A DNA stretch of 64,000 nucleotides from an uncultured Nitrososphaerales archaeon (GCA_963695855.1 CAVOHZ010000010.1:1632001-1696000), one strand, 5' to 3'; positions 1-64,000 are shown, numbered from the stretch's first letter. Made by a program: numbers and translations. The notes: a model not told the origin generated them from the letters alone.

Positions 1-157
1 AATCTACATGTACACCATTATCGATTAAGAATTTTGGAACCTTACTATTTCTTTCTCTTTCATCTACTACAATCCGAAATGACATAGTTAGTTATGCACG
101 GAACTTATTTTGTATAACTCAATATAACTCAATGTTGATATATCATGATATTTGAAA

Positions 158-532
158 TTATTGTTGTTGCTGGTTAGATGATGCTCCTTTAATCATTTGG
201 TTAATTTTATTTTCAACTTCTTTTAGATTTTCCTTTACTCTTGATTCTTGTTTTCCTAGTACCATAACTCTAGTATTTGCCAATTCTTTTTTTTCAGATA
301 GTTCTTTTTCGATACTATCTTTTTCTGTTTTTATTAATAAAGGCCCTGCAGCTTTATAAATAGAATCAGAAGGTTTGGTTTTATTCAATTCCTCCAATGC
401 TCTATCCGTTTCAACAATTTCTAATTCAATTTGTTGTTTTTGCATCATTATTGCTTGTAGATTTTGTTGAAGTTGTTGTAATCGAGATATTTGCTCTTTA
501 AGCCAAGGAGGTAATTCATTTTCTTGACTCAA
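158..532 (-). CDS. pfdB: Prefoldin beta subunit
   Basis: Coiled-coil protein with ELPPWL...QLQQNLQ...IYKAAGPLLIK; last gene of exosome superoperon. Confidence 0.93.
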   Translation of the reverse strand: MSQENELPPWLKEQISRLQQLQQNLQAIMMQKQQIELEIVETDRALEELNKTKPSDSIYKAAGPLLIKTEKDSIEKELSEKKELANTRVMVLGKQESRVKENLKEVENKINQMIKGASSNQQQQ

Positions 533-572
533 CTTGATAATTAATAATGATATTTAATATAAATTTATTTTG

Positions 573-845
573 TTAGATATCAAAGGATTCAATCAAGCAA
601 CAATTCGCAGTTTTGATCAATCTAAGATATGAATTAATTGTTGATCTAAAACTTGATACTTCTTGGGCAATTATATCTATTGAAAAAAGGTTTTTATCTT
701 CGTTGGCAGTTAATTTAACTGAAGGAATTTCCAAAATTTTTATGTCTGGCTCTAAGGCTATAAATATTGATTTGATAAAGTCCTTATTTTGTTTATCTGA
801 TAATAATTTGAAAGAAATATTGATTTTAGCTTTGAAACTTTTCAA
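573..845 (-). CDS. pcc1: KEOPS complex subunit Pcc1
   Basis: ALEPD and FRSTINSYLRLI motifs; sits between rpl37ae and pfdB. Confidence 0.8.
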   Translation of the reverse strand: MKSFKAKINISFKLLSDKQNKDFIKSIFIALEPDIKILEIPSVKLTANEDKNLFSIDIIAQEVSSFRSTINSYLRLIKTANCCLIESFDI

Positions 846-1065
846 TATTTATATCGTATGCCCCAGAGGCTACCTTCAAATTACATTTTGGACAATACCA
901 AATTCCAGATGCAATTCGACCAAATCTTAAGGAGCTACAGGTTGGACAACGTCTTTTTTGTTTAAGTGTTTTATAAACAGTTCCGTATCTTTTTCTCACT
1001 GTCGCACCAAATTTTACACCAAGACCCTTAAGTGCCGTTTGAGTTTTTGTATTTCTTTTAACCAT
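826..1065 (-). CDS. rpl37ae: 50S ribosomal protein L37ae (eL43)
   Basis: GVKFGATVRKR, CPTC...GIWYCPKC zinc ribbon, GAY. Confidence 0.93.
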   Translation of the reverse strand: MVKRNTKTQTALKGLGVKFGATVRKRYGTVYKTLKQKRRCPTCSSLRFGRIASGIWYCPKCNLKVASGAYDINIEKFQS

Positions 1066-1068
1066 TTG

Positions 1069-1887
1069 TTATTTCACGAGCTCCTTTATTTTTTTTCTTA
1101 TTTCCTCTCCTTTAATTCTTGCTATTTCAGCCACATATTTTATTTGATCCAAGGTAAAAGACCCATTTGAACCCTTTTGAATGGCAGTATATTCTCCATT
1201 AGAATTAGTAGTTATTGTTATTCTGGATTCCATACATGATTCTTCCTCCGCAGTGGGATCTAAGATAATAGTATTTCCTATTTTTATTGCAGTTATTGAT
1301 ACTGGTAATGTCGTAATTGGAGGGTCTTGTTTATTGCCTGTATTCACAACTTCATCATTTTGTATTTCGAAAATTGGTAATTTACTACTAGCTAGGGCAC
1401 ACACTACAGCATAAGATGTAGCATCAAATAGATTACCATCAGCGTTGATAACACTACAATCTACAAAAATGGTATAGACAATTTTCCCATGGACCAAAAC
1501 TAATTTTTCAAGGTCAACCATTTCAGATTCTCTGATTCCCCTATCAACCACCCTAGCAAGCTCTATGGTATCTTCATCTGGTGGACCTGGTTCTACGAAA
1601 GGAGAAGCTGTGGGTAAAACTTCAGCAGTAACAATTAGAGCTCCCTTATGTTCTAATCCCTCAAATGGTTCACCGGTCTCAACCTTTACACCTGCAATAA
1701 CTTCAGAATTTCCTAATCTTACCAGAGCAGATCCGTTTGCCTTTTTGATTACATCGAGATCTATTTCAAGTGTTCTGAAATCATCTAAATTTCTACCGTC
1801 AAGTCTTTTTTTATTGTTTAATAAGTCTAACATTTGACGCTTGCGGAGATATTCAATTATTATTGGAGACTTCTTTGATAAGCTCAT
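1069..1887 (-). CDS. rrp42: Exosome complex component Rrp42
   Basis: RNase PH fold: RLDGR, ANGSALVRLG, EPGPPDE, ELARVVDRGIRES. Confidence 0.96.
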   Translation of the reverse strand: MSLSKKSPIIIEYLRKRQMLDLLNNKKRLDGRNLDDFRTLEIDLDVIKKANGSALVRLGNSEVIAGVKVETGEPFEGLEHKGALIVTAEVLPTASPFVEPGPPDEDTIELARVVDRGIRESEMVDLEKLVLVHGKIVYTIFVDCSVINADGNLFDATSYAVVCALASSKLPIFEIQNDEVVNTGNKQDPPITTLPVSITAIKIGNTIILDPTAEEESCMESRITITTNSNGEYTAIQKGSNGSFTLDQIKYVAEIARIKGEEIRKKIKELVK

Positions 1888-2642
1888 TATTCTTTTACCT
1901 CCTCGCTAGTTTCTTCGTCTATGGGAATATCATTACCAAAATATTTTTCCATCAAAGCTTTTCTTTGTATTTCATAAACCATTTTACATCCCTGTACTGC
2001 TTTTTCCAAACATTCAGTAAATTGTGATTGAGTGAGTACTCCATCTAGTTGTAGTAGGGATATTTTTTCAAGATTGGGTAGATAAGCAACAGGCATATCA
2101 GCTGAGCCTTCTTTATCTTCTACATCATTGATATCGAGAACGATTCTGTCGTTTATTTTTCCAGCTGCACAAGCTGCTACCAAATCGCGCATGTTAATCC
2201 CTGCATCAGCCAAGGCAACAGATGCTGCAGTTATTCCAGCACATCTAGAACCACCATCGGCTTGTAATACTTCAACAAATATGTCTATAGCCGCACGAGG
2301 ATAATCTTCTAATATAACAGCAGGTTCTAAAGCTTCTCTCATAACCTTAGATATTTCAATTTCTCTACGAGATGGAGCTGGGTTTTTACGTGTATCAGTC
2401 GAAAATGGGGACATGTGATACCTGCATCTTAATACACATTTATCTGGTTGAGCCATATGTTTTGGATGAACTTCTCTTGGTCCATACACAGCTACAATTA
2501 TTTTATTTTTGCCAAATTCAATGAATGCAGATCCGTTTGCATTTTTTAAGATTCCAACAGTAAGTTTAATTTCACGTAATTCGTCTATTGAACGACCATC
2601 TGTACGTTTTCCATTTTCATCTACCAAAATTGTTTGAGTCAT
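1887..2642 (-). CDS. rrp41: Exosome complex exonuclease Rrp41
   Basis: RTDGR, YGPREVHPKH, PSRREIEISKV, QADGGSRCAG; ATG at 2642 chosen. Confidence 0.96.
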   Translation of the reverse strand: MTQTILVDENGKRTDGRSIDELREIKLTVGILKNANGSAFIEFGKNKIIVAVYGPREVHPKHMAQPDKCVLRCRYHMSPFSTDTRKNPAPSRREIEISKVMREALEPAVILEDYPRAAIDIFVEVLQADGGSRCAGITAASVALADAGINMRDLVAACAAGKINDRIVLDINDVEDKEGSADMPVAYLPNLEKISLLQLDGVLTQSQFTECLEKAVQGCKMVYEIQRKALMEKYFGNDIPIDEETSEEVKE

Positions 2643-2663
2643 GATCTTCAATCCTCCAATTAG

Positions 2664-3494
2664 TTAAGAGGAATCTCCTGAAGAGGTTTTTGTAATTTCA
2701 TTATTAGTATCGTTATTGTTTTCAACATCATTTGTTTTTGAATTGTTTTCGTTATGGCTATTAATGTATGCCTCGTTATTACCAGAAGAATTATTTTCAG
2801 ACTCTACTTGTTGTAATTCATCCTTTACATTTAACAAATCCTTTATCTTTTGAGTAAGGTTTGATGTATGTGCTTCTTCTTGAACCGTTTTTATAGCTTT
2901 AAATGCAAGACTTATTCCTTCGTAATTTTTGCCACCTACTACTAAAATTCCGTTTTGACCTATCAGTATCTTTGTTTGTGTAGCTTGTTCTATTGTTTGT
3001 ATCATTGATCCTCTTTTACCTATCAAACGTGGAACACGTGTGGAGGATATTTTTAGAAATTTACCATCAGAAATTTTTCCTAAATCTCGTTCTTGAATAG
3101 TCAACATAGGGTCTCGTGTTCTATCAAATGCGATTATTCTAGTTGTAACGAGATCTCCTGGAGCAAATCTTTTTCTCATATCATCTCTTGCTGGAGAAAA
3201 ATCTCTTCCAAATACATCTTGAGCAGGTAAATGAGCTGAAAAACATGAATTAATATCTACTTCCCATGATAATGAAGAATTATCAATTATTTTTCCTATG
3301 ACAATATCATTAATCCTAGGAATATATATCCCCGATAATGGAATTACCTTTATTCCATCTTTACTTGATTCTGCTATTCCTATTCGTGTAGCTATAATGG
3401 AATTTTCTTTTCTAAATACATTCATCAGAGGTTTATAATTTCCTTCTATAATAACATCTCCTGGAATAACATACTTTCGCTTTATTTCTAACAT
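2664..3494 (-). CDS. rrp4: Exosome RNA-binding subunit Rrp4 (Asn-rich C-terminal tail)
   Basis: S1 + KH domains, VPRLIGKRGSMI, GQNG. Confidence 0.95.
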   Translation of the reverse strand: MLEIKRKYVIPGDVIIEGNYKPLMNVFRKENSIIATRIGIAESSKDGIKVIPLSGIYIPRINDIVIGKIIDNSSLSWEVDINSCFSAHLPAQDVFGRDFSPARDDMRKRFAPGDLVTTRIIAFDRTRDPMLTIQERDLGKISDGKFLKISSTRVPRLIGKRGSMIQTIEQATQTKILIGQNGILVVGGKNYEGISLAFKAIKTVQEEAHTSNLTQKIKDLLNVKDELQQVESENNSSGNNEAYINSHNENNSKTNDVENNNDTNNEITKTSSGDSS

Positions 3495-3625
3495 AAATTA
3501 GGATAACATCTCCTTGTTAACAAAAATTACAAAGAAAAGCATCTCATCCATATTTTGATATAAATTTTTATGATCTTTTCTCAAGTCCAATTTCCTATTT
3601 TGATAAAAGATATTTATTATTGTTA

Positions 3626-4315
3626 TTATTGTTCCTGAATTTGGGCAGAACCTTTAGTTACCGAATTCATCCTTTCAACGAATGTTCCTTTTATCCCAGC
3701 ATTTATTTCAACAATAACACTTAAAGAACCATCTTGCAACCATTTTTCATCTTTTAATTCACCGATATTTTTCAAAACGTTATAAGACGGTGCGGAAAAT
3801 TGTGGTGGAATAGTTACTAGCAATTGCAGGTTTTCTGATTTTAATGGCAAAATTTTTCGTAAAGATTCAATAATTTTCTTGGTTTGATCTTCAGGTTTCT
3901 TGAATGGATCTATTATTAATCTTACTTCTTCCATTGCATTTTGTATTCGTAGTGGAGGATGAGGAAGATGTGTTTTTGGATCAACGAAATTTCTATTGAT
4001 ATATTGAATAATCTGTTTTTTCTTTTCTTCTACCATTCTTCTACGTTGATCTGTTGTTAGATTAACTTCACCTTGTTCTAGTATTTTTTTAGCAATTTCA
4101 ATCGAGTCTGTAGTTTTGAAATTTCTAATTAGTTTTTCGTCAGCTATTCTAGTTCCTTTATTTGCATCTGCATAAATTTCATCAGAAATCAGAATATTAG
4201 ATAGATCGATTTTTTTCCCAAGTTTATAATCCAATGCTGGATCTGGTTTTACTAAAATCTCGAATTTATCATTATCTATAACTAAACGAACTATAGTGGA
4301 TTTATTATCAGTCAC
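3626..4315 (-). CDS. Ribosome maturation protein SBDS/Sdo1
   Basis: KFEILV, LTTDQRR, DPKTHLPHPPLRIQNAM motifs. Confidence 0.95.
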   Translation of the reverse strand: MTDNKSTIVRLVIDNDKFEILVKPDPALDYKLGKKIDLSNILISDEIYADANKGTRIADEKLIRNFKTTDSIEIAKKILEQGEVNLTTDQRRRMVEEKKKQIIQYINRNFVDPKTHLPHPPLRIQNAMEEVRLIIDPFKKPEDQTKKIIESLRKILPLKSENLQLLVTIPPQFSAPSYNVLKNIGELKDEKWLQDGSLSVIVEINAGIKGTFVERMNSVTKGSAQIQEQ

Positions 4316-4410
4316 AAAGTAATAGAAATCCTATTAAGTATTTATGCATGTAGAGACATATAACATAATAATACTGATTGCTATAATAAAGGAATAAAAT
4401 ATTTGATATT

Positions 4411-4863
4411 TTAACGATATGATTTTTGTTTCTTTCTTCTTGCACCAGGACCTCCAAATTTCTTAGATTCTGTCTGTCTTGGATCCCCTGCGAGAAGATG
4501 TCTGTCAAATTCGTTTATTTTTTTACGGATATCTTGTCGAATACTCTTTGATAATGGGTGATCCTTTGGATCTCTGTCACCCTTTGCCTCACCGGCTAAA
4601 GCTCGTGATATTGCAACTGCGGTAGCGAAGGCTTGTCCCATAAATCCTCCGCCAGCCACTTTTACATTGATGTCAACTTTATTGCGTAAATCACCAACTA
4701 TATTAACTGGCGTTAGGATTAGTTCTTTAGATATCTCTGGTTGTAAAACCTCTGCTGGAATATTATTAACTCTGATTTTTCCATTCCCCTTGGAAATAGT
4801 TGCAACTGCCCTTGATGTTTTTCTTTGTCCTGGATAGAGATCAACTGTTGTTGTTTTTGTCAT
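4411..4863 (-). CDS. rps9: 30S ribosomal protein S9
   Basis: GGGFMGQA, DPRQTESKKFGGPGARRKKQKSYR. Confidence 0.97.
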   Translation of the reverse strand: MTKTTTVDLYPGQRKTSRAVATISKGNGKIRVNNIPAEVLQPEISKELILTPVNIVGDLRNKVDINVKVAGGGFMGQAFATAVAISRALAGEAKGDRDPKDHPLSKSIRQDIRKKINEFDRHLLAGDPRQTESKKFGGPGARRKKQKSYR

Positions 4864-4868
4864 TTCTT

Positions 4869-5384
4869 TTATTCTCCTTTCCATCCTATTTGTTTTGCAA
4901 TGTCTCCAATTGTTATATAGTATGATTCTGGTTTGGTTATTTTTGTATCATCAAATATTTTCATTTCATTCGAACGAAATTCTACCGGTATTCCTATATA
5001 CACTCTTAATCTTCTAAATGCAGAGATTCCGCTTGATTTTTTCCTTGGTGTCATGCCCCGTACCATTTTTGTCAAGATTCTATCAGGTCGTCTTGGATGA
5101 TAAGGCCCATGAATAGGATTTGTTATAGAACTTACTTCAAGACGTTTTTTATAATCGTCAATTGTTTTATAACGATTTCCAGATATCATGGCCTTTTCGG
5201 AATTGACAATAGTAACCCTATTGCCTTGAAGTAAAAGTTTTGAAACACGGGAACAAACACGACCAGCTATACAAGAAGATACATCAACTACTATTTGGTT
5301 TTTAGAATTATTTTTGTTTGCATAACTAGAATTACTATTGATATCTTTTTTAGATTTATCCAATGATTCGAACACCTTTTCCAT
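4869..5384 (-). CDS. rpl13: 50S ribosomal protein L13
   Basis: GPYHPRRPD, VRGM, RLRVYIGIP; start uncertain. Confidence 0.95.
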   Translation of the reverse strand: MEKVFESLDKSKKDINSNSSYANKNNSKNQIVVDVSSCIAGRVCSRVSKLLLQGNRVTIVNSEKAMISGNRYKTIDDYKKRLEVSSITNPIHGPYHPRRPDRILTKMVRGMTPRKKSSGISAFRRLRVYIGIPVEFRSNEMKIFDDTKITKPESYYITIGDIAKQIGWKGE

Positions 5385-5730
5385 CAGGATATTGTTCAAC
5401 AAGTTCATTGATAGTAATAACTTCTCCTCCGCAATCGATAACCTTCTTCATTGCTGTAACCGAAATAGAAAAACAACTTAGAATTATTTTATGATTGATA
5501 ATACCAGAACCCAATACTTTGCCTGGAACGATAACAATATCACCCTCCTTAGTAATATTGTCCAATTTACTAACGTTTACCTCAGAACGATTAGACCTAG
5601 AACTTTTAAACTTTTTTTCTATAGATTTCCAAATTGGACTTCCACTTCTTTTGTATGCATCACGCAAATCTGATTTAGTGTTATCATTCAATGTATTAGT
5701 AAACATACTTGTGACCTTATCATCTTCCAT
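5356..5730 (-). CDS. rpl18e: 50S ribosomal protein L18e
   Basis: VNVSKL, IVPGKVLGSG; start uncertain. Confidence 0.95.
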   Translation of the reverse strand: MEDDKVTSMFTNTLNDNTKSDLRDAYKRSGSPIWKSIEKKFKSSRSNRSEVNVSKLDNITKEGDIVIVPGKVLGSGIINHKIILSCFSISVTAMKKVIDCGGEVITINELVEQYPDGKGVRIIG

Positions 5731-5755
5731 TACAATAATCCCCAAATAAACCTAC

Positions 5756-6430
5756 CTAGTTCCCTTTTTGGAAATCTAGAGATTTTATCACCGTACTGAA
5801 ATTATTTAATTTTGAATTTATTATATTAATAGCAGCCTTTACTGTTTCCTCTGCTGTTAGAGATCCAACAGTTTCTATCATCAAAATCGATTCATTTGTT
5901 TCATTTCCATCCTTTACTATTGCAGCAGTAGTGGGCTGCCATTTTGCATGATCTTTTCCTATTCCTAATCTAGCATATGCCTCAAATTTTAATTTCTGTC
6001 CAGGAGCAAGAGCAATTATAGGAATATTATTGCTCACTGGTTTCACATATTCATCTTCGGATACAAGATCTCCTGAAGTAACGAGTTTCGTCTTTTCAGA
6101 AGACTCGGAATCTAAAATTAGTAATACACGACATTTAGAACAACCTAAAGTATTATTACAATCACATTTGTCAGGTAAAATGAATCTATTCAATTCTGTT
6201 CGTAATGGAATAAGACCTAGACGGTGAGCAACTGCTTCATCGTGCATAACAGAAGAATTTTCTAAAATTACTACATCGTCTATTGCTAAGATAGGAACCT
6301 CACTAATTGAGATTCTGCGAATGGCATTTAAATACTGTCTTGGAATGTTATTAAATTTTAGGATTATTTTTTGATCTGTTTTTTCTAAAATATTTATAGA
6401 AGTCAATATTAAGTGAAGTTTTTTGTCCAA
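5756..6430 (-). CDS. rpoD: DNA-directed RNA polymerase subunit D (Rpo3)
   Basis: NAIRR, ENSSVMHDE-AHRLGLIPL, Cys cluster, HAKWQP. Confidence 0.96.
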   Translation of the reverse strand: MDKKLHLILTSINILEKTDQKIILKFNNIPRQYLNAIRRISISEVPILAIDDVVILENSSVMHDEAVAHRLGLIPLRTELNRFILPDKCDCNNTLGCSKCRVLLILDSESSEKTKLVTSGDLVSEDEYVKPVSNNIPIIALAPGQKLKFEAYARLGIGKDHAKWQPTTAAIVKDGNETNESILMIETVGSLTAEETVKAAINIINSKLNNFSTVIKSLDFQKGN

Positions 6431-6599
6431 AGCACTCTTAAAAATCTACCGACCAACACCGAAAAAGAAAAACATAGCTAATGAAATACAACCTAGCATT
6501 GTCCATTAGGATATAAGGTATAGCAAAGATATCATAGCCAATCAATTTGAAAGTAGTCCAATTTGAATGATATTACAGAATATAAGAAAATCTATTATT

Positions 6600-6758
6600 T
6601 CAGGTATCAATATTTGTTGGTGTATGATAATATTTCACTAATTTCTTAGAGTAACAGTCCCCACATAAATAGCCCAATACGTTCCACTGTTGCATAGGTT
6701 TGTATTTAAAATTATTAATTTCATTATTACAAACTGTACATTTTGTAGAATTAGACAT
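6600..6758 (-). CDS. 52-aa zinc-finger protein (not in ORF track)
   Basis: Hand translation MSNSTKCTVCNNEINNFKYKPMQQWNVLGYLCGDCYSKKL...; CxxC...CxxC. Confidence 0.7.
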   Translation of the reverse strand: MSNSTKCTVCNNEINNFKYKPMQQWNVLGYLCGDCYSKKLVKYYHTPTNIDT

Positions 6759-6921
6759 TTTGTTTATTAAATATTTGTAGCATTATAAATACGATGATAA
6801 CATGTTTTTTATTAATGAAATAAACATGTATATGAAATCAATATCAAAATATAACGTAAATTTAAGTTAGATTTCAAAAAAATTAATTAGGACCTTCGTC
6901 CATCCATGATTAGTTAGATAA

Positions 6922-7422
6922 ATGGGAGTTAATGAAAAGATTATTTTTTTGGGAATTCTTGGATTAGGTGCTATAGTGGGAGTTTTAACATATACAGTAT
7001 TTATGCCACTTGTACCTACCCCAGGAGATACACGTTCTATTTATAGACAAGATTTACCACCGGAGACTGCTCAAGCAAGTGCGGGAGCAGAAAAATCGCA
7101 AATAAATCCTGCGTCAATTAAAGCTGATGCGATATTGACAATTTTGGAAGGAGCATCAACTCAAGGTAATCCGCCTTATGATCCAAAAGAAATGTCTGTG
7201 AAGAAGGGCGATGTTATTAAGGTGGATAATAAGGATACAGTACCTCATACAGTTACTAATGGTGAAGGTCCAAGTGATCCCAATTCTGGAAAAATATTTG
7301 ACACTGGTATTACTAATGCTGGAGAAGCTGCGATAATAGATACAAAAAATATTGACCCTGGCGACTATCTTTATTATTGTACAGTTCATCCATATATGAC
7401 AGGAAACTTGAAGATACAATAG
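6922..7422 (+). CDS. Membrane-anchored blue copper (cupredoxin) protein
   Basis: N-terminal TM helix; PHTVT and YYCTVHPYM type-1 Cu ligands. Confidence 0.9.
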   Translation: MGVNEKIIFLGILGLGAIVGVLTYTVFMPLVPTPGDTRSIYRQDLPPETAQASAGAEKSQINPASIKADAILTILEGASTQGNPPYDPKEMSVKKGDVIKVDNKDTVPHTVTNGEGPSDPNSGKIFDTGITNAGEAAIIDTKNIDPGDYLYYCTVHPYMTGNLKIQ

Positions 7423-7522
7423 AAATCTAGAGTCAATTTTATTTTTTTGATGAAGCAGTAGAATCAGAACTTTATCTCATGAGGATATCCTTATATTATG
7501 TAAATAAGAATACTATTCGTTT

Positions 7523-8299
7523 ATGGCTTTTTTAGAGATCAAGGATTTACATGCAAGTATCGAAGGAAAAGAAATTCTTACTGGTTTGAATTTAAAGATA
7601 GATAAGAATGAAGTCCACGCCATTATGGGTCCTAATGGATCGGGTAAAAGTACATTTGCAAACGTACTTTTGGGTCATCCCAAGTATTCTGTTAATTCAG
7701 GTGACATTCAGGTAAAAGGAAAGAGTATTATGGAGCTATCTACTGATGAGAGAGCTAAACAAGGATTATTTCTTGGTTTTCAATATCCTATAGAAATCTC
7801 TGGTGTAGGATATAGCCATTTTCTGAGAAATGCTTATAATACTTTGAATAAATCATTAATGCAGGATCAAAAGAATCGAGAAGTTTTTCTCACTGTAAAG
7901 GAATTTCACGAATATATAAAAAGAAATTTGGATGATGTTGGATTAGATCCTTCATTTCTAAGCAGATATCTGAATGAGGGTTTTTCTGGAGGAGAAAAGA
8001 AGAGATCTGAAGTAATGCAGATGCTCGTACTAAAACCAAATATTGCTATATTGGATGAACCAGATTCAGGTCTAGATATTGATGCAGTAAAAGCAGTTGC
8101 TGAAGCGATTAATAAATTAATTGACACAGGTGCAGGAATAGTAGTAATAACTCACTACGCCAGAATCTTGAGATATCTTTCAAAACTCGATGAAGTTCAT
8201 GTTATGGCAAAAGGAAAAATCATTAAATCTGGAGGTAAAGAATTATCTGAAGAATTAGAGAGCAAGGGATATGGGTGGTTAGGTCTAGATGAGTCCTAG
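7523..8299 (+). CDS. sufC: Fe-S assembly ATPase SufC
   Basis: GPNGSGKST, FQYP, NEGFSGGEKKR, LDEPDSGLDIDA. Confidence 0.96.
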   Translation: MAFLEIKDLHASIEGKEILTGLNLKIDKNEVHAIMGPNGSGKSTFANVLLGHPKYSVNSGDIQVKGKSIMELSTDERAKQGLFLGFQYPIEISGVGYSHFLRNAYNTLNKSLMQDQKNREVFLTVKEFHEYIKRNLDDVGLDPSFLSRYLNEGFSGGEKKRSEVMQMLVLKPNIAILDEPDSGLDIDAVKAVAEAINKLIDTGAGIVVITHYARILRYLSKLDEVHVMAKGKIIKSGGKELSEELESKGYGWLGLDES

Positions 8300-8386
8300 A
8301 TCAGATCGATTATCTTATTAAAATATAGAATTGTCTATTGAAAACACAACGAATAATCTCTCTAATGATCATAAATTGATTACTAA

Positions 8387-8452
8387 TAATAAGACTAATT
8401 TATAAGAATAATAAGACTAATTTATAAGAATAATAAGACTAATTTATAAGAA
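8387..8452 (+). repeat. 3 x 22-bp perfect tandem repeat in a promoter region
   Basis: TAATAAGACTAATTTATAAGAA x3 ending 12 bp before ATG 8465; each unit has TATA-like TTTATAA. Confidence 0.9.
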
Positions 8453-8464
8453 AGATGTGTAATA

Positions 8465-9139
8465 ATGAGTACTGAAAAGCCTGTATTCCTGAATTTTTCG
8501 TTTTTCAAGGTTGATCCAAAATGGCGATGGCTAAATGAAATAGGAAAAGAAGAAGCCATTAAAGAATTCGCTGACTTACTAGAAGTAGCTAATACAAAAA
8601 TGAAGGTTATACCATATTCTACTGTTGGACTTAGAGATGATGCAGATTTTATGTTATGGATGATTTCGGATTCAGTAGAAAAAATGCAAGTATTTACATC
8701 AAAGATTTATTTGACGGTATTAGGGAAATACGTAGAACCTTCTCAAATTTATTTGTCTTGTTCAAGAAGATCCGTATATTCAAAAAAAGCAAAACCAGGT
8801 TTTACAGATGATGTGAATCCATTACGATATAACATAGTATATCCATTTATAAAATCTAGAGAATGGTATCTTCTGCCGTTTGAAAAAAGAAAGAAAATGA
8901 TGGATGAACATATAGAGATTGGAAGAAAATTTCCTAATATTAGAATAAATACATCATATTCTTTTGGTCTTGACGATCAAGATTTTATGTTAGCTTTCGA
9001 AACAGATGATCTTAACAGTTTTCAGGATTTAATAATTCAATTACGGGAAACTGAAGTTAGTAGATATGTGATTAAGGATACTCCTATGATAGTTTGTGTA
9101 TACAAAAAGATTGATGAAGTCATTAAGAGTTTGGGATGA
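8465..9139 (+). CDS. Chlorite dismutase/coproheme decarboxylase family protein
   Basis: YSTVGLRDDADFMLW, YPFIKSREWYLL, EH, YSFGLDDQDF. Confidence 0.9.
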   Translation: MSTEKPVFLNFSFFKVDPKWRWLNEIGKEEAIKEFADLLEVANTKMKVIPYSTVGLRDDADFMLWMISDSVEKMQVFTSKIYLTVLGKYVEPSQIYLSCSRRSVYSKKAKPGFTDDVNPLRYNIVYPFIKSREWYLLPFEKRKKMMDEHIEIGRKFPNIRINTSYSFGLDDQDFMLAFETDDLNSFQDLIIQLRETEVSRYVIKDTPMIVCVYKKIDEVIKSLG

Positions 9140-9810
9140 AAGGAATGATAGCATTAAAAGAATGGGCTATTGTATGTAAAGCTTTAGAAGATGGAAAACA
9201 AATTTTGTTACTTCGTAAAGGAGGAATTATGGAATTTAGAAAAGGTTTTGAGATCAAACATAATGAATTTTTTCTTTATCCCACATATGAACATCAGTCT
9301 AAGAATTCGATCAAAGATGAATATATACCATATTTAGAAAGTTTGCTATATGACAGACACTATAATGAAAAATATGATTCTAACAAAAATAGTATAAATT
9401 TATTTGCTCAAGTATATGAAATTATTGAGATCACAGATAGAGCAATTTTACCAAAATTACAAAATTATCATATATGGAATAATGAATATGTTAATATGCG
9501 TATAAATTATAATCCTACTAAGCCACTTAATATATTATTATTAAAAATATTTAAAATTAAAGAACCTTTACTTGTAGACATCAAAGATGAATGGGCAGGA
9601 TGTAAATCATGGTTAAATATTGATGTAGATAAAAAATGGGAAAATTTTGAATTGACGGATTATTTGAATAAATGGTTAAGAGATAAGAGCAATGTTATTG
9701 GAAATGCTATAGATGACAATAATAAAAAAACTCTAATAGAGCCAGTATTAAATGATTATAGATTCAATGAGATCGCTAAGGGGATTAAGGAGGCAGTATC
9801 TAATAAATGA
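9136..9810 (+). CDS. DUF1802 family protein
   Basis: ALKEW...LLRKGGI-E, LYPTYEHQ, GCKSW. Confidence 0.85.
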   Translation: MKGMIALKEWAIVCKALEDGKQILLLRKGGIMEFRKGFEIKHNEFFLYPTYEHQSKNSIKDEYIPYLESLLYDRHYNEKYDSNKNSINLFAQVYEIIEITDRAILPKLQNYHIWNNEYVNMRINYNPTKPLNILLLKIFKIKEPLLVDIKDEWAGCKSWLNIDVDKKWENFELTDYLNKWLRDKSNVIGNAIDDNNKKTLIEPVLNDYRFNEIAKGIKEAVSNK

Positions 9811-10832
9811 AATATAGAAAATTAGGAAGAAGTGGAATAAAAGTAAGTGAAATTGGATTTGGAGCATGGATTTTAGGTCTTGATTGGTGGGGTAAGAAGA
9901 TTGAAGATGAAGATGCTATAAGAATATTAAAAAGGGCCTATGATATTGGTGTTAATTTTTTTGAAACTGCAGATATGTACGGTAAGGGTAAAAGCGAAAA
10001 GATTATTGGACAAGTATTTAAAGACATGCGAAATGAAGTAATTTATTCTACTAAGTGGGGGTATGACATGTATAGTCATCAACAAATTGGACATAATGAA
10101 ATTCCACAAAAACATAATATGGATTTCTTGCAATTTGCATTAAAGGAAAGTATGTCTAGATTGCAGACAGATTATATCGATGTATATAGTATGCACAATC
10201 CAAAAATAGATGCAATCAAAAATGATCTTTTATTTAATATGTTGGATGATTTAGTCAGTAAAGGAGATATTAAAAGTCATGGAGTAGCTTTAGGTCCAGC
10301 AATAGGATGGGAAGAAGAAGGATTGTATGCTATGAAAAATAGAAATATTACTTGTCTCCAAACAGTTTACAACATCTTAGAACAAGATCCGGGTAGATCT
10401 TTTTTAAATGCTGATATAGATGCACAAAATAATAAGAAAAATATACAAGATAAAACATATGATGTAGGAATAATGGTTCGAGTTCCTGATGCATCAGGAG
10501 TATTAACAGGTAAAGTAACTGAAGCGACCACCTTGAAAGAAAACGACCATCGAAGCTACAGAAAAAAAGAGTGGATTATCGAAGCAATGAAAAAAATTGA
10601 GAAGATGAGACCTATAGCTGAATCAAGGGGATGGACAATACCACAATTAGCTATCAAATTTATTTTATCACAAGAACCTATTTCTGTTGTAATTCCTACA
10701 GTATTGGATATTGAAGAATTAGATTCATTTGCTGAAATGGCTGATGGAAAATACCTTAACAAATTTGAGTTGAATCAAATACAAGAATTATATGAAAATA
10801 ATTTTTATGTTAGTAGTATGATCCAAAATTAA
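9807..10832 (+). CDS. Aldo/keto reductase
   Basis: VSEIGFG, FETADMYG, RLQTDYID, QTVYNILEQ. Confidence 0.93.
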   Translation: MKYRKLGRSGIKVSEIGFGAWILGLDWWGKKIEDEDAIRILKRAYDIGVNFFETADMYGKGKSEKIIGQVFKDMRNEVIYSTKWGYDMYSHQQIGHNEIPQKHNMDFLQFALKESMSRLQTDYIDVYSMHNPKIDAIKNDLLFNMLDDLVSKGDIKSHGVALGPAIGWEEEGLYAMKNRNITCLQTVYNILEQDPGRSFLNADIDAQNNKKNIQDKTYDVGIMVRVPDASGVLTGKVTEATTLKENDHRSYRKKEWIIEAMKKIEKMRPIAESRGWTIPQLAIKFILSQEPISVVIPTVLDIEELDSFAEMADGKYLNKFELNQIQELYENNFYVSSMIQN

Positions 10833-10993
10833 ATAAAAATCTATAATTATGTTCTAGAGGAATTATATTCATGATCTCATTTAGATCATCATTGACGTTT
10901 AATATGCTAATTTTAATTTATAACTATTTTTCACATTTATAATTCTGTTTATATTTTAAGATAGATAAAAATAATTAAATACAATAGCAAATT

Positions 10994-13063
10994 TTATGCC
11001 TTAGCATAATATCCTGATTTTCGTTCATATATCTGTCCATTTTGCATAGCTTTATTGATAAAATTCTTTGCATCATCTTCTGAAAATCTTCCCGTCTGTG
11101 TAAGTTCCTGAATAAAGTTTTTTTCTTCTACGTCATTCTTATCCTGTCCAGATAAAGCATTAAAAATTTCCATAAATAATTTCAATTTTGATATTTCACT
11201 TTGAGGTTTGCCATGTAAAACACCTAGATCTACTTTACCAGTATTAACATCCACTCCTGCAGTTTCTAACATAGTCTGTATCAAATAAATTGCTCGTTCT
11301 GCATCTTCTGAATCTACATAATCTTTTAATAATAATTTAGATCGTGCAGTTGCAAGTCTTACTAATCCTTCAAGCTGTCTTGGAGTGACGGTTATCATAC
11401 CCTCAGATTCTACATTTCTCATCTTCATGTAATAATCTCTTATCTTATCAATTGCTTCCACCGTTAATTTTGGTTCCATATTTTTTGAATAAGCAAGATA
11501 TTTGCTAAAGATATCTGTATCAATCACGGATTGACTATTTCTTTCTGTGTCTCTATGTATTTCTAGAATATGACTAGCAATAAGATTATCTTTTTCCCTT
11601 TCCGGCGTATCTCGTATCACATAAACGATATCAAATCGTGTCAGGAGTGGAATCGGTAAATTTATATTTTCTGTAATATTTTTGAACGGATCATATTTTC
11701 CATACAATGGATTGGCAGCTGCTAAAATCGAGGTTCTTGCATTTAGTGTTGCAACTATTCCTCCCTTTGCAACTGAACAAGTCTGCTGTTCCATAACTTC
11801 ATGAAGAGCTGAACGATCTTCAGGTTTTATTTTATCAAATTCATCTATGCACACTAATCCTTGATCCCCCAATACAACAGCTCCTGCTTCTAACATCATG
11901 ATGCCTGATTTATCTCTAATAACTGCAGCTGTCAGACCAGCAGCTGTTGTACCTCTCCCCGAAGTGTAAAGTCCTCGTGGAGCTATTTTAGCTGCAAATT
12001 TCAACATTTCAGATTTTGCTGTTCCTGGATCTCCGACTAAAAGAACGTTGATATCGCCCCTTCTTGCGGATCCATCATCTAATATTTTCGTTACTGATCC
12101 AACAATTAATAACAAGATCACTTCCTTAATCACTTCATGACCGTAAATATGTGGAGCATAAGATGATATCAAGATATCATAAGAATTACTTTTGTTTGCG
12201 AGTGCAAAAATACGTTTCTCATCTTCATTACTTATTTCTATCCGTTCCATCATTCTGTCATCTTTATCTCCAGCTCTACCTCCAAGATATTCTATATTAT
12301 TACCTTCCATCCTGAGTTTAAAGAGACTCGTCTTTACATATTGAGATAATTGTTCTTGCTCTATTCTTACAATTCCAGTGAGTAGAATTCTATCTCCGGG
12401 TCTGCATTGATCTACCAAGTCACCAATAACAGTAACTTCAAGATAATGTGGTAGATGACCCGCAGGAAGGTCTTCTGGTAGTTCCTGTAATCTTACCATT
12501 TGGAAATCAATAAAAATACTAGTATCTGGATCCATTTCTAATTCCTTTTCTGAACATTGTTTGCATTTTAATGGTTTTTTTAATACTAAACTTTTTAGTT
12601 GTGCTTCATTTATTTCACCACAACTAAGACATCTATAACCAATTTTTTTTGCTAAGGGTTTAACTTCAGACGTTCTTACTACCATACCAGAAACTCCAAT
12701 TAGCTTATTAATTGCTTCTGCATTTATTTCTCGTAACCCTTTTTGTACTGTATAATTTCCTATTCTAACTTTAATATTATTCGATATTTCTTCTGCATAA
12801 TCTGGATGAATTTCATGAAGTACAGAAAAAACTGCTTTGTTAAATGCTTCTAGCATCTCGTCTGGATCATCAGTAATCTTCTTTGCTAGATCAGGTTTGA
12901 ATGTATCAAAATCAATGTAATCAACTAATAGAGAAGTAGAATTTGCTGCCATCATGTTATTAATTCTATCAAAATATTTGTAATTTCTAGATCTATCTTT
13001 AAACGCACGTAAAAATTCTTCTAAATCATTAACTATAGCAGATTGAGTTTTAAGCTCAGCCAA
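10994..13063 (-). CDS. mcm: Replicative helicase MCM
   Basis: Zn finger, GDPGTAKS, TAAGLTAAV, CIDEFDK, LLTRFD, TPRQLE; no intein apparent. Confidence 0.97.
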   Translation of the reverse strand: MAELKTQSAIVNDLEEFLRAFKDRSRNYKYFDRINNMMAANSTSLLVDYIDFDTFKPDLAKKITDDPDEMLEAFNKAVFSVLHEIHPDYAEEISNNIKVRIGNYTVQKGLREINAEAINKLIGVSGMVVRTSEVKPLAKKIGYRCLSCGEINEAQLKSLVLKKPLKCKQCSEKELEMDPDTSIFIDFQMVRLQELPEDLPAGHLPHYLEVTVIGDLVDQCRPGDRILLTGIVRIEQEQLSQYVKTSLFKLRMEGNNIEYLGGRAGDKDDRMMERIEISNEDEKRIFALANKSNSYDILISSYAPHIYGHEVIKEVILLLIVGSVTKILDDGSARRGDINVLLVGDPGTAKSEMLKFAAKIAPRGLYTSGRGTTAAGLTAAVIRDKSGIMMLEAGAVVLGDQGLVCIDEFDKIKPEDRSALHEVMEQQTCSVAKGGIVATLNARTSILAAANPLYGKYDPFKNITENINLPIPLLTRFDIVYVIRDTPEREKDNLIASHILEIHRDTERNSQSVIDTDIFSKYLAYSKNMEPKLTVEAIDKIRDYYMKMRNVESEGMITVTPRQLEGLVRLATARSKLLLKDYVDSEDAERAIYLIQTMLETAGVDVNTGKVDLGVLHGKPQSEISKLKLFMEIFNALSGQDKNDVEEKNFIQELTQTGRFSEDDAKNFINKAMQNGQIYERKSGYYAKA

Positions 13064-13634
13064 GTTTGTTCACCGCCAATTGTTTAAATGAATAAGAAGA
13101 ATTATGAATGAAATTATACAGTTCTATTTCTTCCGCAGACAGCTTTCTTTCCAAGTCTGTTGTGAGAGATGACGCAGCAGCTAATTTAACAATTTTCTCT
13201 ATTCTTGAAGTTATAAAAGAATTGAGAGAAACTAATATAGATTCTTTTTCACTTTCCTTTAATCTTTTGATATAATCATTTACTCGTATATAAAAATCGA
13301 TGTCTATTCCGGATAAATCATGAGGTTTTGAAATTCTTTCGCGATTTAAAGATCTAGAGATATATACTAAAACATCAATATCTTGAATTTCTAGATTTCC
13401 ATTAGCTTCCAGAATTTTCGCTAGCCATCTAGGAATAGAAGTAATTTCACCATCTTTTCCCTCAAGAGAAAGATTATCTAAGTTTATTGAGACGTTTTTT
13501 TTAAAAGTTATTCTGATGTCTTCCATGAGATATTTTGCATAATAGAATTTTTGAATAAATTCTATCCTGTATTTGATATTATCGTAATTATAGATATTAT
13601 TAGTGTTATTATTTTCTGCCATCGTGTGACTCAT
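13056..13634 (-). CDS. GINS complex subunit (Gins23-like)
   Basis: IPRWLAKIL, DFY, LSAEEIELY; overlaps the mcm start. Confidence 0.8.
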   Translation of the reverse strand: MSHTMAENNNTNNIYNYDNIKYRIEFIQKFYYAKYLMEDIRITFKKNVSINLDNLSLEGKDGEITSIPRWLAKILEANGNLEIQDIDVLVYISRSLNRERISKPHDLSGIDIDFYIRVNDYIKRLKESEKESILVSLNSFITSRIEKIVKLAAASSLTTDLERKLSAEEIELYNFIHNSSYSFKQLAVNKLG

Positions 13635-13806
13635 CTGTTTTTATATGAAGACCATAATATTAAATCAACTTAGACTAACTATTTTTATTAACAAAACAAT
13701 TTTGTTGAAATGATTACGAATATATAATATTTTTAGAACTATAAAATCGATCTAATAGAAGATAAGAAGATATTAATAAACTTATTAAATTTATACTCTA
13801 TTTAGA

Positions 13807-14835
13807 ATGCCTCCAAATGTCAATGATACTAACATATCCGATTTAATGTGGGTAGAGAAATATCGGCCTAAAAAAATTGAACAGATAGTAAATCAAAAAG
13901 ATATTATAAGATCTCTAAAAAATTTGATTAAAAAACCAGATGAGATACCACACTTGTTGTTTGCGGGTGCTGCAGGTATTGGGAAAACTACTACAGCTTT
14001 ATGTTTATCAAAGGAATTATTGGGAGAGGGATGGAGAAGAGATGTTCTTGAGCTAAATGCTTCAGATGAAAGAGGTATAAAGATGGTTCGAGAACGTGTT
14101 AAGGAATTTGCTGCGGTAATCAAACTTCCGAGTGGAAAAGATTTGAAAGATCCTAGTAATAAAAATGACAGACAATATAGAATCATAATTCTTGACGAAG
14201 CAGATGAAATGACATCAGAAGCACAGACAGCATTAAGAAGGATAATTGAGGATAGCTCTAAAACAACAAGGTTTATTATAATATGTAATTATCTTTCACA
14301 AATAATTGAGCCTATTCAAAGTAGATGCGCAGTATTTCATTTTACTAAATTAGGGGAAAAAGAAATAGTAGAACATTTAAAGAAGATTTGTAATAGCGAA
14401 GGAATAGAATACAAGGATCAAGCTTTATTAAAGATTTATAACTACACAGAAGGGGATTTGAGACATTCGATTAATATACTTCAGACAACATCAGGATTTG
14501 GTGAAATCAATCTTTCAAATGTTAATGCAGCTATGGGATTATCAGGAAGATCAAAAATTGGTGAAGTGATAAAATTGTCTCTAGACGGTAAATTCGATGA
14601 TGCAAGAATCAACCTACTGGAATTATTATTTGTCTATGGATTATCGGCTGCGGATTTTTTCAAGTATTCTTATCAAGAAATAAAAGATATGAAACTTGAA
14701 AACATCGAAGAAATAATGTCGATAATGGCTGAATATGATTACAGATTATCGGTTGGAGCTCATTCAGAAATTCAACTAACTGCATTTCTTGCTCAATTAG
14801 CTAGAATAGGTTCTAACAATAAGTCAAAAAAATGA
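13807..14835 (+). CDS. rfcS: Replication factor C small subunit
   Basis: WVEKYRP, GIGKTT, ELNASDERG, LDEAD, IQSRC. Confidence 0.96.
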   Translation: MPPNVNDTNISDLMWVEKYRPKKIEQIVNQKDIIRSLKNLIKKPDEIPHLLFAGAAGIGKTTTALCLSKELLGEGWRRDVLELNASDERGIKMVRERVKEFAAVIKLPSGKDLKDPSNKNDRQYRIIILDEADEMTSEAQTALRRIIEDSSKTTRFIIICNYLSQIIEPIQSRCAVFHFTKLGEKEIVEHLKKICNSEGIEYKDQALLKIYNYTEGDLRHSINILQTTSGFGEINLSNVNAAMGLSGRSKIGEVIKLSLDGKFDDARINLLELLFVYGLSAADFFKYSYQEIKDMKLENIEEIMSIMAEYDYRLSVGAHSEIQLTAFLAQLARIGSNNKSKK

Positions 14836-14886
14836 AATGTCAACGAGAGTATTTTATTATGTTAATTTAATAAATATATTAAAAGT

Positions 14887-15621
14887 ATGTCTTTTATGTT
14901 AAACAGATCGGATAAATCTTCACAGTCTGTAGTTTGTATTGTTAGCGGTGGTTTGGATTCTATCTGCACTGCTGCTTATTTGAGAAAACAAAATTTCAAC
15001 TTGTATATCGTAACGTTTAGTTATGGTCAGAGGGCCATACATGAGATAGAATGTGCTAAGAAATTTTCAGATTATCTGAATTTTAAAGAACACAAGATTG
15101 TTGATATATCGTTTATGAAAGAAATTTATGGAGAAACAAATGTTTTAACTGACAAACAACAGAATATTCCAGAAAATTTTGATTATAAAATAGTTGTACC
15201 TCTAAGAAATGGGATATTTATTACTATTGCTACTGCATGGGCTATGAGTATTGGAGCGAAAATAGTTGTTTACGGGGCTCATAGTGATGATCATAATTAT
15301 CCAGACTGTAGGCCGGAATTTGCTTTATCCCTTAGTAAGGCTTTAAATTTAGGAGAGAGTGATGGGATTGCTCTGGGATTCCGTAATAAAGTTGAAATTT
15401 GGTCTCCAGCTCTAGATAGAATAGATAAATCAAATCTGATAAAAATGGGGTATGAATATTTAGGAGATAAAATCTTTGAGACATGGAGTTGCTATTCAGA
15501 TGGTATCAACATCGGAGAAAGAAGAATACATTGTGGTATTTGTGAATCGTGTATAAATAGAAGAAAAGCTTTTAAAAATTCCAATATACGTGACAAAACA
15601 GAATATGCTTACAAAAGATAA
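14887..15621 (+). CDS. queC: 7-cyano-7-deazaguanine synthase QueC
   Basis: SGGLDS, YGQR, VPLRN, YPDCR, TWSCY...CGICESC. Confidence 0.95.
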   Translation: MSFMLNRSDKSSQSVVCIVSGGLDSICTAAYLRKQNFNLYIVTFSYGQRAIHEIECAKKFSDYLNFKEHKIVDISFMKEIYGETNVLTDKQQNIPENFDYKIVVPLRNGIFITIATAWAMSIGAKIVVYGAHSDDHNYPDCRPEFALSLSKALNLGESDGIALGFRNKVEIWSPALDRIDKSNLIKMGYEYLGDKIFETWSCYSDGINIGERRIHCGICESCINRRKAFKNSNIRDKTEYAYKR

Positions 15622-16336
15622 AAAAGTGCAACTTAGTGAAATATTTACAAGTATTGAAGGCGAAGGAATTTTCTTCGGTACAAAGACCATGTTCGTTAGA
15701 ATGGCAGGTTGTCATTTGAGATGTTACTGGTGTGATACCAGCTATGCTTTACCATTGACTAGTGGAAATTCTTATCATATTGATGAGGTAAAAAAAATGA
15801 TCAAGGAGAATTTAAAAGAAAACACATACAAAATTAATTTTACTGGTGGAGAACCTCTAATTCAATATAGAGCAGTAAAAGAGTTAGCAAGATTCATCAA
15901 AGATGAGATAGGTTTAAGAACATATATAGAATCTTCTTGTTATGATTTTAATAGATTTAACGAGATTATTCCCTATTTTGATATTTGTAAGATTGAATTT
16001 AAAATGAAGGATTCAATGGTGGTTGAACCTGAACATTATTATAATCTTCTAGAAAATGAATTAGAATGTTTGAAGATAGCCATTAAAAATAATAAAATTA
16101 CTTATATCAAAATCGTGGTTTCAAATAATACAGATATTAATGAATTCAAGAAATTGATAGATACCATTTTCAGTATCATACATGCAGAGAGCCTAGCAGG
16201 ATTTATAATACAGCCTACTACTAAGATAGATGAACCAACTGTGGATAATTTGTTGAAATTTTATGATCTGATTTATCCAAGGTATAATGATGTTAGGGTT
16301 ATTCCTCAGTTACACAAAGTAATAGGAGCAAGTTAA
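15605..16336 (+). CDS. queE: 7-carboxy-7-deazaguanine synthase QueE (radical SAM)
   Basis: EIFTSIEGEG, GCHLRCYWCDT, TGGEP, IPQLHK. Confidence 0.93.
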   Translation: MLTKDKKVQLSEIFTSIEGEGIFFGTKTMFVRMAGCHLRCYWCDTSYALPLTSGNSYHIDEVKKMIKENLKENTYKINFTGGEPLIQYRAVKELARFIKDEIGLRTYIESSCYDFNRFNEIIPYFDICKIEFKMKDSMVVEPEHYYNLLENELECLKIAIKNNKITYIKIVVSNNTDINEFKKLIDTIFSIIHAESLAGFIIQPTTKIDEPTVDNLLKFYDLIYPRYNDVRVIPQLHKVIGAS

Positions 16337-16343
16337 ATAAAGA

Positions 16344-16937
16344 ATGTCCAATAAAAGGATACAAAAAACTGGGATACAAAAAACTGGTTTTATGAACAAA
16401 AATAAAATTGAGAAGATAATACGACAGTTGCTTATAGAATTAGGAGAAAATCCCAATAGAGAAGGATTGGTTGAGACGCCTAGACGTATTGCAGGTATGT
16501 ATGAAGAGATTTTTTGTGGATATGGAATGAGTTCCGAGCTGGATGTAAGCTTCAGTGAAGAAACTAATGCAATAATTGCAAGAGATATACAATTCTACAG
16601 TATGTGTGAACATCACATGCTTCCATTTTACGGAAAAATTCACATAGCATATATTCCAAATGGAAAGGTATTTGGTATATCAAAACTTGTCAGACTGACT
16701 GAAAAGTATTCTAGGAGAATGCAAATACAAGAAAGATTGACTAAGGAGATTGCTGATGAAATAGCCAAAAGAGATGTATCGGGTGTACTAGTAATAATTG
16801 AAGGGGAACATCTTTGTATGAAAATGAGAGGAGTTAGAAATAATAGTTCAATACTAACAGTTGCATATAGGGGCATATTTGAAGAGAAAGACCTTAGAGA
16901 AAACTGTACTTTCCTTAATCTATACAAGGCAAAATAA
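16344..16937 (+). CDS. folE: GTP cyclohydrolase I
   Basis: REGLVETPRR, SMCEHHMLPF, QIQERLT, HLCMKMRG. Confidence 0.95.
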   Translation: MSNKRIQKTGIQKTGFMNKNKIEKIIRQLLIELGENPNREGLVETPRRIAGMYEEIFCGYGMSSELDVSFSEETNAIIARDIQFYSMCEHHMLPFYGKIHIAYIPNGKVFGISKLVRLTEKYSRRMQIQERLTKEIADEIAKRDVSGVLVIIEGEHLCMKMRGVRNNSSILTVAYRGIFEEKDLRENCTFLNLYKAK

Positions 16938-17077
16938 TATAAGAAATATATAAAAAATCTCGAGTTTGTGTATATTTAATGATTTTTGATTATGAAAAAT
17001 AGAGAGAGCAGAAATTCTTTTATAATTTTTATAATGAGAAGGCTTATAATAAAGTAAATTTTTTATAGGTAAGAAGA

Positions 17078-17347
17078 ATGGCAGAAGCGATCTTTAGAGT
17101 CCAGTCTCATAAGTTCACTCAAGACAACATTCAAGGAACATTAGTTTGTTCAAAATGTGATGAGGTATTCTCCAAGGAATTTTTACTAGATCTTGAGGGA
17201 CAAACTACAGAATTTAAGTGTCCAGTTTGTGGAGTTACTGGTGAGGCTGATCTACCTTTTAAGACTGCTGAAGAGAGAGAAGAATTTGATGAAGATTTGG
17301 ATGAAGTTGAAGAAGAGAATGGTGATGAATTTGATGAAGAATATTAA
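17078..17347 (+). CDS. Small zinc-ribbon protein with acidic tail
   Basis: CSKC...CPVC followed by E/D-rich tail. Confidence 0.75.
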   Translation: MAEAIFRVQSHKFTQDNIQGTLVCSKCDEVFSKEFLLDLEGQTTEFKCPVCGVTGEADLPFKTAEEREEFDEDLDEVEEENGDEFDEEY

Positions 17348-17431
17348 AGAAAGTACATTTAATAAAGAAATTTTTTATCACCACGAACTATTTTGATAAA
17401 AATAATAAACTACTAAATTAATTTATTTATT

Positions 17432-17551
17432 ATGATTCAATGTCAAAAATGTGGAAGGGTCAAATTTTATTCTTTTAATTTTATCTTCTCGAAATTTATT
17501 TGTAATGAGTGTTATTTAATAATCAAAGAAAAAGAAGATCAAGTAAAATGA
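17432..17551 (+). CDS. 39-aa zinc-finger micro-protein (not in ORF track)
   Basis: MIQCQKCGRVKFYSFNFIFSKFICNECYLIIKEKEDQVK. Confidence 0.45.
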   Translation: MIQCQKCGRVKFYSFNFIFSKFICNECYLIIKEKEDQVK

Positions 17552-17593
17552 AGTAAAGCTTTTCTTAGAACTACGTATATAATAAATATGGTA

Positions 17594-18061
17594 TTATTGT
17601 TTTGAACCACATTTTATACAAAATTTAGAATTATATTTGAGTTTAATACCACATTCAATACAAAATTTTAGTTCTTGATTCTTGGAGTTTGATAGAAAAT
17701 TAGAATCAGCTGTACCAGTTTTTTTTAGAAAATGATCATCATCAGTATATTTATTCTCGGAAGATGATGAATCTGTTCTGTTAAACATATCAATAATTGC
17801 TCCTGTTGGTCGAAAACTTTCATCCACATCAGGCAACAAACTGGTATAAATACTATTATCATTGTTTGATTCATTATCCTCTGGAATATCCTTTTTAGTT
17901 TCTAAAAAGAGCATTAATCTTGGTACTTGTTCCCCCTGAAATTCTATAATTTCGGATAACCAATAAACAAACTTTTTTAATGTCATTTCTGGAGTAGAAA
18001 AGGTTAGAGTATGTGTAGACATATATTCTTCTGCTGCGGATTTACCATTAAATAGTTTCAT
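17594..18061 (-). CDS. Zinc-ribbon domain protein
   Basis: C-terminal FCIECG...KFCIKCG. Confidence 0.8.
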   Translation of the reverse strand: MKLFNGKSAAEEYMSTHTLTFSTPEMTLKKFVYWLSEIIEFQGEQVPRLMLFLETKKDIPEDNESNNDNSIYTSLLPDVDESFRPTGAIIDMFNRTDSSSSENKYTDDDHFLKKTGTADSNFLSNSKNQELKFCIECGIKLKYNSKFCIKCGSKQ

Positions 18062-18094
18062 GATTATTAAATAAATATCACTGGTTGTTTTTAA

Positions 18095-18628
18095 TTATTG
18101 CGAATTACCGCATTTACTGCAAAATTTTGCTTTGGCTGGAATAGATATTCCGCATACAATACAATTTTTGATTTTTTTATCATCTGCAATACCAAGTGGA
18201 ATAGATTTTGCATCTGTAGGACTGGATCTTTCAAGTTCACTATCTGCTGGACGAAGACTAGGTTCGATTGTAGAAATTGTCTTTCCTCCTACCTGACCTC
18301 CACCGCTAACAAATCCTCCGATTCCGAAATCGGTTGAACCTCCTTTAGATGAGGGATCAACAAATTCTCCAGTTGAACTCTTTAATGAAGAGCCCTTATC
18401 AAATGCTAATTTTAATTCTAGTATAACTTTAACAGCTAAAAAATTCAAGGCTGAGCTTGCAATTAGATACTTGCCGATGCTTGCAAAATATTCTTTATCA
18501 TTCATTTTACCTTGTTTGAATCGTTGAGTAGAATCAAGTAAAGATTCATATTTATTTTGAGTATCATCAATTAATTGTTTTAATTTTTCAGTTAATCCTC
18601 CCAGAGTATCTACACCAAAAGTTGCCAT
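18095..18628 (-). CDS. Zinc-ribbon domain protein
   Basis: C-terminal CIVCG...KFCSKCG. Confidence 0.8.
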   Translation of the reverse strand: MATFGVDTLGGLTEKLKQLIDDTQNKYESLLDSTQRFKQGKMNDKEYFASIGKYLIASSALNFLAVKVILELKLAFDKGSSLKSSTGEFVDPSSKGGSTDFGIGGFVSGGGQVGGKTISTIEPSLRPADSELERSSPTDAKSIPLGIADDKKIKNCIVCGISIPAKAKFCSKCGNSQ

Positions 18629-19087
18629 AAATAGAAGATGGATAGATTGGGTTTAATAAAGTTTGGATGAAAATTTAAGTTATTTGTTGTTGTTATTAAT
18701 TTGAATAACTTTATTACATGATATATTCTTCGTTATGTAAGAATATGGTGAAAACATAATATATTCTAGAATATATATTCATAGTCCGTTGGTTTTTAAC
18801 ACTTTCGTGGTAATCATTAGAATTCTTTATTCTAATAGATTCTTTTCAAGAGATCTTTCTGGTATATAGGATCTAGCTGATTACAACAGATCAATTATTT
18901 ATAAATTGAATAATGTAATAAAGTCAAACGTATTGTGAACAACAAATATCAACAACAAAACGGAGATTATAGAGACAGTATATATTATCTTAATAAATAT
19001 AAAATTCATGAAAAAAAACTTCATGTTATGTAGGATTTTCTTTTTAATTGAGAAAAAGGATTATGATTATTCAATTAGAAATATTTT

Positions 19088-19522
19088 ATGGAGCTGATTA
19101 ATAAAATATATCCGTATAGATCTTCAATTTCAAAATATTTTAAGATTTTGGATTTAATTATTATAGGCTTAGTAATTTTTATTTTGCTTGGTTTTTTTGC
19201 ATATGATTACAAATTTTTCGGTTTTAATGAACAAATAATAAATATTCCACATAATTTAAAATACTATTTTGATTCATTACTTTGGATCTTATTCATAGTT
19301 TTAACATTAGATTTATATTTGAAATATAAAGTTACTAGGAATTGGAAAGTTTTTATAAAAAAATATTGGATAGATGTTACAATGACTATATTGATACCAA
19401 TTCTTTATCCTTTTAAATTTATAAAAGTCTCGATTAAAACTTACAAAATGATAAAAACAGCAAAATATACGATCAAAATAGCCCAAAAAATTAAAAAGAT
19501 TAAATATTTTTTTAAGAGATAA
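19088..19522 (+). CDS. Membrane protein resembling a stand-alone voltage-sensor (S1-S4) domain
   Basis: TM helices, S2-like LTLDLYLKY, S3-like KKYWID, Lys about every third residue in the last helix; no pore motif. Confidence 0.55.
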   Translation: MELINKIYPYRSSISKYFKILDLIIIGLVIFILLGFFAYDYKFFGFNEQIINIPHNLKYYFDSLLWILFIVLTLDLYLKYKVTRNWKVFIKKYWIDVTMTILIPILYPFKFIKVSIKTYKMIKTAKYTIKIAQKIKKIKYFFKR

Positions 19523-20178
19523 GATAAGATTGTACATGAATTTAAAAGTGATATATATTTATGCACTGAAGTTTTGTTAAATCTCCTCGTAAAATTAGTG
19601 ATTCTGATTTGAGCTCAGCTCCTTTTTTATTAATTGTACCATTAGGATCGAATTTAAAAAGATAAAATTTTTTTTGTTGATGTTATACATAATTTTTTAA
19701 GGCGGTCCGCACTCTAGAAAATTTGATAATTTATGAAAAAATGTTGCTGTTTGACTATCGAATGAGAGATAGGATATTTTATTGATATTATCAAAAATTA
19801 TATCTTTCTAATTATTGATTTCCTAGATTATAGAATATATAGTAGTTATTTCAATAATTGCTACAAGTGTTCATATGATTTTAGATCTTTCTGATCTTTC
19901 TTTTTATCAATTATTTATCTCCTAAAATTGACATAATGATAAATATTCCTCCACGTGGAACATAAATAAAATGGGAATACAATTATTGGAGGATTGGAAC
20001 TGCATCAAGGAGAAACATTTAAAAAATTCGAAATAATCCGAAAAATCAGTCCGTATCATCTGGAAATCATATCCAAAGCAGGTAGTATCGGCTCATCTCA
20101 TACATTCCAACGATAAAAAATAGAAGCGAAGAAATTAAAGTTTCATTTATTACAATATTGTGGTTATCTGATCTGTTA

Positions 20179-20463
20179 TTATGTTGCCTTTTCGATCTCG
20201 TTACAAAAAAAATAACATACCGTATACTCATGATCACGATTATAAAATCTACTTATACAACAATCTGAAACTTCATAAGATTCACCATCTTTCACTTTTA
20301 ATAATAGTTGGTATTTTGGAATTTCTGATACAGAATCTTTGATTTTCATAGCTATTTCCTTTAATAGAGGATCTGATGATGAAATAAGAAAATGACCTTC
20401 ATATCGAGCTGTGATTCCAGGAAAATAGAAAAATTCCTGAACATTCAACACTCTATTTAACAT
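20179..20463 (-). CDS. Hypothetical protein
   Basis: 94-aa ATG ORF with protein-like composition. Confidence 0.6.
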   Translation of the reverse strand: MLNRVLNVQEFFYFPGITARYEGHFLISSSDPLLKEIAMKIKDSVSEIPKYQLLLKVKDGESYEVSDCCISRFYNRDHEYTVCYFFCNEIEKAT

Positions 20464-20843
20464 AAAAAAATGAGTGATCTTATATTATTTAAATTAAAGC
20501 TTTAAAATTCATATTTCAATAATATCTTTTTAAAAATGAAGAATAATAATGTAATATAAATTTAACATTTAGTACCGGTAAATTAGTTATATGAAAGTTT
20601 TATTATAAAATTTTATATTATACGTTTTGTCTTTTTAAATATATATCTTCATAAAATAATATTGTCATGAAAAGAACGATACAAAATTCGGTTTACTGTC
20701 ATATTCTAATATTTGATTATGGAAATTATTTAGATTATTATATTAGATTAAGAAAACATGAATAATTTTCTAGATTGATTGTCAATACAAAAATTTTAAA
20801 AAGTATTAATAAATTCATTTGATTTTTTCATTATTAAATAAAA

Positions 20844-22199
20844 ATGAAATATAGAAAGATTGCCAATTATGATTTTATGATATTACTCATTTTTTTATCT
20901 AGCGTATTACTATTTCCTAACATGTTAGGACAAGTTGATAGTCAGATAGAGATCAACAAAACAGATAAATCTATTTTTATGAACAATAACCAAAATCAAA
21001 ATTATATTGATGATGAAAGTATAAAAATCCCTAATCAATTTATTATTTACCTTAGGGATACTGATTACAATGGTTTAAATTCTATCGATCCATTAGAATT
21101 TTATGAAGAGGAATTAAAAAATACTGGAACAGAATTATTATTTACATACAACCATGTAGCAAAGGGTTTGGCTATAAAGATTCCCGATGAAGGTGTTTTA
21201 GAACTACTAAAAAGTAATCCAGTTGTAGAATACATAGGCCAAGATAAAATAGTATCAATTTTTGATCATCCGAAAACATTTGCTCAACAAACTGGACAAG
21301 AATTGCCTATGGGAATTGATAGAGTAGACGGGGATTTAAATTTTATTCAAGATGACATGCATTCGGTTAATGCTGACATTGCAATTTTAGATACAGGAAT
21401 AGATTTACATCACAATGATTTAAATGTATATCAACAAACAACATTTATTCCTGGAACAAATACAGCGGATGATGATCATGGACACGGTACACATATTGCT
21501 GGAATAGCTGCTGCTAAGAATAATTCTTTTGGTACTGTAGGTATAGCACCAGGAGCTAGACTGTGGGCAATAAAAGTTCTTGAGGAAAATGGAGCAGGAG
21601 ATATTTCTACCTTAATCAAGGGTTTAGACTATGTAGTACAAAATTCAGATCAGATCGATGTAGCAGTATTAAGTCTTGGATGTGAATGTAACTCTAGAGC
21701 TTTGAATATAGCAGTAAACCACGCAGTTAATGCAGGGGTAACACTTGTTGTTGCCGCGGGAAACGATGGAAAAAATGCACGAACATTTTCTCCAGCTAAT
21801 AATCCCAATGTCATAGCTGTTTCTGCAATTGTAGATACAGATGGGAAGTGCGGAGGAAATGGACCGAGTACAATGTACGGAGCAGATGATACCTTAGCAA
21901 GTTTTAGTAATTATGGGGATGTAGTAGATATTGCTGCACCTGGTGTAGAGATTTTTTCTACATACAAATCTGGTTCATATGCTAGTTTAACGGGTACTAG
22001 TATGGCTGCTCCTCACGTTGCTGGAGCTGCAGCATTATACATAAGTACACATCAAAATTCATCACCGGCAGAAGTCAAAGATCATTTAATTGCATCAGGA
22101 TCACATATATCAGATTTTTGTGATGGGAATGGTCTTGGATATTTTTCAGCAGATAAAGATAATTTTCATGAGCCATTATTGTATGTAGCTAATAAATAG
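20844..22199 (+). CDS. Secreted S8 subtilisin-like serine protease with prodomain
   Basis: Signal peptide; ILDTG, HGTHIAG, AAGN, GTSMAAPHVAG. Confidence 0.95.
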   Translation: MKYRKIANYDFMILLIFLSSVLLFPNMLGQVDSQIEINKTDKSIFMNNNQNQNYIDDESIKIPNQFIIYLRDTDYNGLNSIDPLEFYEEELKNTGTELLFTYNHVAKGLAIKIPDEGVLELLKSNPVVEYIGQDKIVSIFDHPKTFAQQTGQELPMGIDRVDGDLNFIQDDMHSVNADIAILDTGIDLHHNDLNVYQQTTFIPGTNTADDDHGHGTHIAGIAAAKNNSFGTVGIAPGARLWAIKVLEENGAGDISTLIKGLDYVVQNSDQIDVAVLSLGCECNSRALNIAVNHAVNAGVTLVVAAGNDGKNARTFSPANNPNVIAVSAIVDTDGKCGGNGPSTMYGADDTLASFSNYGDVVDIAAPGVEIFSTYKSGSYASLTGTSMAAPHVAGAAALYISTHQNSSPAEVKDHLIASGSHISDFCDGNGLGYFSADKDNFHEPLLYVANK

Positions 22200-22212
22200 A
22201 ATTATAATAAAT

Positions 22213-22488
22213 CTAGTTTGCTGGTGGGGGAAGTGATTCCGGACATACTTGTATACATACTTTATCTTTTGGACAAGGCGGCATCGAACATATTTTAGAA
22301 AGATTTACGATCATAGACTTTTCTGTAATATTCTTACTATTTTTCACAGTAGTAGAATTATCAAATGTTACTGTATTATTTGCTTGATTTTGTATTATTC
22401 CTTCTATATTAGTAGAATTGAACAAAATAGTAATCAATACAGATAGAGAAATAAAAATGATTGTAATAGAGTAAATCTTTAATTGCAT
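22213..22488 (-). CDS. Small secreted Cys-rich protein
   Basis: Signal/TM helix; C-terminal CSMPPCPKDKVCIQVCP. Confidence 0.65.
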   Translation of the reverse strand: MQLKIYSITIIFISLSVLITILFNSTNIEGIIQNQANNTVTFDNSTTVKNSKNITEKSMIVNLSKICSMPPCPKDKVCIQVCPESLPPPAN

Positions 22489-23094
22489 ATAATATATCAG
22501 ATAGATCTTTATATATTTAAAAATTAGTATTTAAAATAATTTTAATATATTAATTTATAAAATTCATATTGAAATTAATTCCATAAATTTATAACTTATT
22601 ATTTTGTTATCAAGTTCAATTATATATAAATAAACAAATAATACAAATACAAAATATAATCAAAGTTATTATCAGATGATCTTGAGGAGTAAATCTTTAC
22701 TTTTGGATAAACTAACTATTATATTATGTAGAAGTTGAATATATTTCAACTTCATTTTTTATTTTTCGAATATTAAAAGATTTAAACATCAAAATCTGAT
22801 GTTTATTAAAATTGAGTAAAGCAGTGATATATAGATTTAAATAGTTTTAAAGTAGATCTGTTGGATTCACATAATATCAATTAATATCATTATTGACGAT
22901 GCAACCAGTCCCGTTAATATACTAAATACAGATAAAAAAATAGTTTGTTTTCTCATATTTTATAGTAAATAATATTTTTTGATTTATACGGTTCTGAGAA
23001 TTTTTCTAGCTGAATATTGTATCAAAGATTTTTATATAAAACGTATTTAAGTTTTTTAAGTATATTAAGTATATGTTACTAATTTATTAAAATA

Positions 23095-25677
23095 TTATTG
23101 ATGATTGTATGATATCTGTCTTTGAGAATTTTCATCATCATTAATCATAATTGAATGATAATTATTCCCTTCTATTTCTGCGTGAGATATTAGAAAAATT
23201 TGCTTGAAGCTTTTATCATTTATTAATATATTCATTATAATATTTCTTCTGGCTTCATCCAAGCTAGTTAATGGTTCATCTAAAATTATAAAATTGATCA
23301 TTGGAATCTTTTTTTCTATATATTTAAAAGGTCTTATAGTTGACATAAGTTTTGATATCGCTATTCTAAGTGCCAAACCAAGCGCGGATTCATCTCCACC
23401 ACTTAATTGTTCTTTGCTTTTTTGAACTCCATCTTTATCATCTAATAGAGTCATTGTTAATCCATGAGATATTTTGTCTTTGATTTTTCGCATGGTACTT
23501 GATACATTTGCTATTTTATACCTTCCTTCAGTAAAAGGTACAAGATAATAATTTGTGCTTCTCATCAAAACATTAGCAAGTTTACCTTCAACTATATCAT
23601 TTGATATGAATCCATCAATTTCACCAATTAGAAACAAAATATGCCTCAATGCATTCTCTTTTTCTTCTAATTCTTCTTCTGATTGAAGTAAATTATTAAT
23701 TCTTTTTATTCTTAGATTGATCTCATTTCGTAACAAGGAAACATCCTCTTTAATGATTTCAATTAAATTAGATTTTTCTTTAATATGTATTGTTAAATCA
23801 TTTCTTTTGGAGATCAATTCATCAATATTTTGACATAAAAATGGCCTCAATAGATCTTCTAAATTTACTATTTTTAAATTTTTATAATATTCGATTAAAA
23901 ATTTATTCGTTGATTCTATTTGTAATTTTGCTTGATTTTGTTGTGAAAAAAGATTATTTATTTCATTCATTAATCTTTCTAAGTTTATATTTTCTGATCT
24001 AAGTTTATCCTCAAAATTTTTGACAAGTTCTCTTGATGTAAAAATCTCATTTTCTTTTTTCATTATTTTTGAAAATAGATCGTCAATTATTTTATATGTT
24101 GACTTGGATATTTCATAATTACATTGAGATAATTCTATAATAGAATTTAACTCGTCATAAAAGTGAAATCGTTTTTCTATCATTCCACTAATAATTGGAA
24201 GGAGAAATTCTAAAGCTTGTTTTACATTTCTTTTATTATCTAATTGTTTTTCTATTTTTTGTAATTGTTTTTCTATAATACCGATATCAGTTTTAACAAT
24301 ATTTTCTTTTTGAGAAATATTATGTATTTCTCTTCGTATATTTGTAATCAAAATAGACTTATTATCTATAACATTTGAGCATATTGGACAAGTGTTATTA
24401 TTGCTGATATATTCCATACTACTTTTTTTAATATCAGATAAAATTTGATTTGTATTTAGAAGATGTTTATGTTCATCTAATAATTTAATACTCTTGTCTT
24501 TTTCATTTCCAAGATTTTTTATATCCTCATCATTTTTCTTTATTTCTAGTTTTATATCTTGTAAATTATCAATAGAAATATTTTGAAAATCAAATGAAGA
24601 TAATCCAGACTGTAATACTAGATTTTTGATATGTTTCTCATCATTTTCAATATTTTGTAAAATATCTCTAGCATTTTTAATATTACTTATTTTTGGATAT
24701 TTTTGAATTTCTTGTAATAACATATTTATGGTAATATTTAGATTGAATATTTTATCTTTATACTCTTTAATTCGATTTTTTTGAAATGATAAATTTTCTT
24801 TTTCCCGATCTGTAATTTTTTCTATATAATTTAGATTGTCTTGGTTTTTCTTAATAGTTTCAATATTTTTTTTTATCTCAAGCAATAATTCCTTTTTTGG
24901 ATATGTAACAAGAACATTCTCATCATGCAATAATTCTTTTTGTTCTAATGATAATTTTTCTTCTTTATCTTTCAAAATATTATTTTGCTTGTCTAATTCA
25001 ATTCTTTCTGTCATTAAATTTCCTATTTGAATATTCAAATTATTTATATCTTGATTAAGTTTATTTACTTTTTTTCTTAAATAGTTTTTAATCTTGAAGT
25101 CAAATTCTTCCAAACCAAAAAGATTTTTTATAAGATCTCGTAATTCACTTGGATCAGCTAATGCTAGTTTATCTACCTCTTTTTGTCTGATATATATTGT
25201 TTTTTCTATAGCTTCAGGATAAATTCCTAATAGTGATTCTATTTCTCTATTAACTGTACTCGTTCCTCGACAGATTTGAACGAATTTACATTTATTATCA
25301 TTGTTTACTCTCTCTTGCTTGAATAGTAATGCTGAGGATTTAATCGTGTTATTAATAGTATAATTAGTTTCGTTTTTTTGTATTTTTTTCTTTACTACCT
25401 CCATAGTTCTAATGACACGATATTGAACCTCACTAATCTCAAAAGTAACTATAACTTCACATTTTAATTCTCCATTTTTGATCAGTATTTTTCTATCTTT
25501 TTCTGCCATTAATTGTTCTCCTAAAATTCCCCAAAGAATCGCTTCAACGAAACTTGTTTTTCCCATGGAATTTTTTCCCTTAATAAAAAAAAAGCCTTCT
25601 TTAAAATATCCATCTGAAGGAATTGAAATATTATCAAAAGGTTTAAAATTTCGTGCCTCAATTTTTAATATTTTCAT
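23095..25677 (-). CDS. rad50: Rad50/SbcC SMC-like ATPase
   Basis: NFKPF, Walker A GKNSMGKTS, Q-loop YIRQ, Zn hook CPIC, LSGGD, IILDEP, ISH. Confidence 0.92.
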   Translation of the reverse strand: MKILKIEARNFKPFDNISIPSDGYFKEGFFFIKGKNSMGKTSFVEAILWGILGEQLMAEKDRKILIKNGELKCEVIVTFEISEVQYRVIRTMEVVKKKIQKNETNYTINNTIKSSALLFKQERVNNDNKCKFVQICRGTSTVNREIESLLGIYPEAIEKTIYIRQKEVDKLALADPSELRDLIKNLFGLEEFDFKIKNYLRKKVNKLNQDINNLNIQIGNLMTERIELDKQNNILKDKEEKLSLEQKELLHDENVLVTYPKKELLLEIKKNIETIKKNQDNLNYIEKITDREKENLSFQKNRIKEYKDKIFNLNITINMLLQEIQKYPKISNIKNARDILQNIENDEKHIKNLVLQSGLSSFDFQNISIDNLQDIKLEIKKNDEDIKNLGNEKDKSIKLLDEHKHLLNTNQILSDIKKSSMEYISNNNTCPICSNVIDNKSILITNIRREIHNISQKENIVKTDIGIIEKQLQKIEKQLDNKRNVKQALEFLLPIISGMIEKRFHFYDELNSIIELSQCNYEISKSTYKIIDDLFSKIMKKENEIFTSRELVKNFEDKLRSENINLERLMNEINNLFSQQNQAKLQIESTNKFLIEYYKNLKIVNLEDLLRPFLCQNIDELISKRNDLTIHIKEKSNLIEIIKEDVSLLRNEINLRIKRINNLLQSEEELEEKENALRHILFLIGEIDGFISNDIVEGKLANVLMRSTNYYLVPFTEGRYKIANVSSTMRKIKDKISHGLTMTLLDDKDGVQKSKEQLSGGDESALGLALRIAISKLMSTIRPFKYIEKKIPMINFIILDEPLTSLDEARRNIIMNILINDKSFKQIFLISHAEIEGNNYHSIMINDDENSQRQISYNHQ

Positions 25678-25688
25678 TATGGAATCAC

Positions 25689-26951
25689 CTATTCTTTTAG
25701 AGCTTCAAAGAAAAATTTAGCTAATAAATTCGAATCTAAATTGTGTTTTTTTAGATCTGCCTTTCTAGTAGAATCTACATACTCTTTAAATTCTTGTTCT
25801 GGATCTTCTATCAAATATTCAATAAATGGATCATCTTGTCCAATTTTATTACTAGATTCATTAAAATCTGAGTAATGTGGAACATCTAAAATAAATTCCA
25901 CAATATTATATTCATTACTATCTAACGTAATTTTATTTAAATATGATACTATTTCATTTAGATGAAAGGAAGATCCATAATTTTTGTTACCTTTTAAGCT
26001 GATTTTAACTCTCGCGGCCGTAAAATAATTGTATTCAACATTCAAATCATGTTGATTAAATATATCCTTAACTCTTTCTATAATCTGTATATTAGTATCA
26101 TTTTCTAATATTTTTACTTCTTCTACAACTATTTTTCTTTGACGTTTAAAAAATTTTGGATTTATTTTTGATTTATGTTCATTAGAATTTATATTTATTA
26201 TTAAATAACCTTTATCATAACTTTGTTCCCCAAAACTCCATAGCTCTGTGGAACCAGAATACCATGCTGTATCAGTTACTTGTTGCATTTTATGGTTATC
26301 TCCAAGAGCTACATAATCATAGTTTGCCATTAAAAAATCACTATGTAACGTATTATTTTCTATCATTCCATGAGCTAATCCAACATTTATCATATTAGGA
26401 TCAATGTTATTATTTTGAATTAAAATCCATTCTTTGTATTTTGTAAATAATTGAGACATATCGTTAGATTCGATTGATGGATGAGCGTGAATTCTTAAGT
26501 TAAGTTCTTGGAAGTCTTTGAACAAAGGTTTCTTGTCTCTAATACTATCTCTTATATCAAAATAGGTAAATAGATGAACATTATCAAAGAGAATTGGATA
26601 TTCACTCAATGTAGAAATTCGGTATTGTGTAAATCTTCCATGATTTCCGTCGATAAGCACTATAGGTATCTTATTGTGATGTAATGTTTTAAACGTCTCT
26701 GCAACAACTTTCCTAGCAAGTTCCGGTGGTGGATTGGGATCATTTGCTGAAGGAGTATCAAAAAAATCTCCACTATGTAAAATAATATCTGGTTTTAGAT
26801 TACTATCAGTTATAATTTCGTCTACGAATCTCTTCCAGACATTATAGAAATCATCTTCGATTGGCTTTATTTCTTGATTAATTATAGAAGGTCTTGTTCT
26901 TTTTGGTCTTTTACCAAGATGAGTATCAGAAATATGAATAATCTTTAGAAT
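25689..26951 (-). CDS. mre11: Mre11/SbcD metallophosphoesterase nuclease (extended 97 codons beyond the ORF track)
   Basis: Open frame upstream of 26660 gives IIHISDTHLG and HSGDFFD, then GNHG, AHG, YVALGDNH, YSGS; probable ATT start after GGTGA. Confidence 0.88.
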   Translation of the reverse strand: MLKIIHISDTHLGKRPKRTRPSIINQEIKPIEDDFYNVWKRFVDEIITDSNLKPDIILHSGDFFDTPSANDPNPPPELARKVVAETFKTLHHNKIPIVLIDGNHGRFTQYRISTLSEYPILFDNVHLFTYFDIRDSIRDKKPLFKDFQELNLRIHAHPSIESNDMSQLFTKYKEWILIQNNNIDPNMINVGLAHGMIENNTLHSDFLMANYDYVALGDNHKMQQVTDTAWYSGSTELWSFGEQSYDKGYLIININSNEHKSKINPKFFKRQRKIVVEEVKILENDTNIQIIERVKDIFNQHDLNVEYNYFTAARVKISLKGNKNYGSSFHLNEIVSYLNKITLDSNEYNIVEFILDVPHYSDFNESSNKIGQDDPFIEYLIEDPEQEFKEYVDSTRKADLKKHNLDSNLLAKFFFEALKE

Positions 26952-26992
26952 AAACCTATCACCCTTGTTTGATAAATAAGTAATTATTCAAT

Positions 26993-28879
26993 TCAAAAAT
27001 CATAACTATCTTGAGTATAAGAGAGATTGTTTTTTGACATTTGATTGTATGACAATAGTTTATTTTCTTTGATAAAACTTTCAGATAGATTAAAGACATT
27101 TAAAAATAATGGGGTTCCAGCAAATGAAAGTGGTGAAACTGGACCCTGACTCATAAAGGAATATTTTTTAGACTTAGTATTAAATGAGTTTGCAGGATCA
27201 GTAAAGGACTTGTATAATTTGATAGCATTCTGGTCTGATACCAACTCTTTCATAGTTACTAGATCACTTCCTAAAGATAATCCAAACCCACAAAAAAGTA
27301 TTCTTAATTGTTGTAATATGTCTTTGTGGATACTTGATAAAGAAGTACTAATAAACATCCATCCGAGTCCATATTTTCTAGTAGTTCTTACGGCATCTAA
27401 TAATGCTAATCTTACATTTTCTAAATCGTTAGAGTTTTCATATTTTTCTCTCCTTGCGAATCTATGTGCTTCATCCAATACAACTAAAGTATTTAAAGAA
27501 TTATTTTGTTCCCAACTTTTTTCTCCCAAATAGATTAAGCCATAAAGAAGTCGCTTTAGAACTAGAGCTTGTATAGTTTCATTCCAATAATCTAATTTCA
27601 TGTTATGAGCGCTTTGTAAAGAGAGATCAACTATGATCATAGGTTTATCATCAAAAGTAAATTTCTTTAGCAAGGAGTCTACAGTTTGTGCACCAGGTCT
27701 ATAATGAAATAATTGACAAATAGGTTTCCAGATTTTTTCGTAAATATAATCCTTATCTAATTCAGAAAGAACAGTGTTTAACCTTGACCGTGGTTCTGCT
27801 GTAGAATAGATTAGTAACTGAATATTTGGATTATGCAAAATATTAAGTACTTTGTGAAATGATTCTAGTTCTACTAGATTGGTTAGAGTTATATGTTGTC
27901 TACTTTTCAATTCATTAATTAAAATATTTGCTGCATCTCTTTTATTTTCTCCCTTTATTGATAAATATGAAAAGAATGATGATTCATATAGAATTTCTTC
28001 AAAAAGATCCCATCTATCTAATATTAGATTTCTAATATTAACTACTTCAAATTTTTTACCTAAAGATAATAAAACTTCTTTCATATTTATATAAAATCCA
28101 TTATTTTTTTGCTTAGTATAGATTTCAGTTGTATCAAAGATTGTTTCTTTTGAAAACTCACCTACTGGATCAAATATCAATAATCCCATTGAGGGATATT
28201 TAGAATACGCCATAAAAATCATTTTAGCTAATGTTGATTTTCCAGAACCTGTTGTACCAAATATTCCTAAATGATATGCTTCACCAGCTCCGTTGGGACC
28301 ATCACCAAAATGTTTGAACCACATAGGTAATTTGGTTTTTGATCCATAAACATGTCCAAGATAAAATAATTTATCCAAATGTTTTTCTAATAGGGAATCT
28401 AAAACGGCATCGTTTGTTAAATGGATGAATGTTCCTGTAGGAGGTACAGTTCCTAATAAACTAGTATCAAAAAAATTTTCCTCTTTACTATTACTAAATA
28501 CTGCACTACACAACAGTTTTCCGACATGTGTATCTTGAATACCACTTATAGGATTAACTAGACCTCTTTGTCGTGCAACAGATTTTATTGTTGGATCTTC
28601 TAACAGTGCATTTTTAAGCTCTATTTCGGTGATTTGTCCTAAGGAATAATTGGATTGTGAATCCTGTATGAATTTAAAAATTACTAATTCGCCAACTAAT
28701 TTTTTAGTTACTGCATTATGTAAAATATTTAGACTTAATTCACTTGTAGATGATGGTGAGCCTATCGTACCTATAGGTTCGGTATTTAACAGTAATTGGT
28801 CTAGTTTATGATCACAACTTGATTTTATATCATAGTTTTCATTATATTTGTTGGGATCATAATTTGCATTATTTTCCAT
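26993..28879 (-). CDS. herA: HerA-like ATPase/DNA translocase
   Basis: HAS-barrel-like N-terminus, HLGIFGTTGSGKS, FDPVGEF, LDEAHRF, TRKYGLG. Confidence 0.88.
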   Translation of the reverse strand: MENNANYDPNKYNENYDIKSSCDHKLDQLLLNTEPIGTIGSPSSTSELSLNILHNAVTKKLVGELVIFKFIQDSQSNYSLGQITEIELKNALLEDPTIKSVARQRGLVNPISGIQDTHVGKLLCSAVFSNSKEENFFDTSLLGTVPPTGTFIHLTNDAVLDSLLEKHLDKLFYLGHVYGSKTKLPMWFKHFGDGPNGAGEAYHLGIFGTTGSGKSTLAKMIFMAYSKYPSMGLLIFDPVGEFSKETIFDTTEIYTKQKNNGFYINMKEVLLSLGKKFEVVNIRNLILDRWDLFEEILYESSFFSYLSIKGENKRDAANILINELKSRQHITLTNLVELESFHKVLNILHNPNIQLLIYSTAEPRSRLNTVLSELDKDYIYEKIWKPICQLFHYRPGAQTVDSLLKKFTFDDKPMIIVDLSLQSAHNMKLDYWNETIQALVLKRLLYGLIYLGEKSWEQNNSLNTLVVLDEAHRFARREKYENSNDLENVRLALLDAVRTTRKYGLGWMFISTSLSSIHKDILQQLRILFCGFGLSLGSDLVTMKELVSDQNAIKLYKSFTDPANSFNTKSKKYSFMSQGPVSPLSFAGTPLFLNVFNLSESFIKENKLLSYNQMSKNNLSYTQDSYDF

Positions 28880-28887
28880 ATTCTTTT

Positions 28888-30090
28888 CTACATCCCACTT
28901 TCTGTTCTATACGAATGCATTATAAAAATGATATCAGAGATGTCTTCTCTAGTATTGTCTTTTTCAAGTTCTGCTAAACTATTTGTTAGAATTTGTTTAT
29001 ATGCAGGAATGGCTGGTGCTATATGCTTAACTATCCGATCTGCAAGATAGAGAGGATATGGCTCTATAATTGATGGAACGATACATTGATTTTTTATTGT
29101 TTGAAGTAATGGATGTAGTCTGTTGTTATCAATAGCTATCGAATATGGAATTTCTATCCTCAAAGCTGGCGACCATTTGTATGGCTTATAATATATAACA
29201 TGAAGTTGTATAATTTTTTCAAGCACATCTTTCATTAAGCTTTCGAGCTCGTTGTGTTCCTTTTTGGAATTTTCATTATTTTCATAATAAAAATTTGGAA
29301 TTTTCATATGCCAATTTTCTTTGATTGTAAATGGTCTTGGTATTGTGTATTCTCCCTCGTTTAATATCAAAGTTAAAATGGCGCGATCATCATAGTCTCT
29401 GGGCCAATCAAAAATATCTCCAATGTCATTTCGAGAAGTATATTTTGGTATTCCTACCCATTGTTTTTCTACATTACTCGATTCTAAAATTATCTTGTAA
29501 GAGAGTAGAAATTCTTTATACGAATCTCTGATTTTATTGGCTGTAGTTGTTTTTCGTTTTTCTATGAAATCAATCGCTTTATACATATGTATAAGGCCAG
29601 TTGTAAGTGATCCGTCCAAGAAAATTAGATTATATGGTGAATTGGCTGCTAAATTTATCTCCATTTCAAGCATTAGACCTCTTGCAGCAATCATATTTTC
29701 AGGATCATGTTTTTCAGTATTGATAAACACGTTATGATTTGGTGATTCCCATTTTCCCTTTTGTTGATTCGAAGACATTAGACCTTCTACACCTACAGTT
29801 CCTATAGCAATAAGATCAGTTCCAAGAAGTCTTTCTATAGCATAAGCTCCATCTACTGCACAACACGTCAACGGTTGAGATTTTATTTCAGAATCATTTT
29901 TTAATATACAGGATTTATCTAATTGGGAACGAAAGTAATTTTTTTTCTTTTTAATAGTATTGATTGAATTAAATAATTCGGTTCCAATCTGTGTTGTTTT
30001 GGATAACATTTCTTCAACCATGGAGGCTGGAATATCTAAAAATGGGTAATTACTAAAATTATTGTAAATTGTTGCATCATTTCTATTCAT
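28888..30090 (-). CDS. nurA: NurA-family nuclease
   Basis: AVDG, FLDGSL, IPK, EPYPLYLADRIVK; directly upstream of herA. Confidence 0.85.
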   Translation of the reverse strand: MNRNDATIYNNFSNYPFLDIPASMVEEMLSKTTQIGTELFNSINTIKKKKNYFRSQLDKSCILKNDSEIKSQPLTCCAVDGAYAIERLLGTDLIAIGTVGVEGLMSSNQQKGKWESPNHNVFINTEKHDPENMIAARGLMLEMEINLAANSPYNLIFLDGSLTTGLIHMYKAIDFIEKRKTTTANKIRDSYKEFLLSYKIILESSNVEKQWVGIPKYTSRNDIGDIFDWPRDYDDRAILTLILNEGEYTIPRPFTIKENWHMKIPNFYYENNENSKKEHNELESLMKDVLEKIIQLHVIYYKPYKWSPALRIEIPYSIAIDNNRLHPLLQTIKNQCIVPSIIEPYPLYLADRIVKHIAPAIPAYKQILTNSLAELEKDNTREDISDIIFIMHSYRTESGM

Positions 30091-30300
30091 AAATTATATC
30101 GAAATTGTTATTGTTTTTATTTAATTTTAATGATTGGTTTTTTTAAAAGGTCTATCCATCTGGAATTTATGTTTTATACTTTATATTAGACATATATTAC
30201 CATTATTTTTTATTATATAAAAACAGTTCCAGATGTTCTAGACTTGTATAAAATATGTTTATTTTTATAAAATGATCAAAATGATCTATTAGTAAATATA

Positions 30301-31205
30301 GGCTCTGTAGAATCCATTTAATAATAATTAAATTTAGCATCGTATGAAGATTGTATGTAATACATCTGAAAGTCAATTCTCTGTTCTGCATTCGTATTAA
30401 TCTGGATGATATATGTTCTCCAAACAATCTTTTTATGACTGATACAATAGTTTCATCTTTGTTACGTTGATTGTACAGAATCTCTGAATAGCCACATTTC
30501 ATTTCTTTTCTGTATTTGCCACGAGTTTTCCATATTGGTACATCTTTTTCATATCTTGATGGTATAACACTGAATCCGTTTAGTTTCTCTCTAACTAGTA
30601 CATGATTATCCTCACTATCATATGCTTTATCAGCAACAACTACCGATAATGGTTTTATTTTTGATATTCTTGTTGTCACTGGTCTAAAATCTATGTTATC
30701 ATGTCTTGTTGGAGCTCGCCTTATCTTTATAGAACAGACTATTTGTTGTAATACATCTGCACCAATTGACAATTTAGCATATTTCTTCCTTCGTAGTTTT
30801 GCTCTGCTAGTATAGTACTCTGATGCATGTGTTATTTTGAATCCAGTCGAATCTATGCCAGTAAATATGCGTCTTGTTCCTGTGAATAAGATAAAAGATG
30901 AGATTATCTTTCCAAGCATCACTACATTGATTCTATCTGTGAATTTCTGTAATGTTGTATAATGTGGTATTTTGGATAGTTGTAAAAACAATCTCAAATA
31001 GTATGCTTCATTCAACAAGCCAGTCTGTAAACATTCGATAACTCTTACCTTCATACTGTCTTCTTATTGTAACAAGTACTATGTGTTGCCATACTGTGTA
31101 AATGTGGTTGCTCTTTCTATGCAAATATAATGGAATTCTGTAATGTTTGAGAATACGTAATAGTTGATCTGCTAATCTAACATATTTTGATTGTTGTTTG
31201 TTCAA
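30301..31205 (-). pseudogene. IS5-family DDE transposase, frameshifted
   Basis: IPHYTTLQKF, GIDSTGF, ADKAYDSE, YNQRNKDET; split by a TGAA duplication near 31010. Confidence 0.85.
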
Positions 31206-31251
31206 TAATTAATGGTAGAATGTTGCTAGCTATGATGGTTTCTACAGGGCC
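30301..31251 (-). mobile_element. IS5-family (ISH1-like) insertion sequence, 951 bp
   Basis: 17-bp imperfect TIRs GGCTCTGTAGAATCCAT / GGCCCTGTAGAAACCAT; 8-bp target duplication TAAATATA (30293-30300, 31252-31259). Confidence 0.9.
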
Positions 31252-32141
31252 TAAATATATTTAACTTTAAGTATATAGAAATTCCAAATTTCGTCTAAAG
31301 TTGAGTATTAGAAACAGTATGAAAGTAGACATAGTATGTATATTTCTTTAGATTAATAGATAGCTGTAGTGACTTGCTAAATTTTAATGACCCATAAAAA
31401 TATGTAATTGAATCTTTGGATTCATATAAAGTATGTCTAGTTTATATAATAATTGCAGCATATATTAAATTAATTTAAATATAATATATTACGTTATAGA
31501 AGAAATGATTTTCAAGCGCTGCTTTAGTAATAATTTTAGAGGATCTAGGAAATATTACTTTTTTCATCTATAGCAACAGTTGTCGAAGAATCACTGAAAT
31601 TGCAAACTTTGTCGGAGGTTGTATCACGTATATCGAAGAATCATTTGGAAAAATTCACGATGTAAATGGAAAATATAGTGAGGATATAGAAAACGATAGT
31701 GACAAGATTCATCATATAATAAAGTGTATATTGATAAAACTGGCTATCCTGAAATCATCGAAATCTAACGATCCACAAGAAGTGAAATCTGAGTAATTAG
31801 TTGATAATTTGGTATATTCGTGGTCCTGTACAACAAATAGACACCTTTCATATAGGTTACAACATATTTTGATGATTTTATTTTAGCCCACAATAATGAA
31901 AATAGCTAAAAAAATCAAAAGATGAGACGTATAAGTAAATTTAATAATAATATAGTCACGCAAATTATTTTATTTAACTTTTAATAATTGTTATGCTATC
32001 ACACTAATTTTCAGGTAAAATAACGACTGTTTACTTCAATTTTTATATTGTTTAGAATATATATCTTAGAATATAGCTTGGATTTCAATTTCGGCAATTG
32101 AAATATAAAACTTTTTATAAATTAGATTATTTACTTCTTTA

Positions 32142-32435
32142 ATGAAAAAAATCTTTACATTAGCAATAATAGCTCTTGCAATAGGCATTATTGGCATAGC
32201 AAGCAATTCATTGAATATATTGGCTCAAATGGCAGACGAGGGAACAAATAGTATGAATGCTACAAATGCAACAGCAGCAACAACTGCATCAGCAGGGACA
32301 ACATCAGGTTCTCAAATGGCCGATAATGGTGACGATAAAAAAGATAATGGTGATGACGATGACGATAAAAAAGATAATGGTGACGATAAAAAAGATAATG
32401 GTGATGACGATGACGATAAAAAGAACAAAGACTAA
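32142..32435 (+). CDS. Secreted low-complexity protein with DNGDDKK repeats
   Basis: Signal peptide, Thr/Ala linker, acidic tandem repeats. Confidence 0.75.
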   Translation: MKKIFTLAIIALAIGIIGIASNSLNILAQMADEGTNSMNATNATAATTASAGTTSGSQMADNGDDKKDNGDDDDDKKDNGDDKKDNGDDDDDKKNKD

Positions 32436-32644
32436 TAATCATTAGAAGATAAAAAACAATTCATATATTTTTTTACCGAAGTATATGAAAAGATTAATCT
32501 CTTATAATCATTGTAATCCAAAAATAATTTATTTTTTAGTTGACAAATATTAAAAATTTAATCTCAACTTTTTAAAATGAATATAAACATACTAATGAAT
32601 AATTCTAAATATTTGTTTGGAATATAATATTGTACTATAAATCT

Positions 32645-32800
32645 ATGAAACGCATGAATAAAAAGCTAATGCAAGAACAAGTACAGAGTCAAAAACCGCA
32701 GCAACAGCAGGAGAAGAAAGTAGCTTATAGGTCCAAATATTCGCCTTATCAGAAGTTCCTAAACTCCATACATACGTACCCAGATTCATTTGCTAGTTGA
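32645..32800 (+). pseudogene. Short gene fragment, possibly an integrase N-terminus
   Basis: MKRMNKK...SKYSPYQKFLNSIH; ends against the convergent HTH remnant. Confidence 0.25.
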
Positions 32801-33255
32801 CGATGATTCAATTTTTTCTATTCGTTCCTGTAAGGAGTTTAGAGCCATAACAGAAGGCCCTTTCTCTATCAATGAAAATTTAGATTCACAAGTTTCTTTA
32901 ATTATTTTTAATGCTAGTAGTCGATCTTTTTGAGAAATTTGGTTATCATCATTAAAAATATTCCAAGATTTCTGCTGGATCTGATCCATTGTATCAATAC
33001 ATCCTTTATAATAAAATCCTAAATCTTTGGCTAAATCAAATACAAATTTTTGAGATAACTTCTTTAAAAATTTGATATCTCTACAAATAGTAGAAACATT
33101 ACAATGTAGTTCTCTTGCTATTTCAGTTTCTGATTTAGATTGAGCCTATAACTTGGCTACCAATCGTCTTCTCTCTTCAATAATGAATTTTGATTTGCCG
33201 TTATTATTATCGTTATTATTGTCATAATCAAATTTAAAATTAGAATTTTGCTGAT
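32786..33255 (-). pseudogene. HTH DNA-binding protein with in-frame TAG, 5' end truncated
   Basis: ERRRLVAKL*AQSKSETEIARELHCNVSTICRDIK in frame with ORF 32786-32989; TAG at 33146-33148. Confidence 0.7.
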
Positions 33256-33260
33256 CTACA

Positions 33261-33783
33261 ATGTGGGGATTTAGTCATACAAAGGAGGGTTGGATATTTG
33301 GATACAAGTTGCATCTGGTAGGTAGCAAATACTGGTCTATCATTGTATCTTTGAGAGCAGCAGATTTTACAACTGCTAACATACCTGACAACCAGATGTA
33401 CAGTGTATTGACAGCAAGTCTACCTGTTACAATCATTAGAGAAATATTATTCATGTCTGCAGATCCTGGCTACGATGATCATGAATTGTACGATCTCAGT
33501 ACAGATATGGGATTTAGATTGGTGTGTCCTGTACAGAGATATAAAAATACACCTGCTGATAGGATAAAATTGATAGAATTTTATGAATCTAATGTTAGAC
33601 AGACTATCTATTTATTGAGAAGTACATCTATAGAACCGTTAATAGGGCATATCAAATCTGCGTTCAGGATAGAGCATGTGCAATAGTACTTCTATCAGTT
33701 TTGCTATATCAGATACTTGCATACTACAACTGTAAAATCGATAGAGATAATCCTATGGCAATTAAATACTTGATAGGAACATA
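33261..33783 (+). pseudogene. DDE transposase remnant (C-terminal part)
   Basis: WIFGYKLHL, TANIPD, ADPGYDD, RSTSIEP. Confidence 0.8.
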
Positions 33784-33963
33784 ACAAAGATTGACTATAT
33801 ACGAATGTTAACATTATAATATTTGTTAACTGAATTATGACCCAGTCTCAGTTATCTATATACATGGAATTCTTTTCATAAATTTATTCCATTTCTTTGC
33901 TGATATTATTTTTTACCTTTCCAATAATTAATTCCTCATTTTTGATCTCATTATTAGGCTGTG

Positions 33964-34623
33964 TTAATTTAAGATAATATTCACCTCCTTTAACCAAAAA
34001 TAATTCTTATTATTTGCTATAGTATCATTATTCATCGAAACAAAGAATTGTATCCAATTATAAACATGAAATAAATTACATTCCTCTTTTTGCCTACAAG
34101 GATAGTAGTCATCAAAACTTTCTATTCTGTCTTTCAAATACTGATTGACTCCTTCCATCAAACTTTTCTGAAATGGTGAATGCAAATAGTGTTTTAATCC
34201 AATTATGTTACATGCTTCATCATACCATGTACCACCGTCAGTATAAACTGTATGTCTGCCATATTTTTCAACCAGTGAACGAATAAATTTTTCAGCAACA
34301 AGCATATTTCTCTCTTCAGAGATATGAATTCCAAGCACTGAACTGTGTACTGGTTCAATACAAAACCATAGCCAGAAATGCCGACCACCAATCTGAATAA
34401 TAGTTTCATCTATTATGAATGCAGATACTCTTTTCCTTTTGTATATCTGCAATGAACCAAACCTTTGTATCCAATTCCAAACAGAAAGATGACTTCTTTT
34501 ATCGTCCTTGAAAATTATTAGTGCTTTAGAAGTATTACGTAAACTGAGACCAAGAAAGTATAGATAAAGAGAATACATTACTACAATTGTGGATGTTCTA
34601 TTTCGTTCAAATCTAATATTCAT
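33964..34623 (-). CDS. IS6-family transposase
   Basis: [37 protein letters not shown]. Confidence 0.88.
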
Positions 34624-34944
34624 ACTATATAGATTAGAAATAGAATGTTCACAGCTAAATCTAGATCGTTAACTTAACAGTTGTGTAATCATATTCATTA
34701 GTCCTATCTGTAAGATATCACTTATCCTTCTCCCATGTTTCTCATAGTATTATATACTCAGCTAAAGCTCTATCTATCAGGAAATAATTATCAAAGAGGC
34801 AAATAGTAGTTTACTATAATTGTGAATCTCTGCATTTACATGACTCTTGATACAGCCCTATTTTAGGATTGAAGGCAACCCAAACAAATATCTAAGAATG
34901 CATTTTCTTTTGATTTTAATCATGCTAGTGTGTCAAAAGTGGTA

Positions 34945-35305
34945 GTTTCAAACCTATTTTAGTCAAATTCAAACGGTGTCAAATTACACAAATGTGTAGG
35001 TTTAGAAGGAAAGTAAACCTATTTTAGTCAAATTCAAACGGTGTCAAAAAATTACACTATTTTAGTCAAATTCAAACGGCAGGTAAAACATGATCCATAA
35101 ATTGCTTTGTTTCAAACTTATTTTAGTCAAGTTCAAACGGTGTCAAAAAATTACACTATTTTAGTCAAATTCAAACGGCAGGTAAAACATGATCCATAAA
35201 TTGCTTTGTTTCAAACTTATTTTAGTCAAGTTCAAACCTTGCTTTTACCAACGGAGATTATATACAATTCCTGGTGGTTCAACCCCTATTTTAGTCAAGT
35301 CAAAC
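34945..35305 (-). CRISPR. Orphan, rearranged CRISPR-like array (7 repeat copies, 2 truncated)
   Basis: 30-bp repeat GTTTCAAACCTATTTTAGTCAAATTCAAAC at 34945, 35010, 35109, 35208, 35276 (variants) and 21-bp partials at 35057, 35156; spacers 35/17/31/17/31/38 bp; reverse complement ends TTGAAAC; no adjacent cas genes. Confidence 0.75.
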
Positions 35306-35364
35306 TTTTCCGCTTTTTAATCCCCAATATGTGAACTTCTAATATCCTTAGAACCTAACATTCA

Positions 35365-35409
35365 ATGGAGAGGATGGGATTTGAACCCGTTACTGCTAGT
35401 CATGGGATT
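35365..35409 (-). repeat. tRNA 3'-end-like motif, copy A (possible att site)
   Basis: Minus strand GGGTTCAAATCCCATCCTCTCCA = T-arm plus acceptor 3' strand. Confidence 0.7.
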
Positions 35410-35832
35410 GCTCTGATGAAACAAGATATTATATTAACTCTTACGAACTAACTAGCTGAAGTCATAAAGAGAATATTCTCAGCTATAGCTTTTGCTGCTT
35501 ATCTGAAGAGTCAAAATTATATTGTTACTTCTCCTGTTCACAAATAATCATAGTAATAATTCAATTAATTGACAATTGTTGGATTAAAAAAGCAATTTAG
35601 TAAGTAAAAAATCTAAATTAATTTTCTTATTTTTTTATGAAATGTCATATCATAGGTAAAATGTAATATCACTTATTTTGTCAATAAAGCTAAATAATAA
35701 CTGTTTTCATCATCTCATAGTTAAATGTAGTTTATAAAACTATTATCCTATGTAGGTATTAATAGATTTTTCTTCCAAGTGATGTTTATTTCCAAAAAAT
35801 TATTATATTAATTTTGTATAGATCTGTCCTCT

Positions 35833-36387
35833 TTGAAATCGAATTATAAGAATACTATCGGTATCTTGGGGTTAATTATATCTTTTTTTGGCACCATCTT
35901 CTTTGGCTTAGGAACAATATATAGATCTGAAGAATCATTTTCATCATCTTTTCTAATATGTATTATAGGAATAATATTAGTAGGGTGGTGGCTTAAGCAC
36001 GTAAAAAGAATTGGAATAAAGATTGCAATGACTATTTTGTTAATGGGTCAGTTATTAATATTTTTATTTCCTGAAAGTATTTTCAGTTTAGATAGAAATT
36101 ATGTTAACAATATGACATTTTTTGTTTTTATAGTCTTCCTCATTGGCATTATTGTGTCTATTAAATGTATTAGAAAAAGATATAAAATACGTCAAAACTT
36201 TTCAAAATCTATAAAGAATCAGATACTTCAAAAACAGAAACACAAATGTGCAGTATGCAGAGAAATGCCTCCATTATTTCACTTTGATCATAAGGATGGA
36301 AATAGATCTAATAATGGTTTAAAGAATTGTCAGGCTTTATGTCCAAATTGTCATTCAATAAAAACATTAAGACATATAAGAAGATAG
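35833..36387 (+). CDS. Membrane-anchored HNH endonuclease-domain protein
   Basis: 4 TM helices then CAVC...FDHKDGNRSNN...QALCPNCH. Confidence 0.85.
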   Translation: MKSNYKNTIGILGLIISFFGTIFFGLGTIYRSEESFSSSFLICIIGIILVGWWLKHVKRIGIKIAMTILLMGQLLIFLFPESIFSLDRNYVNNMTFFVFIVFLIGIIVSIKCIRKRYKIRQNFSKSIKNQILQKQKHKCAVCREMPPLFHFDHKDGNRSNNGLKNCQALCPNCHSIKTLRHIRR

Positions 36388-36499
36388 AAAAAATGATATA
36401 TAAAATTAAAATCAAGGAAATTAGTTCATTTACTTTTTTACATGATTTGGTGCTGTTAGAAGTAATATATCCGATTTTAAATGAACCCTTATTTTGATT

Positions 36500-36870
36500 G
36501 TTACATTTATAGATGAACGGTAACCTAATCCAATTCTATACATACTTTGGATTAGATTTTTATTTTTTGTAAAGAAAAAATCACGAAGACATTCTGTTCT
36601 GTGAAATACTGTATTACTCTTTCTTTCCTTTCAATTAAACTTTTTTTCTAAAGGTCCGTGCAACTGATCTTTTAGATCTAGAAAATACATTTCTATGTAT
36701 ATCATGTGCCACCATCTGTGTATACGACATATCTTTCATACTTGTCAATTAGTAAATACATAAAATTATCTGCCACAAACATGTTTGTTCCCTTGGAAAT
36801 ATGTATTCCAAGCACAGATTTGTGGTGCTTCAATTACAAACCCAAAATCAGTAATGATAATCCCATTAGA
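36500..36870 (-). pseudogene. Degraded IS6 transposase remnant
   Basis: Similar to 34200-34400 (GIHIS, YTDGGT) with stops and frameshifts; limits approximate. Confidence 0.65.
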
Positions 36871-37467
36871 ATATGATACAGCTAAATCCATTTTCTTAAA
36901 TTAATAACCTCGTTAAAGTATTTCATACAAAATTAAAGTGTTAAATATCATAATGTCGTATAATCTACTAACCACTGAATAATTTGTCTATAGCGAATCT
37001 CTGTAGCTATATCCTTCCACAATCTAATGCCAACATAATGCCTCGTTACAACCTATGGACAACTTCGATACTCACATTCGGTGGTGTTGGAGAGAAAGAT
37101 CTAGAATAACTATATTGATATCCAACCATTGCGGCATGGTAGATATCTTTAATTACTTTCACAAACTCTCCAACGACATTCTTAAGTTTCAAGTTTGAAT
37201 TTAAGGGCAATATGATAAATCAACAAGTCTAAAAAAGTTAAAAGTAAATACAGAATAAAAGACAAGTATGAATTATCATCTAATTTAAGGTTGCTTGAAG
37301 AAAATCAATTATTACTATTCAAACAAAAAATAGAGCAAGATAAAGCATGTAAAAGTACACACGATTCTTATAGAAAATGTCATCTTAATTAGAATTATTT
37401 TCTCAAGATAAACATATTGTATGTATATACATGGATTCAGGGGGGATTTTTGTTTATTTGTTTTTAT

Positions 37468-37605
37468 TTATTTGATCTTGATTTCCATTGTCGGTTCTTC
37501 CTCCAAGTCTTTTTCTTTTCTTGTCGCAAAGAACTTGAATACTAATACTGCTGCTGCTAGTGCTAAACCACTTACAGTTGATAGAAGAAATATTTCACAA
37601 CTCAC
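37468..37605 (-). CDS. 45-aa single-TM micro-protein (not in ORF track)
   Basis: MSCEIFLLSTVSGLALAAAVLVFKFFATRKEKDLEEEPTMEIKIK. Confidence 0.45.
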   Translation of the reverse strand: MSCEIFLLSTVSGLALAAAVLVFKFFATRKEKDLEEEPTMEIKIK

Positions 37606-37665
37606 TTATCTTACATATTATATTAAACAACAAATTATTTTAATATTTTCTCAAAATTGAACTAA

Positions 37666-38555
37666 GAGTTTATCCCAAAATTAACCTCTATATACAATAA
37701 GGCTATTGGCTAGTTGTACAAGACCAAGATAGTTCTCATCTTTCTTTTCATATCTTGTAAATAATTTCCTAAATCTATTGTTATGTCATGAATTTGTTCT
37801 TTCTACAACCCATCTCCTTGTTGGCTGTTTATTGTTGTGTTTCTTTTTTTCTCTTCTAAATCGTATGTGAGGAATGTATCCTCTCTTGGTAATTTCTTGC
37901 TCTACTTCTTTGGAATGATATGCTTTATCAAGACATAGATTCTGTTTCTTTATCTCATCCGATTTGTATGATGGTCTTCTGATTACAATATTATCAATTG
38001 TATTTGTTGCAACAGTGGCATCATGAGTATTTGCAGATATTATAATTGCAGACAAAGGAATGCCATCATTATCTGTTAGAATATGTCTTTTGGTTCCTAA
38101 TTTGCCTCTATCAGTTGGATTATGTCCAGTCATCACTCCCCTAAAGGCGATTTTACAGATATACTATCAAGTGATTGCCAGTTCCATCTCATTCCTTTCC
38201 TGGTATCATATTTTTGTAGCAATCTTGTCCAGACCCTATGAAAAATACCTGATTGCCTCCATTCTTGAAATCTTCTATGACATGTTGAACCAGAACCATA
38301 CTCTTTAGATAACATTTTCCATTGACAGCCAGTTCTGAGGATAACATTATCCCATCAATTACTTTTCTATATGGAACAATTGGCCTTCCTATAGTGTTAC
38401 TTGGTTTCTATTCTAGTAAAATATTTTTAATCTCATTCCATAAATCGTCAGGAATACGTGTAATTGTTCTAACAGACTTTTTACTCTTAATCAACATTAC
38501 CATGTATGATATAAAACTAAAGAGCTATATTCCTATCTATTTTTGGGATAGGCTC
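37666..38555 (-). mobile_element. IS5-family (IS1031/IS427-like) element with disrupted transposase
   Basis: TIRs GAGTTTATCCCAAAA / GAGCCTATCCCAAAA with TAA flanks; GSGSTCHRRFQEW, DRGKLGTKRH, LDKAY, RWVVERTNS*; frameshifts and internal TGA. Confidence 0.88.
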
Positions 38556-38629
38556 TAAGTATATCAAAGGATTAATTTTTATTTATTTATACGACAAATT
38601 TTTTTACTAATTTATTTTATACATTTTAT

Positions 38630-38791
38630 AAAATAAGTTAGTTTATTAGTGTTTATTATTATCTATATTTTGGGGTCCAGTACTATTATTGTTACTGTGG
38701 AGTAAGAGTTTCTATCTATCTAATGTTATAATATAAGTGAAAGGTGAAAATATATTTTTATATATATATAATTTTATTGCTCTAGCGATAT
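38630..38791 (-). repeat. ~165-bp inverted homolog of 46013-46177
   Basis: Reverse complement shares TATCGCTAGAG-AATAAAATTATATATATATA, AGATAGATAGAAACTC, CTTACTCCACAGTAACAATA, CCCAAAATATAGAT, ACACTAATAAA. Confidence 0.8.
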
Positions 38792-38829
38792 CTCTTACCA
38801 ATCTTAGATAAAACGAAGTAAGATACACC

Positions 38830-39057
38830 ATGAAGATAATACATTTGAAATTTAAGTACTTGCAAAGAACTGATGAGAGAAGACATACCTTTACTACAAA
38901 ATGGTGTCCTCGTTGCCTGGAAGTAGGAATTTTTGTTCAATTGGGTCCGCGCCTTTACAAGAAGGAGGAATTAATTGACGGTGAATTACCACACGACTGT
39001 TATTACTGGTTAGAGTGTCGTGATTGCGGATATATAGTCAAAGATTATTTTAATTAG
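38830..39057 (+). CDS. Small zinc-finger protein
   Basis: WCPRC...LGPRLY...WLECRDCG. Confidence 0.65.
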   Translation: MKIIHLKFKYLQRTDERRHTFTTKWCPRCLEVGIFVQLGPRLYKKEELIDGELPHDCYYWLECRDCGYIVKDYFN

Positions 39058-39237
39058 TTAATTAGTATATCATTACGCTAGTGATATCTAGAATTTTCCT
39101 TCAATGTGGTTCAAAAATGTTATTTCATTTAGAATATTTAAGATGAAATTCCAATATTATATAGTATGTCTTGTATGAAGTTATGAAGGACGAAAAGAGT
39201 TATCTATAAGACAACATGAAAGATATTGACTTTCATA

Positions 39238-39435
39238 TTATTGTGATGTTTTCAAATTTGTTGAAATAGATTCAATGTTATACAGAATTAAGTTTATTGA
39301 TAAGATATCTACCTTAGAATTGGTGTTAAAATCTACAAATTTTTCTTGGGTTTGACCAAATACTACATTTAAGGTTAAACCTATGATTACTAAAATTATT
39401 GAAATTATAACTACATATAGATTGAACCTTTGCAT
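39238..39435 (-). CDS. Small secreted protein or fragment
   Basis: Signal-peptide-like N-terminus ending VFGQ. Confidence 0.4.
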   Translation of the reverse strand: MQRFNLYVVIISIILVIIGLTLNVVFGQTQEKFVDFNTNSKVDILSINLILYNIESISTNLKTSQ

Positions 39436-39662
39436 TTATTCGCTGATCGAGTTAATCGAATAATTGATATAAGGTAGAGTCTTTGTATATGATAAAAATT
39501 CATTTCGTTTTTTTTTTAAAAATTTTTAAATTCTTTATCATATTTGTCTAGTTATTTTAAAATTTAAACTAGAATATACTGTATTTAATTGTATATAACG
39601 AAAGGAAAAGTACATAGTTAATAGTATTAATCTTAATATCCTTAGTATTCCTGTAGATAACC

Positions 39663-40109
39663 ATGTCTACAAATACAAATGAAATTGCAAAGTCAATAAA
39701 TAAATTTCAAGATGAATCCAGAAAGATATACGAAAATAATATTGAAAGAATAAATCAATACCAGAACCAAATTATTGATACAAGTAAACACATTGCTGAT
39801 AACTATATTGAATTACAAAAGAATACAGTCAATATTTATCAATCGGCATATAGTCAAATCCTTGAAAATTTATCCCATTCATATTGGAAGGATTCAAATG
39901 TTCCAGAAAGATTTACTGATGCATATAATACAATCAACAAAAATATTCTTGATAATATTACCGATACAACAAATTTCATCAATGAAATTGTTTCAAGAAA
40001 TATAGAAACGGCCAACAAATCTATTGAATATGCACAAAGATATTTCAACGATACAACTCGAAATTACTTCAACTATATCAGAAAATTAGAAAGACCTTAC
40101 AACAGATAA
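39663..40109 (+). CDS. Amphipathic helical protein (phasin-like)
   Basis: N/Q/Y-rich helical repeats; function inferred only. Confidence 0.6.
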   Translation: MSTNTNEIAKSINKFQDESRKIYENNIERINQYQNQIIDTSKHIADNYIELQKNTVNIYQSAYSQILENLSHSYWKDSNVPERFTDAYNTINKNILDNITDTTNFINEIVSRNIETANKSIEYAQRYFNDTTRNYFNYIRKLERPYNR

Positions 40110-40655
40110 ATCCTTCATTTTTTGTACTATAATAATCTGTATTGTTATATTCTGATATTTTTTAAATTATAGATTTTTTTATTTATTTTATTTATCAATG
40201 GCAATTTAAAATTTCATTTTTTTCAATAATAAATATATTCTCTTAATATAATCATCTTCTAAAGTCATCTTTATCGAGATTAAGGTTTATTATATATATC
40301 ATTTGTATAATCAGAATTGTTACCAAATTCTAAATGTTAAAGGAGTTTATACTGATCGTCAATAATTTTTTTATCCGTAATTTATAACAATCTATTATGG
40401 TGCTATTTGATTTTGTCGTTTCTATTGAAAATTAAATATCAGAAAAGTCATCATATTTTGAATATTAGCAAATATCACATATTTCAATAAACTTAAAAAC
40501 TTAAATTAATAATTAAATATTTCATTTTAGACTAGGATATAAGAATAAACTATTATATAATATCAATCTATTTTTCTAGTTTCTAATTTTTTAAACTTTC
40601 AAAAATTGAAGTTTTATCTTCCTGAAATTTATCTATAAGTTTTTTAATAGAATTT

Positions 40656-41084
40656 TTGATTCTTAGACTTCGACCATATGAAATCAAAGTAGTCCTTGTT
40701 GAGCCAGGAGTTATTAATACTAATTTTGTGTCAAATATTAAATTTCCCAATAAAACGAATGATAACAAATCACAAGAAACTTTAATGAAACAAGAAAAAT
40801 CAGAAACTAATTACTTTAGTAATGATATTAAGAAAAAGAATTCTTTATATTATTCTAATACTATAGATAGATTTCTATCTTATTATTATCCTTCTATGAA
40901 GAATGCTTCACCACCAAAAGAAGTTGGTACTGTAATACTTCAAGCAATTAAAAATGCTTTAAATTCTTCAGAATCATTGTTCAGATATGTAGTAGGAGAA
41001 GATGCTAAAACTTTTGCACAAGCAAAAAAGAATATGTCTGATTCACAATTACATGAGTTTATTTCTTATAGATTACTAGGTTAA
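40656..41084 (+). pseudogene. C-terminal fragment of a short-chain dehydrogenase (SDR)
   Basis: LRPYEIKVVLVEPGVINTNF and RYVVGEDAK; Rossmann N-terminus absent. Confidence 0.75.
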
Positions 41085-41743
41085 GTATATTACCATTCTA
41101 AACCTATGAAATGTTGAAATATCTTTCGTCATTTTTACTAACAGGAAAAGCACTTTTTGATGTTGGTAGATACAGAAAAATATCCCGTTGAAAAGAAGTT
41201 TTCAGTATTGTCCTATTAAAGGCAATAGATTGTAACTCAAAGAGAAGAGATGAAAGAATTTCCTTTATTGGACTGAACACTGGTACGGTAAAGACTGACA
41301 GAGTAAAAAGATAGCACCGGTAACAGAGCATGAAGAAGACAGGTATATGGAACAGGAGTTGGAGCATGTAATAGAGACAGATAGTAGCCTACCAGAAAAG
41401 TGAACAGTATGAAGTCTACTATATTCTTTTCAGCGAGACCGATAGAGGAAATAATTGTTAAATCAACATATGACAATAAGGGACAGATTCGATTTATGTG
41501 AAACACCAACAGTTAGAAACCATCAATTCTCTTATGACTAATTCGTTAACACTTCATGTGATGAATTGTGATGAATGCATTTCGATGATAATGACGAATA
41601 GTGCACCTGCTAGATACGAATACGATAAGAAACAACAGAAGAAGAAAGATGCCGAAGTTTAGAAATAGAACAAGCAGTATTCCTAGCTTGTTTTTGAGAA
41701 ATTTTCCATAAATAATTAAATAAAACCAAATCGTAATAAATAC

Positions 41744-42019
41744 ATGAGATATATACTAATAATTTTATTATTAGCGGCTACTGGTGTATATTTTAGTCTA
41801 CCAGTTATTTCTGCACAATTTACTGCCGATATAATGATTACAGATATGCGTACTACTCACGCAATTCTGGAAAAAAATGTAGGTGAAGTAATTACATTAC
41901 TAAAAAATAACAATACGGCTGAAGCCCTAAACCTGCTCGACGGTGTGAAAATGAAAGTTCATCACATGAATTCGATGTTCGATGATCTTGTGTGGGAATT
42001 GTCCAATAGAGGACATTAA
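41744..42019 (+). CDS. Small secreted helical protein
   Basis: Signal peptide ending ISAQ; helical body. Confidence 0.65.
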   Translation: MRYILIILLLAATGVYFSLPVISAQFTADIMITDMRTTHAILEKNVGEVITLLKNNNTAEALNLLDGVKMKVHHMNSMFDDLVWELSNRGH

Positions 42020-42251
42020 TCTACTGTATGATAATAAAACCCTTTATTATTATTTTTCTCATAGAAGTATAACTATAATAATAATTAATTATTTGGGAAC
42101 CGAGTTACTTTCTATTTCTTTTTCCTTTTGTATTTTTTCCTAATCAAGTATTAACAATTTTCTATTATTTTTGTTGTTACAAAATTTATCTAATTTAGTA
42201 AATTATGAAAATTTAAAGAAATAAAAATAAGTTAAAAAAAAATTCTTATTA

Positions 42252-42887
42252 TTATTCTACTTTAATTTCTTTTCCTTTAGGCTTTGTCTGTTTCTTTTTG
42301 TTAAATACTATTTCCAGAATTCCGTTATTGTATATAGATCTGACAGTTTCAATATCTGCTTCTGTTGGTAAATCTATTAATTTACGATATTTTCTTTGTG
42401 GATCATCACTTGATATTTCTACAGAATTCTCATAAGCATTTATCTTTATATTTTCTTTTTTTATACCTGGCATTTCTACTACGATTTTGACTTCTTTATC
42501 TGTAGATGATACATCAACTAAAGGTTCTCTTTCTGAAGAAATTGATGGCTGTTGGAAGAATCCTCCATTTCCAGCAAAATGAGATTTTACGTTACCAAAT
42601 TCTCTTATATTTGGCTTTCCATCAGATCCTATGGTCATTGAATATCCATATACTATTGGACCTACTTGTCTAACTTTTCCACCTTCTGGTGTTTCGTATT
42701 CTTTAACCAAATCTTTTGGTACTCTGTTTTCAATATTTTTAAATTGTTCAGAAAATGTTCTTTCAATGTCTTTTCTCATTTCATCAAATTCTGTAAATAT
42801 ATCGTCAAAGTTCCAGCTGCCAAAAGTCTTTCGTCCACTAAAAAATTTCTTATACCACTCATATGGAATTATATCTCTATTACTCAT
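42252..42887 (-). CDS. Small heat shock protein Hsp20
   Basis: GPIVYGYSMTIGSDGKPNIREFGN, REPLVDV, EMPGI, YNNGILEI; ATG at 42887. Confidence 0.93.
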   Translation of the reverse strand: MSNRDIIPYEWYKKFFSGRKTFGSWNFDDIFTEFDEMRKDIERTFSEQFKNIENRVPKDLVKEYETPEGGKVRQVGPIVYGYSMTIGSDGKPNIREFGNVKSHFAGNGGFFQQPSISSEREPLVDVSSTDKEVKIVVEMPGIKKENIKINAYENSVEISSDDPQRKYRKLIDLPTEADIETVRSIYNNGILEIVFNKKKQTKPKGKEIKVE

Positions 42888-42954
42888 TGTAATATTCATC
42901 TGTAAATTGTAATATACATTACAATATATAAACCTTATGACATAATTTAGTTGT

Positions 42955-43260
42955 AATAGACTAACATATACAATTATCCTAACTCTTCTTTCACCTGTTT
43001 TTCCCCTTAGAATTAAGATAGCTCCTTTGGTATCAATCAATATATCCTTATTAGAAAGAGTTAGAAATTCTTCTGGTCGAGCACCACTTTCATACATACA
43101 ACCGAGAAATACTTTCTTTTGTAAATTTGGTGCGTTTTCTACTAATTCTGTTAATTCTTCTTCTAAATATTTTTCAATATTTTCTAATCGGATCTCATTA
43201 TTATCATATCTCATAAACTGTAAAAGCTATTTGTCAGCATGTTTATTTCGTGTAATGTCA
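42955..43260 (-). pseudogene. Tyrosine recombinase (integrase) fragment
   Basis: MYESGARPEEFLTL...DI...GKTGERRVRI; catalytic C-terminus missing. Confidence 0.8.
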
Positions 43261-43329
43261 AACTATTGTGAAGTATTCCAGAAGGGAACCTATCGAATGG
43301 CTTAATATCACGTCTGGATATGAATCAGC

Positions 43330-43688
43330 ATGACTCAAGATATACATACTACACTTGACGTTACAGTCAAAGAGGGAAAAATCGAAGAATTTAATAGATT
43401 AGTCGAAGAGATTTGCAAAGCAGTCGAGGATAACGAACCAGGTGCTAAGAGATACCAGTTTTTCCTGATGATAAAACACAGTACGTTCTGAACGAATCAT
43501 ATGTAAATATAGAAGCTGTACTTGCTCATCTTAAAGGTGCCGCAGTTCAAATAATACTTCCAAAGATATTCAATATTTGCAGGATAAACCGGTTTGAAGT
43601 ATTTGGAGATGTCACCGATGAATTGATGAAAACATTAGCACAAATGGGTGGCGTGAATTACCATTTTCTAAATGGTTTTTCTCGGTGA
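43330..43688 (+). pseudogene. Antibiotic-biosynthesis-monooxygenase (ABM)-like protein, frameshifted
   Basis: VKEGKIEEF...NEPGAKRYQFF then shifted frame ESY...AVLAHL...FEVFGD. Confidence 0.7.
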
Positions 43689-43759
43689 AAGTATGCAAAT
43701 TTTGAAATTATTTGCTGTAGGCATCCCATCTGGGTATTCGGTTAAACAAATCACTCGGC

Positions 43760-44868
43760 TAGATTATTTGTCTGTTCTTTTTTATAATCTTCAATTCCAT
43801 ATGCTTCAAGAATTGATTTTCAAGATTCATTGCCAAAGTAATGAAGATAGACTTGAGGCATTCTACTGGACATTGACGATCCAGCATGATCTCTCAAAGT
43901 ATGCTCTTTCAAAATGAAAGACTTTGAAGTTAGAGCAGAACGTCTCTGAATATAAGGAGCCCAAGGTTTTGTTAACAAATTTCTAATGTATGATTTATCT
44001 GCTTCTGGAATGTTAGAATCTTCAAGTAACTTTGGGAAATAGCGTTTTTTATAGCTACGTGTATACTGTTTGTATAATGCATTTAAGTTGTTGTCCAAAA
44101 TTACTATCTGCTAAAGATATAAAAGACATCAGGATTGTTTGCAAGAGGATGAGAATCAATCCAACCTTTGACATAGGGAATTGAAAAAATAAGAGGTTTA
44201 GTCTTGTTTTCTACTATGTCAACTTCTGCATATTCTGTACCATTAGATGATACTTTGAACATGATATCCTTTAATCTTAGGGAAAGTAATTCATGTGACT
44301 TACATGAAGTATCATTTGCCATCGCATGATAACAACGATATCTTTTTTCTGGACAATATTTCAAAAATAGTGCATGATCTTTACTGGTCCATATATCAGA
44401 GGCTTTGTAGGTTGATGTTTGCTTTCTTGAAAGTTGTTTGATCTTGCATACATAGAGGAGTAATGCATTTCTTTTGTTCTAGTTTGCCATTATTTTTAAC
44501 TTTATTATATTGATAGTAGTAATTGTATAACCATCTGTCTGGTGTTGTATGTTCCTATTCATTAATCAGTAGGATTATCTGATTCTGTTTTCTTTAACGA
44601 AGCTAAATAGGAAATTATATCTTTTGTTATTTTTGAAAGTCTTTGTAACGTAGACGTTTATTGAATAAACAAATGACTTTGATATGTGTTGATATTGTAC
44701 TGGATTTAACATTCTAGATATTATATTGTGGTTCAAGAAATTTGTAAGGATCATTAATGTTTTGTAGATTTATAGAAGACATTTTTTTAAAAAGAGAATT
44801 GTAATAATAGTATGAAATCGCTTTTTAGTTAATAACTGGATCTTTTTTCTAAATCTACGATTATGATG
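43760..44868 (-). pseudogene. Second tyrosine integrase, heavily frameshifted
   Basis: IGTYNTRQ, KYCPEKRYRCYHAMANDTSC-HELLSLR, KPWAPYIQRRSALT, LRDHAG...MPQVYLHYFGNES. Confidence 0.85.
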
Positions 44869-44987
44869 CTGTTATTATTATTACTATTACTCAGAACACT
44901 TGCATAACTTGCCCATTACACTTAACAACATAAATTTTGTTTTCCTTAGACTCAGTATATATATGTCTCATAGTGTTTTTCAGGGTA

Positions 44988-45819
44988 ATGAAAAAGAATC
45001 TAATAATATCGTTGTTAATTCCTATCTTATTTTTATGTGTAGGAATGAACTATGTAAACGCTCAAGAACCCAGTCTAAACAATGATTGGCCAAATATTCA
45101 TGAAAATGTAATAACAGATTTCAACTCCAATATATCTTTTCCAACAATTAGTGAAGAGTCTTTCATTCATCCTTTCAGTGTTATAATAGGTGCATGTGAA
45201 ATAAGTAAAATGGTATTTGTTGCACCAACAGCAGTTTGCAGAGGAGATGAAGGAACTCCAATTCATGTAGGCGAATTTTCAAATGTACAAGATGGAGTTG
45301 TTATTCATGGTTTAGAGACTACTAAAAATGGTGCTAATATTGATGATAGACGATTTAGCATAGATGGAGAAAGGCTATTAGGAAATGATTCTAGATTTGA
45401 AAACGGTTATTCGGTATATGTAGGGAATGATGTTAGTTTGGCTCATGGTTCACTAATACATGGTCCAGCATGGGTAGGCGACAATACTTTTGTTGGTATG
45501 GAAAGCATGGTATTTAATGCAAAGGTTGGTAAAGATGTAGCAATTGGTGTTTCCAGGTACTATAACTGGCGGAGTTGTAGTTCCAGATAATAAATTTGTA
45601 CCTCCAGGAACCGTAATAACCACACAAGAACAAGCAGATCAATTACCGGAAAGAATAGGAAGTCCTTATGAAAAGATCAATAAAGAAGTAGTTCATGTAA
45701 ATGAAAAATTTGCAGAAGGATATAGTAAGTTAGATTTAGAGAAAATTGTAAATGAAAGAGAACAGGTAATGGAAGAAGGTATGTTGGAAACTAGTATGCC
45801 ACAACCAAATTCCAATTAA
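44988..45819 (+). pseudogene. Secreted gamma-class carbonic anhydrase (Cam) with one frameshift near 45555
   Basis: RGDEG, SNVQDGVVIH, SLAHGSLIHGP, then TQEQADQLP...VVHVN in another frame. Confidence 0.85.
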
Positions 45820-45961
45820 ATTATTTTTTTATTATTTTTAGGAAACAAAGAAAGATTAAGAAATTATTCTTGCAAAGAAATTGGAAGTTGATCTTTAAAA
45901 CTATTTCTTTAATAAACAGTTTTCTAACTTCATTGGCAGTATAGTCAATCTCGTGAATTGA

Positions 45962-46006
45962 ATGGAGGGGATGGGATTCGAACCCATTCCTTGTATTCAC
46001 GGGTTT
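45962..46006 (-). repeat. tRNA 3'-end-like motif, copy B (possible att site)
   Basis: Minus strand ATGGG-TTCGAAT-CCCAT-CCCCTCC-A: perfect T-arm plus acceptor strand. Confidence 0.75.
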
Positions 46007-46012
46007 ATACCG

Positions 46013-46177
46013 TATCGCTAGAGTAATAAAATTATATATATATAATTATATTTTGTTTGTTAATCATTATATTTTTTAGTAGATAGATAGAAACTCAAGA
46101 CTCTTACTCTTACTCCACAGTAACAATAGTACTAGAACCCAAAATATAGATTGTTCTAGACACTAATAAAGTTATTT
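46013..46177 (+). repeat. ~165-bp inverted homolog of 38630-38791
   Basis: Directly follows tRNA-like copy B. Confidence 0.8.
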
Positions 46178-46670
46178 TATGATAGAGACAAAAAAAATAA
46201 AATAAAGTTATTAAGTAATTGTAATAAAGTTAACAATCGAAAAGATCTAGAACAGTTGTGATCCGAAGTTTAAATAAGTCGATAGGCATTAGGTCAGCAT
46301 GGAGTTTGTATGTCATGACAATGGTTGGTAAGATGAACGAACACGCAAATAATCCTGGGTAAAAATTCTACTAGAGGATTAGATAGTTTAGATCTAGCAA
46401 GGTATATTTTAAAAGAGATAAAAGATAATGAAAATTACTTGGATATTAGTATTATTTCCAAACGATCGGACAATAACGAGAGATTTGTACGGTCTATAAC
46501 AGAATTTCTAAAAGAGATGGAATGGTTATCAGAAGATGAAAATGGAAAATATACAACTACGCAAGAGGGACTAAAAAACAATTTAGATAACCTGACATTT
46601 TGAAAACTAAATATGAAAAGAAAAATAAAATTATATATATATAAAAATAAAGTAAATTTTAAATACTAAA

Positions 46671-46934
46671 TCAAATAGAATTGGAGGATTGAAGTTTTTC
46701 GTTTAGTTCATTTTCCAGGGTTGCAATCTGTCTATCCTTCAACCTTATCACCTGGTCCATGTCTAGCCGGTAGTCTTTCAGGTCCTGCCATTCTGCCAGA
46801 ACTCTAGAGACAAATCCATCCTGTGTTTCCCTTCTGCCCTTCAACCTTCCTATTACCTCTGCAGTATGTATTGATACGGCTAGCGTAGTAACCGGGGCTT
46901 TCTGGATTCTACGTCTTCCCATTTCTATCAACAA
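46671..46934 (-). CDS. Small RHH-like DNA-binding protein with coiled coil
   Basis: TTLAVS...LKGRRETQDGFVSRVL. Confidence 0.6.
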   Translation of the reverse strand: MLIEMGRRRIQKAPVTTLAVSIHTAEVIGRLKGRRETQDGFVSRVLAEWQDLKDYRLDMDQVIRLKDRQIATLENELNEKLQSSNSI

Positions 46935-46939
46935 AAAAA

Positions 46940-47344
46940 TTAGAAGGAATAGTCATCATCTTGGTAGGTTAGGCGCTGGGCCGTGTAGTCTATGGCCTCA
47001 ATTGTTTCTGCGGCCTTCGAACCTCGCTTAATGTGGAGCTCTTCCGGCAGGTGTTCAACCTCTTTCAATGTTCCCATTCTGATAGCATGTTCTATTGCAA
47101 AGATATGCTTGCACCTATCGGCTCTGTTGGACCCGTAATCCATACAACTACACCACTCGAAAACTGAAGGTTCAAATCTTACAAAGTAGTATCTATTATC
47201 TGTCGTTTCGGATTCTACGTAAAAGGTGTTTCTGTTTGACAGTTGGTACACTCTGCGGGATAGGCTGATAACGCGGCCCTTCTCGCTTCTTCTATTTTTT
47301 TTCTCTTTTGTTGATTCAACTATTTTAGAAACTGTTTGCGTCAT
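46940..47344 (-). CDS. SWIM zinc-finger protein
   Basis: FYVESE...CSCMD...CKHIFAI. Confidence 0.85.
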   Translation of the reverse strand: MTQTVSKIVESTKEKKNRRSEKGRVISLSRRVYQLSNRNTFYVESETTDNRYYFVRFEPSVFEWCSCMDYGSNRADRCKHIFAIEHAIRMGTLKEVEHLPEELHIKRGSKAAETIEAIDYTAQRLTYQDDDYSF

Positions 47345-47449
47345 ATACGAATGTATACATTGATTTTGTTATATAAAGTATACTATCGTAAACAGATATA
47401 TACGAAAATGGTTATAAAATAAGATATGGGTAAACAGCAGTATACGTTT

Positions 47450-47590
47450 ATGGTTAAGAAAGATAGTTTTGTCGCTAAACATAGTAAACTCGGTGATAAA
47501 TGGATAATAATTATTCCTAAGGACCATCACGAAATTATAAAAAATATGAAGAACCCATTAAAAGTAAGAGTAGAAGAAGTTTTAGATTAA
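47450..47590 (+). CDS. AbrB/SpoVT-like micro-regulator (not in ORF track)
   Basis: MVKKDSFVAKHSKLGDKWIIIIPKDHHEIIKNMKNPLKVRVEEVLD; divergent from SWIM gene. Confidence 0.6.
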   Translation: MVKKDSFVAKHSKLGDKWIIIIPKDHHEIIKNMKNPLKVRVEEVLD

Positions 47591-47594
47591 CGAA

Positions 47595-47804
47595 ATGAGT
47601 TCTGACAATATTTCAAATATCAGTTCTGACATTAATAATATTGTAGGTGATAGAAGCAACAAAATGAATAATACATACTGTTATGGTTGTAATACTCTCA
47701 TTGAATGGAATCCTGTTAAGGGAGAGTACTGGGAATTATCTACACAAAAGAAGCATAAATGTCCTTATCTAGAAAAAGGACAAATACAGAAAATAGAACA
47801 ATAA
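47595..47804 (+). CDS. Small zinc-binding protein
   Basis: CYGC...W...HKCP. Confidence 0.55.
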   Translation: MSSDNISNISSDINNIVGDRSNKMNNTYCYGCNTLIEWNPVKGEYWELSTQKKHKCPYLEKGQIQKIEQ

Positions 47805-47850
47805 TATATCAAAAAATAATATTAACTGGTTTATTTCTTATTCATTTTAA

Positions 47851-48293
47851 ATGCCATTTGGATTTGGAGGAAAGAAAGAACCTGAAGTTGAAAAACCTGA
47901 GTATAGATTTGAAGTTAAATATTTAGGAGGTCATAAAGCATTCCCAGCAAAAAAGTCAGTAGATACAAAGATATCAGTTTATTCAGATAGAATAGATATC
48001 GAGAAGCCATTAAATCTCAATATCCCTTATTCAAAGATCACAAAAATTGAAAATATGGACGAGAAGAAAATTTCTGCTTTAAGGGTAGTGGGCCTAGGAT
48101 TAGTTTTTCTTCCATTGGCAATACATTGGCAATAGTTGGTGCCTTGTGGAAGAAGAGAAAGGTCTATACTGTTTTCGATTATGACGATGGTTTAGATACT
48201 CAAACTATGGTATTTGATTTTGAAAAACATCTAGAAAAAATGCAACCAATAATTTATCATAAAGTTATGCAGGAAAGATCAAAATATAAATGA
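47851..48293 (+). pseudogene. PH-like/membrane protein broken by an 11-bp duplication
   Basis: KYLGGHKAFP; CATTGGCAATA x2 near 48113-48134; removing one copy restores ...PLAIVGALWKK...SKYK*. Confidence 0.7.
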
Positions 48294-48531
48294 GTTTCAA
48301 AACAGTCAAGGATTTATTCTGGTACAGAAATGTACCCGATAATTGTATTACTTATACATAGATGAAAGTGTAGATACAGGAGATTATAAGGAAAAAACCT
48401 GCACTATAGGTGGTAGTTCACGATTTCTAACTTTAGGTGGTATAGAGATAGAGAAAATTATTCAGAAATAGTTGTCAGGCTATGGACTTTTACGAAGCAC
48501 GTAACAGTATACGGTTTCATTACGATTGATT

Positions 48532-49203
48532 TCAGGAAGGAGGATCAAAACGAATTGATCTATTTGATATCTTCTGCAGATCCTCTTTTTTCTTTCCGCT
48601 TTCAGTATATTTTCTAGTATATATTTTAGCAAAAAAATCAATGTGTTCTTGGCTATCCATCAAGGCCTTCGGCATTCCTCTATCCCTCATCATTACATTA
48701 CCAAGTAAAAATCTCCAAAAAATGGAAAATAATTCATCAATTAATTCCCATCTAAAATTATTTGGATCTTCGTTTATATCCCAATGAAGTAGCGATTCCA
48801 GGAATCTATTCAATATGGCATGTCTGTTCGTATATTCAGCATTGAATTTAGAGCGTTCTTCCTTGTACTTATCTGGTCCAACTCGAATAAATCCAAATAA
48901 TTCTTTTATATCATCTTCAAATACTCCCCTCAAATCAGGATACTTTTTCAAGTATTCAAAAAAGAATATCATATTTGCCATGGATTGAAAAATGAATTTG
49001 TCCAGAACATATCTCTTTTTTCTGTCCAGATTTCTTTTATTTATTTTCTCATCAACATTACTGCTATCGTCGCGCCCCGCATTTTTTTCGGTTTGCGATG
49101 TTTCAGCGATTTGATAATATTGTAACATTTGGTTCATGAACTCCGCTAATGTGGGAGAAAATGTGTAACCTTCCTTACTAGATTCACTTGTGTAAGCACT
49201 CAA
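48532..49203 (-). CDS. Hypothetical protein
   Basis: 223-aa ORF divergent from the RHH/Topo unit. Confidence 0.65.
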   Translation of the reverse strand: MSAYTSESSKEGYTFSPTLAEFMNQMLQYYQIAETSQTEKNAGRDDSSNVDEKINKRNLDRKKRYVLDKFIFQSMANMIFFFEYLKKYPDLRGVFEDDIKELFGFIRVGPDKYKEERSKFNAEYTNRHAILNRFLESLLHWDINEDPNNFRWELIDELFSIFWRFLLGNVMMRDRGMPKALMDSQEHIDFFAKIYTRKYTESGKKKEDLQKISNRSIRFDPPS

Positions 49204-49256
49204 TTTATGTAACAGTTATTGTTATAGTTACGCATTTTATAAATCATTTGATTGTT

Positions 49257-49421
49257 ATGAAAAATATAACAACGAACCAAAAATATACAACAATTCGGAT
49301 AACCACAGAAACCCATGATCTATTGGCTGATCAGGGAAATATGAAAGATTCCTATGATACTGTCATCAAGCGACTGATTGAAAATCAAAGGGCCAAGGAG
49401 AACCCATATGTTCCGAAATGA
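49257..49421 (+). CDS. RHH-like regulator
   Basis: YTTIRIT-ETHDLL...G...DSYDTVIKRLI. Confidence 0.7.
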   Translation: MKNITTNQKYTTIRITTETHDLLADQGNMKDSYDTVIKRLIENQRAKENPYVPK

Positions 49422-49525
49422 GCGAGACATTGAAGCCCTGGGTACTTCGCGAATGTCCATTCGAATACGGTGTTTTGTGCAGGAAGCAATGGACGGCAGA
49501 GTGAACATTTTCACAAAAATTTAGC

Positions 49526-52363
49526 ATGACAGATTTGTATCAAAATGTGAACCCTCGAGCATTTAATATGATGCTCAGTACAAATAGTAAATCACACATA
49601 CGAGTGATAGACAGTAATACTCCTGCTACCAGTAAGGTCAGAACTGAAGAAATCTTTTCATCTGAGGACCAGACAACCGATTATCTTTCTATCCAAGGAC
49701 TTAATACTAGATTCGGACTCGACGGAACTGGTTTTGAAATTTTCATAATAAAGGAAATGATGGATAACGCGCTAGACTATATTGAACAAAATGCACAAAA
49801 ATTTGCACAATTAAATGAAGGAATACCATTTATCGATGTAGTTGTTGCCGAAGAAAATGATGAAGTTGTAAAAATCATTGTTACAAATTCTAACGCAAGT
49901 AATGAAAATATATTTTCTGAGGACCAAATTCAGAAAATCTTTAATCTTAAAGAATACTACAGCAGCAAAAGATACAGGCATCAAATAAATCGTGGAGAGT
50001 TGGGTGATGCCTTCAAGGCCATATTATGCATTCCTTACGCCATTGCCGTCAATGATCACAGTAACATCTATGAAAACTGGGATTATCCGTTAAAGATCAA
50101 TATTTCCAATAAAAGACTAATTGAAGTTAAAATCGATAATTTCGATAAAATTAGAAAAAAGGAAAATGTACGGGTAAAGGCAGAGTTTAAACAAATTTCT
50201 GATGAAACTAAAAATCAATCCTATTTTACAGAAATCACCGTATATATTCCAAAAATCTCAGTAAATTATGATAAAATTAGGCAAATTCTAAAAAGATATG
50301 CAGTTATAAATACACATATTATTTTTGATTTCAAAATTCCAAGCAAAGAAACAGGTATATACGAATACAGTTGGTTCTTAACACAGAAACTAAAACGTGA
50401 TTGGAAAAATAGACTAAGTATATATTCTTATTCTTTACCAGATTTTAGAGATTTAATTCTCAGTATTAAAGATAGAGATGATCTAAATGTGTATGATGAT
50501 TTAATCAGACCACATTTTAGAGAAGGTGGATCACTTCCAAAAGAGGACCAATTTAAGACATTGGCCTATAAGGATTTAAAATCTGATATGAACAAAATCG
50601 AGGTTGTATACAATAAGTTAAAGAATAATCAAAGATCAATAAAACATCAATCCTCACGTCGTATTCCATTCCTGGACGTTCCTTTTGACATGGAGAAAAC
50701 ATCCAGAGAAAACGGGTTAAGAGTACGTCTACAACAGGTATATGATATTGACAAAGATAGTTTTGTGTATAAGAAATTTGATAGATGTTATTATGAAAAC
50801 CTAGAGAAAGGTGTAGAATTTCCGTATATGTTTGAAATTGCTATTGCAAAATCACCAATGTTTCCAAAGAAAAGATTGACATTAATTGAATCTTTAAATT
50901 GTTCTCCTGGCTTGTATTCTGATTCATTATTTCATGCGAATGAACCAATTTTTAACTGGACGCAAAAAAATGGACAAGTATGGAATGGATATAGTATTGC
51001 TGGGGTTCTCGAAAATTGCGGATATTCAGTTGAAAACGAAAAGAAACATAAGAAAATCCATAATCTAATTCTTATTAATTTAATATCTCCTAGAATAGAT
51101 TATAGTAGTCATAGTAAATCAAGTATCAAATTAGAGCCATTCGCTGAAATGACTCAGAAGGTTTACACTTTTTGTAAGGAATCACATAGAAAAAAAACCA
51201 GTGATGATAACACATTAAATAATATGCACTATTTAAGAATCATATTACAAGATCGATATTATGCTGTAAAGAACAATCCAATACTGAAAACACCAAAATA
51301 CAGATGGACTCAAAGCACCGTATACTATATTTTGAGAAAGATTCTTGATGAAAAAGGGATTCCAATTGCAGATAGAGATTACATTACTGGAGAAATCAAA
51401 GTTGAATGTGAACAATTAGGAATGCGATTAATAGAAATAGGCAGACCGCTTAAAAGACACGAATTGGGGATAATTGCAGCAGAAAGGGCACAACTGTTTT
51501 TTGATGGCCAGGCTCTAGGAATTAGTTTTGACCGAATAGAAGAGTTGATGAAAAAAGGAACGGATCTCCTAATTATAGAGAAAGAAGGTATAGCCGAAAT
51601 ATTCATGGAATTTGCAAATAAACGAGGGATTGCAATCTTAAACTCTCGTGGGTTTGTTACAGAATATGCAGAAGAATTATCAGAACTTGCTCAAAAAGAA
51701 GGATGCAATATCGCTATATTAACAGATTTAGATTCATCTGGATTGCTTATTTCATCCAAACTACCTAATGCTTATAGAATAGGTATTGACTTTAGGACAC
51801 TTCTTTATTTTGAGGATATAGAACAGGAGACTGTTGAGGAGCAAGTTACTAAAAAGAACAAGAACGAAAATGAGAACGAAAGTGATAGTCATTTATCAAA
51901 ATTAAAAGATCTGGCTAAATCAGAAATACCATTGCCTTACAGAAATAATCCTGAGGAATGGGAGGAGTTAATAGAATATCTGGATACTGGAATGCGTATA
52001 GAAATAGATAGTATTCGTACCCAACTTAATAACGATAATGAAAGATTTTGGGATTACATACTTAAAGAATTAGATAGAGAGTTCCCAACGAGGAATTATA
52101 ATAGAGCCATAGAGGTAAAGGAATATGTTATGCCAAAAATGATAGACGATTTTATTTCTGCTGTAGGAAATATATTGACCGAAGCGACTTCAGAAAAACG
52201 GGAGGAAATAATGAACGACTTGGCAAATACAGAACATTTCTTTGATGATATAAAAGTTGAAAGCGAAGAAATTGATGAACAACTAGGATCAGTTTCCGAA
52301 TCTGATGAAATTAAAAAGCAAATTGCTGAACAAGTTAAAAAGTTTTTGAAGTTTGAAGCATAA
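49526..52363 (+). CDS. Fused type IIB topoisomerase (Topo VI B+A; Topo VIII-like)
   Basis: GHKL KEMMDNALD and RGELGDAFKAIL; WHD TQSTVYY; TOPRIM IIEKEG, SRGF, TDLDSSG, RIEIDSI. Confidence 0.8.
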   Translation: MTDLYQNVNPRAFNMMLSTNSKSHIRVIDSNTPATSKVRTEEIFSSEDQTTDYLSIQGLNTRFGLDGTGFEIFIIKEMMDNALDYIEQNAQKFAQLNEGIPFIDVVVAEENDEVVKIIVTNSNASNENIFSEDQIQKIFNLKEYYSSKRYRHQINRGELGDAFKAILCIPYAIAVNDHSNIYENWDYPLKINISNKRLIEVKIDNFDKIRKKENVRVKAEFKQISDETKNQSYFTEITVYIPKISVNYDKIRQILKRYAVINTHIIFDFKIPSKETGIYEYSWFLTQKLKRDWKNRLSIYSYSLPDFRDLILSIKDRDDLNVYDDLIRPHFREGGSLPKEDQFKTLAYKDLKSDMNKIEVVYNKLKNNQRSIKHQSSRRIPFLDVPFDMEKTSRENGLRVRLQQVYDIDKDSFVYKKFDRCYYENLEKGVEFPYMFEIAIAKSPMFPKKRLTLIESLNCSPGLYSDSLFHANEPIFNWTQKNGQVWNGYSIAGVLENCGYSVENEKKHKKIHNLILINLISPRIDYSSHSKSSIKLEPFAEMTQKVYTFCKESHRKKTSDDNTLNNMHYLRIILQDRYYAVKNNPILKTPKYRWTQSTVYYILRKILDEKGIPIADRDYITGEIKVECEQLGMRLIEIGRPLKRHELGIIAAERAQLFFDGQALGISFDRIEELMKKGTDLLIIEKEGIAEIFMEFANKRGIAILNSRGFVTEYAEELSELAQKEGCNIAILTDLDSSGLLISSKLPNAYRIGIDFRTLLYFEDIEQETVEEQVTKKNKNENENESDSHLSKLKDLAKSEIPLPYRNNPEEWEELIEYLDTGMRIEIDSIRTQLNNDNERFWDYILKELDREFPTRNYNRAIEVKEYVMPKMIDDFISAVGNILTEATSEKREEIMNDLANTEHFFDDIKVESEEIDEQLGSVSESDEIKKQIAEQVKKFLKFEA

Positions 52364-52381
52364 TCGGCATTAAAATTAACT

Positions 52382-52436
52382 CCAATTTACCAAGTTTGGC
52401 AAGGAAATCCTTGCAAATTGGCTTGGATTTCCAAGC
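52382..52436. promoter_or_regulatory. Twin hairpins after the topoisomerase gene
   Basis: GCAAGGA-AA-TCCTTGC (52399-52414) and GCTTGGA-TT-TCCAAGC (52421-52436); outer CCAATTT/AAATTGG stem. Confidence 0.55.
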
Positions 52437-52533
52437 AGATTTATTCAGTTTTGCGGTAAAATTCCCCTAAATTAGTTTACTGGGTTTAATGGAGATATTA
52501 GTTCTCTGATACGAAATTCTTTCAAGGCTTTTT

Positions 52534-52662
52534 ATGAGTCAAAAAAATATACTCATAAAAATAAGTGAAGAAAATGCCAACAAATTGGCAGAACGTGGAG
52601 AATTCAGGGATACCTGGAATACGATAGTTACCAAGGTTTTAGCAGAGGTTGATGAAAAATGA
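52534..52662 (+). CDS. 42-aa RHH-like regulator (not in ORF track)
   Basis: MSQKNILIKISEENANKLAERGEFRDTWNTIVTKVL; resembles 49257-49421. Confidence 0.6.
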   Translation: MSQKNILIKISEENANKLAERGEFRDTWNTIVTKVLAEVDEK

Positions 52663-52847
52663 TGAGTCAATCGCTGGCACCCTGGAAGATATCGGAATGT
52701 TATGGGCCTCATGAAGAATGTCCGATTGTGTGGCGACACAAGTATCTCGACCATGAAATTATTTGCGTCTGTTCGTGTGGGCACGGGCAAAAAAATGATA
52801 AGACTCGCACCTCTTCCCTTGCATCGGGTTCCTTGGTTGAGCGGTAA
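52659..52847 (+). CDS. Small Cys/His-rich protein
   Basis: CYG-HEECP...CVCSCGH; ATGA overlap with upstream gene. Confidence 0.5.
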   Translation: MMSQSLAPWKISECYGPHEECPIVWRHKYLDHEIICVCSCGHGQKNDKTRTSSLASGSLVER

Positions 52848-52881
52848 TCCTCTTGTAGCGGTTAATGGGGAGATGTAAAAA

Positions 52882-53124
52882 TTGAATGCAAAAAATGGTG
52901 CCCCATGCGATGAGAGCACCGGCAACAATGACGCAGTAACAGTAGAGCCAATTAATAATACACGTCACAGCAATAAAAAATTATCGCTAGCGATACTTGA
53001 AGATAAAATCAATCTTATTCAAGTCTCTCTCTGCAAATTAAGACCGGATATTAGGAACATAGTCAGAGAAGAAATCAAGAACGTGGTCAGTGATGAAATC
53101 CTACGTGTACGTGGTTATCTTTAA
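52882..53124 (+). CDS. Hypothetical coiled-coil protein
   Basis: 80-aa ORF in the same unit upstream of the helicase. Confidence 0.45.
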   Translation: MNAKNGAPCDESTGNNDAVTVEPINNTRHSNKKLSLAILEDKINLIQVSLCKLRPDIRNIVREEIKNVVSDEILRVRGYL

Positions 53125-53269
53125 CCAACCAACCAACCAACCAACTAATTTAGTTCGAAATGTCCAATAAGTGCAAGTGCTGGGTTTGCTCGTTTTTAAC
53201 TGAATGTGCGGACCAAAAAGTATATCAACAATCTACACACATGCAGAAAGTTCTAGGTAAGAAGAGGTC

Positions 53270-54751
53270 ATGACTTCAACACCAGGAGGTTTTGATTCCG
53301 AATATACCAAAAACGCACATTACGATGTTTTTGGTACACGTATGGCTGATTTTAGTGATGCAAGAAAGAAAAAGCAGGAACTGATAGAGGACGGTACAAG
53401 ATTTGTCATGGCCCGACATATTTTTTTGACAGTTGAGGAAACAAAAGAAATTCTATACTATGACAAGGATAAAGGAGTTTATGTATCTGGGGGAGAACTA
53501 ATAATTGAAAAAGACCTAGAAGATATATTTGAATTTAAATTAAGAGTTGTAGACATATCAGAAATAAAAGGCCACATAATGAGGAAAACGTACGTAAAAA
53601 TGGAGGAATTTGATGCTGATCTTGATATTTTAAACATGAAAAACGGCCTATACAACTGGAGGACAAACAAATTGAAGCCACATACACCCGAATACTATTC
53701 TATGATACAGTGTGGTGTCAAATACGATTCCAGGGCAAAACCAAAATACTTTATGACATTCCTAAAGGAAGTTTTGTATGCTGAGAACATAAGAACAGCC
53801 TTGGAGATAATTGCATATACCTTCATACGTTTACATTTGTTTGAGTGCTACTTTATTTTAGTAGGCACCGGCTCTAACGGTAAGAGTGTGTTTGTAGGTG
53901 TGTTATGTGCTCTACACGGGAAGGATAATACCGCTAATGTCTCTTTGAAGGAACTGGTAGAAGACAGGTTTGCTCTTGCGGACCTAGTTGGAAAGAATGT
54001 AAATGTAGATACTGAACTATCAAGCAGCAGTATAAAGGATATGTCTATTCTCAAGAAACTTACAGGAAATCAACCGATAAGGGTACAGAAGAAAGGACAA
54101 CATGCCTTTGAGTCTGTGCTATGGGCCAAGCAGATATTTAACGCCAACCAGTTACCGGTAACAGATGATCATACAGACGCTCACTTTAGAAGAGAGATAA
54201 CGCTATCGTTCCCATATCAGTTCAAGGAAAAAAAAGATGATGATGATACTATAATAGGTACAGTAGAGGAGGATGAACCCAATGTCAAGACGGCAGATAT
54301 TCACATGTTAAAGAAACTTACAACCAAGAAAGAACTGTCAGGGATTTTCAACCTTGTAGCCAAGTCCATGAGGGCAATAGATCGCAATAAGAAGATATAT
54401 GCAGATTCTAAATCTATTGATGATAGAAGAGAAAAAGCGGAATTAACGAGGGACCCTATAGGTGCATTTGTCGATATCTGTAAGGTACAGCCAATAGCAC
54501 CAACATCAAACAGTTTTATGTTAAAAGAGGATCTCTACAAAATATTCAAGAATTTCTGTGAAGTGAAGAAGTTACATGTACCAAGTTATGGGGAATTTGC
54601 TGAAATAATGAGGAAAGAACACGGTTACAAAAATAAACGAAAGATGATACTTGGAAAGAAGGAAACTGTCTGGTATGTTGAGGTGAATAATCCAACTGGA
54701 GAAGAGGAAGTCGAAAGTGAAGATGTAGCAAATAACAACATAAACAACTAA
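53270..54751 (+). CDS. Phage/plasmid P4/D5-like SF3 helicase
   Basis: D5-N-like LNMKNGLYN...HTPEYY, Walker A GTGSNGKS, KKLTG, IFNANQLP, HFRR; no primase domain in this ORF. Confidence 0.9.
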   Translation: MTSTPGGFDSEYTKNAHYDVFGTRMADFSDARKKKQELIEDGTRFVMARHIFLTVEETKEILYYDKDKGVYVSGGELIIEKDLEDIFEFKLRVVDISEIKGHIMRKTYVKMEEFDADLDILNMKNGLYNWRTNKLKPHTPEYYSMIQCGVKYDSRAKPKYFMTFLKEVLYAENIRTALEIIAYTFIRLHLFECYFILVGTGSNGKSVFVGVLCALHGKDNTANVSLKELVEDRFALADLVGKNVNVDTELSSSSIKDMSILKKLTGNQPIRVQKKGQHAFESVLWAKQIFNANQLPVTDDHTDAHFRREITLSFPYQFKEKKDDDDTIIGTVEEDEPNVKTADIHMLKKLTTKKELSGIFNLVAKSMRAIDRNKKIYADSKSIDDRREKAELTRDPIGAFVDICKVQPIAPTSNSFMLKEDLYKIFKNFCEVKKLHVPSYGEFAEIMRKEHGYKNKRKMILGKKETVWYVEVNNPTGEEEVESEDVANNNINN

Positions 54752-54798
54752 AAATATTTTTAATATCCTATTATTAACTAATTACTGATTGTTGTAAA

Positions 54799-55050
54799 GT
54801 GGCTAGAAGTAATATTCCAGGGATTGATAGCAGACTTACAAGGCTGGTAGATCCTTCATCAGAAGCAGCAGGTAGAACCATGCAACTAACAGCAGAGACT
54901 TATCAGGTATTGAAGGAACACGCATCTCGATATTATTCAAGTCCCCGTTATGATGAAGTGTTAGTTAATCTGGTAAAGTTCTACGAGGAGAAGGAGGGTC
55001 CAAAACACTACGCTCATTATAACAACGTCAATATTATGACGATTGATTGA
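54799..55050 (+). CDS. Small RHH-like protein
   Basis: RTMQLTAETYQVLK...YDEVLVNLVKFYE. Confidence 0.55.
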   Translation: MARSNIPGIDSRLTRLVDPSSEAAGRTMQLTAETYQVLKEHASRYYSSPRYDEVLVNLVKFYEEKEGPKHYAHYNNVNIMTID

Positions 55051-55107
55051 TTAGTTATAATAATTAATTCAAAATAAATAAAAAAGAAAAAAAATTGATG
55101 ATTATAT

Positions 55108-55818
55108 TTAGGGCGGTCCTATAATGAATTCAACTCCTGCGTCTTCAAGACATTCTATCAAATCATCAACAACTTCTGGATCTACACCAGGTAGAGCCAA
55201 CCTGAAAGCATCTTCAGGAATGACTGATCCATCTTCAGGATTAACAAATAGTATACAAAATCGTTCGATCGATTCAACTCCAAATAGTTCTACAAAAGTG
55301 GTAATTTCGTCTGGAGATAGAAATTCTTCAAAACATTCTTCACATGTTCTTTGTGGAGTACTAGTTCTTATCTGTTCATTCACATTAACATTTACACATA
55401 TGTTTACAAGGTTTTTCTCGAAGTTTATTTTATCAAAGCCATTTTCATTTTGTGCGTTTGCTGCCTCTGGACCCGCTCCCTCATTTGTTGCTGCAGTAGC
55501 AGTAGTGTCTTCAGGTATTTGGGTAATATCTATTCCATTGACATTTATGTTACTGTTTACACAGGATATTTTCTGGATATCTCCATAACTCTTTTTTTGA
55601 TGGTTATTGTCATAACCGTACTTGTTGTCGTCTTGGTAATAGTAGTTGCTATTATATCCATATTGATCACCATAGTAGGAATGTCGATCGTCATCATAAC
55701 CTTCACTGCCATATGGCATTGCTTGTGCGTTTGTAATTGTTGATGGGTTTAGAGCCAGTATACTTGTCGCTAGTATTGCCCCTAGTATAGAAGCAAATAC
55801 TATCATTCTATTGCTCAT
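55108..55818 (-). CDS. Secreted surface protein, paralog 1
   Basis: Signal peptide, Y/D-rich linker, IQKISCVNSNINVNGIDIT...NLVNICVN, Cys-containing helical C-domain. Confidence 0.8.
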   Translation of the reverse strand: MSNRMIVFASILGAILATSILALNPSTITNAQAMPYGSEGYDDDRHSYYGDQYGYNSNYYYQDDNKYGYDNNHQKKSYGDIQKISCVNSNINVNGIDITQIPEDTTATAATNEGAGPEAANAQNENGFDKINFEKNLVNICVNVNVNEQIRTSTPQRTCEECFEEFLSPDEITTFVELFGVESIERFCILFVNPEDGSVIPEDAFRLALPGVDPEVVDDLIECLEDAGVEFIIGPP

Positions 55819-56027
55819 TACATTGTTAAATGTGAATTTATTATATCTAAGGTTGGAAGGAACATTATCTAATCCTGTAATATTTTATCATGCTGAATTA
55901 TTGAATATAAGAAGAATAGCAATTGATCTACAAGTACAATATTAGATGTTATAATAATCTCAAGAATTCTGTTTTGTTAGTTTGTTAGTTAATTAATTAC
56001 CAAGAATTGGTACAAAAATAAAAAAAG
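55814..56027 (-). repeat. ~210-bp upstream/promoter repeat, copy 1
   Basis: Near-identical to 57518-57728; first ~105 bp also at 57039-57143. Confidence 0.9.
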
Positions 56028-56031
56028 TGGA

Positions 56032-57042
56032 TTAAGGTCCCAATGGACTGTTCTGGCAGACTACGAATGCTTTGAGGGAAATACCTGATCCAACTCCAAC
56101 TCCTGTTACATTCCAGCCTGTTCCATCTGTTGTCATACGAGATGTTTCTACGGTAGATGCCCCTGCTTTTGTAAACCCTCCACCGGTTACAACATCATCG
56201 TCTTCACAGTTAGCGATTGAACTTAAGGCAATGCCTGTTGTATCAGCAGTACCTTCATTTTGATAGGTAGTTGGTGTGAATGCTATATTACAAACCTCTG
56301 CAGTTGCGTCTACAACCCATACACCTTCCAAGTCACTAAGCGGTGGACATTGTTCTGCTGGGGTTGCTGCATCACAGAGTTGTGGGTCTGTTACTATTGC
56401 ACTACCCAAGTTAGAATCTGCTTTACATGTAAAGGTTGGAACATCTATACTACAATTTGCATCAGTTGCTTCTACTACCCATACACCTTCCAAGTCAGTA
56501 AGTGGTCCACACTGTTCTGCTGGGGTTGCTACATTACACAGATCTGGGTCTGTTACTTTTGCACCTGCACCCAAGTTAGAATCTGCTTCACATGTAAACA
56601 AGGTGACTTCTTGAGGTGGTTGTGAATCAGCAATACCTCTTGTCTGTTCGTTGCCATTAGCATTTACACAAACGTTTACAAGGTTTCTGTCAAAGTTTAT
56701 TTTATCGAGTCCGTTACCAATCTCTGTATTTGCGGCTTCTGGACCTCCTTCATTTGCTGCTTCTAAGGCAGTATTGTCGCGAGGTATCTCGGTAACATCT
56801 ACACCATTTACGTTGAGGTTACTATTTCTACAATTTATTTTCTGGATATCTGTGTAAGAACTCTTTTGATCTTTTTTATCATAACTATACCTATTGTCGT
56901 CTTGGTAATAGTTATTGTCGTATCCATACTGATTGTCGTACATTTCCGCTTGTGCATTCCATATCATTGATGGGCTTAAAGCCAATAGACCTGCGGCTAC
57001 TATCACTGTGATAGAAGCCAGAACTATCTTGTTATTGGTCAT
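56032..57042 (-). CDS. Secreted surface protein, paralog 2 with two ~55-aa Cys-rich repeats
   Basis: Same N-terminal module as paralog 1; FTC-ADSNLG...ATPAEQC-PL-DLEGVWVV x2; C-terminal VVTGGGF...WNV domain. Confidence 0.8.
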   Translation of the reverse strand: MTNNKIVLASITVIVAAGLLALSPSMIWNAQAEMYDNQYGYDNNYYQDDNRYSYDKKDQKSSYTDIQKINCRNSNLNVNGVDVTEIPRDNTALEAANEGGPEAANTEIGNGLDKINFDRNLVNVCVNANGNEQTRGIADSQPPQEVTLFTCEADSNLGAGAKVTDPDLCNVATPAEQCGPLTDLEGVWVVEATDANCSIDVPTFTCKADSNLGSAIVTDPQLCDAATPAEQCPPLSDLEGVWVVDATAEVCNIAFTPTTYQNEGTADTTGIALSSIANCEDDDVVTGGGFTKAGASTVETSRMTTDGTGWNVTGVGVGSGISLKAFVVCQNSPLGP

Positions 57043-57143
57043 TACATTCTTAAATACGAATTTAATATATCTGAGGTTGGAAGGAACATTATCTAATGGT
57101 GTAATATTTTATCATGCTGAATTATTGAATATAAGAAGAATAG
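57039..57143 (-). repeat. Upstream/promoter repeat, short copy 2
   Basis: CATTACATT...AGGTTGGAAGGAACATTATCTAAT...AGAAGAATAG. Confidence 0.85.
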
Positions 57144-57245
57144 AAAATGATATTTAGGTGGAAAGAAAGTGAAATCCTAGCATTACAGCAACCAATACAG
57201 GTCCACGAAAGACCCAAGATAAGAAATAATATCAGCATGACAAGC

Positions 57246-57290
57246 ATAGAGGGGATGGGATTTGAACCCGTTACGTGCATTCAATGGTTT
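57246..57290 (-). repeat. tRNA 3'-end-like motif, copy C (possible att site)
   Basis: Minus strand GGGTTCAAATCCCATCCCCTCTA; flank resembles copies A and B. Confidence 0.7.
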
Positions 57291-57345
57291 GTGCAGTTCA
57301 TACTTAAGAAACAGATAGAAACTAAAATTGAAGAATTATAGACAT

Positions 57346-57522
57346 TTAATCTTCAAAGAAAGGTCTATGTTGAACATCGAAACCTGGAGAGATATTTGCA
57401 AATTGCATTATTGTGATCATTTTGCATATTTTGTCCTGTAACTCTGAATGTTCAATGAATTTCTTTTTACAAATAGGACATTTAGTTTCTTTTCCTACAT
57501 TCATAATGTTACTATTGCTCAT
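57346..57522 (-). CDS. 58-aa zinc-finger protein (not in ORF track)
   Basis: MSNSNIMNVGKETKCPICKKKFIEHSELQDKIC...; starts inside repeat copy 3. Confidence 0.55.
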   Translation of the reverse strand: MSNSNIMNVGKETKCPICKKKFIEHSELQDKICKMITIMQFANISPGFDVQHRPFFED

Positions 57523-57728
57523 TACATTCTTAAATACGATTTTATTATATCTAAGGTTGGAAGGAACATTATCTAATCCTGTAATATTTTATCATGCTGA
57601 ATTATTGAATATAAGAAGAATAGCAATTGATCTACAAGTACAATATGAGATGTTATAATAATCTCAAGAATTATATTTTGTTAGTTTGTTAGTTAATTAA
57701 TTACCAAGAATTGGTACAAAACAAAAAA
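57518..57728 (-). repeat. ~210-bp upstream/promoter repeat, copy 3
   Basis: Near-identical to 55814-56027. Confidence 0.9.
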
Positions 57729-58043
57729 TAAGAATTATTAAGAGTACATGTTTGCTCTGTTTCTCGACTTTAGCGTCTTTCCTTTCCTGTTGTTGCTTCT
57801 TATCGTACTCGTATCGTGGAGGTCCACCATTATGCATGATCATAGTTATACATTCATCCCATGAAGAATTCACAAACTGTTCATAAGTATAGTTACCAGT
57901 TCTAAACGTTGGACCTTTGAAAATAAACTGTATATTATTAACGAATATGTATTAATATAAAGGTATGAAATAATAAAAAATATTAATTGTTGACTAGCAA
58001 CTAAAACCATGACTTTTTATGCAAGCAATCTATAGAGAAAGAC

Positions 58044-58547
58044 ATGAAAATTCTATTATTGGGATTATTCATGTTGTGTCTTATTCCCTACATGCCTAGT
58101 ATTTTTGCACAAACACAAAATAACAATAACCAGCAATTAATAGAGTTAGTTAACGAGGAAAATGCGAGATATGAAAAAGTGCATGATTCATTTGTAACTG
58201 GGTTGCTCATGGCTTGTTCGCGTGAGGAATTGGTTGTTTTCAACTTCGAGGCAGAATGCACGAATGCAAGGAATGACATCCAAAAAGGAGGTCTTACTGA
58301 TCAGGCATTTGATGATCTGGAGATAAGATATGCTTCACTTCTGGAGAAATTTGGACTAGACGAGCCTGAAAAAGTTACTATGGCATGTGCGAATGAAGTG
58401 CAAGTTTTACAAGACTATACAAATTTGAACGCTTGTGCTCACTTCATGCAAGAATATAATAATTTAATGCAAAAAACACTGGATACTTATAAAGATTTGA
58501 AAGAGAAGATGTGTCTTTCAAAAACTAATGATCTTGCTTGTATTTAG
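58044..58547 (+). CDS. Secreted helical Cys-containing protein
   Basis: Signal peptide ending IFAQ; six Cys in the mature part. Confidence 0.7.
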   Translation: MKILLLGLFMLCLIPYMPSIFAQTQNNNNQQLIELVNEENARYEKVHDSFVTGLLMACSREELVVFNFEAECTNARNDIQKGGLTDQAFDDLEIRYASLLEKFGLDEPEKVTMACANEVQVLQDYTNLNACAHFMQEYNNLMQKTLDTYKDLKEKMCLSKTNDLACI

Positions 58548-58868
58548 ACTACCTAATCATCTTTATTCTTTTTATGATACTGGTATACTTCTGCCTTTTC
58601 GTCTAATGCATAGGAAGAATAGAAAATAATTTTTAATTAAATTTTTGTGGACAGGTCCACAATTATTTTAGTTAATCAACTAACCAAAAATATTTTTAAC
58701 AAAGAACCAATTACTTTTATTTAGTTGTTATCGCGTTATGGCTAGACTATCTTCTGATAATATTATTATAAAAAAGAGTAGATTATTGTTATGGCGAATT
58801 TGACAATATTTTCAAAAATAATGGAAAACAAAATTAATTCAATACTCGAAAAAATTAATATTTCTAAA

Positions 58869-59879
58869 TTATATTGATTCTTGTAATTGATATGTCTTTT
58901 CTTTTTGTTTTAAATTATTTGTTTGATTTTTCAGTATATCATCATATAGATTAATTAAATCAAAAATATTCTTTTCATATATTTTTGTATTTCTTACTTC
59001 TCGATCATAAATTGGATCAAATTTTTTTTCGCATGTTATTTGTCTGAACTTGATATAATTTTTATTATCATTAGTTATGTATATCATAGCCTTTAGTAAA
59101 TTTTCTATATTCTCTTGAATTATTTTATTCCTTGGTATAAAATTATATAAAAAGATACCTTCCAATTGATCCAAAAAAGAGGAAGATAAACTTCCATGAA
59201 CACTGTGAGACCTATGAAAAATAATCTTTTCAACAAGACCTTGATCTTCAGGAAAACCTTCAGGAAAACCATCAAAATTTTCTTCAACTATCGCTACGCT
59301 TTTTGCTTCAGCAATGATCTGAAACTGCTTCATTAATTCATCAGAGAGAATCCTACTTAGAATCATCTTGGATATTTCGTTAACTTTGAAATCCGATATT
59401 ATTTTAAAAAATCTGTATATTAACAAATTACATATATTTTTTATATATAGTTCTGTAACAGAATCTAATGTATTATTGTATTGTTCAAAAGAATTTAAAT
59501 CATTTTTTGTCCATCCACTATTTAATAACAAACTTCTTCTTCCCCTTTCATCCGCTTTCATCAATTTTTCATATTTTTTAACTTCATTTTGTAATGATGA
59601 AAATTTCTTATGAATATAATCAACATTATCAAATAAGTCCGTTATTTCTGTGCCTAATGGGGTAAGAATTTTGAGTTCTTTTTGTTTATTCACTTTTTTT
59701 ATCTCCAAAATCTTTCCATCTTTAAGCAATTTTATTGCTCTTTTAATTGCTGGGCCATCCTTGCTACCGGTTGCTTCATTCACTTCTTTTACGATTCTGT
59801 TTACCCATAAGTTTTCATTTTTGTGAGTGCAATATACATTTAAAATATCTATACATTTAGAAACTGGGAGCGTTTCCAT
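58869..59879 (-). CDS. Hypothetical protein with N-terminal winged helix
   Basis: AIKLLKDGKILE...LTPLG wing motif. Confidence 0.65.
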   Translation of the reverse strand: METLPVSKCIDILNVYCTHKNENLWVNRIVKEVNEATGSKDGPAIKRAIKLLKDGKILEIKKVNKQKELKILTPLGTEITDLFDNVDYIHKKFSSLQNEVKKYEKLMKADERGRRSLLLNSGWTKNDLNSFEQYNNTLDSVTELYIKNICNLLIYRFFKIISDFKVNEISKMILSRILSDELMKQFQIIAEAKSVAIVEENFDGFPEGFPEDQGLVEKIIFHRSHSVHGSLSSSFLDQLEGIFLYNFIPRNKIIQENIENLLKAMIYITNDNKNYIKFRQITCEKKFDPIYDREVRNTKIYEKNIFDLINLYDDILKNQTNNLKQKEKTYQLQESI

Positions 59880-60092
59880 TCTGGTTGTTAATTACTACGA
59901 GTTTATATATTAATAAATGTTTTTAATACTAATGATTCATAAAAATTTCAATTCGATTCAAACGTATCATCGAGTTTGGCTGAAAAATAGAAAATCATTG
60001 ATGATAGGTATGCTGGCAACAATAGCATACCTTGTAAATTTAAGTACAAAATCGATGAAAAAATTAGAAGATGAATTTACTTCATTTCAAAA

Positions 60093-60350
60093 ATGGAGGC
60101 AATTTACTTGACTAGCAATAATTATCCAAATATCAAATGTCTCTATTGCGATGCAAGAATAGCAACTGGTTACCCACATTCATTCTATCACGCCTACAAA
60201 GAGCATCCTGAAAAGATAAGAGAAGTCTTTGAAAATGGATATAGATTGATACCCTTGGACATACGAAAGTTGATGGTAAAGGAACGAATGTATAAAATGT
60301 TTTTAGAAACATTGGAAGAAATTGATAAATGTGAAAAGGAACTGATGTAA
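60093..60350 (+). CDS. C2H2-type zinc-finger protein
   Basis: CLYC...HAYKEH. Confidence 0.6.
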   Translation: MEAIYLTSNNYPNIKCLYCDARIATGYPHSFYHAYKEHPEKIREVFENGYRLIPLDIRKLMVKERMYKMFLETLEEIDKCEKELM

Positions 60351-60448
60351 TAAATATGACTAAATTTTTAGATACAGATTATGATCATCTTTTTAGATGC
60401 GGTTATATGAAACAAAATAATTCAATTGTACAAGTGGAGGAATCTTAA

Positions 60449-61279
60449 TTGTCTAACACTTATCAAAATGGTCATTCAAACAATAGCGAAAAAGAAACAA
60501 CACAATTAAAAAATATAGGGAATGTCTCAAAGAAAGAGGCTGTAGAAGAATTACAGACAACATTTGGATCTATTAGATTGAAATTAAATACTAAATTATT
60601 TAACTCGTCCATATTTTCAATAATACAAGATAATCCTTGTCTTGTAAAATGTATACATGATTTAAGAAATAAAAATGATAATAATATTGATTCGTTTTAT
60701 ATTGCAAAACATGAATGGATAAAGAGGAAAATAATAGATGCGATATTGGATAAATTTGACAATCAAATAGAAGTAAGATCTGAATATAGTCTTTCTAATG
60801 GAAAATTAGATATAATCATATTACAAATGCTGTATGATAAAATCCAAATCCAGTACAAAACAAAAACAATTGCAATCGAGATAAAAAGTGGAGAGACAGT
60901 AAATAGTAAGTTTTTTTGTCAGATCGAAAGATATCTTACGGATACGGATGTATTGTTAATGATAAGAGTTCCTACTCAAGATGTTGTTGCTATTTATAGC
61001 GATAGAATCATGAATGAACTAATAGAAGATCTTTCGTTATTGAGAAGAAAAGCAGATAAAATATTATCCAATTCAGTAAAAAAAGTTCCTGGTGAATGGT
61101 GTAGGGAATGCAATGCAGATTGTGAATTTAAGAAATATCCTAAATGGAACTCTAGTCATAAAGGTTCGTTTAAAGGTTATGAGGAACTTCTAAAGGATGT
61201 AAATATTGTTATTACAAAATTAATTATAATTCTAGAACAAATACTTAAAGAATATCAACAAAAGGAAATTAAATCATGA
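60449..61279 (+). CDS. PD-(D/E)XK nuclease, Cas4/RecB-like
   Basis: H...E(Y)...GKLDII...IEIKSG...QIERY; C-terminal PGEWCRECNADC. Confidence 0.7.
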   Translation: MSNTYQNGHSNNSEKETTQLKNIGNVSKKEAVEELQTTFGSIRLKLNTKLFNSSIFSIIQDNPCLVKCIHDLRNKNDNNIDSFYIAKHEWIKRKIIDAILDKFDNQIEVRSEYSLSNGKLDIIILQMLYDKIQIQYKTKTIAIEIKSGETVNSKFFCQIERYLTDTDVLLMIRVPTQDVVAIYSDRIMNELIEDLSLLRRKADKILSNSVKKVPGEWCRECNADCEFKKYPKWNSSHKGSFKGYEELLKDVNIVITKLIIILEQILKEYQQKEIKS

Positions 61280-62355
61280 CTAGCAATACTACTCATATAT
61301 GGAAATGTAGGCTTTGTCATAATAATTTTATTCCAAAAGATCTTAATTTATCACATCTTACAAGATCTGCACCAGTCTATTGTTCTATAGAATGTCGTAT
61401 TAAGGGTTCAAGAACACTTAAGACTATTCTTTGTGATAACCCTAATTGTGGCAAACCAATAAAAAGACAACCTAATCATATAAAAAGAAACAAGCATAAT
61501 TTTTGCAATAATTATTGCCATAAAATATGGCAACGAGAGAGTGGCTATATGGCCGGTGAACAAAATCCAGGATGGCTTGGAGGGCTTGACTGTCGTTATA
61601 GAGGGCCAAACTGGAATAAACAAAAACAAAAAGCATTAGAACAAGACAACTATACATGTCAAAAATGTGGTATTAAAAATGCAAATCTTGTAGTCCATCA
61701 TATAAGACCTTATCAATTATTTGATGATTGTATAAAAGCAAATGATCTGTCAAATCTAAGAACTTTATGTAAAAATTGTCATGGTATAGAGGAACATAAA
61801 TTTATTAAATCTAATCCCAATTTACTACAATTAAGAAGGATACCAAAGAATATTCCTCCTGTCAAAAAATGTATTAAGTGTAATAATATGTTTCAACCAT
61901 TGACCTATAAATCAAAGGCATGTGATAATTGTATGATAAGTAAATGTCTCAACTGTGCAAAAGATTATCGTGTAAAAGAATATTACAAGTTAAAAACTCA
62001 GAAATTCTGTAGTCCCCTCTGTGTATATAAATACTATAATAAGAAAGGTATCTGGCCAATTAGAAAGATAATACCATCTACTATAAAGAAGATGAAGATC
62101 TTGCGAGATCAAGGAATGTCATACAAAAAAATTGCAATTCAACTAGGGTTCAGTAAATATGCCGTTAGAAACAATTTGTTAAAATCCTTTGGTAGGAATG
62201 CTATTCAGTATTCTACTACTCATGTAGATAATACATTGATGGAGAAAATGCAAATACTAAGCAATCAAGGTCTTTCTACAAGAAATATTGCTACTCGATT
62301 AGGAATTGGCAAATCCACTGTTGCAAAATATTTAAAGAATCATAGGATGACATAG
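61276..62355 (+). CDS. HNH endonuclease with zinc fingers and two HTH domains
   Basis: DNYTCQKCG...VHHI...NDLSNLRTLCKNCH; YCS/FCS fingers; GMSYKKIA and GLSTRNIA HTHs. Confidence 0.85.
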   Translation: MTSNTTHIWKCRLCHNNFIPKDLNLSHLTRSAPVYCSIECRIKGSRTLKTILCDNPNCGKPIKRQPNHIKRNKHNFCNNYCHKIWQRESGYMAGEQNPGWLGGLDCRYRGPNWNKQKQKALEQDNYTCQKCGIKNANLVVHHIRPYQLFDDCIKANDLSNLRTLCKNCHGIEEHKFIKSNPNLLQLRRIPKNIPPVKKCIKCNNMFQPLTYKSKACDNCMISKCLNCAKDYRVKEYYKLKTQKFCSPLCVYKYYNKKGIWPIRKIIPSTIKKMKILRDQGMSYKKIAIQLGFSKYAVRNNLLKSFGRNAIQYSTTHVDNTLMEKMQILSNQGLSTRNIATRLGIGKSTVAKYLKNHRMT

Positions 62356-62659
62356 TAAATACTATAGAAGATGGATATTTTTAAATTACCTCGAGTTCTT
62401 TTATGATTTTTTTTGATTCGTCTTCTCCAATCTTTTAATACTTCCATATATACTCATGCCTATTAACTACATATCCTTTAACGAATTATTTAATATGGTC
62501 ATATTGGGATTTTATTGATAATGAATTACAATCAAGATTTAATTACCTTGATCCTTCTAATGAAGTCTTATTAAGTGTAATTTAGATATTTAATTATAAA
62601 CTGCAAATTATTTTATTAGAAAGAAGAATAAAATTAAAATACATAATGGTGATGCTTCC

Positions 62660-64000
62660 TTGAAAAATATCCGTGATTTTGAACGGGCAAGAGAATATGT
62701 AAGAACCTTAGGGATTAAAAGTGTAAACGGCTGGAAAAAATATTGGAAAAAGGAGCAAAAACCCGAAGATATACCTTACAATCCGGATAGGGAATATAAA
62801 AATAAAGGTTGGATGGGTTGGGGAGATTTTCTTGGAACAAAAAATGTTTCTTCCAAACAGGACTATTATTTACCTTTTGAAGATGCAAGAGAGTTTGTAA
62901 GAAAACGAGGACTGAAAACTTATGGCGAATGGCGTAAATATTGCACATCTAAAGAAAAGCCTGCAGATATTCCTTCAAAGCCTGAGGTTTACTACAAGAA
63001 TAAAGGTTGGATTGATTTTGGAGACTGGCTTGGAACAACTTATTTACCATTTGAACAGGCAAGAGAGTTTGTAAGAAAACTAGGACTGAGAAATCAAATT
63101 CAATGGCGTAAGTATTGTAAATCCCAAGAAAAACCAATTACAATACCATCTAATCCTGATAAGACATACAAAAATAAAGGTTGGACTGATTTTGGAGACT
63201 GGCTTGGAACATATGCTATAGCACCTCAAAAAAGAAAATTTTTACCTTTTGAAGATGCAAGAGATATTGTAAGAAAATTAGGACTGAATAATGTTGATGA
63301 ATATGAAAAATATCATAAAAAAAATAAACCAAAACAAATACCATATTCGCCTCAAAGATATTATAAAAATAAAGGATGGATTGATTTTGGAGACTGGCTT
63401 GGAACATATACTATAGCACCTCAAAAAAGGAAATATCGCCCATTCAATGAAGCACGATAGTTTGCTCGGTCGCTTAATCTAATTAGTTCAGCAAATTGGG
63501 ATGAATATGTGACAAAAAATGATTTACCTTCAGATATACCCAAAGCACCATACATAGTTTACAAAGAAGAATGGCAAGGATGGGGTGATTTCCTTGGAAC
63601 TGGAATAGTGGCTACGCAGGATGCAGGATGGTCTATAGAAAAAGTAAAAGAGTTGTTAAGAGATTTGATAAAAAATAAGGTAATTTACCAATGGAATGAA
63701 GATGCACGTCTTTACAAAGTCTTAATGACTAAAGGAGTATTAAATTTAAAAAGTGAGAATAGACATTCTAATTTTTTTAAAAACTTGAGACAAACTGTAA
63801 AAACAGAAGAAGGAAGAAAAATTATTGAGGAATATGCATTTTCACAAAGCAATGATATACCAGACTTATCCAATACATATTCAGAAAATAACGATGAAGA
63901 AATTCCAATAGCATCAAATGAAGAACTGATTAATTTAGTCAACGATAAAGAAGAGCCGTTAGACTATAAAGAGCCACCAACAGTTGAGCAGATTCTATCC
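62660..64000 (+). pseudogene. 'Integrase-repeat'-type protein with an in-frame TAG, open to window end
   Basis: Repeats FEDAREFVRKLGL...W..Y...KP-DIP--P---YKNKGW-DFGDWLGT; TAG 63458-63460, then the frame continues (FARSLNL...GWGDFLGT...) to 64000. Confidence 0.75.

Follow-up and report, generated by a model that had tools for sequence, protein, structure and literature searches.

Three copies of a 24-nt motif in this archaeal genome are leftover copies of the 3' end of its tRNA-Val(UAC) gene, and they are an ordinary, well-known kind of scar of mobile DNA inserted beside a tRNA gene. The window is the whole stretch of DNA that was analysed (64,000 nt). With a probability of about 0.8, the three motifs are tRNA ends displaced by tyrosine-integrase elements, copy B being the far end of a 25.2-kb element, copy C an older inner copy and copy A a copy carried by an insertion sequence. 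This reading draws on direct observations of the sequences and their repeats, of the genes nearby and of how relatives compare. The sole unusual point is that an insertion sequence picked up one attachment-site (att) remnant and copied it to two other loci.

The motif copies and the intact tRNA-Val(UAC)

The motif had been noticed at positions 35365, 45962 and 57246, and an IUPAC pattern search of the window recovered these three matches on the plus strand (35365-35388, 45962-45985 and 57246-57269) with 0 mismatches. Dinucleotide-preserving shuffles (n=100) gave a mean of 0.00 matches, and three or more were obtained in 0/100. On the minus strand each copy reads as a T arm, followed by the acceptor 3' strand and then an A, and the T arm of copy B is perfect (ATGGG/TTCGAAT/CCCAT), as the sequence-only reading had it. 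The similarity past the tRNA-like core that it had described was found to run for about 25 nt more, upstream on the minus strand. Its view that the window holds no whole tRNA also held, since ARAGORN found 0 genes and Rfam at E≤1 gave only a 17-nt T-arm match; neither a 5' tRNA half nor a full cloverleaf was found for the copies in the window with these programs. In whole-genome searches, ARAGORN with introns allowed listed no tRNA inside the window span and RF00005 listed none of the copies. A split or intron-bearing tRNA gene was ruled out, as no 5' half or cloverleaf was recovered by ARAGORN, Rfam or RF00005.

One option of the sequence-only reading called for an intact tRNA to the right of the window; 7.1 kb past the window's right edge lies tRNA-Val(UAC), whose 3' end is that of the motif. 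The GGAGGGG acceptor stem implied by the motif, which had not been recognised from archaeal tRNAs, is the real acceptor 5' strand of this tRNA. As the sequence-only reading had itself proposed, the presence of an intact tRNA with the 3' end of the motif makes the finding an ordinary one. The main features are the following.

35365-35388, minus strand: copy A, tRNA-Val 3'-end-like core, a passenger
45952-45987, minus strand: copy B, proposed distal attachment site (attR) of the 25.2-kb element
57246-57269, minus strand: copy C, diverged tRNA-Val 3'-end copy inside the proposed 25-kb element
C10:1701552-1703063: uninterrupted tyrosine integrase of 503 aa, starting 68 nt downstream of tRNA-Val
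C10:1703131-1703207, minus strand: intact tRNA-Val(UAC) (ARAGORN; RF00005, 64.5 bits, E 1.3e-13)

The integrase matched PF00589 (34.6 bits, cut-off 27.1), the PF13495 SAM-like N domain and phrog_1 (E 4.2e-20), and its catalytic residues were judged by eye. Three features of integrative elements at tRNA genes were found, namely an intact target tRNA, an adjoining tyrosine recombinase and a far-end direct repeat of the tRNA 3' end. The three copies have the same orientation as tRNA-Val and are positioned downstream of it, with spacings of 10,597 nt (A to B), 11,284 nt (B to C) and 13,885 nt (C to the tRNA); no meaning was found in the near-equal spacing of the copies. The longest exact run shared with the tRNA locus is that of copy B (36 nt), followed by copy C (14 nt) and copy A (10 nt), and copies A and C each show two differences from tRNA-Val in the 23-nt core.

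On the side of tRNA-Val that faces away from the integrase are the genes for SHMT, PolD DP2 and PcrB. The left flank of the island holds genes for an SMC-type ATPase and a HerA-like helicase, together with a 400-aa gene that is present in 13 of the 15 genomes sampled from the genus. tRNA-Val was beside SHMT on one contig in the five genomes in which this could be checked (G000, i.e. this genome, G003, G011, G012 and G014). The distance from the 400-aa gene to tRNA-Val is about 41 kb here, versus 12.3 kb in G011 and 10.9 kb in G001, and the variable region of 36-41 kb is explained as the usual outcome of integration beside a tRNA gene. An integrase follows tRNA-Val in three of seven genomes examined (G000, G014 and G027). 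G003 has two remnants downstream of the tRNA, one 6.7 kb away and the second 1.1 kb further, and B-like and C-like remnants lie 0.7 kb apart in G014, in the same order as here, so that part of the array predates the split of G000 and G014. Copy B of G000 is still a perfect match of the tRNA, despite the older part of the array that both genomes have in common. A clean empty site fitting the outer flank of copy B was not found among the relatives.

Copies B and C and the proposed 25.2-kb element

The features of this region are given below.

42252-43214, minus strand: chimeric ORF, N-terminal tyrosine-recombinase fragment fused in frame to an Hsp20 domain
43793-44621, minus strand: pieces of an integrase pseudogene; on this strand, copy B lies 1.3 kb upstream
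45988-46027, minus strand: element-side P arm adjoining copy B, corresponding to the non-tRNA-like similarity noticed earlier
45988-64000, no strand assigned: the part of the proposed 25.2-kb element inside the window (its left 18 kb), with the 36-nt repeat as boundary
53270-54751, plus strand: D5-like primase-helicase (PF19263, E 5.2e-20; PF08706, E 4.1e-12; phrog_864 DNA primase, E 4.4e-70)
55108-57042, minus strand: pair of genes from a repeated family (236 and 336 aa), which copy C directly precedes on this strand

Copy B is probably the far end of a single integrated element of 25.2 kb. It is a 36-nt exact repeat of C10:1703121-1703156, comprising the last 25 nt of tRNA-Val(UAC) and the next 11 nt. 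Logan contigs from three runs of two studies, one contig each, match the window rightward and diverge at 45952-45954, and their left flanks at this break are different in each contig. The P arm holds TATAAACCCGTGAAT, the exact reverse complement of the 15 nt following the intact tRNA 25 kb away, with 8 of these 15 nt outside the shared 36 nt; the sequence after copy B itself matches only 7 of the 15 nt of the post-tRNA stretch. Arms homologous to that of copy B precede copies A, C, B2 and D1/D2 and also the remnants in G003, G014 and G031. The proposed element would run past the window to C10:1703120, at the integrase and tRNA-Val, and its genes encode the D5-like primase-helicase, likely its replication protein, an HNH endonuclease, a helicase-methyltransferase, a TerL-like ATPase and the integrase. 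The stretch 45986-57245 was contiguous in none of 24 other genomes of the genus, and Logan metagenome contigs (shares ≤0.26) showed neither an excision product nor a circular junction or empty site of this strain. The sequence TTCAATTCACGGGTTTATA... (class 1), which directly follows the tRNA in this genome, also follows it in G001, although no integrase was found there in the 10.9 kb by the tRNA. Class 1 sequence could be native chromosome and not the P' arm of the element, and, if so, the inverted-repeat argument for a single 25-kb unit is weakened.

From these sequences we infer the recombination itself and the order of events. The integrase would act on two sites, one on the circular form of the element (arm P, core, arm P') and one made up of the 3'-terminal 25 nt of the tRNA gene and about 11 nt beyond it. 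Recombination between them would rebuild the tRNA, and the core would be present once more where the insert ends on the far side. The 25.2-kb element would start at the tRNA just outside the window and have copy B as its other end. Copy C would be an older, diverged copy, now within this element and part of a short module duplicated elsewhere, and copy A would have been picked up by the IS6-like insertion sequence and then moved along. An integrase family of this archaeal genus now has exactly defined candidate attachment sites (36-nt core and 15-nt inverted arms). They help to map mobile elements in the fragmented genomes of the genus and might serve as a tool for site-specific integration.

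Both flanks of copy C are common to C8:44162 and C8:195471 (82-89% over 0.56-1.0 kb) and also to G031, and a direct repeat of about 119 nt brackets it (57033-57151 and 57513-57631, 93% identical). With its flanks conserved at three loci of this genome and in G031, copy C resembles a junction less than it resembles a duplicated module or an attachment site that was never cut. The family of the 236- and 336-aa genes, which has no Pfam or PHROG match, shows dozens of 70-90% identical matches genome-wide, several of them, by coordinates, within a few kb of PF00589 loci. At tRNA-Val of G027, matches to the integrase (50.6% identity, interrupted by one stop) and to the primase (60-67%, two frames) fall within 4 kb, the primase-helicase homologue being about 2 kb from the integrase. 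In G012, a primase, the TerL-like gene that adjoins it and a homologue of ORF 46940-47344 occur within 11 kb. The genes on either side of copy C appear to belong together in related elements, and copy C does not seem to be a block boundary.

It is unlikely that the motifs form a literal tandem array, in which independent elements A-B, B-C and C-tRNA were added successively at tRNA-Val and B-C is an integrase-less element that the integrase of a neighbour could move. Such an array would agree with copies that all lie in tRNA orientation downstream of the tRNA, with the serial remnants of G003 and G014 and with the replication gene of B-C itself, and a survey of thaumarchaeal elements states that arrays of tyrosine-recombinase elements at one site are known (PMC6563490). 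It would also agree with an integrase pseudogene after copy B and an intact integrase after the tRNA. Integrase remnants between A and B had indeed been noticed from the sequence, and tblastn placed three pieces at 43793-44621, covering residues 95-387 with 46-57% identity to the intact tRNA-Val integrase; a further fragment lies in ORF 42252-43214 (PF00589 residues 18-78, E 3.4e-4, below the curated cut-off; PF00011 HSP20, E 3.1e-11). However, the insertion unit that holds copy A is absent from G014, where genes 35721-42103 are kept beside the conserved flank, and therefore A-B is not an element. In addition, B-C has no integrase, homologues from both sides of copy C are neighbours in G012 and G027, the arms of the tRNA and copy B pair with each other and not with those of copy C, and the only exact run common to copy C and the tRNA is of 14 nt. 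Of the earlier proposal of tandem integrations, the duplication of tRNA 3' ends by tyrosine-integrase elements at one hotspot and the intact tRNA right of the window were retained, but not the tandem blocks. A division into three blocks of about 11 kb is not supported because copy A rides on an IS6-like unit and copy C lies inside a unit whose two ends pair and whose genes flanking C are neighbours in relatives.

Copy A and the dispersed copies

Copy A is a passenger of an IS6-like transposable unit and not an island boundary.

33957-35513, no strand assigned: IS6/IS240-like transposable unit of 1.55 kb that carries copy A (three-way alignment)
33964-34623, minus strand: transposase ORF of this unit (PF13610 DDE_Tnp_IS240, E 5.8e-10)

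Copy A and both its flanks are identical at C3:256542 and C8:260251. Three-way alignment revealed common ends of the units, with 17-nt imperfect terminal inverted repeats (14 of 17 positions matching); the 8-bp target duplications GAATAATC and ATTTGATA were found at the C3 and C8 copies, and the window copy is without a target duplication and its ends have diverged. A further inverted repeat lies inside the unit, at about 34665-34680, and suggests the use of a second, outer end by the unit. The passenger DNA amounts to 0.83 kb, with 20-nt iteron-like repeats beside copy A. In the closest relative, G014, window position 32609 is joined directly to 35721, i.e. the unit is missing there. The C3 and C8 units lie between housekeeping genes, with nothing inserted beside them.

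The IS6/IS26 family is characterised by an IS240-type DDE transposase, short terminal inverted repeats and 8-bp target duplications. All three were found for this unit, the duplications at the C3 and C8 loci, and it resembles in this the members of the family with passenger DNA; it differs in that its passenger is an attachment-site remnant with 20-nt repeats and not a resistance or metabolic gene. Since an att remnant borne by an insertion sequence was copied elsewhere, att-like motifs alone cannot be read as island boundaries.

The other option of the sequence-only reading, a dispersed tRNA-mimic recombination site gathering cargo in an integron-like way, is very improbable; its copies would serve as landing pads genome-wide, some of them on the IS6-like unit. 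Besides the tRNA-Val and tRNA-Leu genes, this genome has 10 tRNA-Val-like copies at ≤2 mismatches versus 1-6 total matches, genes included, in each of 24 other genomes, a copy-number contrast that is weak because these are mostly fragmented MAGs. The conserved arms with dyad symmetry around the core, the transport of one type by a transposable unit and the iteron-like repeats beside copy A would agree with such a site. However, a Pfam tyrosine recombinase was found within ±6 kb at 0/8 dispersed loci, 0/13 PF00589 loci were beside them, and the two transposed A units are plain IS transpositions. Moreover, D1 and D2 resemble one segmental duplication, each being downstream of a paralogous beta-propeller gene, and the blocks are many-gene mosaics instead of cassettes. 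We give equally little credit to the idea that the tRNA-end modules away from tRNA-Val are portable secondary attachment sites, the A type on the IS6-like unit with its iterons and the C type upstream of the repeated gene family. If they were, the seeded targets would let integrase-bearing elements and integrase-less passengers land elsewhere, as a landing-pad system spread by a transposon. Finally, functional RNA pieces (split-tRNA 3' halves or tRNA-like processing signals) can practically be dismissed, although the T arm of copy B is intact and all three copies retain the acceptor strand. The window has neither a 5' half nor a match to a tRNA model, the genome has a complete tRNA-Val(UAC), the acceptor strand varies among copies and the upstream sequence matches attachment-site arms and no leader.

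Comparison with known systems

Integrons also have repeated recombination sites in the same orientation with gene blocks between them. Here, however, single-gene cassettes arrayed in front of a primary site with its integrase are lacking, tRNA-gene ends form the sites, and the blocks are multi-gene element remains with 8-12 element-type ORFs; an integron-like cassette array was rejected on these grounds and on the lack of integrases within ±6 kb of the dispersed loci.

The ICESt1 literature describes tandem accretion of integrative elements, as well as integrase-less elements flanked by att sites that can be moved by a neighbour. Common features are the att copies that follow one target gene in series and the decayed integrases between the copies, whereas here only the tRNA and copy B form an exact repeat and the gene sets on the two sides of the inner copy C do not travel apart.

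In SSV-type archaeal integrases, the gene of the integrase is reported to be split upon integration (PMC7253208). The present enzyme is likewise an archaeal tyrosine recombinase targeting a tRNA gene, but its site is outside the integrase ORF and the gene is whole; a self-splitting integrase of this type was ruled out because the site is at least 68 nt outside the uninterrupted 503-aa ORF.

The tRNA-targeting elements of Thaumarchaeota surveyed by Krupovic et al. (2019) correspond closely. In that survey, 39 of the 68 integrated elements whose sites were defined use tRNA genes and, with a single exception, target the 3' part (PMC6563490). As in those elements, the integrase adjoins the tRNA, recombination would involve the 3' part, the far end has a direct repeat, a primase-helicase and many unknown ORFs belong to the cargo, and insertion sequences occur inside the elements. 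The differences from the surveyed elements are the exact repeat of 36 nt, against a survey median of 17 bp with only seven sites >25 bp, its extension 11 nt past the tRNA end, and the 15-16-nt inverted arms that flank the core (PMC6563490).

The motif and its source, tRNA-Val(UAC)

The whole array consists of attachment-site scars of an ordinary kind beside a tRNA gene. The motif pattern was found three times in the window, always on the + strand and with 0 mismatches, and none of 100 dinucleotide-preserving shuffles of the window contained any match. Read on the minus strand, copies A, B and C each give a T arm, then the acceptor 3' strand and then an A. The sequence-only reading was thus borne out as written in its observation of three same-orientation tRNA-3'-end-like motifs, and also in that the similarity continues past the motif into non-tRNA sequence, which a three-locus alignment traced for about 25 nt upstream on the minus strand, with little similarity past that point. 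One of its two options included an intact tRNA to the right of the window, which corresponds to C10:1632001-1696000, and ARAGORN analysis of the whole genome (3.55 Mb, 11 contigs) located a tRNA-Val(UAC) 7.1 kb beyond that end, with an RF00005 score of 64.5 bits.

35365, + strand: motif copy A
45962, + strand: motif copy B
57246, + strand: motif copy C
C10:1703131-1703207, minus strand: tRNA-Val(UAC)

GGAGGGG opens this tRNA and the motif closes it; as a consequence, the implied acceptor stem, not recognised from archaeal tRNAs in the sequence-only reading, belongs to a genuine archaeal tRNA, of which it is the 5' start.

Directly downstream of the tRNA, a 503-aa ORF scored 34.6 bits against Phage_integrase (cut-off 27.1), has a SAM-like domain at its N terminus and also matched integrase PHROGs. 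SHMT, the PolD large subunit and a PcrB-family gene lie on the opposite side of the tRNA, and an SMC-type ATPase, a HerA-like helicase and a 400-aa gene that was found in 13 of the 15 genomes sampled from the genus lie left of the island. This gene neighbourhood fits a tRNA-flanked island. The genes at the left form a four-gene cluster on the minus strand (23095-30090), composed of the SMC-type ATPase (860 aa), a 323-aa ORF, the HerA-like DUF87 helicase (628 aa) and the 400-aa ORF; Pfam gave no match for two of the four, the 400-aa ORF among them. By position, we take this cluster to resemble the archaeal Rad50-Mre11-HerA-NurA repair operon.

The core motif (<=2 mismatches) was found in 25/25 genomes. 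The genome under study has 12 matches, including one tRNA-Val and one tRNA-Leu, against 1-6 in the others, a higher copy count but a weak contrast because most of the other genomes are fragmented. In the five genomes where it could be checked, tRNA-Val was always beside SHMT on the same contig, and an integrase follows it in three of the seven genomes examined. The arrangements downstream of tRNA-Val in relatives were as follows.

G011: metabolic genes
G003: metabolic genes, then two successive remnants, the first 6.7 kb downstream and the second 1.1 kb beyond it
G014: integrase; on another contig, a B-like and a C-like remnant separated by 0.7 kb
G001: 10.9 kb without integrase
G027: integrase

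The B-C stretch was contiguous in none of the 24 other genomes. The tRNA-Val locus is a recurrent insertion hotspot; a literature search by a presumed genus name showed nothing on it among the 10 titles and abstract openings listed.

Copy B and a proposed 25.2-kb unit

The longest exact run common to copy B and the tRNA-Val locus is 36 nt (45952-45987), made up of the final 25 nt of the tRNA together with 11 nt of the sequence after it; exact runs with the tRNA reach only 10 nt for copy A and 14 nt for copy C. In addition, the 15 nt of the arm adjoining copy B, TATAAACCCGTGAAT, recur without mismatch in inverted orientation after the tRNA, at a distance of 25 kb. Of the 15 nt, eight fall outside the shared 36 nt, and the sequence after copy B itself matches only 7 of them. 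We read the arm at copy B and the sequence after the tRNA as two halves of a single element-borne site (arm, core, arm) that integration would have parted, in which case the tRNA and copy B would bound one unit of 25.2 kb. Alternatively, the sequence after tRNA-Val may be native and not element-derived, a possibility raised by its presence after tRNA-Val in G001, where no integrase was found nearby.

The reading of the arms as two halves of one site receives slight outside support at the copy B boundary. Three Logan contigs of metagenomes, one per run (3 runs, 2 studies), fit the window from the arm leftwards to 45952-45954, and past this point the sequence differs in each run. A search by run found 7 runs, all of them as Logan contigs, with a best share of 0.26. 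Alignment of X1-X4 to 44500-58500 gave one joint, in X3, from 45986 to 57249; it was discounted as evidence of excision because its shorter side has only 21 letters and the core of B resembles that of C. Copy B is perfect, whereas a degraded B-like remnant is found in the same order in G014. Integrase remnants between copies A and B, already noticed from the sequence, were confirmed.

43793-44621, minus-strand downstream of copy B: integrase pseudogene pieces
42252-43214, minus strand: one 320-aa ORF, an N-terminal tyrosine-recombinase fragment followed by an Hsp20 domain that is complete

Both are remains of an older insert, and the chimeric ORF is probably a chance fusion following integrase decay.

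Comparison of the 22 ORFs of the 25-kb unit with PHROGs (E<=1e-5) identified only a primase, an HNH endonuclease, a helicase/methyltransferase, a TerL-like ATPase and the integrase, besides two weak hits to function-unknown PHROGs. Neither capsid nor portal genes were found among these ORFs in that search and, for this reason, we do not call the unit a provirus. Right of the window, a 443-aa ORF on the minus strand (C10:1699540-1700871, window-equivalent 67540-68871) matched the terminase large subunit phrog_2 (E 1.1e-20); an HNH endonuclease and the integrase are nearby, and in G012 a homologue is beside the primase.

Separate histories of copies C and A

Copy C differs from the tRNA at 2 of the 23 core positions and has a different trailer. 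Both of its flanks are common to C8:44162 and C8:195471 (82-89% over 0.56-1.0 kb) and also to a locus of G031. No integrase was found in the B-C stretch, and the two 336-aa ORFs at either side of copy C showed no relation to one another or to the integrase. Homologues of genes from both sides of copy C co-occur elsewhere: downstream of tRNA-Val in G027, an integrase homologue is followed by a primase homologue within 4 kb, both apparently broken (one stop in the integrase match, the primase match in two frames), and G012 holds a primase, a TerL-like gene and a homologue of ORF 46940-47344 within 11 kb. Given this co-occurrence and a B-C stretch devoid of integrase, we consider it fairly probable that copy C, inside the 25-kb unit, is either a remnant of greater age or a module that was duplicated. 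There may instead be two elements in tandem, tRNA-C and C-B.

Copy C lies about 200 nt upstream of a repeated-family gene, between two 93%-identical copies of about 119 nt. This family, with 236-aa and 336-aa ORFs, occupies 55108-57042 (minus strand) and dozens of loci genome-wide, many copies being 70-90% identical, and yielded no Pfam or PHROG match. By coordinates, several copies are a few kb from tyrosine-recombinase genes (for example, near C10:318520, 474041 and 1488714, and near C8:343586). The family may be a hallmark cargo of the mobile elements of this genome.

Copy A recurs identically, with both flanks, at C3:256542 and C8:260251. In a three-way alignment, the shared IS6-like unit extends from 33957 to about 35513 and contains:

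an IS240-type DDE transposase gene (PF13610)
an inner end at ~34665-34680
a 0.83-kb passenger with copy A and a 20-nt repeat

At its outer ends the unit has imperfect inverted repeats (14/17 positions match). Target duplications of 8 bp flank the C3 unit and the C8 unit, which both have ordinary genes as neighbours (CBS and CoA-binding genes and proline dehydrogenase at C3, endonuclease V and KaiC at C8); none was found at the window copy, whose ends have diverged in the same alignment. In the closest relative, G014, the sequence runs straight from position 32609 into 35721, and after it come the genes of 35721-42103, 86-92% identical. Copy A is therefore an insertion-sequence passenger and marks no island boundary, and the proposed ~11-kb block A-B is no element.

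The 20-nt motif, TATTTTAGTCAARTTCAAAC, occurs 17 times in the genome (<=2 mismatches): the three IS6-like units account for 6, 3 and 3 of these, and one other locus, C10:1359283-1359435, for 5. In the window it spans 34950-35300, where a 124-nt stretch is repeated 99 nt downstream with 98% identity (35015-35138 / 35114-35237). It looks like a putative iteron or arm-site array. The surrounding region (30203-38600) is a dense insertion-sequence cluster of at least three DDE types (30203-31054, 33261-33686, 33964-34623 and 37786-38136), each with many copies in this very IS-rich genome.

Dispersed copies and attachment-site scars

A listing of the motif with <=4 mismatches gave 23 rows, of which 12 were taken by eye as tRNA-Val or tRNA-Val-like; the 11 left out were 3' ends of other tRNAs or looked unrelated. 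Eight dispersed tRNA-Val-like loci were chosen by eye (labelled A2, A3, C2, C3, B2, D1, D2 and E). A2 and A3 are IS transpositions, and D1 and D2, which have both flanks in common and are each downstream of a paralogous beta-propeller gene, fit a segmental duplication. No Pfam tyrosine recombinase was detected within +-6 kb of the eight loci (56 ORFs >=110 aa, E<=1e-4), and none of the 13 PF00589 loci of the genome is beside them, so the suggested integron-like system of cargo-collecting sites found no support. A split-tRNA reading was dropped because no whole tRNA was found at the motif copies, neither by ARAGORN in the window nor with RF00005 over the whole genome, the sole Rfam match in the window at E<=1 being the 17-nt T arm of copy B.

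At two loci outside the window (C2:4437-4510 and C10:~1773079), an integrase 52-55% identical to the tRNA-Val one is found some 170 nt away from the 3' end of a different tRNA-like sequence, with core GGGTTCGAGTCCCACTCCCGGCG. At one of these sites the upstream arm is homologous to that of copy B. The two loci suggest a sister family of elements that uses another tRNA as target, the usual pattern where an element family has changed its target tRNA.

Starting from the repeats, arms, neighbouring genes and variation among relatives, which are directly observed, a course of events can be proposed. The integrase would recombine the element's site with the 3' part of the tRNA gene, which would stay whole as the element supplies an identical end, the old end being displaced to the far side. 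Subsequent inserts, deletions, IS activity and duplication would have produced the present mosaic. Tandem integration at one tRNA hotspot, one of the two options of the sequence-only reading, holds insofar as the scars are ordinary tRNA attachment sites; it does not hold for the array as a whole, as copies A, B and C have three separate histories, the first as an IS passenger.

A published survey of thaumarchaeal integrated elements (PMC6563490) places 39 of 68 sites in tRNA genes and, with one exception, these use the 3' part of the gene. It also states that tyrosine-recombinase elements are known to form arrays at a single site. The tRNA-Val element agrees with the habit described there, integration into the 3' part of a tRNA gene. 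Attachment-site scars at tRNA genes are thus already known, and the tRNA-Val array adds one more case.
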